A stretch of 64,000 nucleotides of DNA, taken from IMG/VR virus record IMGVR_UViG_3300034159_000059, one strand, 5' to 3'. The position numbers and the translations under genes were made by a program. The notes below the pieces were generated by a model. The model searched no databases, had not been told where the DNA came from, and was given only the letters and a program-made list of their open reading frames with translations. Numbering within the stretch: position 1 is the stretch's first letter; the number at the start of each line of letters is the position of its first letter. This DNA is from a virus. Below are positions 1-64,000 of this stretch, piece by piece.

Positions 1-168
1 TGGAACCGGCTCCGAAAGTCTACAACGTTCCGTTCTGGCTCGGAGACCAAGCGCTACACGCCTCCCACCGCTCGAACCTGCTCCGGAAACGACCGGAGTG
101 GTACGGGCGACTAGGCTGGGTAGAAGGTCCAGACCTTCCATACGTCTGGCCAGTACGTTGTTCCGACG

Positions 169-363
169 TCACTTCTTCTCTGAGGGCGGCGGAGAGAGCA
201 GATCGTTGATGCCGGGTAGTCTTCGAATATCCTCCCGAGCAAGCTTCCAGGCTTGCTGGACGACCCAGGAAAGAGAACGATCCTGTCGCCCGGCTTCACG
301 GATGATCTCATCCAGCATCTCTTGCGGAAAGTAGAGGCTCTGCTTTCGCTTTTCACTGGCCAT
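169..363 (-). CDS. ribbon-helix-helix (CopG/Arc-like) small DNA-binding protein
   Basis: 64-aa ORF MASEKRKQSLYFPQEMLDEIIREAGRQDRSLSWVVQQAW resembles small RHH antitoxin-like family; internal Met chosen as start; region 1-650 has competing ORFs. Confidence 0.35.
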   Translation of the reverse strand: MASEKRKQSLYFPQEMLDEIIREAGRQDRSLSWVVQQAWKLAREDIRRLPGINDLLSPPPSEKK

Positions 364-651
364 GCCTCTCTTGTAAGTCGTAAGCAGGAGTGTGGGAAGA
401 GAGTCCACACATGGATGAGCGAGAGATGGAGATTCGGTGCGCCTGCTCCTGTCATACTGGGCGCCGTCCAGCCTGCGACATTACCGGGCCAGCCTGTTGT
501 TATCTTTGCGCTTGCGGCGCGCACATCAAACTCCCATTCGTCTCCGAACATCGAAGCAAGTGTCGAGACTTGACGAGAACCAAGACCGGTTACTGGAGAA
601 GACCTCCTCCGGTTCCTCTAAAACCTGAAACCCCACCCAGAGATCTTCCCG

Positions 652-1236
652 ATGATGATAGTGCTCTGTGACATCGACAGTTCCGTCGCCAACAACGACC
701 ACCGAACCCCGTACATAGAACCACCCTGCCCTCGATGCGGCCCTCTCGAAACCAACCCGAACTGTCCCGCGTGCCATGGGACTCGTATCGCAAAGCACAG
801 CGCAGACTGGGACGCCTTCTACCACCCCACCATGCTCGCCGCAGACAGTCCGATCGAGACCGCCAGGCCTGGGATTCAGAGACTCATCGAGCTCGACAGG
901 GCTAACAAAGCGGCGCTCTTCTTTCTCACCGGCCGTCCGGAGAGAACAAGACCCTCGACACTGAGTTGGTTGACGGGACATCTCTGGCCCGACATGCCTC
1001 TGACCAGAAGCATCGATCTCTCGAACGAAGACGGGCCTACCGTACTCCCAAGACTCCTCATGCGAGGAGATGCCGACCGAAGACACTCGGTGCAGTACAA
1101 AGAGATGCAGATCGTCCAATTCTCTGGACGTGGGGAATCTCTTCTCTTCATCGACGACGACCTTCGCAACAAGGAAATGTACAGCAAGTACGGGCTGTAC
1201 CTCAAAGCACCAGAGTGTTGGAGCGTTCTCTTCTGA
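652..1236 (+). CDS. HAD-superfamily phosphatase (PNK 3-phosphatase-like)
   Basis: HAD motifs: VLCDIDSSV (motif I DxD), FFLTGR (motif II), LLFIDDDLRN (motif IV DD); 194 aa. Confidence 0.6.
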   Translation: MMIVLCDIDSSVANNDHRTPYIEPPCPRCGPLETNPNCPACHGTRIAKHSADWDAFYHPTMLAADSPIETARPGIQRLIELDRANKAALFFLTGRPERTRPSTLSWLTGHLWPDMPLTRSIDLSNEDGPTVLPRLLMRGDADRRHSVQYKEMQIVQFSGRGESLLFIDDDLRNKEMYSKYGLYLKAPECWSVLF

Positions 1237-1291
1237 GCGCTGGCGACTAGCCCCTCACACGTAGCTCAAAGCGCATGAAAGGAGGAGCCCC

Positions 1292-1657
1292 GTGGGCTCT
1301 GAGAAACGCATCTTTGTCTTCGGATCGAACCTCGCAGGGCGGCATGGCGCAGGCGCCGCCCTGGCTGCCCGCCAGCAGTATGGAGCGATCCTCGGTCACG
1401 GGGTTGGAATGCAAGGGGACAGCTACGCCATTCCGACCAAAGACGGACACCTCCACCCCCTCTCTCTCGACGCCATCGCGAAGTACGTTCACGACTTCGT
1501 CGAGTTCGCCACGCAGAACCCTGGCCTGGCATTCACCGTAACACGTATCGGGTGCGGGCTCGCCGGATACACCGACAAACAGATCGCGCCTCTTTTCAGC
1601 AACGCACCAAACAACTGTGATCTCCCAAAAGGATGGAGAGAGCTGGGGTCGACATGA
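1292..1657 (+). CDS. SLOG/LOG-like Rossmann nucleotide-binding protein (DUF2493/YAcAr-like)
   Basis: IFVFGSNLAGRHGAGAALAA...GHGVGMQGDSYAIPTKDG glycine-rich Rossmann signature typical of SLOG superfamily; SD upstream. Confidence 0.5.
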   Translation: MGSEKRIFVFGSNLAGRHGAGAALAARQQYGAILGHGVGMQGDSYAIPTKDGHLHPLSLDAIAKYVHDFVEFATQNPGLAFTVTRIGCGLAGYTDKQIAPLFSNAPNNCDLPKGWRELGST

Positions 1658-2373
1658 GCGAAACCGAAGAAGTGACGAAGACTGTGTTGGAGGAGATCCA
1701 GAAGTTCGCGCAGATCATTCTGGAGAAGGCCAAAGAGAATCTGATACAAGACGGCTTCCTCCAGCGTGTCTGCTTCCTCTTCTGCGACGAGAAGAATGCG
1801 AACATCGAAGGAGCCACTAGGATCGAGCAGATCTACCCGCGGAGCGCCGATCCTTCGACTGCGGAGCAGGTGGTTGGGGTCGTCGTTTTGGATCTCTCCC
1901 CCAACGATTGGGGGCTGCTGGATATGATCTCCCAGTCGTCAGAAGGCGCCAAAGAGGCCATCGCCACGGGAGTGAATATCTCCCAGGCCTTCGGTGTGTC
2001 AGACAAAGATACGGCGAAACAGCTCTTGGATACATTCAAGAACGTCTTCGATGTCTCTCCGCAAGACATCATCGCGAAGTACATCCGACACATGGTCAAG
2101 AAGACACAGGCTTACGGCCTGATCCATGTGTCGGAGGGATGGGCCCTTCTCGATGCGACGGAGAGAAAGAGCAAGAGTCTCGCCGAGGATCCCAACTCTG
2201 TCGAGGTCATCATGCTCAATGTCCAAGCCAAGGGGTTCCAGAGCTTGACTACCGTGGTGTTCGAGCGGACGGAGCGTGATACCGGGAAGGTGGTTGGCTT
2301 CAAAGAGCCCAAAGTCTCTACATCACGCGACGGTACAGAGCTCGCGGGAAGGCTCGCCAACCTCATCAACTAG
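1654..2373 (+). CDS. hypothetical protein
   Basis: 240-aa ORF with ATGA overlap to upstream gene; no recognisable motif. Confidence 0.5.
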   Translation: MSETEEVTKTVLEEIQKFAQIILEKAKENLIQDGFLQRVCFLFCDEKNANIEGATRIEQIYPRSADPSTAEQVVGVVVLDLSPNDWGLLDMISQSSEGAKEAIATGVNISQAFGVSDKDTAKQLLDTFKNVFDVSPQDIIAKYIRHMVKKTQAYGLIHVSEGWALLDATERKSKSLAEDPNSVEVIMLNVQAKGFQSLTTVVFERTERDTGKVVGFKEPKVSTSRDGTELAGRLANLIN

Positions 2374-2406
2374 CTGTGCCACGCAGTACTAGAGAGGAGA
2401 CGCACA

Positions 2407-2535
2407 ATGGGGCAGGTTCCCGAGTCGTTGGAGAAGTACGCTGATGTCGCGCCGGAGAAGGTTTCCGTCCCCGTCGACACCGAGAAGCAGCAGAACACCC
2501 CGACCCCGGCGGATGCGCCGGAGAAGAAGGAGTAG
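2407..2535 (+). CDS. small acidic hypothetical protein (42 aa)
   Basis: ATG with AGAGAGGAGA SD; below ORF-track cutoff. Confidence 0.3.
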   Translation: MGQVPESLEKYADVAPEKVSVPVDTEKQQNTPTPADAPEKKE

Positions 2536-2541
2536 GGCGAC

Positions 2542-3465
2542 ATGGGCGGCGGATCATTCAAGGCGGTGGACTACACCAGCTACGCCACGAAGAAGGGTTT
2601 CATCGACCACACTGGCGCAGTGACCAACAAAAGCGCTCACGAGATCTTCACCAACTCCCACATCGCGCAGGCACTCGATCCGAAGAAGGCGAAGATCCGC
2701 GAGTCGTGCGACTCGGCCGAGCATCCGGAGTCGAATGCCATCATCTTCGGCCTCGACAACACCGGCTCGATGGGCTTCATCGCCAAGGCCATGGCGCAGC
2801 AGTCGCTCCCCATCCTCATGAAGGAGATCTACGATCGCAAGCCCGTGCCCGACCCGCAGGTCATGTTCATGGGCCTCAACGACCAGTCCTGCGGCGGACA
2901 CTTCCAGGTCTCGCAGTTCGAATCCGACATCCGCATCGCCGAACAGCTCGGAGAGCTGTGGCTGGAGGGTGGTGGAGGAAACAACGACTGCGAGAGCTAC
3001 TCGATGGGGTGGTACTTCGCTGCCAACCACACCAAGATCGACTGTTGGGAGAAGAGGAAGCAGAAGGGCTTCCTCTTCACCATCGGCGACGAGAAGCCGG
3101 ACGCTCACCTCGATCCTACCGAGATCGAGAGGGTGATGGGCTACAAGCCCCAGGGCGGTACGAACGCCAAGAAGCTTCTGGAGGCAGCCCGGAAGAGGTA
3201 CCACGTCTTCCACATCGTGGTGATGGAGGGCAACTACGCCCGCTCGAACCCGAGTGAGACCGTGACGGCCTGGAACAGCCTCCTCGGGGAAGATCACGTC
3301 ATCCAGCTCCACGACCACACCAAACTCGCCGAAGTCGCCGTGTCTGCGATCCAGATCGCGGCCGGCATGGATCCTACCGACGTGGCCAAGTCCTGGGATG
3401 ACAAGGGCACGAAGGCCGCGGTCGTCAAGGCTCTGAAGACCATCAAGCGCGTCGTGGAACTCTGA
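2542..3465 (+). CDS. von Willebrand factor A (vWA) domain protein with C-terminal KRVVEL tag
   Basis: MIDAS motif IIFGLDNTGSM (DxSxS), 307 aa; ends ...ALKTIKRVVEL, a motif shared by five other proteins in the window. Confidence 0.75.
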   Translation: MGGGSFKAVDYTSYATKKGFIDHTGAVTNKSAHEIFTNSHIAQALDPKKAKIRESCDSAEHPESNAIIFGLDNTGSMGFIAKAMAQQSLPILMKEIYDRKPVPDPQVMFMGLNDQSCGGHFQVSQFESDIRIAEQLGELWLEGGGGNNDCESYSMGWYFAANHTKIDCWEKRKQKGFLFTIGDEKPDAHLDPTEIERVMGYKPQGGTNAKKLLEAARKRYHVFHIVVMEGNYARSNPSETVTAWNSLLGEDHVIQLHDHTKLAEVAVSAIQIAAGMDPTDVAKSWDDKGTKAAVVKALKTIKRVVEL

Positions 3466-3761
3466 TGTTGGAGAGTTCAGAGAACACGCTGGAGCAAGAT
3501 CGACGGCGGCTCGAATACGAGCTCCTTGAGCAGAAGGACATCGTCCGTCAGCTCTACGCCGTCATCGTGCGCGGGATGGTGGTGCTGAAGCAACTCATCC
3601 GCGTCTTCGCGCTTGCTGCCTGCTGGTTCTGGTTAGGCAAGCGCGAGACATACTTCCTCGCTGGCTTCATCACGGTCATCGCCCTGGTGCAGCTTGTCAT
3701 CGACAAGACGCGCCAGACGGTGAATCCGAAGCTGAAGCTCAGTGAGTGGGACATCCTATAG
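3465..3761 (+). CDS. small membrane protein (2 predicted TM helices)
   Basis: hydrophobic stretches VFALAACWFWLG and LAGFITVIALVQLVI; ATGA overlap with vWA gene stop. Confidence 0.5.
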   Translation: MLESSENTLEQDRRRLEYELLEQKDIVRQLYAVIVRGMVVLKQLIRVFALAACWFWLGKRETYFLAGFITVIALVQLVIDKTRQTVNPKLKLSEWDIL

Positions 3762-3769
3762 GAGAAAAC

Positions 3770-4960
3770 ATGAAACACGTGACGGCGGTCATCGGGGCCA
3801 ACTACGGTGACGAAGGCAAAGGCCTTGTCACCGACTACCTGTGCAGCGACGAGATGGACCTAGTAGTCCGCTTCAACGGCGGGGCGCAGGCAGGACACAC
3901 CGTAGTGACTCCAGAAGGCCGCCGGCACGTGTTTCATCACTTCAGCTCCGGCTCTTTCAGGGGGGCGGCGACCTTCCTGAGCAAGTTCTTCATCCTCAAC
4001 CCCATCGTCTTCGTGAGCGAGCTGCTCGAACTGGGGGAGTTATCTCTCAAGCCGAAGATCTTCGTAGACAAGGACTGTCTCGTAACAACCCCATGGGACA
4101 TGCTCCTAAATCAGGCCTTCGAGAGCTTGACGAAACGTTGCGGGAGCTGCGGGCTAGGCATCAACGAGACGATGGTCCGCAGTCGGCAAGAGCGGTACGC
4201 CTTGCGCTTCGAAGATCTCATGAAGGGACTTGATTGGATTCGGCAACGCCTCCGAGCCATTCGAGAAGAGTACATCCCTGTACGTGCCCATGACTTGGGG
4301 GTCGAGCTCTCCAAACAAGAGCACGCGCTGAGCCTCAGTGAAGGGATGATGGAGCACTTCCTCTACGATCTAGGAGTTCTGATCGGAAGAGTTAGACCAG
4401 CTACCTGGGACAGAACGTTCGTGAGGGCTCAAGAAGGGATCGTCTTCGAAGGCGCGCAGGGGCTTCGTTTGGACATGAGCCATTCGAACTATCCCTACGT
4501 CACCCATTCGAAGACCGGTCTTCCGAACATCGTGGCGCTCATGAAGCAGGCTGAGATCAAAGACGCCCTCTCTGTCTACTACGTGACCCGCACGTATATG
4601 ACTCGTCACGGGGCCGGACCACTTCCACACGAGATCTTCGTGCTGCCGTATCCCGAGGTGACGGACCCGACCAACGTCACCAACCCACACCAGGGCATGC
4701 TTCGGTATGGATGGCTCGACTACGATCACCTGCTTGAGGAGATCCGGACTGACCTCAGCCGAGCGAAAGAGATCAGAGCTCTCCCCAGCGTGGCCATCAC
4801 CTGCATGGATCAGATCGACAACGACCAGATCCAGCTCGTCCGTGGAGGCAGAAGATCTGGTATTCGTATCGAGAACTTGGTGAAGAAGTTCTACGACTCA
4901 GAGATCCTGAGCTGCGTGGCCTCTTACGGGCCAACAAGAGATCACTTTCAAGAGTTCTAA
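3770..4960 (+). CDS. adenylosuccinate synthetase family protein (PurA/PurZ-like)
   Basis: N-terminal GANYGDEGKGL P-loop, NGGAQAGHTVV, FEGAQGLRLDMSHSNYPYVTHS and TRHGAGPLPHE align to the PurA GDEGKGK / GGHNAGHT / FEGAQG / GAGPFP motifs; 396 aa. Confidence 0.8.
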   Translation: MKHVTAVIGANYGDEGKGLVTDYLCSDEMDLVVRFNGGAQAGHTVVTPEGRRHVFHHFSSGSFRGAATFLSKFFILNPIVFVSELLELGELSLKPKIFVDKDCLVTTPWDMLLNQAFESLTKRCGSCGLGINETMVRSRQERYALRFEDLMKGLDWIRQRLRAIREEYIPVRAHDLGVELSKQEHALSLSEGMMEHFLYDLGVLIGRVRPATWDRTFVRAQEGIVFEGAQGLRLDMSHSNYPYVTHSKTGLPNIVALMKQAEIKDALSVYYVTRTYMTRHGAGPLPHEIFVLPYPEVTDPTNVTNPHQGMLRYGWLDYDHLLEEIRTDLSRAKEIRALPSVAITCMDQIDNDQIQLVRGGRRSGIRIENLVKKFYDSEILSCVASYGPTRDHFQEF

Positions 4961-5085
4961 CTCGGAGCTCTTGAGCTGTGGTAGTAGAAGTCCCCCGCAT
5001 AGCTCAACTGGCAGAGCACTCGGCTACTAGCGTCGAATAGGTTCCGGGTTCGATCCCCGGTGCGGGGTTTTGCTAGAGGGAGAAC

Positions 5086-5391
5086 ATGTTCAAAACACAG
5101 GCACTAGTAGAGAAGTGGGCCAGTACCCCCGCCTTCTTGGAACTCAGCAGGGCTCTCGGCCGCCTTGTGAGACAAGACATCGAATCAGTCTTGGCTCTTC
5201 TCAGGAAGGAGGCCATCCACGTCATCAAGCTGACGCACCTACCGAGACCGAGCCAGGAAGAGGCCGAGGGGATCGCCGACCGACCCAGCACGGACTTCCT
5301 CTCAGAGCCCAGATGGCACGATTTCCTGGGACCAGATGTCCGGGAAATCGTGCTGGAGCTGGAAAAGAAGCTTCACAGTTCCCAAACGTGA
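5086..5391 (+). CDS. hypothetical protein
   Basis: 101-aa ORF, GAGGGAGAAC SD. Confidence 0.45.
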   Translation: MFKTQALVEKWASTPAFLELSRALGRLVRQDIESVLALLRKEAIHVIKLTHLPRPSQEEAEGIADRPSTDFLSEPRWHDFLGPDVREIVLELEKKLHSSQT

Positions 5392-5401
5392 TGGAGGAGT
5401 T

Positions 5402-5887
5402 GTGGCCTACGCACAAAAAACGACAGTTCCGGTTGAGCGATCGAAGATGGAGATCGAGCGTACCCTTTCGAACTATGGGGCTTCGCAGTTCGTCTCTGGA
5501 TGGGACGAAAAGAAGGGACAGGCCGTAGTTCAGTTCCAGATGCGCGATCGACGCATCCGCTTCATCGTAGAGCTTCCGAAATCGGAGGAGTTACGGACCT
5601 TCGAACGCAAGACACGGACTCGTCTCAAGGTCGTTGAGAGAACGGACTCTCAGGTCTCTAAGGAGAGGGAGCAGGAACTCCGACGTCGCTGGAGAGCTCT
5701 TCTCTTGGTCGTCAAAGCGAAGCTGGAGGCCGTAGACAGCAACATCTCTAGCTTCGACGAAGAGTTCATGGCTCACATCGTCACCGAGAGCGGCAGGACC
5801 ATCGGCGAGATGATCATTCCTCAGCTCGACAAGGTGGCGGCTTCTGGGCACCTGCCTCCACTGCTTCCAGGGAAGTCTGAGAAGTAG
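5402..5887 (+). CDS. hypothetical protein
   Basis: ORF in frame 5336-5887; start uncertain (GTG 5402 or ATG 5447). Confidence 0.4.
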   Translation: MAYAQKTTVPVERSKMEIERTLSNYGASQFVSGWDEKKGQAVVQFQMRDRRIRFIVELPKSEELRTFERKTRTRLKVVERTDSQVSKEREQELRRRWRALLLVVKAKLEAVDSNISSFDEEFMAHIVTESGRTIGEMIIPQLDKVAASGHLPPLLPGKSEK

Positions 5888-6008
5888 GTCGCACTCAACA
5901 CTGGACAACTCGTCGAGAGACGTTAGGATACGGATATGACCTCCTCACTAGTCCGCTAGCCCCGCCCGTCACTACTGCATCGGACGTCAGGATCTTCCCC
6001 TCGGCGTC

Positions 6009-6347
6009 TTGTGTGCTCAGCTCATTCATGCCGCTGGTGAATCCAGCCCCGGCAACCTCCCGTCAGGCACCTACGCTGTCGCCCTTGCGGCGCGCGACGA
6101 AACACACCTGCTTGAGGTGGAAGAGCGCTTAAAAGAGCGCGGAATTCCTCACGTTTCGATTCGAGAGCCAGATGCGCCATGGAACGGCGCACTGATGACC
6201 ATCGGTATTCCGCCGATGGTTTGGAGAGAAGCGAGGAGAGCGCTCTCGTCTCTTCCGCTTCTGGGAGCAAAACATGAAGTGGAACAAGCGACTTCTCAGG
6301 CAAGAGATCGAGAAGACCACCATCCATCTCATAGTGCTGAAGGGTGA
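6009..6347 (+). CDS. peptidyl-tRNA hydrolase PTH2-family protein (possibly N-terminally truncated or alternative start)
   Basis: LCAQLIHAAG...NGALMTIGIPPM...LSSLPLL align with PTH2 AAQxxHAA...GxITxxGIGP...DLKLL; in-frame upstream residues (from 5952) continue the similarity but no canonical start is present. Confidence 0.55.
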   Translation: MCAQLIHAAGESSPGNLPSGTYAVALAARDETHLLEVEERLKERGIPHVSIREPDAPWNGALMTIGIPPMVWREARRALSSLPLLGAKHEVEQATSQARDREDHHPSHSAEG

Positions 6348-6627
6348 GATCCGTGCCTCCGGTCACCTGACCACCAACGTGGAAGGGAGAGATCTTGCGA
6401 AGCTCAAGAAGCAGGCGACGCTCCTCTGCTCCATAGCCGCTCACTCCAGGGGAAAGCTGCACCTGACCTCTCGATGGAGCGAGGTCGATAGAGTGTTCTA
6501 CCCTCTGACCGAGGAGGATCAGCAGAAGCTCATCGAGAAGGATGTCGGAAGGTTCCGACTACCGGATGAGCCCCTTGCCGACTCCGGGACCTACGTCTGT
6601 TGTGGTGCCGGAAGAGGTGTTGTTTGA
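6274..6627 (+). CDS. hypothetical protein
   Basis: 117-aa ORF; its 3' end lies in a tandem degenerate repeat. Confidence 0.3.
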   Translation: MKWNKRLLRQEIEKTTIHLIVLKGEIRASGHLTTNVEGRDLAKLKKQATLLCSIAAHSRGKLHLTSRWSEVDRVFYPLTEEDQQKLIEKDVGRFRLPDEPLADSGTYVCCGAGRGVV

Positions 6628-6743
6628 AGGGAAGATCAATGAAAGCTCATCGAAAAGGACGCACCAAGGTTCCAGCTTCCCGACGAGCCCCTCGCCGAGA
6701 GCGGAACTTACATCTGCGCGACATCATCGGCGTCCTAGGAAGG

Positions 6744-6941
6744 ATGACTCGGAGAGAGCGTCACTGGGCCATCCTGCACTTGTCTGAGCTGGAGTATCGG
6801 GACGATCGTCTAGCTGAGCTGAAAGAACAGGACATGGCACGTTCCGGCGGGCTAGCGAGAGCGGCAGCGCTCACCCCAGAACGGCGCTCTGAGATCGCCA
6901 AGAAAGCAGCCCTGTCGAGGTGGAGAAAGCCCAATGAGTGA
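6744..6941 (+). CDS. small putative DNA-binding protein
   Basis: 65 aa, AGGAAGG SD; C-terminus ...TPERRSEIAKKAALSRW resembles small phage regulator/antitoxin tails. Confidence 0.4.
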   Translation: MTRRERHWAILHLSELEYRDDRLAELKEQDMARSGGLARAAALTPERRSEIAKKAALSRWRKPNE

Positions 6942-7209
6942 CTCACTACAAAAGGCTCTGCAAGAAGAGTACGTCATCGTTCGGGAAGCGCTGACCATGG
7001 GGCCTAACGCTAGACGAACTCCGAACGCAGACGAGGTCATCGAATTCATCGAGAAGGATGCCGATGACGCAGCAGCAGACCTCGCAGAATCCATCGTGGC
7101 AGACGCCATGGACTCTCGTGGGTTCATCCGAGGAGCCGCCTTCGCCCTCAACATGACGGTCAGAGAGCTCTTCGACGCGGAAGAAGTGGCCTCTCCGAGC
7201 AAGACGTAG
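6934..7209 (+). CDS. acidic hypothetical protein
   Basis: 91 aa, GGAGAAAG SD, start overlaps upstream stop. Confidence 0.4.
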   Translation: MSDSLQKALQEEYVIVREALTMGPNARRTPNADEVIEFIEKDADDAAADLAESIVADAMDSRGFIRGAAFALNMTVRELFDAEEVASPSKT

Positions 7210-7291
7210 TAGCCGAGGTCCGTCGCATCGACGGACCTCTCTCTTTTGGAGTAGCGCATGCGTGCGTCTGTACGGGTTTCTAGAAACCTAC

Positions 7292-7325
7292 TTGACAGCA
7301 TGAGAGGCACTCTCCTATCTTGGCC
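7292..7325 (+). promoter_or_regulatory. sigma70-like promoter candidate (TTGACA -35)
   Basis: TTGACA at 7292 followed about 17 nt later by weak -10 like TATCTT; in a 330-bp noncoding gap. Confidence 0.25.
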
Positions 7326-7507
7326 GTGATGACGCTCTTGACCCATACGCGGTGGCAGAAAAGCATGTCGGTCGAACCGACAAGCTCGTCCGCCGTGTAT
7401 TCGCTACAAGAGTGCGATTCCAAGCGTCTCCCGGCCCAGAACCCAGCATTTGCCATCGGTACCTGGCCCGGCCCCTAGAAGAGACACCCCCAGAGGGTAA
7501 ACTTCCA

Positions 7508-7550
7508 GAGGGCCGGGCGAGCGAAAGCTCCTCGGCCCTCTTCGTTTCTG
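7508..7550 (+). terminator. hairpin plus T-rich tract (terminator-like)
   Basis: GAGGGCCG ...17 nt... CGGCCCTC followed by TTCGTTTCT. Confidence 0.3.
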
Positions 7551-7592
7551 AGGAGGATCTGTGGTGACGAGGGTCGGAGGTCATGGTAGGGT

Positions 7593-7979
7593 TTGGTTAC
7601 TGTGCCTTACCAAGACCCGAAAAAGAAGCTAGAGTACCAGCGACGGTACCAAACCAACAACAGAGCAGCTCTTCTGGAGAAGAAGAAGGAACGCCGTGAA
7701 GAGCAGCGACGCTTCATCTGGGACGCGAAGCGGCGACCGTGCAAGGACTGCAAAAAGAGCTTCAATCCCTGGATCATGGACTTCGACCATGTTCGAGGGA
7801 AGAAGCGCTTCAACCTGAACCGACTGTGTAAGGTTTCAGCATCCTGGGAGACCATCAAAGAGGAGATCGAGAAGTGTGATGTAGTGTGCTCCAACTGCCA
7901 TCGGGAGCGGACTCATCGCAGAGCTGGAAGAAGAGATAGGGGACGATCCGGGATCAACGTGGTCTCCAAAACCGCGTAG
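7593..7979 (+). CDS. HNH homing endonuclease
   Basis: DFDHVRGKKRFN...CSNCHRERT HNH motif; TTG/GTG start; precedes tRNA cluster. Confidence 0.65.
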   Translation: MVTVPYQDPKKKLEYQRRYQTNNRAALLEKKKERREEQRRFIWDAKRRPCKDCKKSFNPWIMDFDHVRGKKRFNLNRLCKVSASWETIKEEIEKCDVVCSNCHRERTHRRAGRRDRGRSGINVVSKTA

Positions 7980-8008
7980 CAGAGTTCAACACTCTGGTCC
8001 CCTGCCAT

Positions 8009-8082
8009 GCTCCGGTAGCTCAGCAGGCAGCAGCGCCGGTTTCGTAAACCGGAGGTCGTCGGTTCGATTCCGACTCGGAGCT
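8009..8082 (+). tRNA. tRNA-Thr(CGT)
   Basis: cloverleaf: acceptor GCTCCGG/TCGGAGC, anticodon loop TTCGTAA, T-loop GGTTCGATTCC. Confidence 0.8.
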
Positions 8083-8089
8083 CTGAAGT

Positions 8090-8160
8090 GCGGTCATCGT
8101 CCAGTGGAAGGACGCGAGCTTGCCATGTTCGAAACGCGGGTTCAAATCCCGCTGACCGCT
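8090..8160 (+). tRNA. tRNA-Gly(GCC)
   Basis: acceptor GCGGTCA/TGACCGC, anticodon loop TTGCCAT, T-arm GCGGGTTCAAATCCCGC. Confidence 0.8.
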
Positions 8161-8176
8161 TGAAGTAGCAGTACAT

Positions 8177-8259
8177 GCCGACGACGTCAGGGACGGCCCC
8201 TGAGCTGACTGTAAATCAGATGCCTTCGGGCTAAGAAGGTTCGACTCCTTCCGGCGGCA
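8177..8259 (+). tRNA. tRNA-like, type II with candidate GTA (Tyr) anticodon; irregular D region
   Basis: T-arm GAAGGTTCGACTCCTTC, loop CTGTAAA between CTGA/TCAG, variable hairpin GCCTTCGGGC; acceptor has one mismatch and extra nt before D stem. Confidence 0.35.
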
Positions 8260-8380
8260 CTTGCAGGACCCGTACTCGAACTCGTGTCGAGGCGGTAGCG
8301 CTGGTCTCTGACAACCGAATCGCAGTGACAACTGAGAGGGACGGAGCGATTTCGTCTCCTGCTCTGCTCCCTCTCTTCAT

Positions 8381-8452
8381 GCCTTCGTAACTCAACGGTA
8401 GAGTAGCGGCCTTTTAAGCCGAGAGCTCTCGGTTCGAATCCGAGCGGAGGCA
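8381..8452 (+). tRNA. tRNA-Lys(TTT)
   Basis: acceptor GCCTTCG/CGGAGGC, anticodon loop CTTTTAA, T-arm CTCGGTTCGAATCCGAG. Confidence 0.8.
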
Positions 8453-8459
8453 CTTTCTT

Positions 8460-8533
8460 GGGAGTGTAACTCAACGGACTAGAGTAGCGGCCTCTTAAGC
8501 CGAAAGTTGGGGGTTCGAATCCCCCCACTCCCA
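8460..8533 (+). tRNA. tRNA-Lys(CTT)
   Basis: acceptor GGGAGTG/CACTCCC, anticodon loop CTCTTAA, T-arm GGGGGTTCGAATCCCCC. Confidence 0.8.
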
Positions 8534-8551
8534 CTCTTTGGAGGAGACAGG

Positions 8552-8785
8552 ATGCCTGTGAAGAAGTGGAAGAAGATCTGGAGAGTCACGTACCACGGAG
8601 GAAAGCACAGCTTCTTTTCGACGCCAGCAAAGGCCGAAGCCTTCGTCATCAAGGAGGCAAGAAAGCTGACGAACTACGACCGTGAGGAAGAGGAAGCCTG
8701 GCCTAAGAGCAGAGGCGGGCCGTCTGAGTACGCATGCTGCAAACTCGGGGCTACCATCAACGCACTCTTCCTGGACGAGGACTAG
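8552..8785 (+). CDS. hypothetical protein
   Basis: 77 aa, GGAGGAGACAGG SD. Confidence 0.5.
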   Translation: MPVKKWKKIWRVTYHGGKHSFFSTPAKAEAFVIKEARKLTNYDREEEEAWPKSRGGPSEYACCKLGATINALFLDED

Positions 8786-8788
8786 AAG

Positions 8789-8995
8789 ATGCCCATGAAC
8801 CATGCCTTCATCCTCCTCGCTGAAGTGGGTGAGGATCCGCAGATAGAACGAGCTGCCGAGTACTGGTACTGGTGTCCGATGTGCGGAACTCTGTCCCTGA
8901 ACGAGGCCGAGTTCTGGGTGGCTCCGGTTGTCATCGAATCGGAAGGAGTTCTTCCTCTCGGCCTTCAGTCCCCTCCTCCATGCAAAGAAGGTTGA
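8789..8995 (+). CDS. hypothetical protein
   Basis: 68-aa ORF. Confidence 0.4.
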   Translation: MPMNHAFILLAEVGEDPQIERAAEYWYWCPMCGTLSLNEAEFWVAPVVIESEGVLPLGLQSPPPCKEG

Positions 8996-8997
8996 TC

Positions 8998-9231
8998 GTG
9001 AAATACATCGTGCTTCACCAGACCGATGGAGAACCTGTCCATGTTGAACAGGTGACGCAGGAAGAGCTCTTGAAGAGGCTCAACGACTTCTACTACGGCG
9101 ACGCTCCAACCGTCCTCGACCATCTCCCAACATGCCGAGACGGGTGCCTGCGAGAGCTTGGGCTCGTCATCCTCGAAGCCAAGGTCGTGGTTCCGAAAGC
9201 TGTACAGACCGTGGTCAAGTACGAGTTGTAG
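8998..9231 (+). CDS. hypothetical protein
   Basis: ORF in frame 8872-9231; GTG start after AAGG chosen. Confidence 0.35.
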   Translation: MKYIVLHQTDGEPVHVEQVTQEELLKRLNDFYYGDAPTVLDHLPTCRDGCLRELGLVILEAKVVVPKAVQTVVKYEL

Positions 9232-9237
9232 GTTCAT

Positions 9238-9310
9238 GCGGTCCTAGCTCATCTGGTAGAGCGTCGGCTTCCCAAGCCGAAGGCGGCGGGTTCGAGTCCC
9301 GTGGACCGCT
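9238..9310 (+). tRNA. tRNA-Gly(CCC)
   Basis: acceptor GCGGTCC/GGACCGC, anticodon arm TCGGC-TTCCCAA-GCCGA, T-loop GGTTCGAGTCC. Confidence 0.8.
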
Positions 9311-9333
9311 CCAGAGCAGGCGCCACGACCAAG

Positions 9334-9768
9334 ATGAAAACGAGCTTGGCGATACCAGCGATGGATGGCGCAACAGTTGAGCTACCAGGGGCTTCGCTGG
9401 TCCTTGGTCGCGATGCTCAGCATGGGACAGGGATGCGTGACCTGCTCCACCAACACTACGGGAGGGCGCTCATGAAGACGTTGAAGGAAAGACTCACAGA
9501 CTGGCAAGACTTCGACGTAGCCGCTTATGAGCTAGGCGTCGTCCTTGGGCTGTTCTCAGAGTTCGGTGCGGAACCTGGGAAGGACCCCTGGAACGGCTTC
9601 AAATGGATCTTATGGTCCAACAACCCTATCGGCTACCGTCTGTACGAGATCATCCATCAGATGACCGCAGTCGGGATGCTTCTCGAAGACGAAGAGGGGC
9701 GTCGCAAGTGGAATCCAAGTTTTGATGCGAGCGTGTCCGAGAGGCTAGGACCTAGCCTTCCAAGCTAG
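9334..9768 (+). CDS. hypothetical protein (3' end overlaps tRNA-Gly(TCC))
   Basis: 145-aa ORF from first ATG downstream of tRNA-Gly(CCC). Confidence 0.4.
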   Translation: MKTSLAIPAMDGATVELPGASLVLGRDAQHGTGMRDLLHQHYGRALMKTLKERLTDWQDFDVAAYELGVVLGLFSEFGAEPGKDPWNGFKWILWSNNPIGYRLYEIIHQMTAVGMLLEDEEGRRKWNPSFDASVSERLGPSLPS

Positions 9769-9797
9769 AGACACCGGTTCGAATCCGGTCGCTCGCT
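9727..9797 (+). tRNA. tRNA-Gly(TCC)
   Basis: acceptor GCGAGCG/CGCTCGC, anticodon arm CTAGC-CTTCCAA-GCTAG, T-arm ACCGGTTCGAATCCGGT. Confidence 0.7.
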
Positions 9798-9816
9798 TTC
9801 AGTCTTCTCCTCCTGC

Positions 9817-9886
9817 TTGCTCGATAGCTTAACGGTAGAGCACTGGCCATGAACCGGGGATACGGGTTCGATTCCTGTTCGAGCAA
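9817..9886 (+). tRNA. tRNA, anticodon unresolved (short, weak anticodon stem; possibly CAT-like)
   Basis: acceptor TGCTCGA/TCGAGCA, D-arm TAGCTTAACGGTAGAGC, T-arm ACGGGTTCGATTCCTGT; anticodon arm CTGGCCATGAACCGGGG does not fold canonically. Confidence 0.4.
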
Positions 9887-10036
9887 GGAAGCAGTAGGAG
9901 AGTACCGGGTCGTGAGGCCCGGACTGGTAAAGAGTCAGTCAGCCTAACCGACTGAGCCGCTCGGCTCGACTGGAGGCGCTGTGCTCGCTGATCCCTCTTC
10001 TAAGAGACTGATCAGCCGCCAGACAAAAGTTTCATA

Positions 10037-10106
10037 GGGGTGTAGTTCAACGGCAGAACGCGGGCCTCTGGAGCCCGGTGTTGAAGGTTCGAATCCTTCC
10101 ACCCCT
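10037..10106 (+). tRNA. tRNA-Gln(CTG)
   Basis: anticodon arm CGGGC-CTCTGGA-GCCCG, T-arm GAAGGTTCGAATCCTTC. Confidence 0.75.
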
Positions 10107-10117
10107 TCTTCTTTCAC

Positions 10118-10189
10118 TGGGGTATCGTCCAACGGCAGGACGCCGGTCTTTGGAACCGGATGTTCCAGGTTCGAATCCTGGTACCCCAA
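10118..10189 (+). tRNA. tRNA-Gln(TTG)
   Basis: acceptor TGGGGTA/TACCCCA, anticodon arm CCGGT-CTTTGGA-ACCGG, T-arm CCAGGTTCGAATCCTGG. Confidence 0.8.
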
Positions 10190-10205
10190 CCATCTTGGAG
10201 GCATC

Positions 10206-10382
10206 ATGACGAAGGCCGAGCTCAAGGAATGTGCCGACGCATTCGCTAGCTTCATCGAATACGTGAAGGAGTACAGCGACCCAGTCACCGACGAACCACG
10301 ATACGTCGCCGCACGTCGCGCTCTTCGAAAGCTGCGTGGCCGAGTCATACCAACGAGCAAGACCAAGAAAACGCCGACGTAG
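10206..10382 (+). CDS. small hypothetical protein (58 aa)
   Basis: ATG after TTGGAGGCATC; ends inside the 5' end of tRNA-Thr(TGT). Confidence 0.3.
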   Translation: MTKAELKECADAFASFIEYVKEYSDPVTDEPRYVAARRALRKLRGRVIPTSKTKKTPT

Positions 10383-10448
10383 CTCAGACGGCAGAGCAGT
10401 CGCCTTGTAAGCGACAGGTCGCGAGTTCGATTCTCGCCGTCGGCTCCA
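10373..10448 (+). tRNA. tRNA-Thr(TGT), CCA encoded
   Basis: acceptor GCCGACG/CGTCGGC, anticodon arm GTCGC-CTTGTAA-GCGAC, T-arm GCGAGTTCGATTCTCGC, followed by TCCA. Confidence 0.8.
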
Positions 10449-10529
10449 ACATCCACACGGTGAAGGCTCTCGGTCACCGTTTCCGTGTGGAGGGTGCGCG
10501 CGACCGAGAGCGCGTTGCACTCGTCCTTC

Positions 10530-10604
10530 GGATCCGTAGCTCAATGTCAGAGCAGCCAGCTCATAACTGACCCGACCTCGGTTCAAGTCCGAGCGGATCC
10601 ACCA
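10530..10604 (+). tRNA. tRNA-Met(CAT) elongator/Ile2-type, CCA encoded
   Basis: acceptor GGATCCG/CGGATCC, anticodon loop CTCATAA, T-arm CTCGGTTCAAGTCCGAG, then ACCA. Confidence 0.7.
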
Positions 10605-10614
10605 CGGAGACAGC

Positions 10615-10860
10615 ATGGACTCTCGTTGGGTGTCTAAGGGTGCGAAGGTGCTTGTTCGGAGGGTCGATATCAAGACATCCGGATTCTCTCTCGCCGGAGT
10701 TCAGCTCAAGTTCCCGATGGAGGTGAAAGAGTTTCAAGCCACAATTCTTCACGTCTACGGAGACAAGCCCGAGAACCCGACGAAGACCTGGTTCCAAGTT
10801 CGTCGAGACGACGGAGTAGAGGAAGAAGTGAGTTCCGAGAACGTCGTGGCGATTCTCTAA
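10615..10860 (+). CDS. hypothetical protein
   Basis: 81 aa, CACGGAGACAGC SD. Confidence 0.5.
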   Translation: MDSRWVSKGAKVLVRRVDIKTSGFSLAGVQLKFPMEVKEFQATILHVYGDKPENPTKTWFQVRRDDGVEEEVSSENVVAIL

Positions 10861-10869
10861 CAGTTTCAT

Positions 10870-10943
10870 TCCAGGGTAGCTCAACTGGCAGCAGCGCGCG
10901 GCTGTTAACCGCGAGGTTGAGGGTTCGAGTCCCTCCCCTGGAG
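10870..10943 (+). tRNA. tRNA-Asn(GTT)
   Basis: acceptor TCCAGGG/CCCTGGA, anticodon arm CGCGG-CTGTTAA-CCGCG, T-arm GAGGGTTCGAGTCCCTC. Confidence 0.75.
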
Positions 10944-11040
10944 CTTCTTTCGTCGTGCGCGCTGGCCGGGCCAGCCTCTAGCTGCAACCTAGAGTGGGCC
11001 GAGTTCGACCCTCGGGCGCACGTCTCTGCAAGGAGGATCA

Positions 11041-11411
11041 TGCCGTATGCTGACGTAAATCAGCAGCGAGAGTACCAGCGTAACTGGAAGGCAAAACGCA
11101 GAGCAGAGTACCTCGCTGATAAATGTTGCGCGAAGTGCGGATCACGAGACCGCCTCGAAATCGATCACAAGGATCCATCGAAGAAGCTGAGCCACAAGAT
11201 CTGGACGTGGTCTAAGGAGAGACGTGAGGCTGAATTGGCGAAGTGCCAGGTCCTCTGTCACAAGCATCATCGTGAGAAAACATCAGAAGAGACTCGGACG
11301 GCGATACACGGTAGTTCTCGCATGTACGGCCGCTATGGATGCCGTTGCGATCTCTGCAAGGCCTGGAAGGTAGAATCCAACAGGCAGCACCGAGAACGGC
11401 ATCCAAAGTAA
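11041..11411 (+). CDS. HNH homing endonuclease
   Basis: CAKCGSRDRLEIDHKDPSKK...CQVLCHKHHREKT HNH motif. Confidence 0.7.
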
Positions 11412-11437
11412 CGACTCTCCATACAAAGGAGTCTCAA

Positions 11438-11704
11438 ATGGTCACGGTGTACCGCCTCTCTCTTCTTGGACAAGCAGTAGACCTGGCCGTCCATCTACAA
11501 TGGTTCAAGTCAGAAGAACCTACTGCCTTCCTTCTTATCAACGACGATCACCACGCCCAACTCATCGCTCCTTCCAAGTTCGGGGCTTACATCAATGTCC
11601 TGTCCGATGGCGATGAGAAGTTGCCTCTCACTGACCTCGATGAGATGTGCCGAGTACACGACATCTCGTTGCCCTGTTTTCAAGGCAAGGTCGAGATGAA
11701 GTAG
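11438..11704 (+). CDS. hypothetical protein
   Basis: 88-aa ORF starting MVTVYRL, AAAGGAG SD. Confidence 0.4.
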   Translation: MVTVYRLSLLGQAVDLAVHLQWFKSEEPTAFLLINDDHHAQLIAPSKFGAYINVLSDGDEKLPLTDLDEMCRVHDISLPCFQGKVEMK

Positions 11705-11710
11705 CAGCAT

Positions 11711-11782
11711 GGCCCTGTCTTCTAGTGGTAGGAAGCCAGATTCTCAATCTGGTAACGGTGGGTTCAATTCCCCCCAGGGTCA
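11711..11782 (+). tRNA. tRNA-Glu(CTC)
   Basis: acceptor GGCCCTG/CAGGGTC, anticodon arm CCAGA-TTCTCAA-TCTGG, T-loop GGTTCAATTCC. Confidence 0.7.
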
Positions 11783-11799
11783 CTTCTCAAGGAGACCGC

Positions 11800-12612
11800 A
11801 TGACGGATCGCTACGACTTGAAAGACGTACTCTGGCCCGATGTTCCTTTCGACTTGTTGCAGCACGCCATTCTCATCGGCAAGAGAGGATCTGAGGCTCA
11901 CGGCACCTACGTGCCTCCAACATCTGAGGACGGACAGCCTCTCGCTCACGGAACAGATGACAGAGACATCATAGGGATCTGCATCCCTCCTCTCGACTAC
12001 TACTTCGGTCTGAAGCTCTGGGAAGGGAAGGACGCCATCAAGGACTGCTGGGACGTGGTGCTCTACTCCTTCCGGAAGTTCGTCGGCCTCCTCTGCGAGC
12101 AGAACCCCAACGTCATCTCCCTGCTGTGGCTGCGCGAGGAAGACTACCTGCGCGTCTCTCCAGAAGGCAGAACTCTCCTCCAGCACAGAGACCTGTTCCG
12201 CTCCAAGAACAGAGCCTTCAAGAGCTTCGTCGGATACGCCAACGGACAGCTACACCGCATGACGCACCTCGGTCCGTACAAAGGCTACATGGGAGAGAAG
12301 AGGAAGAAGCTGGTCGACAAGTACGGGTACGACTGCAAGAACGCGGCACACCTCATCCGCCTGCTCACCATGGGAGCCGAGTTCCTACGTACTGGCGCTC
12401 TTCGCGTCTACCGAGAGGATGATCGAGAGATGCTCGTCGACATCAAGCTCGGACGTTGGGCTCTGGCAGATGTGCAGAGCTACGCTGCCAAGCTGTTCGA
12501 AGAGACAAAGGCTGCGGCAGACAACAGCCCTCTTCCAGAACACCCGGACCTTGCAGCGATCAACCAGCTCTCTGTGGAGCTGACCAAGAACTTCTTCGAG
12601 AGACAGTCGTAG
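11800..12612 (+). CDS. putative nucleotidyltransferase-fold protein
   Basis: GSEAHGTYVPPTSEDGQPLAHGTDDRD resembles the GS...DxD NTase core; 270 aa, AAGGAGACC SD. Confidence 0.4.
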   Translation: MTDRYDLKDVLWPDVPFDLLQHAILIGKRGSEAHGTYVPPTSEDGQPLAHGTDDRDIIGICIPPLDYYFGLKLWEGKDAIKDCWDVVLYSFRKFVGLLCEQNPNVISLLWLREEDYLRVSPEGRTLLQHRDLFRSKNRAFKSFVGYANGQLHRMTHLGPYKGYMGEKRKKLVDKYGYDCKNAAHLIRLLTMGAEFLRTGALRVYREDDREMLVDIKLGRWALADVQSYAAKLFEETKAAADNSPLPEHPDLAAINQLSVELTKNFFERQS

Positions 12613-12618
12613 AAGTGT

Positions 12619-12691
12619 GCCGCGTTCGTCTACGAGGATAGGACGCTAGCCTTTCAAGCTGGTAAAGCGAGTTCAAGTCTCGCACGCGGTA
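12619..12691 (+). tRNA. tRNA-Glu(TTC)
   Basis: acceptor GCCGCGT/ACGCGGT, anticodon arm CTAGC-CTTTCAA-GCTGG, T-arm GCGAGTTCAAGTCTCGC. Confidence 0.75.
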
Positions 12692-12697
12692 TTTCAT

Positions 12698-12771
12698 CAG
12701 GGTGTAGCGCAGACTGGTAGCGCGCCTGCCTTGGGCGCAGGAGGCCGCGGGTTCAAATCCCGCCACCCTGA
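12698..12771 (+). tRNA. tRNA-Pro(TGG)
   Basis: C1:G72 acceptor CAGGGTG/CACCCTG (typical of bacterial tRNA-Pro), anticodon arm CCTGC-CTTGGGC-GCAGG, T-arm CGCGGGTTCAAATCCCGC. Confidence 0.8.
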
Positions 12772-12793
12772 CTCACCTCACAAGGAGACGACG

Positions 12794-13255
12794 ATGCCGG
12801 AAATCACACGAACGAAGACGTGGTGGGACCGCTGGTTCATAGGGCTCGCGCGGTACATCGCATCTGCGTCGAAAGACCCAAGCACGGGAGTCGGCGCTGT
12901 CATCATCAGAGCAGATCGCACTCCCGTCTCCTGGGGATACAACGGATTCCCAAGAGGAGTGCGAGACACTCTGGAGCGGTACGAGGATCGAGCGACGAAG
13001 TACCTGATGATCTGCCACTCGGAACGGAACGCCCTTCTAGAAGCTCGACAAGATCTTCGAGGGTGTACGCTCTACACAACCTTCGTTCCGTGCGCTACGT
13101 GCGCCGGCATGATCATCCAAGCAGGAATCACTCGGGTGGTCACGATCCCCACTCCTCCAGAGAGAAAAGAGAGGTGGGCCAAAGACATCGCCGTCACAGA
13201 AACGATGTTCCAAGAGGCTGAGGTCGAGCTCACCTACTTGCAAGAAGACGCCTAG
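12794..13255 (+). CDS. dCMP/cytidine deaminase family protein
   Basis: zinc-binding motifs CHSERNAL and PCATCA; AAGGAGACGACG SD. Confidence 0.8.
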   Translation: MPEITRTKTWWDRWFIGLARYIASASKDPSTGVGAVIIRADRTPVSWGYNGFPRGVRDTLERYEDRATKYLMICHSERNALLEARQDLRGCTLYTTFVPCATCAGMIIQAGITRVVTIPTPPERKERWAKDIAVTETMFQEAEVELTYLQEDA

Positions 13256-13261
13256 CAGTTT

Positions 13262-13337
13262 CGGGATGTAGCTCAGCTTGGACGAGAGCGCATGCTCGGG
13301 GAGCATGAGGCCGCTGGTTCGAATCCAGTCATCCCGA
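13262..13337 (+). tRNA. tRNA-Pro(GGG); anticodon loop TCGGGGA has C at position 33
   Basis: C1:G72 acceptor CGGGATG/CATCCCG, anticodon stem CATGC/GCATG, T-arm GCTGGTTCGAATCCAGT. Confidence 0.65.
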
Positions 13338-13359
13338 CTTTCCTTTTTGAGGAGACACA

Positions 13360-13583
13360 TGACAGACCAGATGTTCTCTTTCTGTGAGACGATCACGGCG
13401 GGAGCGACGACGTCGTGGCACATTCGAAAGCTGACCGAGAAGGGCCGCAAGCTAAGCGGAGGGGCAGACACCCTCGCTCTCTGCGGTCGAGAGGTGTCTT
13501 GGGATCTCAGAGTCGATCTCGTCGAACCACACCTGTCTCATGCCTGTAAGCAGTGCGTAGAGAAATACCGTAACGGGGTGTAG
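13360..13583 (+). CDS. hypothetical Cys-containing protein
   Basis: 74 aa starting MTDQMFSF, GGAGACAC SD. Confidence 0.4.
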
Positions 13584-13647
13584 CTCAACCTGGTGGAGCG
13601 CTTGGTTCGGGACCAAGAGGCCGCGAGTTCGAATCTCGCCACCCCGA
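13574..13647 (+). tRNA. tRNA-Pro(CGG)
   Basis: C1:G72 acceptor CGGGGTG/CACCCCG, anticodon arm CTTGG-TTCGGGA-CCAAG, T-arm CGCGAGTTCGAATCTCGC. Confidence 0.8.
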
Positions 13648-13737
13648 CTCTTGTGCAGCATTCTGGTAGGAACAGACACCGCGTGCGAGGTCGCCAAGCG
13701 GTGGTGGGTGCTACGCACGCGGGCGACGCGCGTGCGG

Positions 13738-14034
13738 ATGCGGACACTGACTCCAAGCCCACAAGACGGTGCAGCAGGCGCAACCTGCCAACCCGTCCTG
13801 CACAAGTTCTTCGTTGGAGGGGAAGTGAATCTGGTCAAGCAAGACGAAGTCGACTTCTTCAAGAGGCAACTGACGAAACTCTTCGCACACGAGACTATCT
13901 GTAGCGCTTGTCGGACGGAGAAGGATCGTGCCGTGAAAGAGCAGAGAGATGTGACTGGGTTTGTACTCTGCCCAGTCCATCGACAGATGCGACGATCTTT
14001 GGCGAAAGATGAGAAGGACCGCGGCATGTACTGA
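13738..14034 (+). CDS. hypothetical protein
   Basis: ORF 13651-14034; internal ATG start chosen; 5' region is highly structured. Confidence 0.3.
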   Translation: MRTLTPSPQDGAAGATCQPVLHKFFVGGEVNLVKQDEVDFFKRQLTKLFAHETICSACRTEKDRAVKEQRDVTGFVLCPVHRQMRRSLAKDEKDRGMY

Positions 14035-14041
14035 TGAATAT

Positions 14042-14112
14042 CCCCCGGTAGCTCAGTGGTAGAGCAGTCGCTCGATAAGCGACAGGACCAGGTTCGACCC
14101 CTGGCCGGGGGA
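14042..14112 (+). tRNA. tRNA-Ile(GAT); loop TCGATAA has C at position 33
   Basis: acceptor CCCCCGG/CCGGGGG, anticodon stem GTCGC/GCGAC, T-arm CCAGGTTCGACCCCTGG. Confidence 0.65.
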
Positions 14113-14128
14113 TTTGGGGAGCGTTTAT

Positions 14129-14204
14129 GGAGACGTTCGTCTAGGGGTTAGGACACTGGTCTGTGGAACCGGCAACGCGAGTTCAAATCTCGCACGTCTC
14201 CCCA
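14129..14204 (+). tRNA. tRNA-His(GTG) with encoded G-1 and CCA
   Basis: G-1 pairs with C73; acceptor GAGACGT/ACGTCTC, anticodon arm CTGGT-CTGTGGA-ACCGG, T-arm GCGAGTTCAAATCTCGC, then CCCA. Confidence 0.8.
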
Positions 14205-14296
14205 TTTTTAACTCACTGCAAATATTCTCTCAGTGATGCGATAAGAGGATGCGAAGGAATTCTTCCTTTGCTTACCAGCAACTCACCGAGAGGGAC

Positions 14297-15739
14297 ATGG
14301 CTAATAACGTAATCAAGAAGATCCAGGACGTGGTGGCGACTCGGGGGGATGAGATGACCGACGCGCAGAAGCGCGAGATCGACGAGAACTATCGTCAGAT
14401 CGCGGAAGGGATCGCTGCGCGTGTCGAGGCGAAGGACCTGCCCAAGGTCGCCACCTGGCTCACGAAGATGAGCAAGGCGGCGGAGCAGGTTGTGTCCTTC
14501 CACGAGGCCTTCGACACCTTCCCGTTCGATGGCGCTGTCGCGTTCTTCAACGCGATGCAGGAGAAGTTCGGATTCGTCGAGCACCTGGCGCGGCAGTCCT
14601 TCTTCGGCTCGTCGCCGCCTCCGATGATCGGAGTCGAGATCGGGCCCGGCGAGACGGTCCAGGTCCCGTGGGGAGAGTTCGCTCTCCCCGGCTACGAAGA
14701 ACTCATCATCAGCGTCGGGACTCACGCCAACAAGGACGGGTTCCACTTCTGCATCTCCGGCCAGGTGAAGACCAAGGATCGGGATGTCGTCACCCAGATC
14801 GCCACACTCATCCGCAAGAACCTCAAGGAGAAGAGCATCTACAAGGGGAAGGCCATCCGCCTTCACTTCGACGAGGACTTCGATCCGGAGACGTACTCTC
14901 CGGACGACGTGGCACCGACCTTCCTCGATCTCTCGTCGATCAGCCCGGACGAGCTCATCCTGCCCGCCTCGGTGAAGAAGATGGTGCAGGACAGCCTCTT
15001 CACCCCGGTGGAGAAGACGGAGATGTGCCGGAAGTTCGGCATCCGAATCGGCCGCAAGGCCCTGCTCGCTGGCACCTACGGCGTCGGCAAGACGCTCACC
15101 GCCAACGTGCTGGCGCAGAAGGCCACCCAGCAGCCCCAGCCCTGGACGTTCATCTACCTGGACAACGTCCGTGACCTCGCGCACGGCCTCCGGATGGCCA
15201 AGCACTACACTCCGGCCATCATCTTCGCCGAGGACATCGATGCTGTGATGTCCGGGACGGAGCGGACCGACGAGATGAACGAGGTGCTCAACTCCATCGA
15301 CGGCATCGAGATCAAGGGCAAGGAGATCATGGTGGTCCTCACCACCAACCACGTCGAGCGCATCAACCAGGCCATGATCCGGCCCGGCCGCGTCGACGCT
15401 CTGATCGAGGTGACTCCGCCCGACGCCAAGGCGGCCGAGCAGCTCCTGCGGGTCTACGGCAAGAGCTTCATCGCCGCGACCGAGGATCTCAGCCAGGTCG
15501 GCAAGAGCCTGGACGGACAGCGGCCGGCGAGCATCGCGGAGGTCGTGGAGCGCTCCAAGCTCTCCGCCATCACGCGGCTCTCTCCTGGAGAGCCTCTCAG
15601 CATCACCCAGGAGGACCTGCTGAGCGCGAGCGAGAGCCTCAAGAAGCACATCGAGCTCGTCGATCGCAAGACGGTGGAAGAGCGGAAGAAGCCGAAGTCC
15701 AACGGTGTGGCCCACGGCGAGTCTCTCGCCGAGGCCTGA
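14297..15739 (+). CDS. AAA+ ATPase
   Basis: Walker A GTYGVGKT, Walker B IIFAEDID, sensor region LTTNHVERINQAMIRPGRVD; GAGAGGGAC SD. Confidence 0.8.
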   Translation: MANNVIKKIQDVVATRGDEMTDAQKREIDENYRQIAEGIAARVEAKDLPKVATWLTKMSKAAEQVVSFHEAFDTFPFDGAVAFFNAMQEKFGFVEHLARQSFFGSSPPPMIGVEIGPGETVQVPWGEFALPGYEELIISVGTHANKDGFHFCISGQVKTKDRDVVTQIATLIRKNLKEKSIYKGKAIRLHFDEDFDPETYSPDDVAPTFLDLSSISPDELILPASVKKMVQDSLFTPVEKTEMCRKFGIRIGRKALLAGTYGVGKTLTANVLAQKATQQPQPWTFIYLDNVRDLAHGLRMAKHYTPAIIFAEDIDAVMSGTERTDEMNEVLNSIDGIEIKGKEIMVVLTTNHVERINQAMIRPGRVDALIEVTPPDAKAAEQLLRVYGKSFIAATEDLSQVGKSLDGQRPASIAEVVERSKLSAITRLSPGEPLSITQEDLLSASESLKKHIELVDRKTVEERKKPKSNGVAHGESLAEA

Positions 15740-15744
15740 TTTCA

Positions 15745-15773
15745 GGAGGGGATGATCTTCATCCCCTCTTTTT
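15745..15773 (+). terminator. rho-independent terminator
   Basis: AGGAGGGGATGA-TCT-TCATCCCCTC followed by TTTTT. Confidence 0.7.
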
Positions 15774-15785
15774 AGCTAGTCGTTT

Positions 15786-15857
15786 GGGGGCTAATGCACA
15801 AGGTGTGCAGTCCGACTGTCTATCGGATGTCGACGGGTTCAATTCCCGTAGCCCTCG
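15786..15857 (+). tRNA. tRNA-Asp(GTC)-like (position 8 is A, purine-37 missing)
   Basis: acceptor GGGGGCT/AGCCCTC, anticodon arm TCCGA-CTGTCTA-TCGGA, T-arm GACGGGTTCAATTCCCGT. Confidence 0.5.
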
Positions 15858-15953
15858 CTCTCTACAAGTAAACTGACAGACTCGCGTGTCATAAGAAGGA
15901 TGCAGAGGTTTTACCCAAACCGCTGTTTCCTTTAACTCATACGAGGACATGAC

Positions 15954-16970
15954 ATGGTCACAAAGCGAAAGACCCCATCCCGGAACCGCGTCGAGCTCAC
16001 CGAAGAGATGAATGAGGTTCGGATCTACGCCTCTTCTGACCCTCTTCCGGAGCCCACTCGGATCGCGCAGGAGGCCAAGATCGCTGAGCTTCGCGAGAAG
16101 ACCGCCGGCATCTCGGTCGAGAGCGCGGTGAAGAAGCTCACGGACACTGGCCTCTCCGTCGGCAAGGCCATCGCCGACGTGCAAGCTACCATCGCCGCCC
16201 AGGTCACCGAGCTGGCCGAGATCCGCATGGCCATCGAGGAGGCCAAGAAGGATCTCGAAACGATCTACGGGAAGGAGGTCGCCGCTGCCTCGCTGGCCCA
16301 GCTCGTCGCCGACTTCGACGCCAAGAAGAAGGAGCTCGATGAGAGGGTTTCCACCTTCCAGGAGAACTGGGAGAAGCAGAAAGCCATCTACGCCAACCAG
16401 GAGGAAGACCGGGTGGAGGTGGAGCAGACGGCCCGGCAGCGTGAACAGTCCGACTACGTCTACCACCGCGACATGGAGCGTCGGGGGTTGACCGACAAGT
16501 TCAACCAGCAGCTCCAGGACGACAAGAGAATCGAGCTCATCCGGAAGAACGACCTGGAGCGGAGCTGGGCCGAGCGCGAGGCTCGTCTGAAGGCGCAGGA
16601 GGAAAGCGTCGCCCAGATGAAGGCTCGCATCGACGGTCTGCCTACCGAGATCGACTCGGCCGTGAAGAAGGAGGTCGCCATCGTCTCGAACTCCATCTCG
16701 CGCGAGCACAAGCACCAGGTCGAGATCCTCACCAAGGACTTCTCCGCGAAGGAGACCATCCTCGGCGCTCAGGTGGAGAACCTGAAGACGCAGCTCGCGA
16801 ACGCTCACGACACCATCGCCAACCTTTCCCAGCAGCTCAACTCGGCCCAGGAGAAGGTCGCCAAGATCGCCTCCGACGCCCTCAACGCCGCCTCTGGTAC
16901 GCAGGCTCTCGCCGAGATGCGCAACATCGTCAACTCCGGCGCGAACAACGGAGCGCAGAAGAAGTCGTAG
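15954..16970 (+). CDS. coiled-coil hypothetical protein
   Basis: 338 aa, A/E/K-rich heptad-like sequence, GAGGAC SD. Confidence 0.6.
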   Translation: MVTKRKTPSRNRVELTEEMNEVRIYASSDPLPEPTRIAQEAKIAELREKTAGISVESAVKKLTDTGLSVGKAIADVQATIAAQVTELAEIRMAIEEAKKDLETIYGKEVAAASLAQLVADFDAKKKELDERVSTFQENWEKQKAIYANQEEDRVEVEQTARQREQSDYVYHRDMERRGLTDKFNQQLQDDKRIELIRKNDLERSWAEREARLKAQEESVAQMKARIDGLPTEIDSAVKKEVAIVSNSISREHKHQVEILTKDFSAKETILGAQVENLKTQLANAHDTIANLSQQLNSAQEKVAKIASDALNAASGTQALAEMRNIVNSGANNGAQKKS

Positions 16971-16981
16971 TACAGGTCTCG

Positions 16982-17010
16982 ACAGCGTCTCTCCGAAGAG
17001 ACGCTGTTTC
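16982..17010 (+). terminator. terminator-like hairpin
   Basis: AGCGTCTC-TCCGAA-GAGACGCT then GTTTC. Confidence 0.45.
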
Positions 17011-17083
17011 GCCGCTTTAGCTCTGAGGGTCAGAGCGCCCGCCTGAAGAGCGGGAGAATTCGGTTCGATCCCGAGAGGCGGCA
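17011..17083 (+). tRNA. tRNA-Phe(GAA)
   Basis: acceptor GCCGCTT/AGGCGGC, anticodon arm CCCGC-CTGAAGA-GCGGG, T-arm TTCGGTTCGATCCCGAG. Confidence 0.8.
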
Positions 17084-17085
17084 CT

Positions 17086-17157
17086 GGGCTGATAGTGACA
17101 ATGGTAGAACGGCGCTTTCGCACGGCGCAGATCTGGGTTCGATTCCCAGTCGGTCCA
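17086..17157 (+). tRNA. tRNA-Ala(CGC)
   Basis: G3:U70 in acceptor GGGCTGA/TCGGTCC, anticodon arm GCGCT-TTCGCAC-GGCGC, T-arm CTGGGTTCGATTCCCAG; weak D stem. Confidence 0.6.
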
Positions 17158-17243
17158 TTCCTCTCTAGGTCGCCAGGATCATACCTGGCATAGCGTTCAG
17201 GGAGAGAGGCAAGCGGGATAGAGTGAACGTAGTCCCGTGTTTC

Positions 17244-17315
17244 GCCCGAGTAGTTCAGTGGCAGAACGCTGTCTTGACATGGCAGAAGTCGAAGGTTCGA
17301 TTCCTTCCTCGGGCA
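17244..17315 (+). tRNA. tRNA-Val(GAC)
   Basis: acceptor GCCCGAG/CTCGGGC, anticodon arm CTGTC-TTGACAT-GGCAG, T-arm GAAGGTTCGATTCCTTC. Confidence 0.8.
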
Positions 17316-17438
17316 CTCGCAGCACCTCTTTGAACCGTGACGCGGGCCGATAACCCGCCTCTCCGGGAATGGAGGGTCATCGCCTTGCGACGGTGACACG
17401 CTGCGAACCCATTTCCCCAAAGCATCAGGAGACGAACA

Positions 17439-17848
17439 TGGATGAGAGAGCATGGGCGGTTGGGTTGGCTCCTACCTACCAGAGGATGAGCAGGACGCAG
17501 ACGGACACTTTCGTCGTGGCGTCTATGGCTGAGGCCGTAGCCGAGGAAGATGTGCCAGAAGCCGAGGAAGCGTTCCTCGTCCAGGTCCTCAACAAGCGTA
17601 TCGAGGTCCACAACCTGCCGATCAGTTTTTCTGGACCGGCGAAGATGGCGGTGCTCGCTCTGACGGATCGACCGGGCTCTGTGGTCGCTCTTCTGATCGA
17701 TTGCCTCAACGCCTACGAAGGCCAGAAGGTCACCGTGGAGAAGCTGGCGGATCTTTACCCTACCGGCTTCTACGACGAGGACACTCTCATCCGCTACGCG
17801 GATCAGTACTTGAAGACGCGAAAGGTGAAGTGGTCTGATCTGTACTAG
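17439..17848 (+). CDS. hypothetical protein
   Basis: 136 aa, AGGAGACGAAC SD. Confidence 0.5.
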
Positions 17849-17855
17849 AAGCAGT

Positions 17856-17927
17856 GGGCTCTTCGTCTAGCGGTCTGGATGCTGCCTCGGCAAGGCAGAG
17901 GTACCGGTTCAACCCCGGTAGGGTCCA
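17856..17927 (+). tRNA. tRNA-Ala(GGC); loop TCGGCAA has C at position 33
   Basis: G3:U70 in acceptor GGGCTCT/AGGGTCC, anticodon stem CTGCC/GGCAG, T-arm ACCGGTTCAACCCCGGT. Confidence 0.65.
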
Positions 17928-17942
17928 TCTACAAGGAGACAA

Positions 17943-18582
17943 CATGAGCTTCAAACTCTACGAAGCCTATAGGCTGAAGCCTGGAGTAGATCTCTGGGAG
18001 TTCGTTCACGACGTTCGGATCAAGGCTCAGAGACGAGCCGGGAGGATCCTTCGCACGGTGTATACGTCCCTGTTGCAAGACGCAGAGACGAACAAGAAGA
18101 TGAGGGAGGAGATCCTCAAGGCTTATTCACAAGGTCGTGAAATCCCTGACAGGCCTGTCGGAGCGGTAGACTGCGCTTGCTGGGTGCGAGAGAAGTACAA
18201 GCAGGCCTCTATCTCTCCCCGTAGGGATAAATTTGACCTCGACGTCTCGATCTCCTTCAGAAAGTACAAGCGCCACTGGTACATCATCCCATTCCCCGGA
18301 TCCGGCCTATTCAACAATGTACTTTCGTTCATGCGGAAGGATCCGAGACTGGAGGAGTACCACTATCAGAACCAGACGGATAAGAGCGCCAAATACTCGA
18401 ACCGAGAGTGGGGGCGAAGGAGGAAGATCTGGTTCTACCTCATGGACTACCTCAAGAACGAAGATCGCGAAGGAGACCAGCTCTGCTTGGCCATCTGCAA
18501 GCATGACATGTTCACTAAAGTCGACCCTTCCCTAGCCATGTTTCAAGAACGGCACAAGAGGAAGAGGCGCAAGAAGAAGTGA
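17943..18582 (+). CDS. hypothetical protein with basic C-terminus
   Basis: 213 aa, CAAGGAGACAAC SD. Confidence 0.55.
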
Positions 18583-18590
18583 CGTAGGAC

Positions 18591-18666
18591 GGGCCTATAG
18601 CTCCAACGGTAGAGCAGCGCCTTTGCAAGGCGACGGTTGCCGGTTCAAGTCCGGCTGGGTCCACCA
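18591..18666 (+). tRNA. tRNA-Ala(TGC), CCA encoded
   Basis: G3:U70 in acceptor GGGCCTA/TGGGTCC, anticodon loop TTTGCAA, T-arm GCCGGTTCAAGTCCGGC, then ACCA. Confidence 0.75.
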
Positions 18667-18668
18667 CT

Positions 18669-18739
18669 GCCTCCACAGCTCGAAGGTAGAGCACATCCTT
18701 GGTAAGGATGAGGTCTGGGTTCGATTCCCAGTGGAGGCT
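18669..18739 (+). tRNA. tRNA-Thr(GGT)
   Basis: acceptor GCCTCCA/TGGAGGC, anticodon arm CATCC-TTGGTAA-GGATG, T-arm CTGGGTTCGATTCCCAG. Confidence 0.75.
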
Positions 18740-18755
18740 CTGAGAGGAGATGAGG

Positions 18756-19001
18756 ATGTTGCTTCCGAAACCAGAGTGTAGCTGCGGCTTCACGAAGAAG
18801 CAGATCGTGGGAATCATGGGGCTCCGAACGGAGGAGTTCTGGGACTGGATGCGGAACCAGACCGTGATGCTCTGTGACGGCAAGGAGTACAACCACGCGG
18901 AGAAGAGGTATCAAGTGGTTTGTGATGGAGTCGCCCACGGCACCGTCATCTACCAGAGGGACGTGGAACGCTTCCTTGCAGGTCTCCCTGTTCGCGACTG
19001 A
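18756..19001 (+). CDS. hypothetical protein
   Basis: 81 aa, GAGAGGAGATGAGG SD. Confidence 0.45.
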   Translation: MLLPKPECSCGFTKKQIVGIMGLRTEEFWDWMRNQTVMLCDGKEYNHAEKRYQVVCDGVAHGTVIYQRDVERFLAGLPVRD

Positions 19002-19165
19002 GGGCACTGTGGCCGAAAGACCGCTCGAATGGTGGGAAGAAGAGCAGCTCAGGCTCCTTGAGGCCGCGAGTGTTCATCACGGGATCGACATCACAAAGGA
19101 CCTCCAGCGTTTTCGGGAACACCCGGACGAGTGGAGAGCCTTCCGAGAAAAGCTGAATGAGCCAT

Positions 19166-19239
19166 CTCCCCGTAGCTCAACGGATCAGAGCACTTGACTA
19201 CGGATCAAGAGGCTGAGAGTTCGAATCTCTCCGGGGAGT
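19166..19239 (+). tRNA. tRNA-Arg(ACG)
   Basis: acceptor CTCCCCG/CGGGGAG, anticodon arm CTTGA-CTACGGA-TCAAG, T-arm GAGAGTTCGAATCTCTC. Confidence 0.75.
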
Positions 19240-19247
19240 CCAATCAT

Positions 19248-19321
19248 ACCCCTGTAGCTCAGTGGATGAGAGCGCTGGTTTCCGAAACCAGAGGCCGCAG
19301 GTTCAAGTCCTGCCAGGGGTA
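19248..19321 (+). tRNA. tRNA-Arg(CCG)
   Basis: acceptor ACCCCTG/CAGGGGT, anticodon arm CTGGT-TTCCGAA-ACCAG, T-arm GCAGGTTCAAGTCCTGC. Confidence 0.75.
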
Positions 19322-19324
19322 CTT

Positions 19325-19397
19325 GCTCTCGTGGCCCAATGGACAAGGCAGCGGTTTCCTAAACCGCAGACTGCTGGTTCGAATCCAGCCGAGAGCG
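19325..19397 (+). tRNA. tRNA-Arg(CCT)
   Basis: acceptor GCTCTCG/CGAGAGC, anticodon arm GCGGT-TTCCTAA-ACCGC, T-arm GCTGGTTCGAATCCAGC. Confidence 0.75.
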
Positions 19398-19494
19398 TCA
19401 AGCACGGTGCCTGTGGACTAAGGCGGGCACACTGGAGGAGGACCTGCCGACTAAGCCACAAGGGTCCCTCCCACAAGTTGATATGGAGACTCAG

Positions 19495-19707
19495 ATGCCA
19501 AAGAAAGTTCTCGTCTACTTCAAGGCCATGACAGACGGAGATGAGAATCTCAGCAAGGTCGTCGAGGCTACAGAAGATGAGTGGAGAGCTCTCAAGCGCA
19601 CCGAGGGAGCCGAGGAAGATCTCTTCGACAAGGTGTACAAGCGTAGAGGTATCAACTGTACGATCGAGGAGCTGAAGAAGATTTCTCGACGTATTCCGAT
19701 GGTATGA
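19495..19707 (+). CDS. hypothetical protein
   Basis: 70 aa, ATGGAGACTCAG SD. Confidence 0.45.
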   Translation: MPKKVLVYFKAMTDGDENLSKVVEATEDEWRALKRTEGAEEDLFDKVYKRRGINCTIEELKKISRRIPMV

Positions 19708-19714
19708 TGGTTGA

Positions 19715-19800
19715 CGCGGGGTCGTCTAGCGGTCGAGGACATCGGGCTCATAACCCGAAAGGCGCAAGCCTCATCGTGAGTTCAAATCTCACCCCCGCAA
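19715..19800 (+). tRNA. initiator tRNA-fMet(CAT) with 17-nt variable region carrying a GNRA hairpin
   Basis: 5' CGCGGGG and 3' CCCCGCAA (C1xA72 mismatch), anticodon arm TCGGGCTCATAACCCGA with three G:C pairs, all identical to E. coli tRNA-fMet; variable region AAGGCGCAAGCCTCATC instead of 5 nt. Confidence 0.75.
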
Positions 19801-19815
19801 CTTTTGGAGAAGTAC

Positions 19816-20025
19816 ATGGCCGACTACAAAGTGGAGCTGGATCTAACAGCAGGAGAGTTGGTAGCTCTTGGGTACGTAGTCATGAAAGGCTACATGGCGG
19901 CGAAGGAGAGCGAAGACGTCTGCCTCCCCGACATCAGAACTCTGTCGGACAAGATCACCGCTCTCATGGGAGGGGTCTCGCCCTTACCTGTGAAGGAAGA
20001 AACCAAGCGGATCGTGGAGCTGTGA
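19816..20025 (+). CDS. small protein with C-terminal KRIVEL tag
   Basis: 69 aa, GGAGAAGTAC SD; ends ...VKEETKRIVEL. Confidence 0.5.
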   Translation: MADYKVELDLTAGELVALGYVVMKGYMAAKESEDVCLPDIRTLSDKITALMGGVSPLPVKEETKRIVEL

Positions 20026-20027
20026 CA

Positions 20028-20099
20028 CAGTGAGCTGGCCGATTGGTAAGGCACTCGCCCCATAAGCGAGATCATTCGGGTTCAAATCCCGAGCTCACT
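20028..20099 (+). tRNA. tRNA-Met/Ile2(CAT); loop CCCATAA has C at position 33
   Basis: A1:U72 acceptor AGTGAGC/GCTCACT, anticodon stem CTCGC/GCGAG, T-arm TCGGGTTCAAATCCCGA. Confidence 0.6.
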
Positions 20100-20101
20100 A
20101 C

Positions 20102-20176
20102 CCGAGGAGAGTGGAGCTGGTGACCCCGGCTGTCCCACACACAGCCTCTCGCTGGGTTCGATTCCCAGTCCTCGGA
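20102..20176 (+). tRNA. tRNA-like, anticodon uncertain (6-bp anticodon stem, loop CCCACAC, weak D arm)
   Basis: acceptor CCGAGGA/TCCTCGG, stem GGCTGT/ACAGCC, T-arm CTGGGTTCGATTCCCAG; followed (20177-20215) by an orphan second T-arm CAAGGTTCGATTCCTTG. Confidence 0.3.
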
Positions 20177-20671
20177 CTGAAAGCGTCGCAAGGTTCGATT
20201 CCTTGGGCGCGGACTCTTCATCGCGGGATGTTGGCCTAAAAGCAGCCATCATTCAAAGAGTGGACAAAGGCAGGAAGTCGTTGGGGAGAAAGCTACTTGC
20301 GAAGCACCCTGTAGAATGTCGCAAGGGGAGAAGGCCAGTCAGGGACGGACGGGCAGGATCAAGGCTCATAGAGACTGGGAACCCGTGAACCGCTAATGCT
20401 GTGACACTGGCAACCGAAACACGAATCCTGGGAGCACCGGGGCAAGTCGGGCTAGACCCGATTTCTTTCAAGTGTCCGAGAGCGCCCTCTGGCGCAAGGC
20501 TCGGCTTCTCTGATCCTCAAGACCTGACGGGCCCGTCGGGAACGAGGCTGGGTCGGCTCCATTGGGGAGTCCGATAAGTCAGAGACTCGGCACGAAGAAC
20601 GTCTCAGAAGCGTTCGGAAGGAATCCTTTGGCGTAATAGCACACCTCGATGAAGAAACTTACGGAGGAAGC

Positions 20672-20938
20672 GTGGCGAGACGAGAGAGGGAGAAGCTACC
20701 TCTCCAGGAATTCTTCGACCTGAAGCCTGGAGACGTATTCACCGTCTACTATGCAAAGGACGATGATCCAACGGATGTCCGCTTTGAGTATGAGACCAGG
20801 AAGGTCCTCTCGAACAAGGGGGGGAGGATCTCCGACGATGAGGGGGACATCTGGGGGCAGGCTGGGCAGGAACGTATGGACCGAAACGACAACCAGTTCG
20901 ACATGAGTCGAGGCCATGCTCACCTCTACAAAGCTTAG
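20672..20938 (+). CDS. hypothetical acidic protein
   Basis: 88 aa, GTG start 6 nt after GGAGGA. Confidence 0.45.
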   Translation: MARREREKLPLQEFFDLKPGDVFTVYYAKDDDPTDVRFEYETRKVLSNKGGRISDDEGDIWGQAGQERMDRNDNQFDMSRGHAHLYKA

Positions 20939-20945
20939 GAGCACA

Positions 20946-21026
20946 GGTCCAGTGGCGGAATGGTAGACGCGCACGGCTCAGGACCGTGTGGGTAACACCG
21001 TGAGAGTTCGAATCTCTCCTGGACCA
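20946..21026 (+). tRNA. tRNA-Leu(CAG)
   Basis: acceptor GGTCCAG/CTGGACC, anticodon arm CACGG-CTCAGGA-CCGTG, extended variable arm, T-arm GAGAGTTCGAATCTCTC. Confidence 0.7.
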
Positions 21027-21108
21027 TGGGTCCCGAAAACTTCGGAGTAGTCGATGTTTCGGCATCGCACGAAAAGTCGTGAGTAGGGATCCTTCTTTTG
21101 GAGAAGCT

Positions 21109-21417
21109 ATGACTGAAAAAGAGATACAAGAAGGCATCGATTGGATCAGGGCTAGACCGAAAGCTATCCGTGAGCTCATGGTCAAGTTTCCTCCCTCCTG
21201 TCGAGTACGAGCTCTGCGTCCTCTTCGCACTCCATCTCCAGGCAAAGAAGGAGTGGTCATCTCCTACATCGAGAACGAGATGGGACCTCCTTCTCTTCGC
21301 GTCCAAGAACCAGACGGCGAAGTCGCGGCAGAGTGCCTTCCGGAGTGGTTGGAAGTGGTTGGTTACTGGGAACACGCGACTCCGGAGTTCGTGAAGCTCG
21401 CTATCGAAGGGCTGTAG
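21109..21417 (+). CDS. hypothetical protein
   Basis: 102 aa, TTGGAGAAGCT SD. Confidence 0.45.
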   Translation: MTEKEIQEGIDWIRARPKAIRELMVKFPPSCRVRALRPLRTPSPGKEGVVISYIENEMGPPSLRVQEPDGEVAAECLPEWLEVVGYWEHATPEFVKLAIEGL

Positions 21418-21423
21418 AAGTTT

Positions 21424-21506
21424 GCTCGGGTGGCGTAATGGTAGCCGCGCTGGCTTGAGGTGCCAGTGGTCGAAAGATCGTGAGGGTTCGAATCCCTCCC
21501 CGAGTA
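21424..21506 (+). tRNA. tRNA-Leu(GAG)
   Basis: acceptor GCTCGGG/CCCGAGT, anticodon arm CTGGC-TTGAGGT-GCCAG, long variable arm, T-arm GAGGGTTCGAATCCCTC. Confidence 0.75.
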
Positions 21507-21510
21507 CTTT

Positions 21511-21592
21511 GGCCGCGTGGCGGAACTGGTAGACGCGCTGGACTTAGGATCCAGTGCCGAAAGGCGTGAGGGTTCGATTCCCTCTGTGGCCA
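21511..21592 (+). tRNA. tRNA-Leu(TAG)
   Basis: acceptor GGCCGCG/TGTGGCC, anticodon arm CTGGA-CTTAGGA-TCCAG, long variable arm, T-arm GAGGGTTCGATTCCCTC. Confidence 0.75.
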
Positions 21593-21612
21593 CATCTTCT
21601 CTGGAGACAACC

Positions 21613-22092
21613 ATGAGCCGATCCAACAAATCTCGGAACAGCACTCGTACCAAGAGGTGGAAGGATACCGTGAGGGAGAGCCGCACCCAGGTTCGCAGTC
21701 GTGCGAAGTGGAAGAAGGTCACGAAGAACAGCCCGAAGAAGACCGGTGGATCTCGCGTCCCTCAGAAGCCGACTCCGAAGAAGATGACGGAACGAGAGCT
21801 GGTAGCGGAGGGGTTGGCCAACAACGCCACGGCCGAGATCATGGCGCAGTTCATGAAACGAGAGACGCCTATGCTACGCAAGTTCGGACCCAAGGCAGCA
21901 GGACATCCCTCGATCGGGGAACCGTGCCCGGCCTGCAAGGTGCCTTTCAAGGTTGGGGACTACACAGCACTGATCCCCCTCGGACCTGGGGATGATCCAG
22001 AAGAGCAGCAGAAGGCACGAGAGAAGAAGCCGTACACTGCGGTGGCAGTCGAGGTTCACTACGACTGCGCCGACCCACACACGCCCGAGTAG
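21613..22092 (+). CDS. basic hypothetical protein with C-terminal CxxC
   Basis: 159 aa, K/R-rich N-terminus; CTGGAGACAACC SD. Confidence 0.5.
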   Translation: MSRSNKSRNSTRTKRWKDTVRESRTQVRSRAKWKKVTKNSPKKTGGSRVPQKPTPKKMTERELVAEGLANNATAEIMAQFMKRETPMLRKFGPKAAGHPSIGEPCPACKVPFKVGDYTALIPLGPGDDPEEQQKAREKKPYTAVAVEVHYDCADPHTPE

Positions 22093-22158
22093 CGGAACTG
22101 GTAGACGCGGCTGGCTCAAACCCAGTGTCTCTTGAGAGTTCGAATCTCTCCTCGGGTA
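22083..22158 (+). tRNA. tRNA-Leu(CAA)-like with short (7-nt) variable region
   Basis: acceptor GCCCGAG/CTCGGGT, A73 discriminator, anticodon arm GCTGG-CTCAAAC-CCAGT, T-arm GAGAGTTCGAATCTCTC. Confidence 0.6.
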
Positions 22159-22203
22159 CCATTCGTAGTACAACCGTAGCCAAGAAAGGAGGGCGTCGCG
22201 CCC

Positions 22204-22749
22204 ATGGACACACTGGTCCTATCGCACGCTTACGAGCCCGTCGCCCATGTTCCGTGGCAACGGGCCATCACCTTGCTCTTCGAGGGCAAGGTGGAGGTCG
22301 TTGAGGAGTACGAGAACCGCTCTGTTCGTTCGGTGACCTTGGAGATCAAGATCCCCGCCGTCATCCGATTTCTTCGAGCAGTCCACAGCAGGAAGAGGGC
22401 CATCAAGTTCTCTCGTGAGAACGTGTACGCCCGAGACAGTGGACGCTGTCAGTACTGCAACAAGAGGGTTCCTCGTCCCGAGGCCACCTACGACCACGTC
22501 ACTCCACGCTCTCAGGGTGGCCAAACGACGTGGGAGAACGTGGTCATCGCATGCACTCCGTGTAACCAGAGGAAGGGCGGGCGGACTCCGCAGCAGGCCA
22601 AGATGCATCTGCTCTCGGTTCCGGTGAGACCGAAGAAGCTGCCGAACACGTTCCGCCTCACGTTCACGGTGGACAGGAACATCCCAGACGCCTGGAAGCA
22701 GTGGCTCGCCTCATACCACTACTGGCAGGATGAGCTGGAGCAGGGATGA
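22204..22749 (+). CDS. HNH homing endonuclease
   Basis: CQYCNKRVPRPEATYDHVTPRSQGGQTTWENVVIACTPCNQRKG HNH motif; AAAGGAGGG SD. Confidence 0.7.
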   Translation: MDTLVLSHAYEPVAHVPWQRAITLLFEGKVEVVEEYENRSVRSVTLEIKIPAVIRFLRAVHSRKRAIKFSRENVYARDSGRCQYCNKRVPRPEATYDHVTPRSQGGQTTWENVVIACTPCNQRKGGRTPQQAKMHLLSVPVRPKKLPNTFRLTFTVDRNIPDAWKQWLASYHYWQDELEQG

Positions 22750-23045
22750 TTCAAGAACTCATCGATGCTGAGATCGACCGGCTAGCCAAAGAGTTCGGCC
22801 CGCCCAAGAATGACATCGAAGAGATCATGGTACGTAGACGGCTCTTCAACATCCAAAGCGAGGATCTCATCGGCCAAGTCGTCGATGAGATCCTCACCAA
22901 GGTGCGCAAGCGTACTGTCTCTGTCGTCGTAAGCCAGTGCATGCGCTACAAGAACCTCGACCCCACCATCGTCGAGCGTGTGGTTCGTAGAAAGTTGGAG
23001 GTTGAGCCATGTGTACTCGATACATCAACAAGGTTGCCACTCTGA
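22746..23045 (+). CDS. hypothetical protein
   Basis: 99 aa, ATGA overlap with upstream stop. Confidence 0.45.
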   Translation: MIQELIDAEIDRLAKEFGPPKNDIEEIMVRRRLFNIQSEDLIGQVVDEILTKVRKRTVSVVVSQCMRYKNLDPTIVERVVRRKLEVEPCVLDTSTRLPL

Positions 23046-23218
23046 CCTGCTGTCAGTGTGGTAGGACCAGCCCTCTCTTCAGCACCATTCAGTGCTCCTG
23101 CGGGCACAAGGCGTGCCCTCTAGTCCTCGATACGTTGGAGCTGGACGAGAAGATGCTGGAGAGGATGATTCGTAGAGTCTTGGAGAGTGAACCGGCTGGG
23201 CAGCCGGCATCGCCATGA
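23009..23218 (+). CDS. small Cys-rich (zinc-ribbon-like) protein
   Basis: CCQCG...CSCGHKAC; GGAGG SD; overlaps upstream ORF. Confidence 0.35.
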   Translation: MCTRYINKVATLTCCQCGRTSPLFSTIQCSCGHKACPLVLDTLELDEKMLERMIRRVLESEPAGQPASP

Positions 23219-23682
23219 TGAAGGTAATACAGAGGCTGTGTGGAAACTGTGGGATTTCTTTCCTTGCTATCGGAAAGTACCCTCGTCAGTACTGTAGCGA
23301 TGTCTGCTCAAGATCCATCGGAAGCACCAAGCAGCAGCAAGACATCTACGAAAAGTACATTCGTAGCTGGAAAGCTGGAGAGGTAGACGGCAGCAAAGGG
23401 TGTAACCAGATCTCCGGCCACATCCGCCGCTACCTCTTCGAGAAGTACAACAGCAAGTGCTGCAAATGTGGATGGGGAGAGACTAACCCGCACACAGGGA
23501 AGATCCCGTTGGAGGTCGAACACATCGATGGGAATTGGCAGAACAACAAGGAAGAGAATCTCCTCTTGCTCTGCCCGAACTGCCACTCCCTGACACCAAC
23601 ATATAGGGCTCTAAACAAGGGCCACGGCAGACCAGTACGACGTATGGAGAGTGAAGCTCGCATGGGCGAGCCGCCCGTTTGA
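23215..23682 (+). CDS. HNH homing endonuclease
   Basis: CCKCGWGETNP...LEVEHIDGNWQNN...LLLLCPNCH HNH motif. Confidence 0.7.
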   Translation: MMKVIQRLCGNCGISFLAIGKYPRQYCSDVCSRSIGSTKQQQDIYEKYIRSWKAGEVDGSKGCNQISGHIRRYLFEKYNSKCCKCGWGETNPHTGKIPLEVEHIDGNWQNNKEENLLLLCPNCHSLTPTYRALNKGHGRPVRRMESEARMGEPPV

Positions 23683-23823
23683 AGCGGGATGGAGCCCTCC
23701 GGGGCTTGGGGATCGGGCCCTCCTCTCTCCGCCACATTCGTCCCTGATGCGGTAACCAGCCCGCCGTGTTTGGAATCAGGGATGAAGCAGGGCGCCTCAG
23801 CCTGTGATCTGAGGCACTTTCAT

Positions 23824-23908
23824 GGAAAGCGTAGTCGGAGTGGTCCGACACCGGTCTCGAAAACCGGGCATGGCTTCGGCTGTGAGGGTTCGACTCCCTA
23901 GCTTTCCG
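23824..23908 (+). tRNA. tRNA-Ser(CGA)
   Basis: type II: acceptor GGAAAGC/GCTTTCC, anticodon arm CCGGT-CTCGAAA-ACCGG, long variable hairpin GGCTTCGGCT. Confidence 0.7.
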
Positions 23909-23911
23909 TTT

Positions 23912-24001
23912 GGAGCCAGCAGACCGGGAGGGTCCCGGCACCAGCTTGGAACGCTGGTCATCGCGCAAGCGGTGGAGGTTCGATCCCTCATGGCTCCGCC
24001 A
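23912..24001 (+). tRNA. tRNA-Ser(GGA), CCA encoded
   Basis: type II: acceptor GGAGCCA/TGGCTCC, anticodon arm CCAGC-TTGGAAC-GCTGG, variable hairpin CGCGCAAGCG, then GCCA. Confidence 0.7.
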
Positions 24002-24005
24002 ACCT

Positions 24006-24074
24006 CCCCAGGCCTGGTGGTCGGATGCTCGACGCGCAACGAGCAGGTTCGTTCAACGCGAACCCTGGGGGCCA
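24006..24074 (+). tRNA. tRNA-like with 8-nt anticodon loop (ACGCGCAA), CCA encoded; identity unknown
   Basis: acceptor CCCCAGG/CCTGGGG, stem GCTCG/CGAGC, T-arm GTTCG-TTCAACG-CGAAC, then GCCA; reduced D arm. Confidence 0.3.
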
Positions 24075-24344
24075 CACCGCGTAGGAGACGACGATGGAAG
24101 AGGGTCAAAAGACTCGACGTTGGAAGTCCTTCCGACGCCTGATGCCGACCGCCCCAGACTGGGAATACGGGCTCTGGATCTCATCGAAGTGGAAAGAGTT
24201 CGCCAACTCCAAGGGAGTGATGAAGTCGTTTGACTCAAGCTATTTCAACGCTCTCATGCTGACAGACCAGTACTGGTTCAACCTCGACAAGCTCCAGAAC
24301 GACTTCGACGATTGGCTGGAGCAGCTTCCAAGAACGGAAACGCC

Positions 24345-24815
24345 ATGCGAGTGCTCTTCCTCGACGACATGAAGATTCGCCACGAAGCCTACGCGAAAAC
24401 CCACATCGGCCAGGACACCGTGTACGTCTTCACGGCAAAAGAGGCGAAGGACGTGCTCGACAACCAGCCGCGTTTTGACCGAGCCCAGCTAGACCACGAC
24501 CTCGCCGAGGAGCATTACTTGGAGCTCTCCGAGGGCCTTTACGAGAGCGCGCAGCACTCTCCCACCTGCCTCGTTTCTCAAGGGCACGTCTACGCATGCA
24601 CCTGCGGAGCGCAGGAAGACGCCTACAAGACGAAGAAGCTCGTCGGCACTGGGATGGACGTCGTCGACCACATCGTGGCCATGGATCCCTACAAGCGTCC
24701 CAGGTACGTGATCATCCACTCTTACAACGAGAGGGGTGCCGAGATGCTGCGACGTCTCAAAGACGCCGGCGTCCCATCCGTCTGGATCCGTTTCGATCCC
24801 AAGAGCACTTTCTAG
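24345..24815 (+). CDS. hypothetical protein
   Basis: ORF 24312-24815; ATG 24345 chosen; overlaps the 3' end of ORF 24094-24372, whose frame is also open. Confidence 0.4.
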   Translation: MRVLFLDDMKIRHEAYAKTHIGQDTVYVFTAKEAKDVLDNQPRFDRAQLDHDLAEEHYLELSEGLYESAQHSPTCLVSQGHVYACTCGAQEDAYKTKKLVGTGMDVVDHIVAMDPYKRPRYVIIHSYNERGAEMLRRLKDAGVPSVWIRFDPKSTF

Positions 24816-24824
24816 GAGCACACG

Positions 24825-24903
24825 GTCGGGAGGGCCCCGACACTCGCCTGCTAAACGAGTCACTCCGCAAGGGGTGCCGGTTCGATCCCGGGGTGCTCCG
24901 CCA
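24825..24903 (+). tRNA. tRNA-Ser(GCT), CCA encoded
   Basis: acceptor GGAGCAC/GTGCTCC, anticodon loop CTGCTAA, long variable arm, T-arm GCCGGTTCGATCCCGGG, then GCCA. Confidence 0.7.
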
Positions 24904-24916
24904 TTCAGGAGACGAC

Positions 24917-25201
24917 ATGAAGAAGACCAAGAAGAGAGAAATCGGTAGGCTAGTGATAGGGCTCCACCTCTTCACCGGGCCAGCTCACTCTGCTGCTTGC
25001 CGAGCCATCTACCGAGTCGACTTCTCAGATGGCTCGACAGAGACAGTGTCTGGTCTCTCCGTAATGTCCCTGACGCACCCACAACGCAAGGATGATCCAC
25101 ACGCGCGTCCGGATCTGTATGCGGTACTGGAGGCGGCTCTACCTCTGGCCAAAGAGCTAGAGAATGCCTGTGTCAAAGCAGACGGCGTGCATATCAAGTA
25201 A
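24917..25201 (+). CDS. hypothetical protein
   Basis: 94 aa, AGGAGACGAC SD. Confidence 0.5.
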   Translation: MKKTKKREIGRLVIGLHLFTGPAHSAACRAIYRVDFSDGSTETVSGLSVMSLTHPQRKDDPHARPDLYAVLEAALPLAKELENACVKADGVHIK

Positions 25202-25209
25202 AGCCAGAC

Positions 25210-25283
25210 GCTCCCGTAGTTCAGTTGGATAGAACGTTGGCCTTCTAAGCCAAATGTCGCAGGTTCGAGTCCTGCCGGGAGCG
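25210..25283 (+). tRNA. tRNA-Arg(TCT)
   Basis: acceptor GCTCCCG/CGGGAGC, anticodon arm TTGGC-CTTCTAA-GCCAA, T-arm GCAGGTTCGAGTCCTGC. Confidence 0.8.
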
Positions 25284-25363
25284 CTTCGTCACTGCTATTC
25301 GGCTTCAAGAAGGGCCCGAGAGAAACTCCTCGGGCCCTTTCTCTTTAACCCAGGAGAGATCCG

Positions 25364-25546
25364 ATGGATCCGAACGAGAACCTGAGAGAGCAGCGCATCC
25401 TCGCCGATCGCATCATGCGGTGCAGGGCTCGGGAGCTGCCTGTCGACGAAGATGACGTAGAGCGTCTCGCTTCGTTGGTCGCCGCTCTGGATGAATGGAT
25501 CACCCGTGGAGGCTTTCTCCCACAAGCATGGCGCAACAATGAGTGA
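25364..25546 (+). CDS. hypothetical protein
   Basis: 60 aa, AGGAGAGATCCG SD. Confidence 0.4.
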   Translation: MDPNENLREQRILADRIMRCRARELPVDEDDVERLASLVAALDEWITRGGFLPQAWRNNE

Positions 25547-25907
25547 AGAACTCAAGCAGCTCTACCGCGAAATGGCGGATCTCACCAAACCTCGTTGCGC
25601 AAACGATTGCCATCCTACCCTTTCCTGCTGTTCTCCGGAGTACTGCGGTATGGCGATGGAGGTAGCAAAGACGTGGGGTGAGATGTTGGTGCCTACGTCT
25701 CACCCGCAGCTTCCCCTCATGGGAGACTCTGGGTGCTTGGCACCTCCCCATACCCGCCCCCTTTGTACTGTCCACGTATGTGAAGGAACGCTGCTACGCT
25801 CTGATCCGCAGTGGTATGAAGAGTACTGGCGCTTGAGGGAGCGCATTAGCGAGCTGGAGTACACCAGAGAGCAGCAGCGTAATACTAAGAGAGGACAGAC
25901 ATCATGA
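25539..25907 (+). CDS. Cys-rich hypothetical protein
   Basis: 122 aa, overlapping start/stop with neighbours. Confidence 0.45.
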   Translation: MSEELKQLYREMADLTKPRCANDCHPTLSCCSPEYCGMAMEVAKTWGEMLVPTSHPQLPLMGDSGCLAPPHTRPLCTVHVCEGTLLRSDPQWYEEYWRLRERISELEYTREQQRNTKRGQTS

Positions 25908-26158
25908 GCTTCTGGGTGTTCCTGTACGAACTCATCCGAGTTCGTTTCTGGAGATTTTACGTATGGGCGAATGCGGCTCTGCTGTTCGGAGTTCTCGCAG
26001 GGCTGTCTTCTTCGATCCACTACGGGAGAGTCTGGTGGTTCGGAGAGCTCGGCTTCGTCTTGACGACGAACCTGCTCATCACGATCGGCATCACTCGTTT
26101 CGCATGGGAGCACTGGCGCATCATCATCGGGAGCCATCTCCTAAACGATGAAGAGTAA
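25904..26158 (+). CDS. small membrane protein (2 TM)
   Basis: hydrophobic helices LLFGVLAGLSS and FVLTTNLLITIGI. Confidence 0.5.
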   Translation: MSFWVFLYELIRVRFWRFYVWANAALLFGVLAGLSSSIHYGRVWWFGELGFVLTTNLLITIGITRFAWEHWRIIIGSHLLNDEE

Positions 26159-26182
26159 GCGACCAGCGGAGTGCAGATAGTA

Positions 26183-26213
26183 AGAGAGCGCCAGCCTGCA
26201 ACTGGCGCTCTCT
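26183..26213. terminator. bidirectional terminator hairpin (convergent genes)
   Basis: 12-bp stem AGAGAGCGCCAG/CTGGCGCTCTCT between + strand 25904-26158 and - strand 26253-26567. Confidence 0.5.
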
Positions 26214-26252
26214 CGTTAAGCCCTCTTGGCCGGGGACGAGGGGCCTGGGGCT

Positions 26253-26567
26253 CTACCGCTTGACTGCCGCCGCAGCATGAGGCTGCGGAGGGCTGTAGTT
26301 CGGTGCGGGTTGAAGAGGGGCTGCTTCCTGAGAGTTGGCGGGAGCGTTCTTGATCAAGGTGTACTTCACCTCGCGATCCCACTCCTTCAGTTCCGCCCAG
26401 ATGTTCTTGACCGCGTCTCTGCATCTCCCACAGAGGTCCTCGTATACCAGACGCTGACCCTGGAAGCTAGCCTCGAAGTCCGCTCCCACTTTCTCTGACG
26501 CCGCCGGCACAAGCTCCGTCCTCTTACACCGGTCACAGCGGACCTTCACTACCTTCTCGCGAGCCAT
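26253..26567 (-). CDS. zinc-ribbon hypothetical protein
   Basis: CDRCKR...CGRC; internal Met start MAREKVVK. Confidence 0.45.
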   Translation of the reverse strand: MAREKVVKVRCDRCKRTELVPAASEKVGADFEASFQGQRLVYEDLCGRCRDAVKNIWAELKEWDREVKYTLIKNAPANSQEAAPLQPAPNYSPPQPHAAAAVKR

Positions 26568-26782
26568 CAGGCCCCTCCGTCGATCTTCCCGGCGTACTTC
26601 TGCATCAAGTAGGTGGTGAGAAGCACCGTCTCGGGTTTCGTGAGCGGCCCCTGGTACTTCCAGTCTGGTAGCCGCGCCATCCAATTCGAGAAGTCTTCGG
26701 CCTCCTTCTTGAAAAGCTCAGTGAGCTCTTCTTGAGAGAGGTTCTTGAACTCCTCGGCCAGTGTCAGGACAACTCCCTTCAT
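26567..26782 (-). CDS. hypothetical protein
   Basis: ORF 26567-26800, start at MKGVVLTL. Confidence 0.4.
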   Translation of the reverse strand: MKGVVLTLAEEFKNLSQEELTELFKKEAEDFSNWMARLPDWKYQGPLTKPETVLLTTYLMQKYAGKIDGGA

Positions 26783-26881
26783 GGACTCAGGTTTTCTCAC
26801 GTGCGAGAACGATGGTCAAGAGAATGCGCGGCTGTGGCATAAGAGTTTGTCAAGCAACCCGTTTACAGCTTCGAGGACTTC

Positions 26882-28243
26882 ATGACCTTTGATGAGAGAA
26901 ACGCGGGCTGGAAAGGGATTCCTTCCCGCGAGTTCCGACAGATCCAGACCCGTAGCTCGTCTCCTCGCGTCTGGAGCGTCCAGGTGGAGGGGAGAAATAT
27001 CACCACGGTCTGGGGCCAACTCGGTGGCGCGATGCAGGTCGCGAATGAGATCGCGAATGGCGTCAACATCGGGAAGAAGAACGAGGTGAGTCCCGAGGAC
27101 TATGCCCTCTACCTGGGTCGGGAGAAGTGTCGGAAGAAGCACTGGGAGGGGTATCGAGAGATCGACGCCCAAGGGAACTTCCTCGACCAGCACGTTGCTG
27201 AGGTAGACTTCGACAATCCGCCTCTGAACCTATGCTTCTGGAAACCGGACAACTCTCCTGGCGCTGGCATTCTCAAGAAGGCTGAGGCGAAGAAGGTCAT
27301 CTACGTTCGCAAGATGAACGGCCTCATGTTTTGCGCCTGGAGCAACTCGAAGGGACAGGTCTTCCTGACGTCCAGGAAGATGCTCCGACAGCAAGACGAT
27401 GAAGTCGGGACGAACTACACCTGGAACGACCGATTCCCTCACCTCATCCAGGCGATGGAGATGCCTCCAAGAAGCCTCATCCTCGGAGAGCTCATCGCCT
27501 TCGACAAGAACAACCGCGACAACCTCCACACCATCGAGAGCTACACCAAGTCCCTCACTCCCCGGGCGCTGGAGGATCAAGCAAAGAACGGTTGGGCTTG
27601 GTTCTACATGTGGGGAGTCGCGTTCTGGGACGGTCAGAACTTCGTATCAGACGTCCCGCTAGGTGCTCAGTACGAACTCATCACGAGCAAGTTCGCAAAC
27701 AAGTTTCCGATCATCCATCCCCAGATCGTCAAACCCGGGCAGTACGAAGGCTTCGAAACCCCTGCCCACTTCCGCAAGCTGGCAGAGCAGTGGGGTTGGG
27801 AAGGGTTCGTAATGGTGGACCCCGACGCCCCTCTCGGCGATCGCGGGATGAACTTCAAAGGCAAACCCGACAGGCCAGGCAAGGTGGCCGCCAAGGTGAA
27901 GCCGGAGTACGAGGACGACTTCGTCGTCTTCTGGGACCCTGAGAAGGGGTACGGCGAGTATTCGACCAAGGGCCGGTACGGCGGCAAGGGGATGGAGTCG
28001 GCGTGCTTGTACCAGTACAACTCCAAAGGCGAGCTCATCTACATCGCCAACTGTGGCTCCGGGTTGACAGAGGAGATGAAGACCAACGCCCACCCTTCAC
28101 AGTTTCCCCAGGTCTGGAAAATCAAGTACACCGAAAGACGTTACCAGTCTGACGGCGACAAGACGAACGCTCTGGACCACCCACGCCTCGACTCCCCTCG
28201 TACAGACAAGAAACCTGACGAATGTATCAACCCCAAACTCTGA
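26882..28243 (+). CDS. ATP-dependent ligase (nucleotidyltransferase superfamily) with N-terminal WGR domain
   Basis: WGR-like RVWSVQVEGRNITTVWGQLGG; ligase motif I KMNG, III LILGELIAFD, IV EGFVMV, V AAKVK. Confidence 0.7.
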   Translation: MTFDERNAGWKGIPSREFRQIQTRSSSPRVWSVQVEGRNITTVWGQLGGAMQVANEIANGVNIGKKNEVSPEDYALYLGREKCRKKHWEGYREIDAQGNFLDQHVAEVDFDNPPLNLCFWKPDNSPGAGILKKAEAKKVIYVRKMNGLMFCAWSNSKGQVFLTSRKMLRQQDDEVGTNYTWNDRFPHLIQAMEMPPRSLILGELIAFDKNNRDNLHTIESYTKSLTPRALEDQAKNGWAWFYMWGVAFWDGQNFVSDVPLGAQYELITSKFANKFPIIHPQIVKPGQYEGFETPAHFRKLAEQWGWEGFVMVDPDAPLGDRGMNFKGKPDRPGKVAAKVKPEYEDDFVVFWDPEKGYGEYSTKGRYGGKGMESACLYQYNSKGELIYIANCGSGLTEEMKTNAHPSQFPQVWKIKYTERRYQSDGDKTNALDHPRLDSPRTDKKPDECINPKL

Positions 28244-28255
28244 GAGGATAGACCC

Positions 28256-29245
28256 ATGACGACGACATTCAAGGTCAGCGATGTGAAGCGGGAAGGTCCC
28301 TTCTCTCCTTCGAAATACGTGTCGGACCTCGACCAAGCGTTCAGTCACTTCTCCAAGAAGCTCGGTATGCGCTTCGAGGCGGTGGGTGGGCCCGCCAAGG
28401 TCTTGCCAGAAGGGCTGAACGGGTTCTGGTCAGCGATAGACATGGCCTTCAACTGGCACATTCCTCTGGGCCTCACACCGGACCATGTCTGGCTCACCAT
28501 CAGCCGCACTTTCGCAGAGCACGTGGTGAAGAATGCGGAAGAGCTTCGAAAGCGCTTCGTAGACTTCGACGGCCAGAAGCTGCTAACGGTTCGTCGAGAC
28601 AACTTCGTGAAGGGGAGCGCTGAGAACGACTGGCAAGGCGTCTTCTCCGAGTTCTCCGACCAGATCGCCGAGAACATCGGAAAAGCTCGGGACCTCGTAG
28701 TCTGCAACTTCTCCACCACAGGTCCGGTCGAGAAGGCGGCGTCTGAGGTGGTGCTCATGGACGCCATGCAGAAGTATTTCAAGTACGAAATCATGACCTG
28801 CTGCGGCATCCCAGAGATCACACTCTTCGGCACTACGCAGGACTGGATGGACGTTCTGGTTCGTACTCGTAATCTCGGCGAGTACGGGCTTCAGGAATGG
28901 GTGGAGGACCTTCTACCGGTGCTGGAGCAGTTCGTGCGCGCCTCTACGGGAGATGTCGATACCGAGTGGTGGCAGAGCTTCTACAAGGAATACTCCGGGT
29001 CGGGTAGTGTGACGATTGACGGGCACTTCACGAAGTTCTTCCCACGAAGCGCCGGGGCTCCCTTCGTCGGCAGGAAGAGTATGTCTCCGAGCGACATTCC
29101 GTTCGCCGTCTCAAAAGTGCCGTTCGTGTGGACCTACTACACAGAGAGCTTCGATATGCTGTTCGTCGCCGGAGTCCCCTTCGCGACGGTACAAAACGGC
29201 ATGATGATCCCAGCAGCGGCGTGGGCCGTCGGGGAACAGGCGTAA
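28256..29245 (+). CDS. hypothetical protein
   Basis: 329 aa, GAGAGGATAGACCC SD. Confidence 0.55.
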   Translation: MTTTFKVSDVKREGPFSPSKYVSDLDQAFSHFSKKLGMRFEAVGGPAKVLPEGLNGFWSAIDMAFNWHIPLGLTPDHVWLTISRTFAEHVVKNAEELRKRFVDFDGQKLLTVRRDNFVKGSAENDWQGVFSEFSDQIAENIGKARDLVVCNFSTTGPVEKAASEVVLMDAMQKYFKYEIMTCCGIPEITLFGTTQDWMDVLVRTRNLGEYGLQEWVEDLLPVLEQFVRASTGDVDTEWWQSFYKEYSGSGSVTIDGHFTKFFPRSAGAPFVGRKSMSPSDIPFAVSKVPFVWTYYTESFDMLFVAGVPFATVQNGMMIPAAAWAVGEQA

Positions 29246-29270
29246 CAGAGTCTCTACACGAAAGGGCAGT

Positions 29271-29897
29271 ATGACCACCGAGGCCAAATCGGCGTTCGTC
29301 GTGGCCGTCACAGGGCACCGTCCTGACAAGCTCGGCGGATACAACACCCCGAACCCTCTCTACGACCTCGTCATCAAGGGACTGGTCGACGCCTTCGAGA
29401 AGCTCAAGCCAGCTTACGTCATCAGCGGCATGGCTTTGGGCGTCGACCAGTGGGCCGCTGAAGTCTGTCTCAACATGGGCATCCCCTTCGTGGCGGCCAT
29501 TCCATTCATCGGGCAGGAGAAGATCTGGCCTCCGAAATCTCAGATCAAGTACCACCTGCTCCTCTCCAAAGCCTTCGCCAAATACGTCATCTGTGAAGAA
29601 GGCTTTGCGCCTTGGAAGATGAAGAAGCGCAACGAGTGGATGGTCGACTCTTGTCAGCAGGTGGTCGCCGTCTGGAACGGTACTAAGGGAGGTACCGCTT
29701 CCTGCGTTGAGATGGCGCATGCGAAAGGGAAACCGATCCACTACGTCCAACTCCCACCGCCCGGAATGGAGGTCGGAGACTTCTACCAGAAGCTTGTGGG
29801 GGAGAAGTCAACCATCGTGGACGACCTCCTCAAAGAAGAAGCGCAGAAGGAGAAGACCGTCGTTAAGCCTGGAACGAAACGAATCGTGGAGCTCTAG
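29271..29897 (+). CDS. YpsA-like SLOG domain protein (DUF1273 family) with C-terminal KRIVEL tag
   Basis: VAVTGHRPDKLGG, ISGMALGVDQWAAEV and AAIPFIGQEKIWP align with B. subtilis YpsA (ITGYKP, ISGQLGVELWAAEA, AVITPFYEQEKNW); ends ...VVKPGTKRIVEL. Confidence 0.7.
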   Translation: MTTEAKSAFVVAVTGHRPDKLGGYNTPNPLYDLVIKGLVDAFEKLKPAYVISGMALGVDQWAAEVCLNMGIPFVAAIPFIGQEKIWPPKSQIKYHLLLSKAFAKYVICEEGFAPWKMKKRNEWMVDSCQQVVAVWNGTKGGTASCVEMAHAKGKPIHYVQLPPPGMEVGDFYQKLVGEKSTIVDDLLKEEAQKEKTVVKPGTKRIVEL

Positions 29898-29899
29898 CC

Positions 29900-30574
29900 A
29901 TGAGTGATTGGTGTGTTTGCGGGCACGGCTCCCACTGGCACCAACCACGGGAAGGCGGCCCCTACGAGTGGAGTTGCAAGTTCTCGGAATACCACGGCGC
30001 ATGTGCCTGTCAGAAGTTCGACGAAGCTGACAACACGTGGGACGTATGTGACGACTGCGGACATCCGTATTCAGGAGGAGATTGGTCATTAGGACACAAG
30101 AAGGGGAAGCAGTGCGAGCATCTGTATTGTGCTTGCAAGGAGTTCAAGCCACACCCCTTCGCTAAGAAGTTGCGGCTGACCTTCAACCTCTCCGACTCCC
30201 GAATCCTGCGCTACGACCCGACGGACGTGCTGGTGTCTCTCCACACAAAGAAGGGAGTGGAGCTCAAAGGGAGAGGGTACGACCGACAGAGTCTCGGTGC
30301 CTGGGATAGTCCTGTCGTATTCCAGGCCACAGAGGCTTGGGATGTAGATCCGGCGCTCATCCGACTTCTAGTAGAGCCGAACGTGGACCAGTTCCTCTTC
30401 GAGCTGTCCAGAGAAGTTCATCTACACAGAGGAGAGAAGGTCTGGGTGAAGATGAACCTTCAACTCTTCGGCACTCCGATCGCAGAGTTGCAGAAGAACC
30501 TAAAAGGCCCGAAGGAGCCCTCTCTCGTACAGATGGATGGTCCTTCCGGGCATAAGAGGATTGTGGAGGTCTGA
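29900..30574 (+). CDS. Cys/His-rich protein with C-terminal KRIVEV tag
   Basis: N-terminal CVCGHGSHWH...CACQK...CDDCGH...CEHLYCAC metal-binding clusters; ends ...GPSGHKRIVEV. Confidence 0.6.
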   Translation: MSDWCVCGHGSHWHQPREGGPYEWSCKFSEYHGACACQKFDEADNTWDVCDDCGHPYSGGDWSLGHKKGKQCEHLYCACKEFKPHPFAKKLRLTFNLSDSRILRYDPTDVLVSLHTKKGVELKGRGYDRQSLGAWDSPVVFQATEAWDVDPALIRLLVEPNVDQFLFELSREVHLHRGEKVWVKMNLQLFGTPIAELQKNLKGPKEPSLVQMDGPSGHKRIVEV

Positions 30575-30577
30575 CGG

Positions 30578-31115
30578 CGTGAAATACTTCTTGGATACAG
30601 AATTCATCGAGAACGGGCGACGAGAACCGCTCCAACTCCTCAGCCTTGGCATCGTGGCCGAGAACGGTTCGGAGATCTACTTCGAGAACAGCGAGGCTGA
30701 TTTCACCAAGGCCAACGACTGGGTGAAGAAGAACGTCTTTCCCTGGCTGGAACGGATCGGGCCGGTACTGAGAACTCCTGCTGAGATGGCAGAAGAGATC
30801 AAGAAATTCATTCCCCCGAAGCCAGGTTATGACAAAAACGGCGGTCTCCCGTCGGGTCTCTGGGACGCGCCGGAGTTTTGGGCCTACTTCGCCGACTACG
30901 ACTGGGTCCTCTTCTGCCAGCTTTTCGGCACGATGATGGACCTACCAGAGGGATACCCGATGTACTGCATGGACTTGATGCAGTACGCCAAGCATATCGG
31001 GATCCCGAGGAGGGCATTCCCCGAACAAGATCAGGTCGAACACAACGCTCTCAACGATGCTCGCTGGAACAAGAAGGTGTTCGAGTTCCTGGAGCAGCAA
31101 AGGAAACTCCGATGA
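30578..31115 (+). CDS. DEDDh 3'-5' exonuclease (DnaQ/RNase T-like)
   Basis: Exo I YFLDTEF (DxE), Exo III HNALNDARW; GTG start after GGAGG. Confidence 0.6.
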
Positions 31116-31942
31116 AGTTCTACGTGGCCTCGAAGGTCGAGAACCTGGTAGCAGTGAAGAAGCTCATCGCCCTTCTCACGAGCATGGGGCACGTCGTCAC
31201 CGAGGACTGGACGGAGAAGGTGGCTACCGATCTGACGGGGGCCGCCTTGCGCCAGTACCTACAGGCTCGCGCAGTTGAGGACTACAACGGCGTCGTGACC
31301 TGCGATGTCTTGGTTTTCCTCAACCATCCTCGATGCGCCGGCTCCTTCACGGAGTTCGGAATCGCTCTCCCGATCAGCAAGATCGTGGTGGTCGTCGGAG
31401 CTTGGGAGGAGGACAACCCCAGCAACGTCTTCTTCCACCTCCCAGATGTCCACCACTTCGACACGGACGAAGAAGCCGCTGAGTTCGTCAACGAGTGCGA
31501 GCGTCGCAAGGGAGAGAGACCGGACGCGCTCTACCACCCTTTGACCATCCAGCTCGACAGCGAGGCCAAGAAGAGGATGTTGGCGGCCATCGAGGAGTGG
31601 AAGAGCAAGCCTCTTCCGATGGAGCAGTGGGGGCCGGAACTCCGTCCGGCCCTCATGTGGTTCGCGATGCTGATGGAGCAGAAGCTTCGTCACCACGACT
31701 CCTCCAGAGGAGAGTCTGGGTGGAGAGGGGATGAGAGCCTTGGCCTCATCCCGGCCGAGAGGCAGGACCTCGTCCACTGGATCAAGAGCAAGCTGGAGAA
31801 GCTGAACACCGCTGTGCTCACCAAGGACCCCATCTCCGTGACCAACGCGGCGGTCGACATCGCGAACTTGGCGATGATGGTCGCTGATCTTTGGGGAGAG
31901 ACGGTTCCAGAGGAGCGCAAGCTCTTCGACACAATCGGGTAG
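31112..31942 (+). CDS. nucleoside 2-deoxyribosyltransferase-like (SLOG) domain protein with helical C-terminal domain
   Basis: KFYVASK...CDVLVFLNHPRCAGSFTEFGIAL matches NDT family (iYlAGp...aDvvva.ld...GTafElGyA); C-terminal half all-alpha, possibly MazG-like. Confidence 0.5.
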   Translation: MKFYVASKVENLVAVKKLIALLTSMGHVVTEDWTEKVATDLTGAALRQYLQARAVEDYNGVVTCDVLVFLNHPRCAGSFTEFGIALPISKIVVVVGAWEEDNPSNVFFHLPDVHHFDTDEEAAEFVNECERRKGERPDALYHPLTIQLDSEAKKRMLAAIEEWKSKPLPMEQWGPELRPALMWFAMLMEQKLRHHDSSRGESGWRGDESLGLIPAERQDLVHWIKSKLEKLNTAVLTKDPISVTNAAVDIANLAMMVADLWGETVPEERKLFDTIG

Positions 31943-31951
31943 GAGAACGAC

Positions 31952-32599
31952 ATGGGAGCTGTTCCGCAGGACGACTACCCGACTCCGCAACCGCTCGCGG
32001 ACGAAATCACCAAGTTCCTTTTCGAGCTGTTTCCACAGAAGAAGATCCTCATCGAACCCGCCTGTGGGGAGGGGAACTTCATTCGACCATCGAAGCAGCT
32101 CTGGACGAATGCCTACCACATGGGGATCGACATCTTCGAGAAGTATAGGGCGCCAGTTGAGAGTCTGGCCGCGCAGTACTTTTGCAGCGACTTCCTGGCA
32201 TACGCCCCAATCCTGAAACAAGAATGGTTGCGCGAAGAGACGTTGGTGTTGGGGAACCCTCCCTACAGCAACGAGCTGCCCCAGAGGTTCGTCGAGGTGA
32301 TCTCTCAGAACGCGCGGCCGGGATGCCACATCGCACTCCTTCTACGACAGGGGTTCCTGGGGGGAATCGGACGAGCGTTGCGCTTCAAGGAACGTAGCTC
32401 CTTGCTCATCAAGAGGGACATCGCGGGAAGGCCAAAGTTCAACCCCAACTCCAAGAACCAAGACCACTCCGAGTACGCCGTCTACATCTACGAGGTCGGG
32501 TACAAGGGGCACTACACGGGATGGGAAGATCCTCTCATCTGGAAACCATCCCATCTCAAGAAACTGGCCGCGCTGAAGGCCAATCAGGAGGCTGCGTGA
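31952..32599 (+). CDS. N6-adenine methyltransferase (NPPY motif)
   Basis: motif I LIEPACGEGNF and motif IV LGNPPY. Confidence 0.7.
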   Translation: MGAVPQDDYPTPQPLADEITKFLFELFPQKKILIEPACGEGNFIRPSKQLWTNAYHMGIDIFEKYRAPVESLAAQYFCSDFLAYAPILKQEWLREETLVLGNPPYSNELPQRFVEVISQNARPGCHIALLLRQGFLGGIGRALRFKERSSLLIKRDIAGRPKFNPNSKNQDHSEYAVYIYEVGYKGHYTGWEDPLIWKPSHLKKLAALKANQEAA

Positions 32600-32934
32600 A
32601 ACAGATCCAGATCTCTCCGACAGGGAAAGTGACCTACGTCTACGACGACGTACTGGCCCTGACGTTGAAGACTCTAGGAGAGCTCAAAGTGGGCCGAGCC
32701 TCCAACGTGGAATGGGAAGACTACCTCATCCCCTCCACAGGGCAGCGGTACACAGGTTGGACTGTTCGGTCTGCCGCGCAGCCGCTCTACCGCTTCCTCC
32801 AACGCTCTCCAGCAGATGGGAGCATCGAGGTCACCCACAACGGAGGAGGGCTTCCCGCTTTCTTCCCAACCAGAGAAGAGGCGTTGAGGGAAGAGGTCGC
32901 TCACTTCTGGGAACTGCTACCAAAGGAGAACTGA
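32596..32934 (+). CDS. hypothetical protein
   Basis: ORF 32521-32934; GTG overlapping MTase stop chosen. Confidence 0.35.
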   Translation: MKQIQISPTGKVTYVYDDVLALTLKTLGELKVGRASNVEWEDYLIPSTGQRYTGWTVRSAAQPLYRFLQRSPADGSIEVTHNGGGLPAFFPTREEALREEVAHFWELLPKEN

Positions 32935-32935
32935 C

Positions 32936-34555
32936 ATGGATGTGGTTCGGACTCTGATCGAGAAGGTCAAGGCGGGCTATCCAGCCCTGTACATGCTGAC
33001 TCCGGAGGATGCCAGAGCTACTGCTTGTATCGAAGCGGCAGCAGACAAGATGAATTCCACCTCCTCGGGACCGGAGAAGGTGGAGCGCAAGGTCTACATC
33101 TGGACGCTTGAGAAAGGACTCACCCTCAAGGAAGAGGAGAAGACGGGAGCCAAGAAAGGAAAAATAACCACCAAGGTGGTCGCAGACTCCGGAAGCCCTG
33201 ACACAGCGCTGGTGAAGGCCCACGATCTTCCCCAGGGAGCGATCGTAGTGCTGCGACACTACCACCACTTCCTGGAGTCCCCCGCCATCCAGGCCCTGCT
33301 CCTCGACCTCCTGCCGCTGTTCAAGGGGACGCGCCGACAGATCATCGTCCTCACTCCCGTCCTGAAGCTTCCGGTTGAGTTGGAGAAGGAGTTCTCCCTC
33401 GTCGAAGTCCCGCTGCCGACGAAGGAGGAGTTGTTCCCGATCGTCGACTCCTTCGCCACGAACTTCCCCGAGCCTACCCCGGAAGCTCGCAAGCAGCTCG
33501 CCGAGAACGCCCGGGGGCTCACACTCACCGAAGCTGAGAATGCCATCGCCCTTTCGGTCATCCGGCCCAACAACGGCAAGAAAGGTCCCGTCATCTGGGA
33601 CCCCAAGGTCGTGCAGGATGAGAAGTGCGATACGGTGAAGAAGAGTGGGTTTCTCACCTACTACCCCGAGCACAGCATCGGCCTCGAACAGCTCGGCGGC
33701 ATGAAGCTCCTCAAGGACTGGCTCCAGAAGCGCGCCAAGGTCTTCCAGGAGCCCGAGAAGGCGGCGGAGTTCGGACTGCCCATCCCCAAGGGCGTTCTCA
33801 TGCTGGGGCCTCCTGGGACGGGCAAGTCGCTCGGTGCTAAGGTGACCGCGTCCGCGTTCGGGCTACCCCTCATCCGGGTCGACATGGGCTCCATCTTCGG
33901 CGGCATCGTTGGCCAGTCCGAGGCGAATGCCCGAGCGGTCATCCGCTTCCTCGAAGCCGTCTCTCCCTGCATCGGCTGGTTGGATGAAATCGAGAAGGGC
34001 TTCGCAGGCTCCAGCGGCGGCCAGCTCGACTCGGGTGTTGGTGCTCGCGTGCTTGGCACCTTCCTCACCTGGATGCAGGAGAAGACCGCTCCGGTCTTCA
34101 TCTACGCCACTGCGAACAACGTGTCCGTTCTCCCTCCCGAGCTTCTTCGGAAGGGCCGCTTCGATGAGATGTTCTTCGTCAACCTCCCTTCCAGGGAAGA
34201 GCGCGAAGAGATCTTCCGCATCCACATCAAGCGCTACGGAAGAGAGGCCATGCTCTCAGGGGCCGAGGGGAAGCCTCCTCGGGTCCACGTGAAGCAGCTT
34301 GCCGAGATGACCGAAGGCTACTCGGGCGCTGAGATCGAGGCCGTCATCCGAGACGCGCTCTTCGACTCCTTCCAGGCCGGAGCAGACCTCAACATGATGG
34401 ATCTGCAAGAAGTCATGACGTATGTGGTGCCGCTTCAGAAGCTCATGGAGAGGGAGATCAAGGATCTCCAGAAGTGGGCTGAGGGACGTTGCCGACCGGC
34501 GAACCTCGGCGATGTCTACGATGGCAAGAAGGGGACCCGCGTCGTCGAATCGTAA
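32936..34555 (+). CDS. AAA+ ATPase (classical CDC48/FtsH-type AAA module) with unique N-terminal domain
   Basis: Walker A GPPGTGKS, Walker B GWLDEIEK, second region of homology [21 protein letters not shown]; 539 aa. Confidence 0.8.
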
Positions 34556-34627
34556 GGTGTCGTACATCCGCTATACAATGGGTCAGCTCCTGACGCTAGG
34601 AGCTGACCCGTCCTTTCAGGAGAACGC

Positions 34628-35098
34628 ATGAGCCACTACGCCGCGATGGAAGTCGATTTCGACGTGAAGTACGAGCAGAACTTGGTCGCTGCCCTGGAAA
34701 AGGTCTTCGGCAAGGGGAACGTCGAGGTTCACGAGAACGGAGCGCCCCTCTTCGGCTGGCACGGGGACGACCGCTCCCAAGTGGGCAAGAAGAGCCAGGA
34801 CTACGCACCTCCGTGCGAGGTCATCGTCCGTCGGAAGCACGTTGGGGGCGCGGCCAACGACCTCGGTTTCCGACGGACGAAAGAGGGCAAGTACGAGTCG
34901 TACATCAGCGACCACGACAAGGGCGCCAACTTCTCGAAGGAGAAGCAGGGTCTCGTGGCTCAAGAGTACGGGCTGCGCGTCACCGAACAGGTCCTCAAGA
35001 GTGAAGGGTGGAGCAAGTTCACACGCACGACCCTCAGTGACGGCTCCGTGAGGATTGAGGCCAAGGAGCCGACGCTCAAGCTCCGAAACTGGAAGTAG
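34628..35098 (+). CDS. DUF1257-family protein
   Basis: MSHY... start, LVAALEKV, IVRRK...DLGFRRTKEGKYE, DGSVRIEAKE match the DUF1257 profile (normally paired with DUF2997). Confidence 0.55.
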   Translation: MSHYAAMEVDFDVKYEQNLVAALEKVFGKGNVEVHENGAPLFGWHGDDRSQVGKKSQDYAPPCEVIVRRKHVGGAANDLGFRRTKEGKYESYISDHDKGANFSKEKQGLVAQEYGLRVTEQVLKSEGWSKFTRTTLSDGSVRIEAKEPTLKLRNWK

Positions 35099-35107
35099 GA
35101 GGTTTTC

Positions 35108-54013: not shown

Positions 54014-54354
54014 CCAGCCTTCTTCGCCTTCTGCTCTACGAGGCCGCTCTTCTCCGCCCAGTCCCGGAGCTCCTTCGGACTTCTTTCGAAGGCGACGTTG
54101 ACGCCCCCGTACTTGGCGTAGGCTCGAACCCCCACCTTGTTCGAGACCTCGATGCCGTACTCTGGCCCCTCGTTGGTTGGCGCAGGGAGGACGCGCACGT
54201 TCGAGTAGTTGCCGCGAATCGGCGTCACAGGTCCGTTCCCTTCCGACACCTCTAGGTCGATGCAGGCCTCGCAGATGATGGTCTTGGTCCTATGAGCGAC
54301 TAGCATGTCGCCTGGATCGAATCCGCTCTTCTTACATCTCTCACAAGCAGCCAT
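54010..54354 (-). CDS. zinc-ribbon hypothetical protein
   Basis: CERCKK...CEAC. Confidence 0.45.
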   Translation of the reverse strand: MAACERCKKSGFDPGDMLVAHRTKTIICEACIDLEVSEGNGPVTPIRGNYSNVRVLPAPTNEGPEYGIEVSNKVGVRAYAKYGGVNVAFERSPKELRDWAEKSGLVEQKAKKAG

Positions 54355-54369
54355 ATCCTTCCCCTTTCT

Positions 54370-54843
54370 CTACGTCTTCGTACTCACTTGAATAGCCGCC
54401 ACCTGGTCACCCGTGTAGAGCTCGGAGACCTCCAGGATAGTCTCCATCCGCATCGTGTCATTCTCCGTCCGGCGCATCTGATACCCCGGAACGAACCACT
54501 CCTTCTTCACGTCTTGGTGCCGGAAGTAAAATCGCCCCATCCGATCGATGATGCAAACAACGTGACGAGCCACTTCCCTGCCATGGCTGAAGATGTGGAC
54601 CTCCGTCGGCCAGCGGAGCTGGTTCAAATCGAGCATCGTCTCACGAAGACGGCGCTCCTTGTCGATGGCTTCTCCCAGCTCCTCACCAAACTTCATGAGC
54701 TGGTCTCTGGTGGCCTCCTTCAGCGTGGCCTTCTTGGCGATCTCGGAAGCTCCATCCGGCAAGGTTCCAAGCTTCTCCAGCATGAGAATGACGGTCTCAT
54801 CCACCAAGCCAGACTCCAAGATCTTCTGCGTGGTCTCCTTCAT
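54370..54843 (-). CDS. hypothetical protein
   Basis: 157-aa ORF. Confidence 0.45.
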   Translation of the reverse strand: MKETTQKILESGLVDETVILMLEKLGTLPDGASEIAKKATLKEATRDQLMKFGEELGEAIDKERRLRETMLDLNQLRWPTEVHIFSHGREVARHVVCIIDRMGRFYFRHQDVKKEWFVPGYQMRRTENDTMRMETILEVSELYTGDQVAAIQVSTKT

Positions 54844-54859
54844 GATCTTCCTTTCATTG

Positions 54860-55438
54860 CTAGTCCGGTAGGTCGACCGGGACTCGAAGTCCTGTGAGCG
54901 TCTCTGGGTTCTCGTCGTGCGCGATGCCTACCAAGATGATGGCGTCTTCGGGGACGTCAAGGTGATCGGCCGTCGAAACCCCGTAGATGTTGTGCAGGTT
55001 CAAAGGGTAGGACGCAGAGAGACTGAGCCAACTGCGTAGCTGATTCTCGTTGTGGTAGAAGATCCTCAAGGGCTTCAGCTTCTTCCGGAAGAGCTCGTCG
55101 AACGCGAAGAACAGTGCTCGGTACCCGTCAGGCAAAGAGCCATCAGGCAGTCTCTGGATCGTGAGCTCTTGGAGACGCTCTCCATTCCTCATCTGGCCCC
55201 ATAGGTCGTCGGAAGGGATGTACTCCTTTGGCGGCTCGGCCATCGAGCGGTTTACGAGCTGAGAGACCTGGATCGGGTGCCCCACCTCGACGACCATCTT
55301 CTGAACGCCGTTCCCGTTCAGAATGGTCTCTATCGCCGCCACCAGCTCCTGGCGCGTAGGAGGAAGAGGGACCTCGTAGCGAGACAGCACGAGGTCCGGA
55401 AGTGCAGACTCACCGAGCGATGGAGGCAGCCTTGACAT
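54860..55438 (-). CDS. hypothetical protein
   Basis: 192-aa ORF. Confidence 0.5.
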   Translation of the reverse strand: MSRLPPSLGESALPDLVLSRYEVPLPPTRQELVAAIETILNGNGVQKMVVEVGHPIQVSQLVNRSMAEPPKEYIPSDDLWGQMRNGERLQELTIQRLPDGSLPDGYRALFFAFDELFRKKLKPLRIFYHNENQLRSWLSLSASYPLNLHNIYGVSTADHLDVPEDAIILVGIAHDENPETLTGLRVPVDLPD

Positions 55439-55616
55439 GTTTCACCGTCCTGGGTCGCCTCACCATCTCGACGCTTGTTTGAAGCTTCACGAGTCCGAGC
55501 TCCACCACCTTGGTGAAGGTGATTTCCGAGTAGCCAGCGTAGGACATCGCCCAACGCACAAGAGCCTCGGGGAGACGGACGTTGACGCGGGTTCTCTTCT
55601 TGATCGTCTTGGGCAT
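55410..55616 (-). CDS. ribbon-helix-helix-like small DNA-binding protein
   Basis: MPKTIKKRTRVNVRLPEALVRWAMSYAG typical RHH N-terminus. Confidence 0.4.
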   Translation of the reverse strand: MPKTIKKRTRVNVRLPEALVRWAMSYAGYSEITFTKVVELGLVKLQTSVEMVRRPRTVKHVKAASIAR

Positions 55617-56179
55617 CACGCGGCCTGAGATCCGTAGGCGCCTTTGGGCCAAGCAGCCCTCTGAGCCCACCCACCGTCGAGGAACTTCTTCAGCTTGGGG
55701 TTTCGCTGAACCGATGCCCGGTACCTGGCCAGCATGAGCCCACAGAAGGCATCGACATACTTCACTGGGTCGAGCTGGTTGATGGCCCAGGCAGTCTTGG
55801 GACCGAAGTGCCCATCCACGAGCAGGTTCGCTCCGAGGAAGTTGGCTGAGAGCTGCGCGAGAGCTGGTGCCCCCTCATGCCCTGGCCGGTTGTCCGACCC
55901 TTCTCCGAACTGAACCGCGGCATCGAAGATCTTGCAGGCGACGGTGTCGTCCGTAATGCGATCCATTCCGAAGGGGTTCCAGAGGTACGTGCGGTACCTC
56001 TTGATGGCCTGGTCCTTCGTCATGGTCCGGATGGTCTCCGGAGTCACTCCCTTCTCGAAGTCCGAGAGCCATGGGATGGTGATTCCAAAGTTGGTTATGC
56101 CACCTGGATCGTCTTTGTCGTCGGCCAGACCGCCTTCGTGTGCCAAGACAACCAGGATCGCTTTCTGAAAGTCTGCCAT
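55616..56179 (-). CDS. GH108-family lysozyme with peptidoglycan-binding domain (endolysin candidate)
   Basis: ILVVLAHEGGLADDKDDPGGITNFGIT matches Glyco_hydro_108 EGGyvndpxDpGGxTxxGIT; C-terminal PG_binding_3-like region. Confidence 0.75.
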   Translation of the reverse strand: MADFQKAILVVLAHEGGLADDKDDPGGITNFGITIPWLSDFEKGVTPETIRTMTKDQAIKRYRTYLWNPFGMDRITDDTVACKIFDAAVQFGEGSDNRPGHEGAPALAQLSANFLGANLLVDGHFGPKTAWAINQLDPVKYVDAFCGLMLARYRASVQRNPKLKKFLDGGWAQRAAWPKGAYGSQAA

Positions 56180-56188
56180 GTTCTCCTC

Positions 56189-56338
56189 CTAGTGCCCCCA
56201 AGCGGCGCGCACGATCTTCACGGCGCCGTAAAGGATCCCACCTGATGCGGCTAGACCAGCAAGGAGGAATATGCTGATGTGCCACATCTTGAGCTGGAAC
56301 GGCTGCTTGTACGGATCGGTCGACTTGAATGAGATCAC
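56189..56338 (-). CDS. small single-TM protein (holin-like candidate)
   Basis: 49 aa, GTG start 5 nt after GAGGAGGG; TM segment WHISIFLLAGLAASGGILYGAV; immediately upstream of lysozyme gene. Confidence 0.4.
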   Translation of the reverse strand: MISFKSTDPYKQPFQLKMWHISIFLLAGLAASGGILYGAVKIVRAAWGH

Positions 56339-56778
56339 AGGGTTCCCTCCTCTGGCTCTTCTTCCTCTTCCCCACCCTCTACCAACTGCCGATCTGCTTC
56401 ACCAGGCTGAGGACCTGGGACGAGGCTCTGGTCTTCCAGCATCTGCTGCGTCTGGGCCAACACGAGCCCCCAGTCTCCATCGTAGGTGACCCCTTTGTTG
56501 TCGATGAAGATGTCGGCCTTCGGCTTCGTGGTGCCGGTCCAGACCTCCATGGGCGGAAAACCTATGACCTGAAGCATCTCTTCGATCTCCTCCTTCATCT
56601 TCTGCTTCTCAGACGCTGGCATAGGGGCAAATCGAGAGGTGTAGACGGTAAGACGGTGTCCTTCGCTGGTGAGGGTCTGTATCGCCTCGATGGCGCCGTC
56701 AGAGGGGAGGGAGTACTCCCCGGACATAGGGTCTTTTACAACTAGGGTGTCGTCGAGATCGACACAGATCCAGGCCAT
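56335..56778 (-). CDS. HAD-superfamily hydrolase
   Basis: motif I WICVDLDDTLV (DxDxT), IFIDNKG motif. Confidence 0.5.
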   Translation of the reverse strand: MAWICVDLDDTLVVKDPMSGEYSLPSDGAIEAIQTLTSEGHRLTVYTSRFAPMPASEKQKMKEEIEEMLQVIGFPPMEVWTGTTKPKADIFIDNKGVTYDGDWGLVLAQTQQMLEDQSLVPGPQPGEADRQLVEGGEEEEEPEEGTL

Positions 56779-57191
56779 GTATGTTTCCTCAGTCCTTGAC
56801 GCAGAGCGTAGCGTCGCCGTTCTCATTCTTAGTGACGTAGACCTTCTGCTTGTCGTCGAGGCAGAGGCAGAGGAGCTTGCCGTCGAGCCACTGCAACCCT
56901 ACGATCTTCCGACCGACCAGGACCTCAAGCCAGAAATCATGGTTCGGGCTGTTGGGGATCCAAGGAGCCTTGTACCCCTTCTTGCTTGGAAGAATGCGAG
57001 AGGGTTTGGGGTTGCTTTTCTTTGCCATGGCTACGCTCCCACGGAGAACCAGTCTCCGTTGCTGTCCATCAGAATGCGACGGCGGCAGTGCCGACAATTG
57101 CTCCCGAAGGAGACACTGTCGAAGGAGGGTCTTGTGTCGTCTGGCGAATGCCAGTCCAACACGTTGCACAGGAATCTACGCCACCGACTCA

Positions 57192-57413
57192 TCACTGCCC
57201 CTTGCACGCGATTGAGGCATTGGCGGTCATCACGCACTCGCGCAGCTTGCGGAGAGCCGCAGTCTGGTCGGCGGAGGGAGGAGTGTTGTTGACGATGACG
57301 ATAGCTAGGTTCTTCGCCGACTCGCGAATGGCCTTGTAGGCGACTTGCTGTTGCTCGTCGGGGGAGTGGTAGGTGAACCAGTTCTCGATCTCTTCGATTC
57401 CGATGGTAGACAT
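57192..57413 (-). CDS. hypothetical protein
   Basis: 73 aa, AAGGAGAAGACA SD. Confidence 0.4.
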   Translation of the reverse strand: MSTIGIEEIENWFTYHSPDEQQQVAYKAIRESAKNLAIVIVNNTPPSADQTAALRKLRECVMTANASIACKGQ

Positions 57414-57427
57414 TGTCTTCTCCTTGG

Positions 57428-57883
57428 CTACAGCCATTTGAGAGCTGCTGCGTTCAGAAGCACATGGATGACGTTGTCGGCGATGATGAGCAGCCAGGTC
57501 GTCATCCAAACCGGACGCTCCGGAGGGTAGCCTCCTGTATCCTTGCACTCGCTCCAAGACCTCCACCACAGCGTGGAAGGCTGGCTAGGTCTGTGTGTGA
57601 TCGGATCGAGGTCTCCGACAGACCTCTTCGGAGCGAGGAAGTTCTTCACCCAGACCACGTACCTTGCGAGGCGGAAGTGGTCGATGACGGCATGGGAGCT
57701 GCTGATGAACAGAAGAGCCGGCACCGATGAGGTAAGGAAGAAGAACGGGATGAGGTAGAAGAGCGCATGAACGATCGCGACCAGGAAGGTCTTGGTCTTC
57801 TTCAGGGCCATCCAGTCGCTCTGGAGGAGGTAGTCCCCCAGAGCGTGAGCGATGAGCTGATCGGCGGAGACGAACAAGATCAC
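57428..57883 (-). CDS. integral membrane protein (DUF3307-like)
   Basis: several hydrophobic helices; N-terminus ADQLIAHALGDYLLQSDWMA. Confidence 0.5.
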   Translation of the reverse strand: MILFVSADQLIAHALGDYLLQSDWMALKKTKTFLVAIVHALFYLIPFFFLTSSVPALLFISSSHAVIDHFRLARYVVWVKNFLAPKRSVGDLDPITHRPSQPSTLWWRSWSECKDTGGYPPERPVWMTTWLLIIADNVIHVLLNAAALKWL

Positions 57884-58239
57884 CTCACATGGTAGCGGAG
57901 CTTGAAGATCAGGATGCGCTCACCAGTGTCTTCGAAGTTGACCAGGTCCTTCGTGCCGTCATCGTTCTTGGCGTACTTCTTCTCGTGCTTCTCCTCGACG
58001 GACAAGGAGTAGGCCTGGACCTTCACCTCGTCAGGGTCGATGGTGGTGACGGCATCGTACATCTTGCCGTCTTCGCCTTTGTACTGGAGGAAGATCTTGG
58101 CGCCGACGACCTTGTTCGGAGTCGCAGGCACTTCCTTCTTCGGGACCACCGTCTTCGGCATGACTGCCTGCGGAGGAGTTCCGTTTCCACCAGGAATCGG
58201 GGCAGGGGCAAAGGGCGTCGCGGCGGTAGGCATGTTCAA
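57880..58239 (-). CDS. hypothetical protein (Pro/Ala-rich N-terminus)
   Basis: 119-aa ORF. Confidence 0.45.
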   Translation of the reverse strand: MNMPTAATPFAPAPIPGGNGTPPQAVMPKTVVPKKEVPATPNKVVGAKIFLQYKGEDGKMYDAVTTIDPDEVKVQAYSLSVEEKHEKKYAKNDDGTKDLVNFEDTGERILIFKLRYHVR

Positions 58240-58520
58240 TCCTTCCTTTCGATCGGCTTGATCTCGTCAGACGAGAAAGAGCCGAACTTTTTGAGTTCCA
58301 GAGTGGTCACTGTTTCGTAATCCCCGTCGGTCACAAAAATCTCCACAGGGCTTCCCGGCTTCTCGTAGACAGGCTTCAAGGGACGGTTGACGGAGATACG
58401 AAAGACGTCCTTCCCCGGAATGATGACCTCGTCCACCAGCTTCTTTTCAACATCACCCGCCGGTCCAGTCGTGGTGATGATGATCTTGACGCGAGAGATC
58501 CTCTCCTTCCCCTCGCTCAT
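58236..58520 (-). CDS. hypothetical protein
   Basis: 94-aa ORF. Confidence 0.45.
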   Translation of the reverse strand: MSEGKERISRVKIIITTTGPAGDVEKKLVDEVIIPGKDVFRISVNRPLKPVYEKPGSPVEIFVTDGDYETVTTLELKKFGSFSSDEIKPIERKD

Positions 58521-58936
58521 GACTTCATCACCACCTTCCCAGTCTCCTTGTCGATACTCTCCACAGCATGCTGGGACGGACGGCTGTAGACGCCGACTTC
58601 GAGACCCGGCGGAATGACCGCCATGATGTCGTCGACGCTCATGAGGAAGTACTCCTTCTTCTTACCGCTCTCCCATACCTCCTCCGTCGGGATGGGGTTG
58701 GCGTGCTTCAGGTAGGAGCGGATGCAGATTCGGTCTCCCTCCTTCAGACCCAGTGCTTGGATCTTCTCCCCCGAGCCGCAACGAAGGACGATCGCCGAGC
58801 CCTCAGTAACGATCTCCGCCCCGGTCTCGTTCGGTGCGAGGAAGAGGCCGGAGTCGAGCTGAACCTTCCGCTCGTCCATGAGGACTGAGACCCAGTTGCG
58901 CTGCGGACGAATCGTGTGAGGGTCGTAGAAGGACAT
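58517..58936 (-). CDS. GroES-like co-chaperonin (Cpn10 family)
   Basis: IRPQRNWVSVLMDE...GDRICIRSY...EYFLMSVDDIMAVI mirrors Cpn10 IRPLxDRVLV...GDxVLF...DILAVIE. Confidence 0.55.
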   Translation of the reverse strand: MSFYDPHTIRPQRNWVSVLMDERKVQLDSGLFLAPNETGAEIVTEGSAIVLRCGSGEKIQALGLKEGDRICIRSYLKHANPIPTEEVWESGKKKEYFLMSVDDIMAVIPPGLEVGVYSRPSQHAVESIDKETGKVVMKS

Positions 58937-59226
58937 CAGATCTCCTCCACCGGGATGGAACCGTTCTTGGGAGGATCGGGAACGACTGTTCTCCCAGTCT
59001 TCTTCAGGATGGCGTCACGCAGCCAGTTGGTGGCGAAGCCGACAGGGGTGCGCTCCGAAGCGCCCAGGATGGTTCGGCTGTCTAGCAGCATGACTTGCGA
59101 CTCACCTACCAGGACCGGTTGCGTGACCTCAACCCCTCCCTGGTCGACGTAGGTCACCAGCTTGATCTCGGCGTCTCGGACGCTCAGAAGGGTCCTCGGC
59201 AGCGCCTTCGGCGTATCGTTCTTCAT
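58936..59226 (-). CDS. hypothetical protein
   Basis: 96-aa ORF. Confidence 0.4.
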   Translation of the reverse strand: MKNDTPKALPRTLLSVRDAEIKLVTYVDQGGVEVTQPVLVGESQVMLLDSRTILGASERTPVGFATNWLRDAILKKTGRTVVPDPPKNGSIPVEEI

Positions 59227-59473
59227 AGAACTTCGGTCCTTCGACAGGAGAGAGGGGAATCATCGATGCGACCTTCCCTGTCTTGCAGGCACATCGACGC
59301 ACGACAACTTGATGGATGACGTCGACTTGATAGTCGATCAGGGAACTACATCCCGGACACACCGAGCCAGAGAAGTGCATGGGGGCCGGCATCGGCACTC
59401 TCGTGTGGCGCATGATGGCATCGAGCTTGTGCTCGATACGTGCCAGTGCCTCCATGACAAGACTGAAGGCCAT

Positions 59474-59752
59474 TTATGCCTCCGCCACCGACTCGTAGGT
59501 GGCGGCGAAGATGTCGGGCTTGCAGGGGTAGAACTCACCCTTTACTCCCTTGATGATCCAGTCGCCCGGGAGCGCCAGGTGATTGCCCTCCAGCGTCGGG
59601 ACGATGATGGAGCACTTCCCGTCCGCGGCGGGCGCGGACTCGCACAACTGTTCGTGCTCGTCCAACCAAGAGAAAATCTCGTCTCGGCTGCGCTCGCTAC
59701 CGTCGAACTGCACCGCTTCGATCACGACTGGCTTCTTGCGGAACTTCGGCAT
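59474..59752 (-). CDS. hypothetical protein
   Basis: 92-aa ORF. Confidence 0.45.
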   Translation of the reverse strand: MPKFRKKPVVIEAVQFDGSERSRDEIFSWLDEHEQLCESAPAADGKCSIIVPTLEGNHLALPGDWIIKGVKGEFYPCKPDIFAATYESVAEA

Positions 59753-59952
59753 CTAGATCTCCTTCTCTGACAGGGACGAGACCAGAGCGGCCGGACCGTC
59801 TGCTACGATCTCGATGGAGCGCCAATTCTCTGCGATCTCTCTGGTTCCATCTCTGTACGGTTTCTCGATCTGGTAAATGCACCACTCGTTGGTCATGGCG
59901 ATGACCTTCCCGGAATCAACCTCACCACGGACCCGCATACCGATTTCGACTT

Positions 59953-60396
59953 TCATGCCTTCTCCTTGGTGATCTTCAACACCTGGGCACCACGAAGTCC
60001 GGCGGAGAGATGGAGTACGGAACCATTCTCGAAGTGGACCTCGTGCAAGTAGATGCGATTACCGTCTTGTTCCAAGGAAACACTCTTCACGGGAGTCGAC
60101 TTGAAAAGCGCTTCGACGAACTCGTAGGACTTGGGAATCTCGTCCGGAAGACCGGCTCCCTTCACCGCCTTGAAGAGCTCCCGCACCGAGATAGGGAGTG
60201 GGGGTCGAAGGCGTGGGTCTTGGGCTAGAGCACTGATGCTCACGCTACTGACGATGTTGATTCGACCACCACAGAGTCTAGGACAAGTCGCCGTGAGGTC
60301 TTCCCTCATCAACTCCTTCAAGAGATGAGTGTCTTCCGGCTCGGACCGGATCTCGTACACCTGGTAGCAGGTGTTGCAGAGGGAGTTGACGATCAT
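59953..60396 (-). CDS. hypothetical protein
   Basis: 147-aa ORF. Confidence 0.45.
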   Translation of the reverse strand: MIVNSLCNTCYQVYEIRSEPEDTHLLKELMREDLTATCPRLCGGRINIVSSVSISALAQDPRLRPPLPISVRELFKAVKGAGLPDEIPKSYEFVEALFKSTPVKSVSLEQDGNRIYLHEVHFENGSVLHLSAGLRGAQVLKITKEKA

Positions 60397-60722
60397 ACGG
60401 AGGGGACATCTTCTTCTGAAACGGGGACGGTACGGCTTGGCTGTTGGACGGGTCTCCGAGTTGGGGGTGTCACTGGTGTCGGAGCCAACTCCTCTTCTTC
60501 CGGCTCTTCGTCCCCTTCTTCGTACCTCGAAGATGGAGGCTCCTCTGGTGTGAGAGGCCCCTCTGCCAAGGTGATCTCCGTCAGCCTCGTTACCGTCTCC
60601 ATCGGAACAGGAAGACGGTAGATGTCGTGCGTTCTCTCGTCCTCGAAGACGAGGTAGTTCTCTGCCGCTTCCAGGTGCCGAAGGTCTATGTCTTGAGAGA
60701 AGCCACGGAGAACGAGTTTCAT
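60393..60722 (-). CDS. acidic hypothetical protein
   Basis: 109-aa ORF. Confidence 0.4.
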   Translation of the reverse strand: MKLVLRGFSQDIDLRHLEAAENYLVFEDERTHDIYRLPVPMETVTRLTEITLAEGPLTPEEPPSSRYEEGDEEPEEEELAPTPVTPPTRRPVQQPSRTVPVSEEDVPSV

Positions 60723-60723
60723 G

Positions 60724-61194
60724 TCAGCCTCTTTTCGTGTTCCGGGCGGAGAGCTTCTTCAGGAAGTCGTCCGGCATGGACATTGTCTTGGCGCGCTGAA
60801 CGAAAGGGTTTGCCGATGGCGCGTTGAAAACGAGAACGCCCTTCTCGGTCTCCTTCTTGATCAGCTCCTGCATCTCTTGATCCTTGGTCTTCTTTTCCTT
60901 CGCCATGTACGGCAGGACTGCTTCGACGAACTGCGAGAAGACCTTGGGAGTCGCAACCTCTGTTCCCTCTCTGCGAAGATCGACGACCGCTTGCGCCAGC
61001 ATGCGCGCCATGAGGATCTTCTCCTCGCTCCGCCTGAGCTGGACGGTGAGGAACAACGCTTCTTTGAGAGACCCCACCGAAGGCAGAGGACTCCTGTCGA
61101 AGAGGAGGTTCGCTCTGGCCCAGCCTTCGGGAGTCTCTAGCCATTTTTTAGGTCGTCCGGGTTGATGAGCTTGCGAACCCGGATGTCGAACCAC
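60724..61194 (-). CDS. hypothetical protein
   Basis: 156-aa ORF. Confidence 0.45.
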   Translation of the reverse strand: MVRHPGSQAHQPGRPKKWLETPEGWARANLLFDRSPLPSVGSLKEALFLTVQLRRSEEKILMARMLAQAVVDLRREGTEVATPKVFSQFVEAVLPYMAKEKKTKDQEMQELIKKETEKGVLVFNAPSANPFVQRAKTMSMPDDFLKKLSARNTKRG

Positions 61195-62087
61195 ATCAGG
61201 TTCACGCTCAGATCCGCGAGGATGTAGGCCGACTTCTGGGTCACCATCTTGAACTTCGCGTCGAAGAACTCGTCCGTCACTTCGAACGAGCCGTCATGAT
61301 GCTTGCGATGGTCAGGGAAGGAGACTCCGTTGATGCTGAGCAGGGAACAGGTGAGAAGGAGGAGCTGGTACTTCTCCCCCAGATACTGCTCGGTGTTGAT
61401 GGTCTCCTTGGCCATCCTGGACTTCAGGTAGAGGCTTTCCAGAGGACGCAAGGATCGGAAGGTAGGCTCGAACTTCCCAGGGATGATGGGGACCGTCTGC
61501 TGAACCTCGTCCTTCATGAGGAGATCTTCGAAGGCCATCGGTGCACAGCGCTTCTCGATGTCCTCGCGCCGCCTCTTGTTGTCGAGGATGCGGTTGATCT
61601 GGCGCTGGACATCCCCGAAGTCGAAGGACTCGTAGAGCTGCTCCAGACGAGCTTCGTCTTCGATCTTCTTCTCGTTGAGAACTTGCTTCTCGCCTGTCTG
61701 CTGCTGTAGCTCCTGCCCCGCCTTGATGGCCTCGGCGAGCTTCTCCTCAGTCTCTGGACGAAGCACAGGGGAGCCGGGAGGTCTGGGCTGCACGCCCTGC
61801 TGCGTGTCGGGGATGGAGAGTGTTTCCCTGGAGGCCTTCAGGACAGGCATGGGGGGCTTCTTGACCCCGCCGACAGGAGTGGAGGTCTTGAGAGCGGAGA
61901 GAGGATTCCCCGCCTTGGCGGCCCGAATCTGCTCGCGGTAGGCCGCATCCTCTTCCGGACTGATCTCCTTCGTTCCGAGCTCGATCACACCAACCTGCTG
62001 GTCTTCAGACATCTTCGTCTCCTGGGGAAGGGATGAGAGCGCCTTTTCGGAAGTCGGGGGTGGGATCAGGGCGTCGAACAACGACAT
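61137..62087 (-). CDS. hypothetical protein
   Basis: 316-aa ORF. Confidence 0.5.
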   Translation of the reverse strand: MSLFDALIPPPTSEKALSSLPQETKMSEDQQVGVIELGTKEISPEEDAAYREQIRAAKAGNPLSALKTSTPVGGVKKPPMPVLKASRETLSIPDTQQGVQPRPPGSPVLRPETEEKLAEAIKAGQELQQQTGEKQVLNEKKIEDEARLEQLYESFDFGDVQRQINRILDNKRRREDIEKRCAPMAFEDLLMKDEVQQTVPIIPGKFEPTFRSLRPLESLYLKSRMAKETINTEQYLGEKYQLLLLTCSLLSINGVSFPDHRKHHDGSFEVTDEFFDAKFKMVTQKSAYILADLSVNLMWFDIRVRKLINPDDLKNG

Positions 62088-62392
62088 CGACGGGCTGATT
62101 CGGATCTCGGATACCTCGATCCTCTACCACCTGCTTGGAAGGCTTCTCCCATCCGATGACCGGAGCGCTTCGAGGGTCTTGGGGAGGCACGGGGATCCGA
62201 GGGTCCTGGGGCTCCTGGCCGATGCCACCCTGCCACTCGTTTTGGCAGTCTCGGCACTTGAAGACGGCTACCCCGCCCGCCATCTGGCCTCCGAAGCTCA
62301 GCCCGCCACACTTGGGACACCCACGTCGTTTCCGGGGCTCCTTCTCCGGAATGACTAGGGGGTTTCGTCCTGGGTCTCTGGAATCGCTCATG
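62005..62392 (-). CDS. zinc-ribbon hypothetical protein
   Basis: CPKCGG...CRDCQNEW; internal Met chosen. Confidence 0.4.
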
Positions 62393-62432
62393 TACAGACA
62401 CCGTACATACAACTTTAGAGGTCTGACTGCAA

Positions 62433-62630
62433 CTACTGAGGAACGACCTTGATCTTGGCTCCGACAGCCTTGGCGTAGCGCTCGATGGTCAAGATCGAGG
62501 GCTGGCCTTGCCGACCGGTCTCGACGTTGTACACCTGCTGGCGGGTGACTCCCATCCTCCGCGCCACGTCGGACTGGCCCAGCTTCCGTCTATGACGCAG
62601 TCGGATGAGTTGTTGAAGTACCGTAATCAC
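62433..62630 (-). CDS. XRE-family HTH transcriptional regulator (Cro-like)
   Basis: LRHRRKLGQSDVARRMGVTRQQVYNVETGR helix-turn-helix. Confidence 0.6.
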   Translation of the reverse strand: MITVLQQLIRLRHRRKLGQSDVARRMGVTRQQVYNVETGRQGQPSILTIERYAKAVGAKIKVVPQ

Positions 62631-63041
62631 GGCAGGCGCCTGAGACCCCTCTGTACACTGCGGAGAAGATCCTCAACCCGGCTCGAATCTCATCTTCGAG
62701 GATCTTCTTGATCAGCGCCTTACCAGTCCCCTCTTCGAACTGTCGAGACAGGCCGAGCCGCACGAAGAACTCAATACTCTTTCCATCTTCCTCCGGCTGA
62801 GGCTGGACTGAGATGAAAAGAATGCCCGCTTGAGAAGGGAGAGAAGCGAACTTCCCTTCCATCTGTCGTGCCACTTGACTCGAAACCTCTCCCACGTAGC
62901 GCACGGGAAGAAGAAAGCATCATCCTGGGCAGGTGTCAATCAGTACATGTACGAGAGAGGTTGAAACAACTATCACACTGGGAGCGTTATAAGAAGAAGA
63001 GCCCGAAGACGAGCTCTCAACCCAAACCAGCAGGAGACTAC

Positions 63042-63245
63042 ATGAATCTACTGACCACGTTCGCGAGCAACCTCCGAGAGCAGCGCGCCAAGAAGAACCT
63101 GTCCCAGGTCGCGCTCGCCAAGAAGGCGGGGCTCTCGGTTTCGTACATCTCGATGCTGGAGAGGGAGCAGCGTTCCCCTCCGCTGGACACCCTGGAAGCG
63201 ATCGGAAGGGCTCTGTCGCTTCCTGCGGTGGATCTCCTCAGCTAG
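63042..63245 (+). CDS. XRE-family HTH transcriptional regulator (cI-like), divergent from Cro-like gene
   Basis: LREQRAKKNLSQVALAKKAGLSVSYISMLEREQRSP helix-turn-helix. Confidence 0.6.
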   Translation: MNLLTTFASNLREQRAKKNLSQVALAKKAGLSVSYISMLEREQRSPPLDTLEAIGRALSLPAVDLLS

Positions 63246-64000
63246 GAGAAACCGATGCCCCACTCTCGCGCCTAGCCAATAGAGGCATCATCCGCGAGAG
63301 TGGGGCGTACTTCCGGCCATCCCCCGTGAGGGATGGCGAACCCTACCACCAGCGAGTTGTCTGTACAAGGAGGAGCCGTGCGCAGCTTTTTCTTCGCACT
63401 CTTCTTCACGATCTCTGGAGTCTTGTTTTCTGACTGGGCAAGACTTCGATACGAACACGTCGTCCTGACGGAGGACTACACACATCTCCGGAAGATCTCG
63501 GACGGAACCATCGACTTCAACTGGAGACTCCTCTCGACCCTAGATCAGTGCGTCTCATCTCTCGATGAGCAGAAACGTATCGCGCTCAGCAACGTGTTGG
63601 TGAAAAGAGAACGTCCACGGAAGCAAAAGGGCCACGTCAGTAAAGTCGCCCTCAGAGGGTGGGAGAGAACCGATGAAAGGGCCGTTCTTCAGGTTCGGGA
63701 CTGACGGGAATCTCATGTTCCCTAGAGGGCGCTACGGCGGAAAGACCGTGGAAGAAGTCTCTCGGCTAGACCCTGCGTACCTGCGCTTCATGAGAAGAAA
63801 GCAGACTCTCTTCGTCGAACCTGGAGTCATCGAGGGCATTGATGCCATCATGGTGAAGAACGGGGTCCCGTTCGAGATCCCTAAAAAGAGGGGGAAGAAG
63901 TAGTCCTACTCACCAACCAAGATTTGCGGCATTCCTAGAGTATGCTCCGTGAAAGTCTTCCATCTTTCTTCGACGAGCTCGGCAAGATCGCAGAGGATCT

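What the first reader, a model, noticed from the sequence alone, without database searches (positions are those of the whole stretch)
8009..25283. Dispersed array of about 40 tRNA genes interleaved with HNH endonucleases and small ORFs
tRNAs for Thr, Gly, Lys, Gln, Met, fMet, Asn, Glu, Pro, Ile, His, Asp, Phe, Ala, Val, Arg, Leu and Ser were identified by cloverleaf folding. There are multiple isoacceptors: Pro x3, Arg x4, Leu x4, Ser x3, Ala x3, Gly x4 and Thr x3. All sit on the + strand, some only 2-8 nt apart. Phe/Ala, the Arg triplet and the Ser pair are examples. The isoacceptor choice favours G/C-ending codons. Four HNH genes (7593, 11041, 22204, 23215) sit inside the array. Cys, Trp and a clear Tyr were not found.
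Basis: seen in the sequence. Interest (0 to 1): 0.6.

Follow-up and report, generated by a model that had tools for sequence, protein, structure and literature searches.

The report
Near-complete tRNA gene array of a huge phage
This is a real, 17-kb run of 44 same-strand tRNA genes, enough to read about 99% of the element's own codons, interleaved with HNH nucleases and RNA-repair genes in a 200-kb-class phage related to Myxococcus phage Mx1. It is a known kind of feature, though several of its tRNAs break normally invariant tRNA rules.

Summary
ARAGORN finds 43 tRNA genes, all on the + strand, and 36 of them pass Rfam's tRNA threshold. I add a 44th, tRNA-Tyr(GTA) at 8177-8259, supported by homology and compensatory changes.

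All three are present but have non-canonical compact D arms. Gly has 3 isoacceptors, not 4. All four HNH ORFs match HNH families.

The set covers all 20 amino acids plus an initiator and reads about 99% of 10,306 codons sampled from the window. Only TTA, TCA, GTA and perhaps ATA are unread.

The tRNA order is almost identical in two other metagenomic phage contigs and partly shared with cultured Myxococcus phage Mx1. The proteins between the tRNAs differ. A roughly 90%-identical sister contig lacks the array at this locus.

The array sits among tRNA and translation maintenance genes: PTH2-like hydrolase, RlaP, cREC, RtcB and a tmRNA.

Best reading: a phage tRNA supply module that makes translation independent of the host tRNA pool. 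It is a new member of a known kind.

Unusual points are C33 or A33 in 7 tRNAs, Sec-like D arms in 7, an initiator with an extra arm, and a conserved CUA tRNA although TAG is a normal stop here.

The parts
4993..5068 (+). tRNA with CUA anticodon (amber-suppressor type), anticodon loop UACUAGC with A33
   Evidence: ARAGORN; Rfam tRNA 42.9 bits. An ortholog with A33 and a compensatory change in the anticodon stem occurs in L007/L016.
5955..6347 (+). PTH2-like peptidyl-tRNA hydrolase gene. The first canonical start is TTG at 6009, but conserved residues are encoded from 5955.
   Evidence: 72-78% identical in L005 and L016. 65% identical to Mx1 'peptidyl-tRNA hydrolase'. A 38-sequence profile hits archaeal Pth2 structures at E 6e-4 to 3e-3. 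Direct Pfam scan was negative.
7215..7321 (+). Strong terminator-like hairpin (7215-7239) followed by a sigma-70-like promoter match (7292-7321), just upstream of the array
   Evidence: These are consensus matches only; site counts in the region do not exceed shuffles.
7593..7979 (+). HNH endonuclease ORF (128 aa). Its 3' end overlaps the 5' part of tRNA-Trp.
   Evidence: PHROGs phrog_3106 at 3e-26. 52% identical to a stretch of the Mx1 tRNA region. No Pfam hit.
7931..8007 (+). tRNA-Trp(CCA), CCA encoded. Best cloverleaf is 7938-8004, with a 4-bp D stem and 3-nt loop.
   Evidence: ARAGORN; MFE cloverleaf. No Rfam hit. Same slot as Trp in L005 and L016.
8009..8160 (+). tRNA-Thr(CGU) 8009-8083 and tRNA-Gly(GCC) 8090-8160
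   Evidence: ARAGORN; Rfam 58.0 and 63.1 bits.
8177..8259 (+). tRNA-Tyr(GUA), class II, with a 6-bp D stem and 5-nt loop. Missed by ARAGORN.
   Evidence: Rfam Sec model 29.1 bits. 86-91% identical to Tyr genes in L005 and L007. 96% of cells paired, 3 pairs with changes on both sides. MFE cloverleaf.
8381..8534 (+). tRNA-Lys(UUU) 8381-8453 and tRNA-Lys(CUU) 8460-8534
   Evidence: ARAGORN; Rfam 66.1 and 67.2 bits.
9238..9313 (+). tRNA-Gly(CCC)
   Evidence: ARAGORN; Rfam 64.8 bits.
9727..9887 (+). tRNA-Gly(UCC) 9727-9797 and an odd tRNA 9817-9887 with loop CCAUGAA (anticodon AUG, C33)
   Evidence: ARAGORN; Rfam 60.0 and 49.8 bits. The slot of the odd tRNA holds different tRNAs in L005 and L016.
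10036..10192 (+). tRNA-Gln(CUG) 10036-10108 and tRNA-Gln(UUG) 10118-10192, a tandem duplicate pair
   Evidence: ARAGORN; Rfam 66.9 and 66.3 bits. TRF period 82, 77% matches.
10373..10604 (+). tRNA-Thr(UGU) 10373-10448 and tRNA(CAU) 10530-10604 (elongator Met or Ile2, undecided)
   Evidence: ARAGORN; Rfam 71.4 and 54.8 bits.
10870..11024 (+). tRNA-Asn(GUU) 10870-10944 and tRNA-Cys(GCA) 10956-11024. Cys has a 4-bp D stem and 3-nt loop.
   Evidence: ARAGORN. Rfam 59.4 bits for Asn, none for Cys. MFE cloverleaf.
11040..11411 (+). HNH endonuclease ORF (123 aa). It lies between Cys and Glu(CUC), which are 4 nt apart in L016.
   Evidence: PHROGs phrog_4234 at 1e-43. L016 spacing.
11711..11783 (+). 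tRNA-Glu(CUC)
   Evidence: ARAGORN; Rfam 55.3 bits.
11800..12612 (+). RlaP-family (RNA-ligase-associated Pol-beta) nucleotidyltransferase gene, between the two Glu tRNAs
   Evidence: Pfam PF10127 RlaP at 3.6e-14, 53.5 bits against a cut-off of 23. Homologs occur in 649 phage records, 336 of them Mycobacterium phages.
12618..12772 (+). tRNA-Glu(UUC) 12618-12692 and tRNA-Pro(UGG) 12698-12772
   Evidence: ARAGORN; Rfam 51.3 and 70.1 bits.
12794..13255 (+). dCMP deaminase gene (not TadA)
   Evidence: Pfam dCMP_cyt_deam_1 at 7.5e-20. phrog_174 dCMP deaminase at 4e-46. TadA model only 23 bits against a cut-off of 150.
13262..13648 (+). tRNA-Pro(GGG) 13262-13338 (C33) and tRNA-Pro(CGG) 13574-13648
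   Evidence: ARAGORN; Rfam 59.9 and 67.2 bits. C33 is shared with L005.
14041..14204 (+). tRNA-Ile(GAU) 14041-14113 (C33) and tRNA-His(GUG) 14130-14204 (G-1, CCA encoded)
   Evidence: ARAGORN; Rfam 63.9 and 57.1 bits. C33 is shared with L005.
14249..15739 (+). AAA+ ATPase gene (496 aa)
   Evidence: Pfam AAA at 1.6e-16. Homologs at 38-42% identity in 113 phage records.
15786..15858 (+). tRNA-Asp(GUC), compact D arm, U37
   Evidence: ARAGORN. Rfam Sec model 31.7 bits, no tRNA-model hit. Mx1 Asp has the same loop, CUGUCUA.
15954..16970 (+). Coiled-coil protein gene (338 aa; named 'chromosome segregation ATPase' by JGI)
   Evidence: GC3 0.88. phrog_29668 at 1.5e-15. 39% identical homolog inside the L005 array, at another slot and on the opposite strand.
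17011..17316 (+). tRNA-Phe(GAA) 17011-17084, tRNA-Ala(CGC) 17085-17158, tRNA-Val(GAC) 17244-17316
   Evidence: ARAGORN; Rfam 58.6, 47.0 and 69.2 bits.
17855..17929 (+). tRNA-Ala(GGC), C33
   Evidence: ARAGORN; Rfam 48.7 bits; loop UCGGCAA.
18591..18740 (+). tRNA-Ala(UGC) 18591-18666 and tRNA-Thr(GGU) 18669-18740
   Evidence: ARAGORN; Rfam 58.6 and 62.0 bits.
19166..19399 (+). tRNA-Arg(ACG) 19166-19242, tRNA-Arg(CCG) 19248-19322, tRNA-Arg(CCU) 19324-19399
   Evidence: ARAGORN; Rfam 65.6, 73.7 and 65.1 bits. The same triplet order occurs in Mx1.
19715..19801 (+). Initiator-type tRNA(CAU), 87 nt: C1/A72 mismatch, GGG/CCC anticodon stem, and an extra 4-bp variable-arm hairpin
   Evidence: ARAGORN structure; Rfam 55.1 bits; MFE fold.
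20029..20177 (+). tRNA(CAU) 20029-20102 (C33) and tRNA-Val(CAC) 20102-20177 (C33, irregular D arm)
   Evidence: ARAGORN. Rfam 59.1 bits for the first, none for Val(CAC). L005 has C33 in the same CAU tRNA.
20186..20215 (+). Remnant of a tRNA 3' half (T arm plus acceptor strand), 8 nt after Val(CAC)
   Evidence: Repeat family D12; sequence read.
20946..22161 (+). tRNA-Leu(CAG) 20946-21026, Leu(GAG) 21424-21507, Leu(UAG) 21511-21593, Leu(CAA) 22083-22161
   Evidence: ARAGORN; Rfam 58.2, 53.7, 56.1 and 53.5 bits.
22204..22749 (+). HNH endonuclease gene (181 aa), conserved at the Leu(CAA)/Ser slot
   Evidence: Pfam HNH_5 61.5 bits (cut-off 27.5) and HNH 52.9 bits. phrog_16726 at 9e-35. 68% identical to the HNH at the same slot in L005. 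47% identical to the Mx1 HNH next to tRNA-Leu.
23215..23682 (+). HNH endonuclease ORF (155 aa)
   Evidence: phrog_10822 at 1.8e-17. Pfam HNH_3 21.6 bits, below the cut-off of 24.8.
23823..24001 (+). tRNA-Ser(CGA) 23823-23909 and tRNA-Ser(GGA) 23912-24001, both with a 6-bp D stem and 3-4-nt loop
   Evidence: ARAGORN. Rfam Sec model 43.3 bits for the first, none for the second. MFE cloverleaves.
24312..24815 (+). cREC (cyclic-phosphate-processing receiver) domain gene
   Evidence: Pfam PF20274 cREC_REC at 2.3e-10, 41.4 bits against a cut-off of 27.
24815..24903 (+). tRNA-Ser(GCU), 6-bp D stem and 5-nt loop, CCA encoded
   Evidence: ARAGORN; no Rfam hit; MFE cloverleaf.
25210..25284 (+). tRNA-Arg(UCU), last gene of the array
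   Evidence: ARAGORN; Rfam 74.3 bits. It is also the last tRNA of the L005 array.
40480..41661 (+). RtcB RNA ligase gene (context, outside the finding)
   Evidence: Pfam RtcB at 4.7e-122, 408.7 bits.
44273..44651 (+). tmRNA gene (context, outside the finding)
   Evidence: Rfam RF00023 at 114.1 bits, full length. The tag ANQPMVNEFRAAA* is read from the sequence.

Best explanation
**What it is (shown).** The region is the tRNA gene array of a large tailed phage. The source contig is 209 kb, and the nearest cultured relative found is Myxococcus phage Mx1.
- Forty-three tRNA genes lie between 7931 and 25284, all on the + strand. A CUA-anticodon tRNA lies at 4993.
- The set covers all 20 amino acids plus an initiator.

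**How it most likely works (inferred).**
- The array is transcribed rightward as long precursors. The only strong terminator-like and promoter-like pair lies just upstream, at 7215-7321.
- Host RNase P, RNase Z and the CCA-adding enzyme then cut the precursors into tRNAs and complete them. Only 13 of the genes encode CCA.
- The resulting pool reads about 99% of the phage's codons. Phage translation therefore does not depend on host tRNAs, which may be poorly matched, shut off, or cleaved by host tRNA-targeting defences.

**Supporting genes, identified by family match only.** Their roles here are inferred.
- A PTH2-like peptidyl-tRNA hydrolase lies upstream.
- An RlaP nucleotidyltransferase and a cREC phosphoesterase-type domain lie inside the array.
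- An RtcB ligase, an RNase AS-like exoribonuclease and a tmRNA lie downstream.
- Together they would repair cleaved tRNAs and rescue stalled ribosomes.

**Architecture.** The tRNA order is an inherited backbone. Most protein genes between the tRNAs, including three of the four HNH nucleases, are lineage-specific insertions into spacers that are 3-12 nt long in a relative. This fits free-standing homing endonucleases and their cargo. One HNH gene (22204) is a conserved resident.
For: **tRNA calls.** ARAGORN finds 43 and Rfam accepts 36 at threshold. Tyr is added by homology and covariation.

**Coverage.** The 40 sense anticodons read 10,201 of 10,306 codons from 37 window genes.

**Order conservation.**
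- The longest common subsequence with L005 is 37 of 41, against a maximum of 17 in 2,000 shuffles. There are 29 shared adjacencies, against a shuffle maximum of 6.
- With L016 it is 17 of 19.
- With Mx1 it is 17 of 32, against a shuffle maximum of 12. There are 12 shared adjacencies, against a shuffle maximum of 5.
- Orthologous tRNAs are only 62-89% identical, and the one shared internal non-HNH protein only 39%. The order is therefore old.

**Insertions.**
- Trp to Pro(GGG) spans 1.7 kb in L016 but 5.4 kb here.
- Only the HNH at 22204 and the coiled-coil protein are shared with the L005 array.
- The HNH at 22204 is 68% identical at the same slot in L005.

**HNH identity.**

**Maintenance genes.**
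- RlaP, cREC and RtcB.
- PTH2-like hydrolase.
- tmRNA.
- RNase AS-like exoribonuclease.

**Phage identity.**
- Relatives are IMG/VR viral contigs.
- Mx1 shares four proteins at 47-65% identity.
- A GH108 endolysin-like gene and an Acb2/Tad1-like gene lie on the same contig.
- The source contig is 209,442 bp.

**Literature.**
- Jumbo phages combine tRNA sets with RtcB, RlaP and cREC (PMC7824862).
- Phage tRNAs are proposed to replace tRNAs cleaved by host nucleases (PMC10264068, PMC11555353, PMC11464382).
- Huge phages carry up to 67 tRNAs and also tmRNAs (PMC7162821).
Against: - No expression, processing or aminoacylation data exist.
- Eight of the 44 genes fail the Rfam tRNA model. Seven tRNAs lack U33 and seven have compact D arms, so some could be impaired or non-decoding.
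- No hallmark capsid or terminase gene lies in the window. One ORF gives only a weak terminase-family match.
- The host is unknown, so neither codon mismatch nor host tRNA nucleases can be examined.
- A contig about 90% identical to L016 has no tRNAs at this locus, and the 198-kb contig has no match to the invariant Tyr 3' half. The array is therefore dispensable for at least some relatives.
- Promoter-like and terminator-like site counts do not exceed shuffles, so the transcription model is weak.
Confidence: 0.85

Rival explanations
1. **Codon compensation only.** The phage (58% GC) infects a much GC-richer host. It carries tRNAs simply to supply codons that the host reads poorly.
For: - Mx1, the closest cultured relative, has 55.5% GC against 68.8% for its host, and its authors link this to its tRNAs (PMC10720576).
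- The window has 58% GC, with GC3 around 0.7-0.9.
- PTH2 homologs at 63-67% identity occur in Myxococcota MAGs.
Against: - The set is nearly complete rather than selective.
- It includes 13 C34 isoacceptors that read only G-ending codons, which a GC-rich host would already serve well.
- It lacks the readers of TTA, TCA and GTA, which such a host would serve worst.
- The co-located RNA-repair genes are not explained.
- The host is not identified, so no direct comparison was possible.
Confidence: 0.3
2. **Partly decaying array.** The non-canonical genes (Trp, Cys, Tyr, Asp, Val-CAC, the Ser genes, the AUG-anticodon tRNA and the CUA tRNA) are pseudogenes or non-decoding tRNA-like RNAs. Only the roughly 35 canonical genes function.
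For: - Eight genes fail the Rfam tRNA model.
- Seven lack U33.
- Only 13 encode CCA, against 33 of 42 in L005.
- A tRNA 3'-half remnant lies at 20186-20215.
- The HNH ORF at 7593 overlaps the 5' part of Trp.
Against: - All the odd genes keep intact acceptor, anticodon and T stems and fold into cloverleaves without constraints.
- The Tyr D stem shows compensatory changes.
- C33 in Pro-GGG, Ile-GAU and one CAU tRNA is shared with L005, and A33 of the CUA tRNA is shared with L007.
- Without these genes the phage would lack Trp, Cys, Tyr, Asp and Ser, yet it keeps every other amino acid.
Confidence: 0.15
3. **Not a phage.** The array belongs to a bacterial chromosome, an integrative element or a megaplasmid, as described for bacterial tRNA arrays.
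For: - No capsid, portal or clear terminase gene lies in the 64-kb window.
- Large plasmids can carry similar translation gene sets (PMC7162821).
- PTH2 homologs also occur on clearly bacterial contigs such as L026.
Against: - Syntenic arrays occur in IMG/VR viral contigs and in cultured phage Mx1.
- PHROG-type HNH genes, an N4-like-phage AAA ATPase, a GH108 endolysin-like gene and an Acb2/Tad1-like anti-defence gene lie on the same contig.
- No ribosomal or housekeeping bacterial genes lie in the window.
Confidence: 0.04
4. **Stop-codon recoding.** The CUA tRNA marks a phage that reads TAG as an amino acid, at least in late genes.
For: - A CUA tRNA passes Rfam and is conserved in a relative.
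- Recoded phages with suppressor tRNAs are well known (my own knowledge of the literature).
- Seven TAG stops are followed in frame by another coding-like ORF.
Against: - TAG ends 16 of 37 well-supported genes.
- ORFs of 851, 661, 539, 496 and 453 codons contain no TAG.
- Every in-frame downstream ORF has its own start codon and Shine-Dalgarno-like sequence, often TAGGAG itself.
- A33 is an unusual anticodon-loop base for an efficient decoder.
- Only 64 of 209 kb were seen, so late genes are untested.
Confidence: 0.07

Closest known systems
tRNA region of Myxococcus phage Mx1 (OR576727; 169.6 kb; PMC10720576)
   Same: - It is a dispersed, same-strand tRNA array interleaved with HNH endonucleases and small ORFs.
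- It shares runs of order: Glu-Pro-Pro-Ile-Asp-Phe, Asn-Cys-Glu, and Arg-Arg-Arg-Met-Met-Val-Leu-Leu. There are 12 shared adjacencies, against a shuffle maximum of 5.
- Shared proteins are PTH2-like (65% identity), YpsA-SLOG (50%) and two HNH proteins (47-52%).
- An HNH gene lies next to tRNA-Leu.
- The Asp anticodon loop is identical.
- RNA-repair-type neighbours are present (TROVE, VWA, phosphoesterase).
   Different: - Mx1 has fewer tRNAs: 32 by ARAGORN in 30 kb, and 22 annotated.
- It has no CUA tRNA in the stretch read and no non-U33 loops (0 of 32).
- It carries TROVE and VWA genes where this window carries MVP-like and RtcB genes.
- There is no DNA-level similarity.
- The genome here is larger, at 209 kb or more.
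Metagenomic arrays L005 (JGI 3300049487) and L007/L016 (IMGVR_UViG_3300045747_000648)
   Same: - The tRNA order is almost the same: 37 of 41 and 17 of 19 in order.
- The tRNA-Tyr with a long D stem is the same.
- L016 has the same CUA tRNA with A33 and the PTH2-like gene upstream.
- L005 has the same HNH at the Leu/Ser slot and C33 in the same three tRNAs.
   Different: - Both are far more compact. L016 spacers are mostly 3-12 nt, with no ORFs among the first 18 tRNAs.
- Most of their tRNAs encode CCA.
- The Ser, Asp and Cys genes of L005 are canonical.
- L005 adds Ser(UGA) and lacks Arg(CCG).
- In L005 the array is inverted relative to its flanking genes.
Cluster C1 mycobacteriophages (Bxz1/Rizal type; PMC10264068) and jumbo-phage RNA-repair sets (PMC7824862)
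   Same: - They carry 30-36 clustered tRNAs.
- RlaP homologs occur in 336 Mycobacterium phage records.
- Anticodon-loop deviations there are interpreted as escape from host anticodon nucleases.
- From my own knowledge, they also carry a tmRNA.
   Different: - They are unrelated in sequence and in host.
- Here the set is larger (44) and complete for all 20 amino acids.
- The deviations here include position 33 and the D arm, which that work did not describe (one search found no mention of U33).
Huge phages of Al-Shayeb et al. 2020 (PMC7162821)
   Same: - The genome exceeds 200 kb.
- Their tRNA sets are large (up to 67), with tmRNAs and tRNA ligation or modification genes.
- The MVP-like protein of this window has its only phage-database homologs in three of those genomes.
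   Different: - No tRNAs lie near the MVP homologs in those genomes.
- No aminoacyl-tRNA synthetase was seen in this window.
- The clade is different: 58% GC and affinity to Mx1.
Homing endonucleases in the tRNA regions of T4 (SegB) and T5 (HNH genes), from my own knowledge, not checked here
   Same: Free-standing endonuclease genes sit between tRNA genes and are thought to promote inheritance of the tRNA region.
   Different: - Those arrays are much smaller (8 and about 24 tRNAs).
- No homing or cleavage evidence exists here.
- One HNH gene here is a conserved resident rather than a sporadic insert.

Membership tests
tRNA (Rfam RF00005) | Covariance-model score at or above the gathering threshold (29 bits) | tested here: met
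   36 of 43 ARAGORN genes score 42.9-74.3 bits. Trp, Cys, Asp, Val(CAC), three Ser and the added Tyr do not reach it. Three of these reach 29-43 bits on the tRNA-Sec model only.
tRNA (Rfam RF00005) | Canonical anticodon loop with U33 and a purine at position 37 (my own knowledge of tRNA conservation) | tested here: not met
   37 of 44 genes comply with U33. Seven have C33 or A33, and Asp has U37. The feature therefore fails for a minority.
tRNA gene array (definition recalled from the bacterial tRNA-array literature: at least 20 tRNA genes at 2 or more per kb) | Number and density of tRNA genes in one orientation | tested here: met
   43 genes in 17,347 bp gives 2.5 per kb, all on the + strand. 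The threshold itself is recalled from memory, not checked.
HNH endonuclease | Match to HNH family profiles | tested here: met
   ORF 22204 passes Pfam HNH_5 and HNH cut-offs. ORF 23215 is below the Pfam cut-off but scores 2e-17 in PHROGs. ORFs 7593 and 11040 match in PHROGs only, at 3e-26 and 1e-43.
Free-standing homing endonuclease | Sporadic presence between otherwise adjacent conserved genes in relatives | tested here: inconclusive
   ORFs 11040 and 23215 (and 7593 at the array edge) have no counterpart at the same slots in L005 or L016, where the tRNAs abut. ORF 22204 is conserved in L005 and Mx1. Only three or four genomes are available.
Free-standing homing endonuclease | Site-specific cleavage of the endonuclease-free allele and gene conversion | not testable with these tools
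   This needs co-infection or in vitro cleavage assays.
Stop-codon-recoded phage (TAG read as sense, with a suppressor tRNA) | In-frame TAG codons inside genes and TAG avoided as a terminator | tested here: not met
   TAG terminates 16 of 37 genes. Long ORFs contain no TAG. Downstream in-frame ORFs have their own ribosome-binding sites. Only this 64-kb window was tested.
PTH2 peptidyl-tRNA hydrolase (PF01981) | Profile similarity over the full length to PTH2 proteins | tested here: met
   The direct Pfam scan was negative. A 38-sequence profile has archaeal Pth2 structures as its top five hits (E 5.6e-4 to 0.015), aligned end to end. Many homologs carry precomputed PF01981 hits, though those shown for two contigs are marked faint. 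The Mx1 homolog is annotated as such. The match is weak but consistent.
RNA repair set of jumbo phages (RtcB + RlaP + cREC; PMC7824862) | Presence of a ligase, an RlaP nucleotidyltransferase and an end-processing domain in one genome | tested here: met
   RtcB 408.7 bits, RlaP 53.5 bits and cREC_REC 41.4 bits, all above Pfam cut-offs. They are not one operon: they lie at 40.5 kb, 11.8 kb and 24.3 kb.
tmRNA (RF00023) | Full-length covariance-model match plus a tag reading frame ending in a stop | tested here: met
   114.1 bits against a threshold of 47, covering model positions 1-374. The frame GCC...TAA encodes ANQPMVNEFRAAA; the resume codon is inferred. ARAGORN did not call it.
Mx1-like phage lineage | Shared hallmark (capsid, terminase) phylogeny or genome-wide gene sharing | not tested
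   Only four shared proteins (47-65% identity) and array synteny were seen. No hallmark genes lie in the window, and other large window proteins have no Mx1 match.

The most novel reading that the evidence does not exclude
In this phage lineage a vertically inherited, order-conserved and nearly complete tRNA set has been deliberately remodelled at positions that are almost invariant in cellular tRNAs.
- U33 is replaced by C in six tRNAs and by A in the CUA tRNA.
- Sec-like compact D arms occur in Trp, Cys, Tyr, Asp and all three Ser tRNAs.
- The initiator carries an extra arm.

On this reading the phage tRNAs still decode but are no longer recognised by host tRNA-targeting nucleases or modification enzymes. 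The conserved A33 CUA tRNA is then not a recoding device. It would be either a decoy for such a nuclease or a deliberately weak, conditional amber suppressor.
Probability: 0.22. Interest if true: 0.65.

Novelty: new member of a known kind. Interest (0 to 1): 0.4.

Why it matters
Large tRNA arrays in jumbo phages are well known, so the array itself adds a member, not a concept. Four points make it useful.

1. With 44 genes, all 20 amino acids and about 99% codon coverage, it is close to a self-sufficient decoding set. It lacks exactly the A-ending-codon readers that a codon-compensation model would predict. It is therefore a clean natural case for testing tRNA pool replacement or anti-defence against codon compensation.
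2. The tRNA order is conserved across phages whose tRNAs are only 62-89% identical, while the inter-tRNA genes turn over. A roughly 90%-identical sister contig has no array at the locus. This gives a system for studying how such arrays are inherited, invaded by HNH genes and lost.
3. The lineage-specific C33, A33 and compact-D-arm tRNAs are candidates for functional tRNAs that break canonical rules. Standard annotation misses them: 8 of 44 here fail the Rfam model, and Mx1 has 22 annotated against 32 found by ARAGORN in only 30 kb of its genome.
4. It links uncultured 200-kb phages to the cultured phage Mx1 and its host Myxococcus, where experiments are possible.

Tried and rejected
- **TadA hypothesis.** I asked whether the deaminase at 12794-13255 serves Arg(ACG) or the AUG-anticodon tRNA. 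Rejected: it is a dCMP deaminase (phrog_174 at 4e-46), and the TadA model scores 23 bits against a cut-off of 150.
- **TAG recoding.** Rejected for this window. My first two read-through scripts returned nothing because a file-loading bug read an alignment row instead of the window. They are void and were redone.
- **Near-identical phages.** None exist in the INPHARED phage collection (GenBank phage records).
- **Close relatives in IMG/VR by protein.** The MVP-like, coiled-coil and RtcB proteins found none.
- **Metagenome scans.** Both scans with tRNA-Tyr patterns found nothing related. The first had 0 hits, and the second returned only unrelated Thr(UGU) genes.
- **Further viral-contig patterns.** The Ile(GAU) and CUA-tRNA patterns found no further relatives.
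- **MVP homologs in huge phages.** The loci in LR756500 and LR756501 carry no tRNAs.
- **Virus Rctr197k.** It was the top 'distant' DNA hit. Its tRNA order is only marginally similar: longest common subsequence 14 against a shuffle maximum of 13, and 3 adjacencies. No shared proteins occur in its array region.
- **Origin of the AUG-anticodon tRNA.** Descent from a Gln(UUG) copy at the same slot in L007 is not supported by alignment.
- **tRNA(CAU) at 10530 as Ile2.** I tried to assign it by comparison with a UAU-type tRNA-like sequence at the matching L005 slot. The alignment was too poor to decide.
- **Other large contigs with the PTH2-like gene.** L022 and L024 have only 2-7 tRNAs nearby and no such array. 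L026 is bacterial.
- **PHROGs on ten further window proteins.** Almost nothing was found.
- **Host identification.** Not achieved.

Full report
**1. Observation**

ARAGORN finds 43 tRNA genes in the window, all on the + strand.
- Forty-one lie inside the stated 8009-25284.
- Trp(CCA) ends one base before the stated start (7931-8007; best cloverleaf 7938-8004).
- A CUA-anticodon tRNA lies at 4993-5068.

Rfam covariance models at curated thresholds accept 36 of the 43, at 42.9-74.3 bits against 29, and also find a tmRNA at 44273-44651.

A permissive Rfam scan showed a 29-bit tRNA-Sec-model match at 8177-8258.
- Read by eye, it has the loop CUGUAAA (anticodon GUA), a long variable arm, a T arm and a 7-bp acceptor stem with A73.
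- It is 86-91% identical to sequences at the same slot in two related arrays. ARAGORN calls one of them tRNA-Tyr.
- Across only three sequences, 96% of cells pair. Three pairs change on both sides, two of them in the D stem.
- I therefore count 44 tRNA genes.

Gly has 3, not 4. Cys, Trp and Tyr, reported as not found, are present.

**2. Anatomy**

From Trp to Arg(UCU) the array spans 17,347 bp, of which 3,281 bp (19%) is tRNA. That is 2.5 genes per kb.

Sixteen of the 42 spacers are 20 nt or less. Phe/Ala abut, the Arg triplet is separated by 5 and 1 nt, and Ser(CGA)/Ser(GGA) by 2 nt. The median spacer is 227 nt and the longest is 1,661 nt.

The longer spacers hold + strand ORFs. Those with a family assignment are:

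| Coordinates | Gene |
|---|---|
| 7593-7979, 11040-11411, 22204-22749, 23215-23682 | HNH endonucleases |
| 11800-12612 | RlaP nucleotidyltransferase, between the two Glu tRNAs |
| 12794-13255 | dCMP deaminase, between two Pro tRNAs |
| 14249-15739 | AAA+ ATPase |
| 15954-16970 | Coiled-coil protein |
| 24312-24815 | cREC-domain protein |

About twenty further small ORFs show a coding-like GC3 pattern but no family match.

Gln(CUG) and Gln(UUG) form an 82-nt tandem duplicate. A tRNA 3'-half remnant follows Val(CAC) at 20186-20215.

The only strong terminator-like hairpin, together with a 10/12 promoter-like match, lies at 7215-7321, just upstream of the array. Site counts in the scanned region (4500-24400) do not exceed shuffles.

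**3. Repertoire and codon usage**

The set has 40 different sense anticodons covering all 20 amino acids.

There are three CAU tRNAs. One is initiator-like: it has a C1/A72 mismatch and a GGG/CCC anticodon stem. These are features of bacterial initiators, from my own knowledge.

There is one tRNA with anticodon AUG and one with CUA.

I took 37 well-supported genes from the window (10,306 codons) and applied standard wobble rules. The set reads 99.0% of codons. Unread codons are TTA (4), TCA (33), GTA (48) and ATA (20). ATA may be read if one CAU tRNA is lysidine-modified, but I could not decide that.

The missing anticodons are UAA, UGA and UAC, but nine U34 tRNAs are present.

**4. Non-canonical tRNAs**

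*Position 33.* Seven tRNAs lack U33. Position 33 is U in nearly all known tRNAs (my own knowledge).
- Six have C33: Pro(GGG), Ile(GAU), Ala(GGC), one CAU tRNA, Val(CAC) and the AUG-anticodon tRNA.
- The CUA tRNA has A33.
- C33 in Pro(GGG), Ile(GAU) and the CAU tRNA is shared with L005.
- A33 in the CUA tRNA is shared with L007, where the first anticodon-stem pair has changed from U-A to C-G.
- Mx1 has 0 of 32 non-U33 loops and Rctr197k has 1 of 30, so the trait is specific to this lineage.

*D arm.* Seven tRNAs (Trp, Cys, Tyr, Asp and all three Ser) have a D arm with a 4-6-bp stem and a 3-5-nt loop that keeps GG.
- Unconstrained folding gives cloverleaves with this arm for Trp, Cys, Tyr and the three Ser. 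For Asp the same D arm forms, but the anticodon arm is misfolded.
- This resembles the tRNA-Sec D arm (my own knowledge).
- The L005 Ser and Asp genes pass the Rfam tRNA model.

*Other points.*
- The initiator carries an extra 4-bp hairpin in the variable region.
- Asp has U37, as in Mx1.
- Only 13 genes encode CCA, against 33 of 42 in L005.

**5. The CUA tRNA and recoding**

TAG ends 16 of the 37 sampled genes, against 17 for TGA and 4 for TAA. ORFs of 851, 661, 539, 496 and 453 codons contain no TAG.

Seven TAG stops are followed in frame by another coding-like ORF. Each such ORF has its own start codon and a Shine-Dalgarno-like sequence, often formed by TAGGAG itself.

There is therefore no sign of TAG recoding in this window. 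The role of the conserved A33 CUA tRNA remains unexplained.

**6. Relatives**

No phage in the INPHARED phage collection (GenBank phage records) is similar at the DNA level.

The exact product of 15954-16970 is on record on a 209,442-bp JGI contig and in Logan assemblies of SRR10968273.

*L005.* A 39%-identical homolog led to L005, a 15.4-kb contig from JGI 3300049487. Its 41 tRNAs are in almost the same order as here.
- The longest common subsequence is 37 of 41, against a shuffle mean of 10 and maximum of 17.
- There are 29 shared adjacencies, against a shuffle maximum of 6.
- Orthologous tRNAs are 62-89% identical.

*L007/L016.* The invariant 3' half of tRNA-Tyr led to an IMG/VR contig.
- The CUA tRNA, the PTH2-like gene and the first 18 array tRNAs occur in the same order.
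- They are packed into 1.7 kb with spacers mostly 3-12 nt. The same stretch takes 5.4 kb here.

*Proteins inside the array.*
- Of the proteins inside the window's array, only HNH 22204 and the coiled-coil protein recur in L005.
- HNH 22204 is 68% identical and sits at the same Leu/Ser slot.
- The coiled-coil protein sits at another slot and on the opposite strand.
- Relative to shared flanking genes, the L005 array is inverted.

*Sister contigs without the array.*
- Two IMG/VR contigs are about 90% identical to L016 up to a point just before the CUA tRNA.
- They then diverge and contain no tRNAs in the next 9 kb.
- The 198-kb contig also has no match to the invariant Tyr 3' half.
- The array is therefore absent at that locus and probably from that assembly.

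*Mx1.* The PTH2-like protein is 65% identical to a gene annotated as peptidyl-tRNA hydrolase in Myxococcus phage Mx1.
- The region read from Mx1 is a dispersed tRNA array with HNH genes.
- ARAGORN finds 32 tRNAs in that 30-kb stretch, against 22 annotated in the whole genome.
- Twelve adjacencies are shared with this array, against a shuffle maximum of 5.
- Three further proteins are shared at 47-52% identity.

*Virus Rctr197k.* It has a compact 30-31-tRNA array, but its order is only marginally similar.

**7. Genomic context**

Upstream of the array lie a HAD/PNKP-like ORF, an adenylosuccinate synthetase homolog, the CUA tRNA and the PTH2-like gene.
- The HAD/PNKP-like ORF has a weak Pfam hit, below cut-off.
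- The adenylosuccinate synthetase homolog passes Pfam but falls below the NCBIfam equivalog cut-offs.

Downstream lie the following:
- a YpsA-SLOG protein;
- an RNase AS-like 3'-5' exoribonuclease;
- a DUF1257 protein and an AAA+ ATPase;
- an 851-aa protein with major-vault-protein shoulder and repeat domains;
- RtcB, at 408.7 bits;
- a DUF3150 protein;
- the tmRNA.

The tmRNA's tag reads ANQPMVNEFRAAA from the sequence.

The minus-strand block includes a GH108 endolysin-like gene and an Acb2/Tad1-like gene, by precomputed Pfam hits on the Logan contig.

The combination of tRNA sets with RtcB, RlaP and cREC is described for jumbo phages (PMC7824862). RlaP homologs occur in 649 phage records, half of them tRNA-rich mycobacteriophages.

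**8. Mechanism**

*Shown.*
- Gene identities.
- Codon coverage.
- Conservation of order.
- Turnover of the inter-tRNA genes.

*Inferred.*
- The array supplies a phage-made tRNA pool that sustains translation independently of the host pool.
- Repair and rescue functions are encoded alongside it.

I favour pool replacement or counter-defence over pure codon compensation, for three reasons.
- The set is complete rather than selective.
- It includes all the C34 readers that a GC-rich host would already supply.
- It omits the TTA, TCA and GTA readers that such a host would lack.

Codon compensation remains a real contributor if the host is a roughly 69%-GC myxobacterium, as for Mx1 (PMC10720576).

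The HNH genes are best read as free-standing homing-type endonucleases. One of them is a conserved resident. No cleavage evidence exists.

**9. Novelty and score**

Large phage tRNA arrays, their HNH passengers, tmRNAs and RNA-repair partners are all documented (PMC7162821, PMC7824862, PMC10264068). This is a new member of a known kind.

The points of some interest are:
- the near-complete repertoire;
- the deep conservation of tRNA order alongside a presence/absence polymorphism;
- the lineage-specific breaches of tRNA conventions;
- the link to a cultured myxophage.

I score interest at 0.4.

Noticed in passing
window 37809-40364 (+), next to RtcB at 40480-41661: An 851-aa protein has major-vault-protein domains (Pfam MVP_shoulder 1.6e-27, Vault_3 3.5e-10). 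It lies directly upstream of the RtcB RNA ligase. Its only homologs in the phage collection are in three huge-phage genomes, LR756500, LR756501 and LR756503, at 39-42% identity. A vault-like shell protein beside an RNA ligase in a phage is unusual.
   Followed up: partly
window 44273-44651 (+): A full-length tmRNA gene scores 114 bits in Rfam but ARAGORN does not call it. The tag reading frame gives ANQPMVNEFRAAA followed by a stop.
   Followed up: partly
window 5955-6347 (+): A PTH2-like peptidyl-tRNA hydrolase gene is 72-78% identical in L005 and L016 and 65% identical in Mx1. The conserved N-terminal residues (RHYCIGRQDLPLGV) are encoded upstream of the first canonical start, TTG at 6009. 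No ATG, GTG or TTG lies before them, so the gene either uses a non-canonical start or is 5'-truncated.
   Followed up: partly
L021 (Myxococcus phage Mx1, OR576727, 44314-74613): ARAGORN finds 32 tRNA genes in this 30-kb stretch, but the whole 169.6-kb genome is annotated with 22. The unannotated ones include three 69-70-nt Arg tRNAs with short D arms, three Pro tRNAs, Cys and two Ser tRNAs. The published tRNA count for Mx1 is probably too low.
   Followed up: partly
L018 and L017 (IMGVR_UViG_3300045971_000895 and 3300045970_000884) compared with L016: These contigs are about 90% identical to L016 up to a point just before the CUA tRNA. They then carry unrelated sequence with no tRNAs. This is a presence/absence polymorphism covering the CUA tRNA, the PTH2-like gene and the array.
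   Followed up: partly
window 19715-19801 (+): The initiator-type tRNA has an acceptor stem and anticodon arm like E. coli tRNA-fMet (compared from memory). It carries an extra 4-bp hairpin (GGCGCAAGCC) in the variable region, making it 87 nt long.
   Followed up: partly
window 9817-9887 (+): A tRNA scoring 49.8 bits in Rfam has the anticodon loop CCAUGAA, giving anticodon AUG with C33. It has no G-1 and an A73 discriminator. Its slot in the array holds a different tRNA in each relative: Leu(UAG) in L005 and a second Gln(UUG) in L016. Its identity and function are unknown.
   Followed up: partly
window 6513-6599 and 6630-6716 (+): An 87-nt direct repeat (74% identity, 117 nt apart) lies at the end of ORF 6274-6627 and just beyond it.
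   Followed up: no
window 45600-47200: This stretch has 63% GC and long ORFs open in several frames on both strands. A 336-aa ORF at 45604-46614 has no Pfam match. It was not examined further.
   Followed up: no
window 55616-56179 (-) and about 57192-57413 (-): A GH108 lysozyme with a PG_binding_3 domain (endolysin-like) and an Acb2/Tad1-hairpin protein (anti-CBASS/anti-Thoeris sponge family) are indicated. The evidence is precomputed Pfam hits on the identical Logan contig L019. I converted the coordinates to window positions by hand.
   Followed up: no
L024 (Logan SRR33230309, 188-kb contig): Another large phage-like contig carries the PTH2-like gene next to a few tRNAs. It also carries an RNA ligase (PF09414), Thg1 (tRNA-His guanylyltransferase), a Band_7 protein and a metallophosphatase. 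This is a different RNA-repair set around the same PTH2 gene.
   Followed up: no

Follow-up and report, generated by a model that had tools for sequence, protein, structure and literature searches.

The window analysed here, a stretch of 64,000 nucleotides (IMG/VR record IMGVR_UViG_3300034159_000059) from a large uncultured phage of roughly 200-209 kb, carries 44 tRNA genes in a single array (4993..25284), all on the plus strand and with small ORFs interspersed. Forty-three of these were called using ARAGORN and the remaining one, a tRNA-Tyr gene (8177-8258), was identified using Rfam in combination with manual folding. The gene order of the array is syntenic with that of three related contigs (L002, L085 and L565). 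The array shares the window with RNA-repair genes on the same strand: an RtcB RNA ligase (40480..41661; Pfam PF01139, E=4.7e-122) and, inside the array, an RlaP nucleotidyltransferase (11800..12612; Pfam PF10127 'RNA repair pathway DNA polymerase beta family', E=2e-14) and a cREC_REC domain protein (24312..24815; Pfam PF20274 'Cyclic-phosphate processing Receiver domain', E=2.3e-10). RtcB ligates 2',3'-cyclic-phosphate to 5'-OH ends. MVP-like and YpsA-SLOG genes adjoin the RNA-repair genes in the window, and relatives additionally encode TROVE/Ro60, an RNA ligase and tRNA_lig_CPD.

Four of the plus-strand tRNA genes carry C at position 33, as an earlier note on this DNA had reported. These are tRNA-Pro(GGG) (13262..13337; loop UCGGGGA in the arm catgc-TCGGGGA-gcatg, C33 at 13297; ARAGORN; Rfam 59.9 bits), tRNA-Ile(GAU) (14042..14112; loop UCGAUAA in the arm gtcgc-TCGATAA-gcgac, C33 at 14073; Rfam 63.9 bits), tRNA-Ala(GGC) (17856..17927; loop UCGGCAA in the arm ctgcc-TCGGCAA-ggcag, C33 at 17888; Rfam 48.7 bits) and a tRNA with a CAU anticodon, either an elongator tRNA-Met or a tRNA-Ile2 (20029..20100; loop CCCAUAA in the arm ctcgc-CCCATAA-gcgag, C33 at 20060; Rfam 59.1 bits). 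The ARAGORN cloverleafs of all four agree with these loops, and in Rfam (RF00005, threshold 29 bits) all four align over their full length; their C faces model position 33, and the posterior probability is high throughout the anticodon arm. When all anticodon-region hairpins with stems of 4 bp or more and loops of 6 to 9 nt were enumerated, none that brings back U33 matched or surpassed the original fold in any of the four tRNAs; a U can take second place in the loop only if the 31-39 pair is broken, and the resulting structure (stem of 4 bp, loop of 9 nt) is worse and in Ile and Ala would alter the anticodon. The same C33 is found in independent assemblies for Ile-GAU (L002 and L085/L086), for CAU (identical loop in the equivalent slot in two separate assemblies, L002 and L003) and for Pro-GGG (L454), which excludes sequencing error for these three, while Ala-GGC has only an analogue, UCGGCAG, on the unrelated viral contig L108. 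Given this recurrence, the Rfam posterior and the folding results, an origin of C33 in an assembly or sequencing error or in a mis-registered fold can for practical purposes be dismissed. Three of the loops do read UC instead of CU at positions 32-33, as had been noted, but they do not represent a swapped dinucleotide: at these positions the orthologues have CC in Ile, either UU or AU in Pro, and AU in Ala, and the change is therefore one of U33 to C beside a variable position 32.

The earlier note had understated the feature, as three further calls also depart from U33, which is thus absent from 7 of the 44 window tRNAs (six with C33 and one with A33). A weak tRNA-Val(CAC) call (20102..20177, plus strand; loop CCCACAC, C33 at 20135) was made by ARAGORN only; it has a mismatch in the D stem, gave no Rfam match even at E<=1, and has orthologues with U33 in relatives. 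An odd class-I tRNA-like gene called as 'His(AUG)' (9818..9886, plus strand; loop CCAUGAA, C33 at 9848; Rfam 49.8 bits) lies in a slot that in L002 holds a 6-nt loop, ACUGAA, and in L085 the loop CAUAGAA. The third is a tRNA-like gene with a CUA anticodon (4993..5068, plus strand; loop UACUAGC, A33 at 5026; ARAGORN; Rfam 42.9 bits). TAG is the stop codon of 23 of the 61 long ORFs in the window and is therefore not recoded.

Judged from their sequences, the four C33 genes are genuine, structurally intact tRNA genes with a single U-to-C transition at the U-turn nucleotide. The C33 tRNAs retain U8, A14, G18G19 and the T54-T55-C56-A58 loop, their stems covary, and identity elements are kept (G3:U70 in Ala; C1-G72/A73 together with G36-G37 in Pro). 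Pro-GGG, Ile-GAU and Ala-GGC are the sole phage copies for their codons, which account for 49-96% of the usage of the amino acid concerned (ATC/ATT 96% of Ile, GCC/GCT 60% of Ala, CCC/CCT 49% of Pro). With invariants kept, stems covarying and major codons read, these tRNAs are not pseudogenes, and the idea that they are decoys is unsupported. The further suggestion of the earlier note, that the copies are specialised, would be compatible with these findings. The premise that U33 is required proved too strong: U33 is near-universal, but eukaryotic initiator tRNAs carry C33 (PMC5041475), which in initiator tRNA-Met modulates t6A37 formation (PMC8887486, PMC5041475). The initiator tRNA-Met of multicellular eukaryotes, in which C33 is natural and functional, resembles the window CAU tRNA in combining C33 with a CAU anticodon. 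Unlike that initiator, the window CAU tRNA is without the three G:C anticodon-stem pairs and has a normal T54 loop, and the other window C33 tRNAs are elongators (Pro, Ile, Ala) in a bacterial or viral context.

Using the same pipeline throughout, non-U33 was recorded in 2/251 cellular tRNAs, 24/604 from random IMG/VR contigs and 7/43 ARAGORN calls in the window, an excess beyond chance (Fisher p=2.6e-5 against the cellular set and p=0.003 against the random contigs). C was the replacement in 53 of the 67 non-U33 viral tRNAs. Of 207 unrelated viral tRNA loci, at least 27 had the same substitution, which was also present in cultured Demerecviridae and in relatives of the window; no earlier report of phage C33 tRNAs was found in the literature searched. 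The feature is consequently no lineage-specific peculiarity, as the earlier note had considered, since it recurs in unrelated viral loci and is polymorphic within its own clade.

A hot spot was identified in tRNA-Ile(GAU), where 15 of 70 viral copies were non-U33 (12 with C33) compared with 52 of 1367 copies bearing any other anticodon (odds ratio 6.9, p=2e-7). The C33 copies are spread over 11 diverged contigs, and a U33 copy accompanies them on three. Across 15 C33 tRNA-Ile, 98.4% of cells were paired, with compensatory change at 19 of 21 pairs, and sliding the pairing partner lowered the paired cells to 32-47%. C33 tRNA-Ile(GAU) is also found, identical or at >=99% identity, in 89 records of cultured Demerecviridae (T5-like) phages, T5 itself having U33. 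In Sugarlandvirus-type Demerecviridae (e.g. Klebsiella phage vB_Kpn_IME260, KX845404), whose array comprises 24 genes, the tRNA-Ile(GAU) has the loop CCGAUAA with C32-C33 and is otherwise canonical, matching the change in the window Ile-GAU and in its L002 and L085 orthologues. These phages differ from the window in family and host, the tRNA identity is only moderate, and each array holds one C33 tRNA where the window holds up to six; their C33 tRNA is annotated as a plain tRNA-Ile, with no comment on C33 in the literature searched.

Among close relatives the state of position 33 is unstable. C33 tRNAs number six in the window, five in L002, two in L085, one in L566 and none in L565, and plus-strand tRNAs without a canonical U33 loop number six, three, one and none in the same four relatives (0/41 tRNAs in L565 being non-U33). 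Ile-GAU has C33 in the window, L002 and L085 (loop CCGAUAA in the relatives) and U33 in L565 and L566; the Ala-GGC orthologues in L002, L085, L565 and L566 read AUGGCAU, and the CAU slot holds U33 in L004, L085, L087 and L565. C33 was found in this clade in Ile-GAU, Thr-GGU and Thr-UGU. Of 67 homologues with the T arm and acceptor of Pro-GGG, 66 have U33, and the homologue on the independent contig L454 keeps the loop UCGGGGA in a stem that is fully substituted with compensation. On a rough single-protein (AAA-protein) tree, C33 and U33 states are interleaved. This instability fits an arms race and near-neutral flipping equally well.

The explanation tentatively preferred here is that these are functional phage tRNAs in which U33C escapes host anticodon-loop nucleases or modification enzymes, C33 changing how host anticodon-loop proteins would see the tRNA while decoding is retained. 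Evasion of anticodon nucleases has already been proposed for phage tRNAs with changes in the anticodon loop (van den Berg et al., eLife 2023, PMC10264068). The phages of that study and the window share large tRNA arrays, differences from cellular tRNAs in the 7-nt anticodon loop and tRNA repair functions; the changes described there fall at positions known to be cleaved or recognised by VapC, colicin D or PrrC, whereas the window is altered at the near-invariant U-turn nucleotide itself. Position 33, U33 and the U-turn are not mentioned in the main text of that study, and one C33 tRNA-His (loop UCGUGAU) stands unremarked in its supplementary table. Candidate adversaries, homologous to nothing in the window, are enzymes that cut at or beside position 33 or attack tRNA species affected here, namely PrrC/RloC, with PrrC cleaving 3' of U33 (PMC2610378), CdiA-CT(EC536), which cleaves tRNA-Ile(GAU) between C32 and U33 and leaves 2',3'-cyclic-phosphate and 5'-OH ends (PMC11724271), the kind of ends that RtcB joins, and HepS, an anti-phage HEPN nuclease that targets Thr-GGU/UGU/CGU, Ile-GAU and Ser-GCU (PMC13043305). 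By a direct route, C33 would act through its position beside the scissile bonds of nucleases cutting at 32|33 or 33|34; by an indirect route it would block t6A37, which E. coli TsaBCDE does not form on U33C tRNA (PMC8887486), and a toxin requiring the modified loop would no longer recognise the tRNA.

The change is position-specific rather than a general decay, which counts for evasion: T54, T55, C56 and A58 show no deviation in the 53 viral C33 tRNAs, and 0/43 in the window versus 7/43 at position 33. The excess of non-U33 tRNAs in phages, the Ile-GAU hot spot, the Pro-GGG loop kept on a substituted stem, the reading of major codons and the RNA-repair genes of the window and its relatives count on the same side. 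Against evasion stand the flips among close relatives described above, and neither Pro-GGG nor Ala-GGC, both affected in the window, is a known nuclease target. Anticodon stem-loops with U33C are moreover unprotected from colicin E5 (PMC1635277) or gamma-toxin (PMC2275089), so C33 does not confer resistance across the board. Charging by IleRS could also suffer where t6A is lost; a study of KEOPS (PMC8887486) reports this modification as a positive determinant for human tRNA-Ile.

The main rival, possible but on the whole doubtful, is that C33 is slightly deleterious but tolerated because constraint is relaxed, phage tRNAs only supplementing the host pool; U33 to C would then drift in and out without adaptive value, with tRNA-Ile(GAU) tolerating it best. 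The descending counts among close relatives and the interleaved tree are consistent with such drift, as is the nature of the substitution, a transition to the mildest replacement, which works in eukaryotic initiators and leaves some enzyme-substrate interactions unchanged. Viral tRNAs also deviate at 1-2% at other invariant positions, compared with about 0% in cellular tRNAs, and the non-U33 rate is equal in large (4.7%) and small (4.6%) loci. However, position 33 deviates in viral tRNAs two to four times as often as T54, T55, C56 or A58, where the C33 tRNAs are cleaner than average, and drift accounts poorly for the strong bias towards Ile-GAU, the persistence of the Pro-GGG loop despite turnover of the whole stem, the near-identity of the C33 tRNA-Ile across the cultured phage records and the three contigs that hold both forms side by side.

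It is less likely still that C33, with U32 in three loops, serves as an anti-determinant for host enzymes such as TsaBCDE, a deliberate hypomodification altering decoding speed or fidelity on phage mRNAs and not nuclease sensitivity. The failure of the E. coli enzyme on U33C tRNA and the role of C32 and U33 as determinants for yeast KEOPS (PMC8887486) agree with this, as does the large share of ANN decoders (Ile, Lys, Thr, Asn, Met) among non-U33 viral tRNAs, mostly C33; yet non-ANN decoders (Pro-GGG, Ala-GGC, Val, Glu and others), which never bear t6A, also gain C33, and absence of t6A has no known advantage.

That the genes encode non-decoding tRNA-like RNAs, serving either as decoys that sequester a nuclease or sensor or as substrates for phage RNA-repair or Ro60-like machinery, is very unlikely. 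The Ro60/TROVE, RtcB and RlaP systems encoded by the window and its relatives have cellular counterparts that work with tRNA-like Y RNAs, and aberrant genes do occur in the array (the 9818-9886 slot, CUA with A33 and the weak Val-CAC). The four reported tRNAs nevertheless have complete identity sets and canonical cores, three of them being sole phage copies for major codons, and an Rfam search for Y RNAs gave no significant match (YrlA 22.9 bits, E=0.74). Restoration of U or pseudouridine at position 33 by C-to-U editing, which would render the mature tRNA canonical, has a general bacterial and organellar precedent in tRNA anticodon loops, e.g. at position 32, but draws no support from this analysis and is highly improbable, as a Pfam scan of about 58 window ORFs (64 kb of roughly 209 kb) revealed no deaminase domain.

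Evasion of host anticodon-loop enzymes thus remains the preferred reading, in which the C33 tRNAs are presumed to be expressed, aminoacylated, active in decoding and resistant to nucleases. The recurrence of C33 in unrelated phages and its rarity in cells suggest, without proving it, that these phages dodge such enzymes; the outcome would be a cleavage-resistant tRNA supply for heavily used codons while defence or competition nucleases destroy the tRNAs of the host.

Four tRNAs of the window carry C at position 33, the base directly preceding the anticodon, in place of the near-universal U (C33; any base other than U is termed non-U33), as the earlier note had read from the sequence, and the sequence, the ARAGORN cloverleafs and the Rfam alignments are concordant. 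The anticodon arms are catgc-UCGGGGA-gcatg in Pro-GGG (C33 at 13297; Rfam score 59.9 bits), gtcgc-UCGAUAA-gcgac in Ile-GAU (C33 at 14073; 63.9 bits), ctgcc-UCGGCAA-ggcag in Ala-GGC (C33 at 17888; 48.7 bits) and ctcgc-CCCAUAA-gcgag in a CAU tRNA (20029-20100, + strand; C33 at 20060; 59.1 bits), all with a 5-bp stem and a 7-nt loop and with G (Pro) or A (Ile, Ala and CAU) at position 37. The Rfam tRNA model RF00005 (gathering threshold 29 bits) matched all four over model positions 1-71, with C opposite consensus position 33, high posterior probability through the anticodon arm and U8, A14, G18G19, T54-T55-C56 and A58 present; score, stem and loop, purine 37 and core residues were those of a canonical RF00005 tRNA, and U33 was the missing feature. 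All hairpins with stems of 4 bp or more and loops of 6-9 nt were enumerated, and no fold restoring U33 was equal or better: the one that does so opens the 31-39 pair, leaving an inferior 4-bp stem and 9-nt loop, and would change the Ile and Ala anticodons. A shifted anticodon with U32 as the turn nucleotide was also rejected, as the Ile and Ala tRNAs would then read Ser and Pro codons. The same base was found in independent assemblies for Ile-GAU (CCGAUAA in the clade relatives L002 and L085/L086), for the CAU tRNA that follows the AAA gene (CCCAUAA in L002 and L003, two sequencing runs) and for Pro-GGG, whose homologue on the independent contig L454 (92 kb, 17 tRNAs) has an identical acceptor and T arm and an unchanged UCGGGGA loop on a wholly replaced anticodon stem (ttggt/accaa instead of catgc/gcatg); for Ala-GGC the match is an analogue only, UCGGCAG on the unrelated viral contig L108. 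An artefact, whether sequencing error or mis-fold, is excluded for practical purposes.

The remainder of these molecules is intact. When 15 C33 Ile-GAU genes were aligned, 98.4% of cells were paired on the standard cloverleaf, with compensatory change in 19 of 21 pairs, and pairing fell to 32-47% when the 3' partner was slid by 1-3 columns; C33 and the anticodon were invariant throughout. The 53 viral C33 tRNAs showed no deviation at T54, T55, C56 or A58, sites at which viral tRNAs overall deviate at a rate of 1-2%, and in the window these four residues were intact in 43/43 genes whereas position 33 was altered in 7/43. The alteration is specific to position 33 rather than one sign of a wider decay. 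Identity elements are also retained, namely G3:U70 in Ala-GGC and its orthologues, C1-G72/A73 and G36-G37 in Pro-GGG, and A73 and A37-A38 in Ile-GAU. These three are the sole phage genes for their anticodons, and the codons they read account for 49% of Pro, 96% of Ile and 60% of Ala usage in 35 long ORFs. Intact stems, identity elements and sole copies for heavily used codons argue against decoys and pseudogenes. The decoy role raised in the earlier note would sit poorly with such cores, identity elements and covariation, and degenerate copies were rejected on the intact stems, the scores of 48.7-63.9 bits and the compensatory change in orthologues. Specialised copies, the further suggestion of the earlier note, would be compatible with these data. 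Judged on sequence, the C33 genes are predicted tRNAs by every tested criterion except U33.

ARAGORN placed 43 tRNA genes at 4993-25284, all on the + strand, in a window of 58% G+C. The array total is 44 when tRNA-Tyr(GUA) (8177-8258, +) is counted. This gene combines a long variable arm with a canonical CUGUAAA loop, was missed by ARAGORN and was added by manual fold and by Rfam via the tRNA-Sec model (29.1 bits); it occupies the slot holding Tyr-GUA in the relatives L002, L085 and L565. Degenerate features are confined to side cases. These are Val-CAC (20102-20177, +; C33), called by ARAGORN only and not reported by Rfam even at E<=1; a class-I 'His-AUG' tRNA-like gene (9818-9886, +; C33; 49.8 bits) with a good tRNA body; and a CUA-anticodon, amber-suppressor-type gene (4993-5068, +; A33; 42.9 bits) directly after the adenylosuccinate synthetase gene. 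The 'His-AUG' slot after Gly-UCC is conserved with a variable anticodon loop, which is CCAUGAA in the window, a 6-nt ACUGAA in L002 (4862-4935) and CAUAGAA with A33 in L085 (3800-3875). TAG recoding was rejected as an explanation for the CUA gene: TAG is still the stop codon of 23/61 long ORFs and the genome is therefore not TAG-recoded. Further irregular genes (18669-18740, 15786-15858 and 23823-24903) are Thr-GGU with C8, an Asp gene scoring only via the Sec model and three Ser genes with 3-nt acceptor/D-stem connectors; U8 was absent in 7/43 ARAGORN parses, partly as a parsing effect.

An AAA+/nSTAND3-type ATPase (14249-15739, +) is embedded in the array. The cluster of the identical protein occurs on contigs of up to 209 kb, and relatives of 53-61% identity lie on 197-203-kb contigs, at the same position where arrays are syntenic; there are >1000 metagenome homologues. 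The 80 IMG/VR loci with relatives of this protein are mostly distant (36-54% identity) and without a tRNA array, and the informative relatives were Logan, JGI and NCBI contigs reached via protein ids. Other window genes include a GH108 lysin, HNH endonucleases, a YpsA/SLOG protein and adenylosuccinate synthetase; the lysin, the HNH genes and the IMG/VR relatives of the flanking AAA protein indicate a phage origin of the array. An RNA-repair-associated Pfam suite (37809-41661, 28256-29897, 11800-12612 and 24312-24815, all +) groups MVP and RtcB, RlaP and cREC_REC alongside DUF4419 and YpsA-SLOG: RtcB (40480-41661; E=5e-122), an enzyme that ligates 2',3'-cyclic-phosphate to 5'-OH ends, adjoins an MVP/vault-like protein (37809-40364), and RlaP and the cREC_REC protein lie at about 11800-12612 and at 24312-24815. 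Relatives carry additional genes for TROVE/Ro60+vWA (L004, L565 and L567), an RNA ligase (L002) and tRNA_lig_CPD with an AAA_33 kinase (L005). The 64-kb window contains no capsid or terminase genes, and a megablast of 13000-21000 against INPHARED returned a single 42-nt match, no cultured phage being similar to this stretch; the phage is uncultured. The window resembles a portion of a jumbo-phage-like genome that carries an almost complete set of tRNAs and a suite of RNA-repair genes.

The frequency of non-U33 was compared across three sets with one ARAGORN pipeline, the cellular and IMG/VR sets being retrieved with the same loop-agnostic pattern. Non-U33 was found in 2/251 cellular tRNAs (120 genome stretches; U33 in 249/251), in 24/604 IMG/VR tRNAs (120 stretches; 19 C, 2 A, 1 G and 2 odd loops) and in 7/43 tRNAs of the window (p=2.6e-5 against the cellular and p=0.003 against the viral set). 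Pooling with a second IMG/VR sample, whose pattern fixed GAUAA and the T loop and left positions 32 and 33 free, gave 67 non-U33 genes among 1437 tRNAs (53 C, 10 A and 4 G), with C33 on 27/207 loci. In this pool Ile-GAU is the hot spot, with 15/70 non-U33 (12 of them C33) against 52/1367 for other anticodons (odds ratio 6.9, p=2e-7), followed by Glu-UUC (7/49), Glu-CUC (4/13), Lys-UUU (5/53), Val-GAC (3/7) and Thr-GGU (2/9). Concentration of C33 on tRNA-rich contigs was rejected (4.7% vs 4.6%), and so was GC pressure as a sufficient cause, C33 also occurring in AT-rich phage tRNAs (contig L155) and in enterobacterial T5-like phages; to our knowledge, high-GC bacteria retain U33. A 4.9-kb stretch of IMGVR_UViG_3300036820_000009 (L369) is denser than the window, with seven C33 genes (Met, Glu-CUC, Ser-CGA, Ser-UGA, Ile-GAU, Lys-CUU and Val-UAC) among 31 tRNA calls. 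The window's loops differ from those of bacterial-type homologues, U33 being present in 66/67 Pro-GGG homologues sharing the T arm and acceptor and in 6/6 cellular Ile-GAU genes. The Pro-GGG set came from a metagenome scan with a T-arm/acceptor pattern, which also yielded L454; the pattern is common to many tRNA-Pro genes on short, tRNA-poor, presumably bacterial contigs, and clade members were not enriched.

The 12 C33 Ile-GAU genes of the pool lie on 11 contigs and share 50-87% mutual identity, and on three contigs (L330, L361 and L393) C33 and U33 copies stand side by side. Cultured phages carry the variant as well: one of these C33 tRNAs recurs in 89 INPHARED records at >=99% identity (100% among the 40 matches listed), all T5-like Demerecviridae infecting Klebsiella, Serratia, Erwinia and Salmonella, where its annotation is simply tRNA-Ile and no other gene of the 24-gene array has C33; the corresponding loop of T5 is CUGAUAA, with U33. 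Homologous phage tRNAs thus show C33 in relatives, IMG/VR contigs and INPHARED Demerecviridae alike, and the lineage-specific peculiarity considered in the earlier note is not supported, given 27/207 IMG/VR loci and cultured phages outside the clade. Within the clade, five relatives with syntenic tRNA arrays were recovered. C33 occurs in Thr-UGU, Ile-GAU, Val-GAC, Thr-GGU and CAU of L002, in Ile-GAU and Val-GAC of L085, in Val-GAC alone of L566 (whose two Ile-GAU copies are both U33), in 0/41 tRNAs of L565, and in Pro-GGG, Ile-GAU, Ala-GGC, CAU, Val-CAC and 'His-AUG' of the window. A rough neighbour-joining tree built on the AAA protein places the window as outgroup, with genomes bearing C33 and U33 in Ile-GAU intermingled; position 33 therefore changed several times in the clade. 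Relatives also show one or two minus-strand 'Ile-AAU' tRNA-like calls (loop GUAAUGA) downstream of Leu-CAA in the otherwise + array (L002 14575-14643, L004 5853-6007, L085 15120-15273, L087 3600-3676 and L566-L569), a feature absent from the window.

U33 is described as 'almost invariant', the only exceptions given in textbooks and reviews being eukaryotic initiator tRNAs and Candida tRNA-Ser, and the natural C33 initiators show that decoding can survive C33 (PMC5041475). The window's tRNA at 20029-20100 resembles these initiators in combining a CAU anticodon with C33, but its stem is CUCGC/GCGAG without three G:C pairs, its 1-72 pair is A-U and its T loop is an ordinary TTCAAAT; within the array, the gene that looks like an initiator is the adjacent one (19715-19800, +; 55.1 bits), with a C1xA72 mismatch, a GGG/CCC anticodon stem and U33. 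In that neighbour the variable region gains an additional arm from a 13-nt insertion, an unusual feature in a tRNA-Met. Loop mutations of phage tRNAs have been proposed to escape anticodon nucleases by van den Berg et al. 2023 (PMC10264068), the closest described phenomenon, whose main text is silent on position 33, although the supplementary list contains one C33 tRNA-His; encoding by a phage inside a tRNA array is shared with the window. No prior description of C33 in phage tRNAs was found in the full-text literature, subscription-only papers lying outside its coverage. These appear to be genuine phage tRNAs whose loop variation strikes the U-turn nucleotide, not described before in the literature searched.

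Several bacterial toxins and defence nucleases act at or close to this base, or on the tRNA species concerned: PrrC cleaves 3' of U33 and RloC excises nucleotide 34 (PMC2610378), CdiA-CT(EC536) cleaves tRNA-Ile(GAU) between C32 and U33 to leave 2',3'-cyclic-phosphate and 5'-OH ends (PMC11724271), the activity of CdiA-CT(EC3006) has been followed on tRNA-Ile (PMC9424206), and the prophage HEPN nuclease HepS acts most on Thr-GGU, then on Thr-UGU, Thr-CGU, Ile-GAU and Ser-GCU (PMC13043305). Moreover, E. coli TsaBCDE forms no t6A37 on a U33C substrate (PMC8887486). Because C33 is survivable and alters recognition by a loop enzyme, nucleases act nearby, loop escape has been proposed and RNA-repair genes are present in the window, the most economical reading, which we favour tentatively, is that through C33 certain phage tRNAs could become poor targets for a host nuclease of the anticodon loop. 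Protection would come directly, at the bond 32|33 or the bond 33|34, or through loss of t6A37, a route that would concern Ile-GAU and CAU in the window and Thr in L002; the tRNA would meanwhile remain usable by the ribosome. The RtcB, RlaP and cREC genes would fit a nuclease conflict, and RtcB would rejoin ends of the CdiA-CT(EC536) type. However, U33C gives no protection from colicin E5 (PMC1635277) or gamma-toxin (PMC2275089), and Pro-GGG and Ala-GGC are not known nuclease targets. It is more doubtful, as a general proposition, that U33C might be a recurrent, previously unremarked counter-defence signature of phage tRNAs, most frequent in tRNA-Ile(GAU), by which they would withstand a class of host nucleases that act on the anticodon loop.

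The main rival to nuclease evasion is that U33C, a transition with mildly deleterious effect, is tolerated since phage tRNAs are auxiliary. The rapid flipping of position 33 among relatives speaks for such tolerance, but it accommodates less well the bias towards particular anticodons, the otherwise clean C33 genes, the retention of the Pro-GGG loop after its stem was replaced and the neighbouring C33 and U33 copies of tRNA-Ile, and we regard it as somewhat less likely. Lower probability attaches to modification tuning in its own right, to roles other than decoding and to C-to-U editing of C33; for the last, a deaminase was not found among about 58 window ORFs scanned.

U33 is among the most conserved nucleotides in biology, yet 3-5% of sampled phage tRNAs, and roughly one in five phage tRNA-Ile(GAU) copies, lack it while being otherwise impeccable, a frequency in tRNA-Ile that would surprise tRNA specialists. 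Such tRNAs are natural material for measuring the real need for U33 by the ribosome, IleRS and the t6A enzymes, and they bring a concrete, easily mutated nucleotide to the debate on whether phage tRNAs serve codon supply or evasion of tRNA-targeting immunity. As the same variant occurs in cultured T5-like phages of Klebsiella, Serratia, Erwinia and Salmonella, the evasion idea is directly testable. Were it mere tolerance, the 'invariance' of U33 outside cells would be recalibrated and annotators warned against discarding such genes; in the hosts of phages that carry it, C33 could serve as a simple sequence marker for still-undiscovered anticodon nucleases.

What the first reader, a model, noticed from the sequence alone, without database searches (positions are those of the whole stretch)
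19715..19800. Initiator tRNA with a hairpin inserted into the variable loop
The acceptor arm (CGCGGGG...CCCCGCAA, C1xA72) and the whole anticodon arm (TCGGGCTCATAACCCGA) are identical to E. coli tRNA-fMet. The variable region is 17 nt (AAGGCGCAAGCCTCATC, a GGC-GCAA-GCC GNRA hairpin) instead of the usual 5 nt. An initiator tRNA with a type-II-like extra arm is unusual. The insertion might alter recognition by host factors or anticodon nucleases while preserving initiator identity elements.
Basis: seen in the sequence. Interest (0 to 1): 0.65.

Follow-up and report, generated by a model that had tools for sequence, protein, structure and literature searches.

The report
Phage initiator tRNA with extra arm
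A huge bacteriophage encodes a start-codon (initiator) tRNA that carries a small extra hairpin arm, and the same oddity recurs in over a hundred other phage sequences but was found in almost no cellular genome.

Summary
Window 19715-19800 (+) is an 86-nt tRNA(CAU), called by ARAGORN and by Rfam (55.1 bits). Its acceptor stem (C1xA72, A73) and whole anticodon arm are identical to E. coli tRNA-fMet. Its variable region is 17 nt: A + AGGC-GCAA-GCCU hairpin + CAUC.

It is not a one-off. An initiator-type anticodon arm followed by a long variable region occurs in 58 IMG/VR loci and at least 120 metagenome loci. These give 124 unique tRNAs: 74% have a 1:72 mismatch, 85% have a variable-region hairpin, and 47% have GNRA loops. 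The stems covary.

The same scan of 185,579 species genomes gave only introns, assembly artefacts and two phage-like MAG contigs. Similar mini-arms also occur on 4-9% of other class-I phage tRNAs, including tRNAs of the cultured Brevundimonas phages Kikimora and Gurke. No paper describing this was found.

Best reading: a working phage initiator tRNA, a new structural variant of a known kind. What the arm does is not shown. Evasion of agents that target tRNA, or discrimination from the host tRNA, is plausible and fits the RtcB/RlaP RNA-repair genes in the window. A tolerated neutral insertion is the main rival. One initiator hallmark, A11:U24, is absent (U11:A24).

The parts
19715..19800 (+). 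tRNA gene, initiator type (tRNA-fMet-like), 86 nt, no encoded CCA
   Evidence: ARAGORN; Rfam tRNA 55.1 bits; fold; alignment with E. coli tRNA-fMet; tail is A|CTTTTG
19715..19721 (+). acceptor stem 5' strand CGCGGGG; C1 is unpaired opposite A72
   Evidence: (the 1:72 pair is marked non-standard)
19724..19740 (+). D arm: GTCT / AGCGGTCGA / GGAC; pair 11:24 is U:A
19742..19758 (+). anticodon arm TCGGG CTCATAA CCCGA with three consecutive G:C pairs; anticodon CAT at 19749-19751
19759..19775 (+). 17-nt variable region: A + hairpin + CATC
19760..19771 (+). variable-arm hairpin AGGC-GCAA-GCCT: 4 bp and a GNRA tetraloop; this is the 12-nt insertion relative to class I initiators
19776..19792 (+). T arm GTGAG TTCAAAT CTCAC
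19793..19800 (+). acceptor stem 3' strand CCCCGCA plus discriminator A73
4993..25284 (+). context: array of 43 tRNA genes that contains the target, interspersed with small ORFs, two HNH endonucleases, an RlaP nucleotidyltransferase and a deaminase
40480..41661 (+). context: RtcB RNA ligase, part of a phage RNA-repair gene set
   Evidence: PF01139, 408.7 bits

Best explanation
This is a genuine, probably functional initiator tRNA gene of a huge phage. It belongs to a recurrent, virus-restricted structural class: initiator tRNAs with a short, structured, class-II-like variable arm.

Shown by the sequence. The tRNA keeps the elements that established work assigns to methionylation by MetRS (CAU, A73), to formylation by Met-tRNA formyltransferase (unpaired 1:72, G2:C71, C3:G70), and to P-site/IF3 selection (three G:C pairs in the anticodon stem). 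The 12-nt GNRA-capped hairpin sits after position 44. It leaves four 3' nucleotides (CAUC, ending in C48) available for the tRNA core. This layout matches the phage's own tRNA-Leu arms.

Inferred. The hairpin stays in the mature tRNA and projects into solvent as in tRNA-Leu. Because an initiator enters the P site directly, the arm would cost little. The tRNA would be charged with Met, formylated, and used to start translation, supplementing or replacing the host initiator during infection.

The role of the arm is inferred at about 35%. It would make the phage tRNA physically different from the host tRNA-fMet, so that it escapes something that acts on the host molecule. That could be a host toxin or nuclease that targets initiator tRNA, or phage-induced depletion of host tRNA. 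If not that, the arm is a tolerated or stabilising insertion.
For: It is a real tRNA with initiator features.

The class recurs. 58 IMG/VR loci give 51 unique sequences. At least 120 metagenome loci add 76 more. Pooled, there are 124 unique tRNAs. Of these, 92 have a 1:72 mismatch, 20 have A-U or U-A, 102 have discriminator A, 105 have a variable-region hairpin, and 58 have GNRA loops. The modal layout is 1 nt + hairpin + 3 nt.

The hairpin is under structural selection. Variable-region MFE averages -2.9 against -0.73 kcal/mol for shuffles, and 46-50% fall in the best 5% of their own shuffles. RNAalifold predicts the variable-arm helix on its own, with 5, 7 and 3 sequences showing double-sided changes at its three pairs.

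The class is virus-restricted. The same pattern in 185,579 species genomes gave 30 hits. These were archaeal introns, N-masked or duplicated assemblies, read-through of normal tRNAs, and two short phage-like MAG contigs.

Twelve loci carry this tRNA as their only tRNA. Codon-usage compensation cannot explain that for an initiator.

It is not an assembly artefact. The near-identical arm AAGGCGAAAGCCTTCATC occurs in the complete genomes of the cultured phages Kikimora and Gurke.

The context is consistent with conflict over tRNA: 43 tRNAs, a tmRNA, RlaP, RtcB and a 3'-5' exoribonuclease. The phage's own tRNA-Leu arms share the layout. Long arms are reported to clash with the A-site finger during A-to-P translocation, a step that an initiator skips (review PMC11231383).
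Against: There are no expression, charging or formylation data. A11:U24, a hallmark of bacterial initiators, is replaced by U11:A24. The same replacement occurs in 20 of 124 long-arm initiators and 5 of 72 normal-length ones.

The arm is not specific to initiators. Similar mini-arms occur on Thr, Asn, Ile, Lys, Cys, Trp, Pro, Val, Glu, Asp and Gly tRNAs: 37 of 423 in loci with a long-arm initiator and 17 of 419 in loci with a normal one. This fits a general property of phage tRNAs, or relaxed constraint, as well as it fits an initiator-specific role.

Compensatory changes show only that the insert must stay folded, not that it is useful. RNA-repair genes are not enriched next to long-arm initiators in the short loci available, and no conserved protein partner was seen.

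The closest arm relative, in Kikimora, has G1-C72 and C73, so it is not an initiator by the 1:72 rule. From my own recollection, at least some VapC toxins recognise the anticodon stem-loop alone; if so, an extra arm would not protect against them.
Confidence: 0.68

Rival explanations
1. The arm is a tolerated, essentially neutral insertion. The variable region is the one place in a tRNA that accepts extra nucleotides, and phage tRNA genes evolve fast under weaker constraint. Once inserted, the sequence only has to remain a compact hairpin so that it does not disturb folding. On this view the tRNA still works as an initiator but the arm does nothing.
For: Mini-arms are scattered over many isoacceptors at 4-9%. 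Arm sequences cannot be aligned between lineages, and D-arm types differ, which suggests repeated gains. No conserved neighbouring gene was found. Many phages keep a normal-length initiator-like tRNA as well.
Against: The feature is essentially absent from 185,579 cellular species genomes, although bacterial tRNAs face the same mutational opportunities. There is a strong bias towards stable GNRA tetraloops and a fixed 1 + hairpin + 3 layout. The arm persists with compensatory changes within lineages. Twelve loci carry this tRNA as their only tRNA.
Confidence: 0.3
2. The molecule is not used for initiation. It is a tRNA-like decoy or sponge that binds and neutralises a host factor directed at tRNA-fMet, or it is an elongator tRNA-Met that happens to have an initiator-like anticodon stem.
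For: Pair 11:24 is of the elongator type, U:A. The Kikimora and Gurke relatives with almost the same arm have G1-C72 and lie next to a normal initiator. Many long-arm phages also carry a normal-length initiator-like tRNA.
Against: The window's copy has the C1xA72 mismatch, which by established knowledge prevents EF-Tu use and directs formylation. The acceptor stem is identical to E. coli tRNA-fMet. The window already has an elongator-like tRNA-Met at 10530 and no other initiator in its 43-tRNA array. 74% of the class keep a 1:72 mismatch.
Confidence: 0.1
3. The 12-nt hairpin is a mini-intron. It is cut out and the halves are rejoined, for example by the phage RtcB ligase, leaving a normal 5-nt variable loop (ACAUC).
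For: Removing the hairpin would leave a canonical 4-5-nt loop in most members, given the 1 + hairpin + 3-4 layout. The window encodes RtcB. Archaeal initiator genes with introns in this region turned up in the genome scan.
Against: There is no bulge-helix-bulge motif around the hairpin (by inspection). No splicing endonuclease was found among the 40 window ORFs scanned. Known bacterial tRNA introns are group I introns of hundreds of nucleotides in the anticodon loop (PMC4033280). The same layout is the normal, retained arm of the phage's tRNA-Leu. RtcB is not found next to other members.
Confidence: 0.04
4. The extra arm switches amino-acid identity, so that LeuRS, SerRS or TyrRS charges the tRNA and AUG is read with another amino acid, as with nematode nev-tRNAs.
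For: The arm resembles the tRNA-Leu arm in layout, and the discriminator is A73 as in tRNA-Leu. nev-tRNAs are a precedent for a variable arm on a class I anticodon being charged with Leu (PMC4033280).
Against: The acceptor stem, the 4-bp D stem and G15:C48 are initiator-like rather than Leu-like. There is no G73 or long arm as SerRS requires. The CAU anticodon is the dominant MetRS determinant. These three points rest on established identity rules and on my own knowledge. The arm has only 4 bp.
Confidence: 0.03
5. It is a sequencing or assembly artefact, or a dead gene.
For: Many cellular hits to the search pattern were artefacts, such as tandem AGGTC duplications and N-masked stretches.
Against: The insert is not a duplication of flanking sequence and folds into a GNRA hairpin. 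The class recurs in independent assemblies and in complete genomes of cultured phages. All four canonical stems are intact.
Confidence: 0.02

Closest known systems
Bacterial initiator tRNA (tRNA-fMet; E. coli metZWV/metY)
   Same: CAU anticodon, C1xA72 mismatch, A73, G2:C71, C3:G70, three G:C pairs at 29-31:39-41, and T loop TTCAAAT. The acceptor stem and the whole anticodon arm are identical to the E. coli gene.
   Different: The variable region is 17 nt with a 4-bp GNRA hairpin instead of 5 nt. Pair 11:24 is U:A instead of A:U. No CCA is encoded. The gene is phage-borne.
Class II (type II) bacterial tRNAs: Leu, Ser, Tyr; especially short-armed tRNA-Leu
   Same: A structured variable arm laid out as 1 nt + 3-5 bp + tetraloop + 3-4 nt. 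The window's own tRNA-Leu(GAG) and tRNA-Leu(UAG) arms are U-GGUC-GAAA-GAUC-GUG and U-GCC-GAAA-GGC-GUG.
   Different: The anticodon and acceptor stem are those of an initiator. The D stem has 4 bp and the Levitt pair is G15:C48, rather than the tRNA-Leu core.
[quoted passage not shown]
   Same: A long variable arm on a tRNA whose anticodon belongs to a class I amino acid.
   Different: nev-tRNAs are eukaryotic and derive from Leu/Ser tRNAs. They carry Leu/Ser identity elements and are charged with Leu or Ser. Here the body is an initiator with an arm added, and it is found in phages.
Phage tRNAs that escape anticodon nucleases by anticodon-loop changes (van den Berg 2023, PMC10264068)
   Same: A phage-encoded copy of a host tRNA that differs from it at a site that could affect recognition by defence nucleases. 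The window shows an RNA-repair and arms-race context.
   Different: Those changes are point substitutions in the anticodon loop. That paper states that phages generally avoid encoding tRNA-fMet where VapC-LT2 targets it. Here the anticodon loop is unchanged and the difference is an added arm. Protection has not been demonstrated.
Archaeal tRNA genes with non-canonical introns in or near the variable region
   Same: Extra nucleotides between the anticodon stem and the T stem of an initiator gene. Vulcanisaeta, Jordarchaeia and other archaeal hits are examples.
   Different: Those inserts are longer, are removed at bulge-helix-bulge motifs by the archaeal splicing endonuclease, and are cellular. 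No such motif or enzyme is seen here.

Membership tests
tRNA (Rfam RF00005) | Cloverleaf covariance-model score above the gathering threshold | tested here: met
   55.1 bits against a threshold of 29, full-length match 1-71, with the insertion in the variable region
Bacterial initiator tRNA (tRNA-fMet) | CAU anticodon | tested here: met
   ARAGORN anticodon CAT at 19749-19751
Bacterial initiator tRNA (tRNA-fMet) | No Watson-Crick pair at 1:72 | tested here: met
   C1 opposite A72, flagged as non-standard by cmscan; identical to E. coli
Bacterial initiator tRNA (tRNA-fMet) | Three consecutive G:C pairs at 29-31:39-41 | tested here: met
   TCGGG/CCCGA
Bacterial initiator tRNA (tRNA-fMet) | Formyltransferase and MetRS acceptor determinants: A73, G2:C71, C3:G70 | tested here: met
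   CGCGGGG...CCCCGCA-A is identical to E. coli. That these positions are the determinants is from established knowledge, not tested here.
Bacterial initiator tRNA (tRNA-fMet) | Purine11:pyrimidine24 (A11:U24) | tested here: not met
   U11:A24. A:U occurs in 13 of 15 aligned long-arm relatives, 55 of 124 pooled, and 50 of 72 normal-length initiators; U:A occurs in 20 of 124 and 5 of 72.
Bacterial initiator tRNA (tRNA-fMet) | Class I architecture (4-5-nt variable loop) | tested here: not met
   17-nt variable region. This is the feature that makes it a variant.
Bacterial initiator tRNA (tRNA-fMet) | Profile similarity to initiators rather than to other tRNAs | tested here: inconclusive
   A covariance model built here from 42 normal-length initiators behaved as a generic tRNA model; the target scored 55.5 bits and ranked 9th. 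Pairwise matching ranks it first of 43, but that metric favours longer sequences.
Bacterial initiator tRNA (tRNA-fMet) | Charged with Met, formylated, and used at start codons | not testable with these tools
   Needs biochemistry or in vivo assays
Class II tRNA (Leu/Ser/Tyr) | Variable region over 10 nt forming a stem-loop | tested here: met
   17 nt, 4 bp plus a GCAA loop
Class II tRNA (Leu/Ser/Tyr) | Leu, Ser or Tyr anticodon and matching acceptor/core identity elements | tested here: not met
   CAU anticodon, initiator acceptor stem, 4-bp D stem, G15:C48
Intron-containing tRNA gene (archaeal BHB type or bacterial group I) | Bulge-helix-bulge motif at the insert boundaries, or a group I intron fold | tested here: not met
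   The 12-nt insert is a simple hairpin with no flanking 3-nt bulges. No intron family was found by Rfam in 19650-20250 at E<=1.
Phage long-variable-arm initiator class (defined here) | Initiator-type anticodon arm plus a 12-25-nt variable region with a hairpin, in a viral context | tested here: met
   The window tRNA fits the modal layout of 124 unique members. Viral context comes from the tRNA array, a GH108 lysin, HNH endonucleases and homology to huge-phage records.

The most novel reading that the evidence does not exclude
The extra arm is the handle of a phage-private initiation system. The phage, or a host defence triggered by infection, inactivates the host's class I tRNA-fMet. The arm-bearing phage initiator is spared, or is specifically recognised by a phage factor, so translation initiation continues on the phage's terms. 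More broadly, mini variable arms would mark a 'phage-type' tRNA pool that is distinguishable from host tRNAs. This would be a new axis of the tRNA arms race and a natural orthogonal initiator scaffold.
Probability: 0.15. Interest if true: 0.85.

Novelty: new variant of a known kind. Interest (0 to 1): 0.62.

Why it matters
Initiator tRNA is among the most conserved RNAs in bacteria, and textbooks restrict long variable arms to Leu, Ser and bacterial Tyr (plus Sec).

This work shows an initiator with a structured extra arm that recurs in more than a hundred distinct phage sequences yet is practically absent from cellular genomes. That points to a virus-specific solution to some problem at translation initiation or in tRNA survival. 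Codon usage cannot explain a phage-borne initiator.

If the arm protects against nucleases or toxins that target initiator tRNA, it adds a new mechanism to the phage-host conflict over tRNA.

If it is simply tolerated, it shows that MetRS, formyltransferase, IF2/IF3 and the P site accept a class II initiator. That would be useful for engineering tagged or orthogonal initiator tRNAs.

The window's acceptor stem and anticodon arm are identical to E. coli tRNA-fMet, so the question can be tested directly in E. coli. Related arms exist in the cultured phages Kikimora and Gurke.

Tried and rejected
1. Megablast of the 2-kb neighbourhood against GenBank phages found no match. The phage is known only from metagenome assemblies. 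Its RtcB protein lies on 0.2-1 Mb contigs, and its nearest records are LR756500/501/503 at about 40% amino-acid identity.

2. Three scans for close relatives of this particular tRNA found nothing: the D-arm-specific pattern in metagenomes, the arm-specific pattern in viral contigs, and the window's type in the general scans. Lineage-specific conservation could therefore not be tested.

3. A covariance model built from 42 normal-length initiators was meant as an initiator-membership test. After entropy weighting it behaved as a generic tRNA model and did not separate initiators from elongators. I treat this as inconclusive.

4. I looked for RNA-repair genes (RtcB, RlaP, MVP-like and others) next to other long-arm initiators. 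There was no enrichment: one MVP-like hit in 178 loci, against several RlaP/RtcB hits in the 120 control loci.

5. I looked for a conserved partner gene in loci where the long-arm initiator is the only tRNA. The neighbours were only ordinary phage genes: a sigma factor, DNA methylases and an antirepressor.

6. The idea that the hairpin is a dispersed palindromic repeat was rejected, because it is unique in the window.

7. The intron idea was rejected for lack of a bulge-helix-bulge motif or an endonuclease.

8. Eight literature searches found no description of phage initiators with long arms. The library lacks most subscription-journal papers, so prior description cannot be excluded.

9. No promoter-like or terminator-like site was found around the gene. 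It is probably co-transcribed with its neighbours.

Full report
**1. The observation**

Window 19715-19800 (+) reads CGCGGGG TC GTCT AGCGGTCGA GGAC A TCGGG CTCATAA CCCGA AAGGCGCAAGCCTCATC GTGAG TTCAAAT CTCAC CCCCGCA A.

- ARAGORN calls it tRNA-Met(CAT), 87 nt.
- The Rfam tRNA model scores it 55.1 bits against a threshold of 29. The match is full length with a 13-nt insertion in the variable region, and the 1:72 pair is flagged as non-standard.
- Folded alone, it gives the cloverleaf plus a fifth hairpin in the variable region: -34.3 kcal/mol, z = -3.2 against shuffles.
- Aligned with an annotated E. coli initiator gene, the 7-nt acceptor strands, the discriminator and the whole 17-nt anticodon arm are identical. 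The only length difference is one clean 12-nt block.
- The variable region is A + AGGC-GCAA-GCCU + CAUC: a 4-bp stem capped by a GNRA tetraloop, followed by four unpaired nucleotides ending in C48.
- The 12-mer is unique in the window, so it is not a dispersed repeat.
- The gene lies between two small same-strand ORFs (19483-19707 and 19804-20025). It has no nearby promoter-like or terminator-like site.
- It does not encode CCA. Neither do 32 of the 43 tRNAs in the window.

It omitted one point: pair 11:24 is U:A rather than the A:U typical of bacterial initiators.

**2. Context**

The window is part of a huge phage.

- It holds 43 tRNA genes at 4.9-25.3 kb and a tmRNA at 44273-44651.
- It encodes a GH108 lysin and two HNH endonucleases inside the tRNA array.
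- An 851-aa major-vault-protein-like protein has as its only GenBank phage relatives the 462-735 kb 'uncultured phage' records LR756500/501/503, at about 40% identity.
- The window's RtcB protein is found on assemblies of 0.2-1 Mb.
- RNA-repair-type genes are prominent: an RlaP nucleotidyltransferase inside the array (11647-12612), DUF4419, a YspA-SLOG protein, an Rv2179c-like 3'-5' exoribonuclease, AAA ATPases, the MVP-like protein, and RtcB at 40480-41661.

The array has two other CAU tRNAs. One is elongator-like with G1-C72 (10530). The other has A1-U72 and an odd CCCAUAA loop (20029). No normal-length initiator was found. Only the initiator carries a non-canonical long arm.

**3. Is it a one-off?**

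No. A blastn search of GenBank phages with the tRNA hit an 89-nt tRNA-Met in the cultured Brevundimonas phages Kikimora and Gurke. That tRNA has a nearly identical anticodon arm and arm sequence (AAGGCGAAAGCCTTCATC).

I then scanned for an initiator-type anticodon arm followed by 19-32 nt before the T loop (GGGCTCATAACCCN{19,32}TTCRAATC).

- IMG/VR gave 58 loci, which parse into 51 unique tRNAs.

Pooled after removing three artefact-like entries, there are 124 unique tRNAs.

| Feature | Count of 124 |
|---|---|
| 1:72 mismatch (U.U 51, C.U 21, C.A 11, others) | 92 |
| Weak A-U or U-A at 1:72 | 20 |
| G-C or C-G at 1:72 | 11 |
| Discriminator A | 102 |
| Variable region folds into a hairpin | 105 |
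| Hairpin loop is GNRA (GAAA 38, GCAA 9, GUAA 8) | 58 |

The variable regions are 12-25 nt long. The modal layout is 1 nt + 3-5 bp + tetraloop + 3 nt.

The hairpins are more stable than shuffles: mean -2.9 against -0.73 kcal/mol, with about half in the best 5% of their own shuffles. The stems differ in sequence between lineages (GGC/GCC, CCC/GGG, GCC/GGC, UUGC/GUGA, UCUCU/GGGGA and others).

RNAalifold on 15 members, using a sequence-only MAFFT alignment, recovers the four canonical stems plus the variable-arm helix. Double-sided changes occur in 5, 7 and 3 sequences at the three variable-arm pairs.

**4. Is it viral?**

The same pattern in one genome for each of 185,579 bacterial and archaeal species returned only 30 loci. 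On inspection they fall into five groups:

- archaeal initiator genes with introns;
- tandem AGGTC duplications;
- N-masked stretches in MAG assemblies;
- normal initiators followed by a chance TTCRAATC downstream;
- two short MAG contigs (L071, L080) whose tRNAs look like the phage type.

I found no convincing chromosomal bacterial initiator with a structured long arm.

There is a caveat. I did not measure how many genomes carry a normal initiator matching the same anchors. That nearly all bacteria carry such an initiator rests on general knowledge.

**5. Not restricted to initiators**

ARAGORN on the fetched loci shows the same kind of mini-arm (1 nt + 3-4 bp + GAAA-like loop + 3-4 nt) on tRNAs for Thr, Asn, Ile, Lys, Cys, Trp, Pro, Val, Glu, Asp and Gly. 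The rates among non-Met class-I-type tRNAs of 82 nt or more are:

- 37 of 423 in loci with a long-arm initiator;
- 17 of 419 in loci with a normal initiator.

Further examples are three tRNA-Lys genes of LR756502 and the tRNA-Cys of Kikimora. The window's own tRNA-Leu arms have the same layout.

The initiator case is therefore the most striking instance of a broader habit of phage tRNAs. Any explanation specific to initiators must be weighed against a general one.

**6. Further patterns**

- Many long-arm phages also carry a normal-length initiator-like tRNA. It often has only two G:C pairs in the anticodon stem.
- Twelve loci carry the long-arm initiator as their only tRNA. Codon-usage compensation cannot explain that for a start-codon tRNA.
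- The Kikimora and Gurke tRNA with almost the same arm has G1-C72, C73 and an encoded CCA, and lies beside a normal initiator. It is probably an elongator or has another role.

**7. How it most likely works**

Shown by the sequence. All sequence determinants that established work assigns to initiator function are present:

- CAU and A73 for MetRS;
- unpaired 1:72, G2:C71 and C3:G70 for formyltransferase;
- three G:C pairs for P-site/IF3 selection.

The hairpin is placed so that four 3' nucleotides remain for core tertiary contacts, as in tRNA-Leu.

Inferred. The mature tRNA keeps the arm, is methionylated and formylated, and initiates translation. The arm should cost little, for two reasons. 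Class II tRNAs fit the P site. The reported clash of long arms with the A-site finger occurs during A-to-P translocation (review PMC11231383), a step that an initiator never takes.

Why the arm exists is not shown. My preferred reading, at about 35%, is that it makes the phage initiator physically distinct from the host's, so that it escapes a nuclease, toxin or depletion process aimed at tRNA-fMet. Three points bear on this:

- Initiator tRNA is a known toxin target (VapC-LT2; cited in PMC10264068).
- That paper notes that phages usually avoid encoding tRNA-fMet where the anticodon itself is attacked.
- This phage invests heavily in tRNA supply and RNA repair.

The main rival, at about 30%, is a tolerated insertion that must merely stay folded. 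Against it stand the near-absence from cells, the strong GNRA bias and fixed layout, and the single-tRNA loci. For it stand the spread across isoacceptors, the lack of a conserved partner gene, and the coexisting normal initiators.

Less likely readings are a decoy or elongator role, excision of the hairpin as a mini-intron, an identity switch as in nev-tRNAs, and an artefact. Section 10 and the rival explanations give the reasons.

**8. Comparison with known kinds**

It works like, and by sequence criteria is, a bacterial-type initiator tRNA. It departs from that family in two features: class I architecture and A11:U24. It shares the arm architecture of short-armed class II tRNAs but none of their identity elements.

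The nearest conceptual precedents are nematode nev-tRNAs and phage tRNAs that evade anticodon nucleases through loop substitutions. nev-tRNAs carry a variable arm on a class I anticodon but have a Leu/Ser body and Leu/Ser charging. The window tRNA matches neither precedent.

Eight full-text searches found no description of phage initiator tRNAs with long variable arms. GenBank annotates the Kikimora and Gurke genes simply as tRNA-Met. The library lacks most subscription-journal papers, so novelty is likely but not certain.

**9. Verdict**

It is a new structural variant of a known kind, and it belongs to a sizeable, apparently undescribed, virus-restricted class.

Interest is moderate to high (0.62). 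A tRNA specialist would be surprised. The question is directly testable in E. coli, because the acceptor and anticodon arms are identical to the host's. However, the function of the arm is unproven and may be neutral.

**10. What led nowhere**

- There is no near-identical phage record.
- No close relatives of this exact tRNA were found.
- My initiator covariance model did not discriminate initiators from other tRNAs.
- RNA-repair genes are not co-located with other long-arm initiators.
- No conserved neighbour gene was found.
- No promoter-like or terminator-like site was found.

Noticed in passing
window 4993-5068 (+): A tRNA with anticodon CUA, which ARAGORN labels 'tRNA-Pyl'. It is an amber-suppressor-type tRNA at the head of the array, and suggests possible UAG readthrough or recoding in this huge phage. 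Rfam tRNA score 42.9 bits.
   Followed up: no
window 9817-9887 (+) and 12731-13255 (+): A tRNA-His with the unusual anticodon AUG (A34) and an apparent 8-bp acceptor stem. A cytidine/adenosine-deaminase-family ORF (PF00383) lies inside the tRNA array and might edit A34 of this tRNA or of tRNA-Arg(ACG) at 19166.
   Followed up: no
window 20029-20102 (+): The third CAU tRNA has A1-U72 and the anticodon loop CCCAUAA, so C33 replaces the near-universal U33. It may be a tRNA-Ile2 (lysidine) type or an atypical Met tRNA.
   Followed up: partly
window 11647-12612, 28256-31115, 32936-34555, 37809-41661 (+): A phage-borne set of RNA-repair-type genes: RlaP nucleotidyltransferase, DUF4419, YspA-SLOG, Rv2179c-like 3'-5' exoribonuclease, AAA ATPase, an 851-aa major-vault-protein-like protein, and RtcB ligase.
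   Followed up: partly
window 44273-44651 (+): A phage-encoded tmRNA (Rfam RF00023, 114 bits). ARAGORN did not report it.
   Followed up: no
window 22204-22749 and 23215-23682 (+): Two HNH endonuclease ORFs lie between tRNA genes in the array. They may be homing endonucleases that shuffle tRNA genes.
   Followed up: no
L001 190-459; L214 20024-20110; many loci among L005-L062: Mini variable arms (3-4 bp plus a GAAA-type loop) occur on phage tRNAs for class I amino acids: three tRNA-Lys in LR756502, tRNA-Cys in Kikimora, and Thr, Asn, Ile, Trp, Pro, Val, Glu, Asp and Gly tRNAs elsewhere. They make up 4-9% of class-I-type tRNAs in the sampled phage loci.
   Followed up: partly
L017 1536-1608, L030 812-884, L047 6541-6613, L019 5174-5247, L043 4130-4203, L060 1327-1400 and others: Many phages with a long-arm initiator also carry a second, normal-length initiator-like tRNA. 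It often has only two G:C pairs in the anticodon stem (ttagg/cctag). Two initiator types in one phage remain unexplained.
   Followed up: partly
L214 23413-23487 (Kikimora): A tRNA-Ser(GCU) of only 75 nt with a 5-nt variable loop. This is the reverse case: a Ser anticodon on a class I body.
   Followed up: no
L064, L072, L075-L078, L081, L085, L090, L091 (genome contigs): Initiator tRNA genes in many MAG and draft assemblies show tandem duplications of the AGGTC variable loop or short N-masked runs at that spot. This looks like a recurrent assembly or masking artefact at a highly conserved multi-copy gene.
   Followed up: partly
L271 5437-8184 and 1242-1281: A 9-kb metagenome contig (SDBT01025391.1) carries a long-arm initiator within 6 kb of an MVP-like protein that is 27-31% identical to the window's. 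It may be a distant relative of this phage clade.
   Followed up: no
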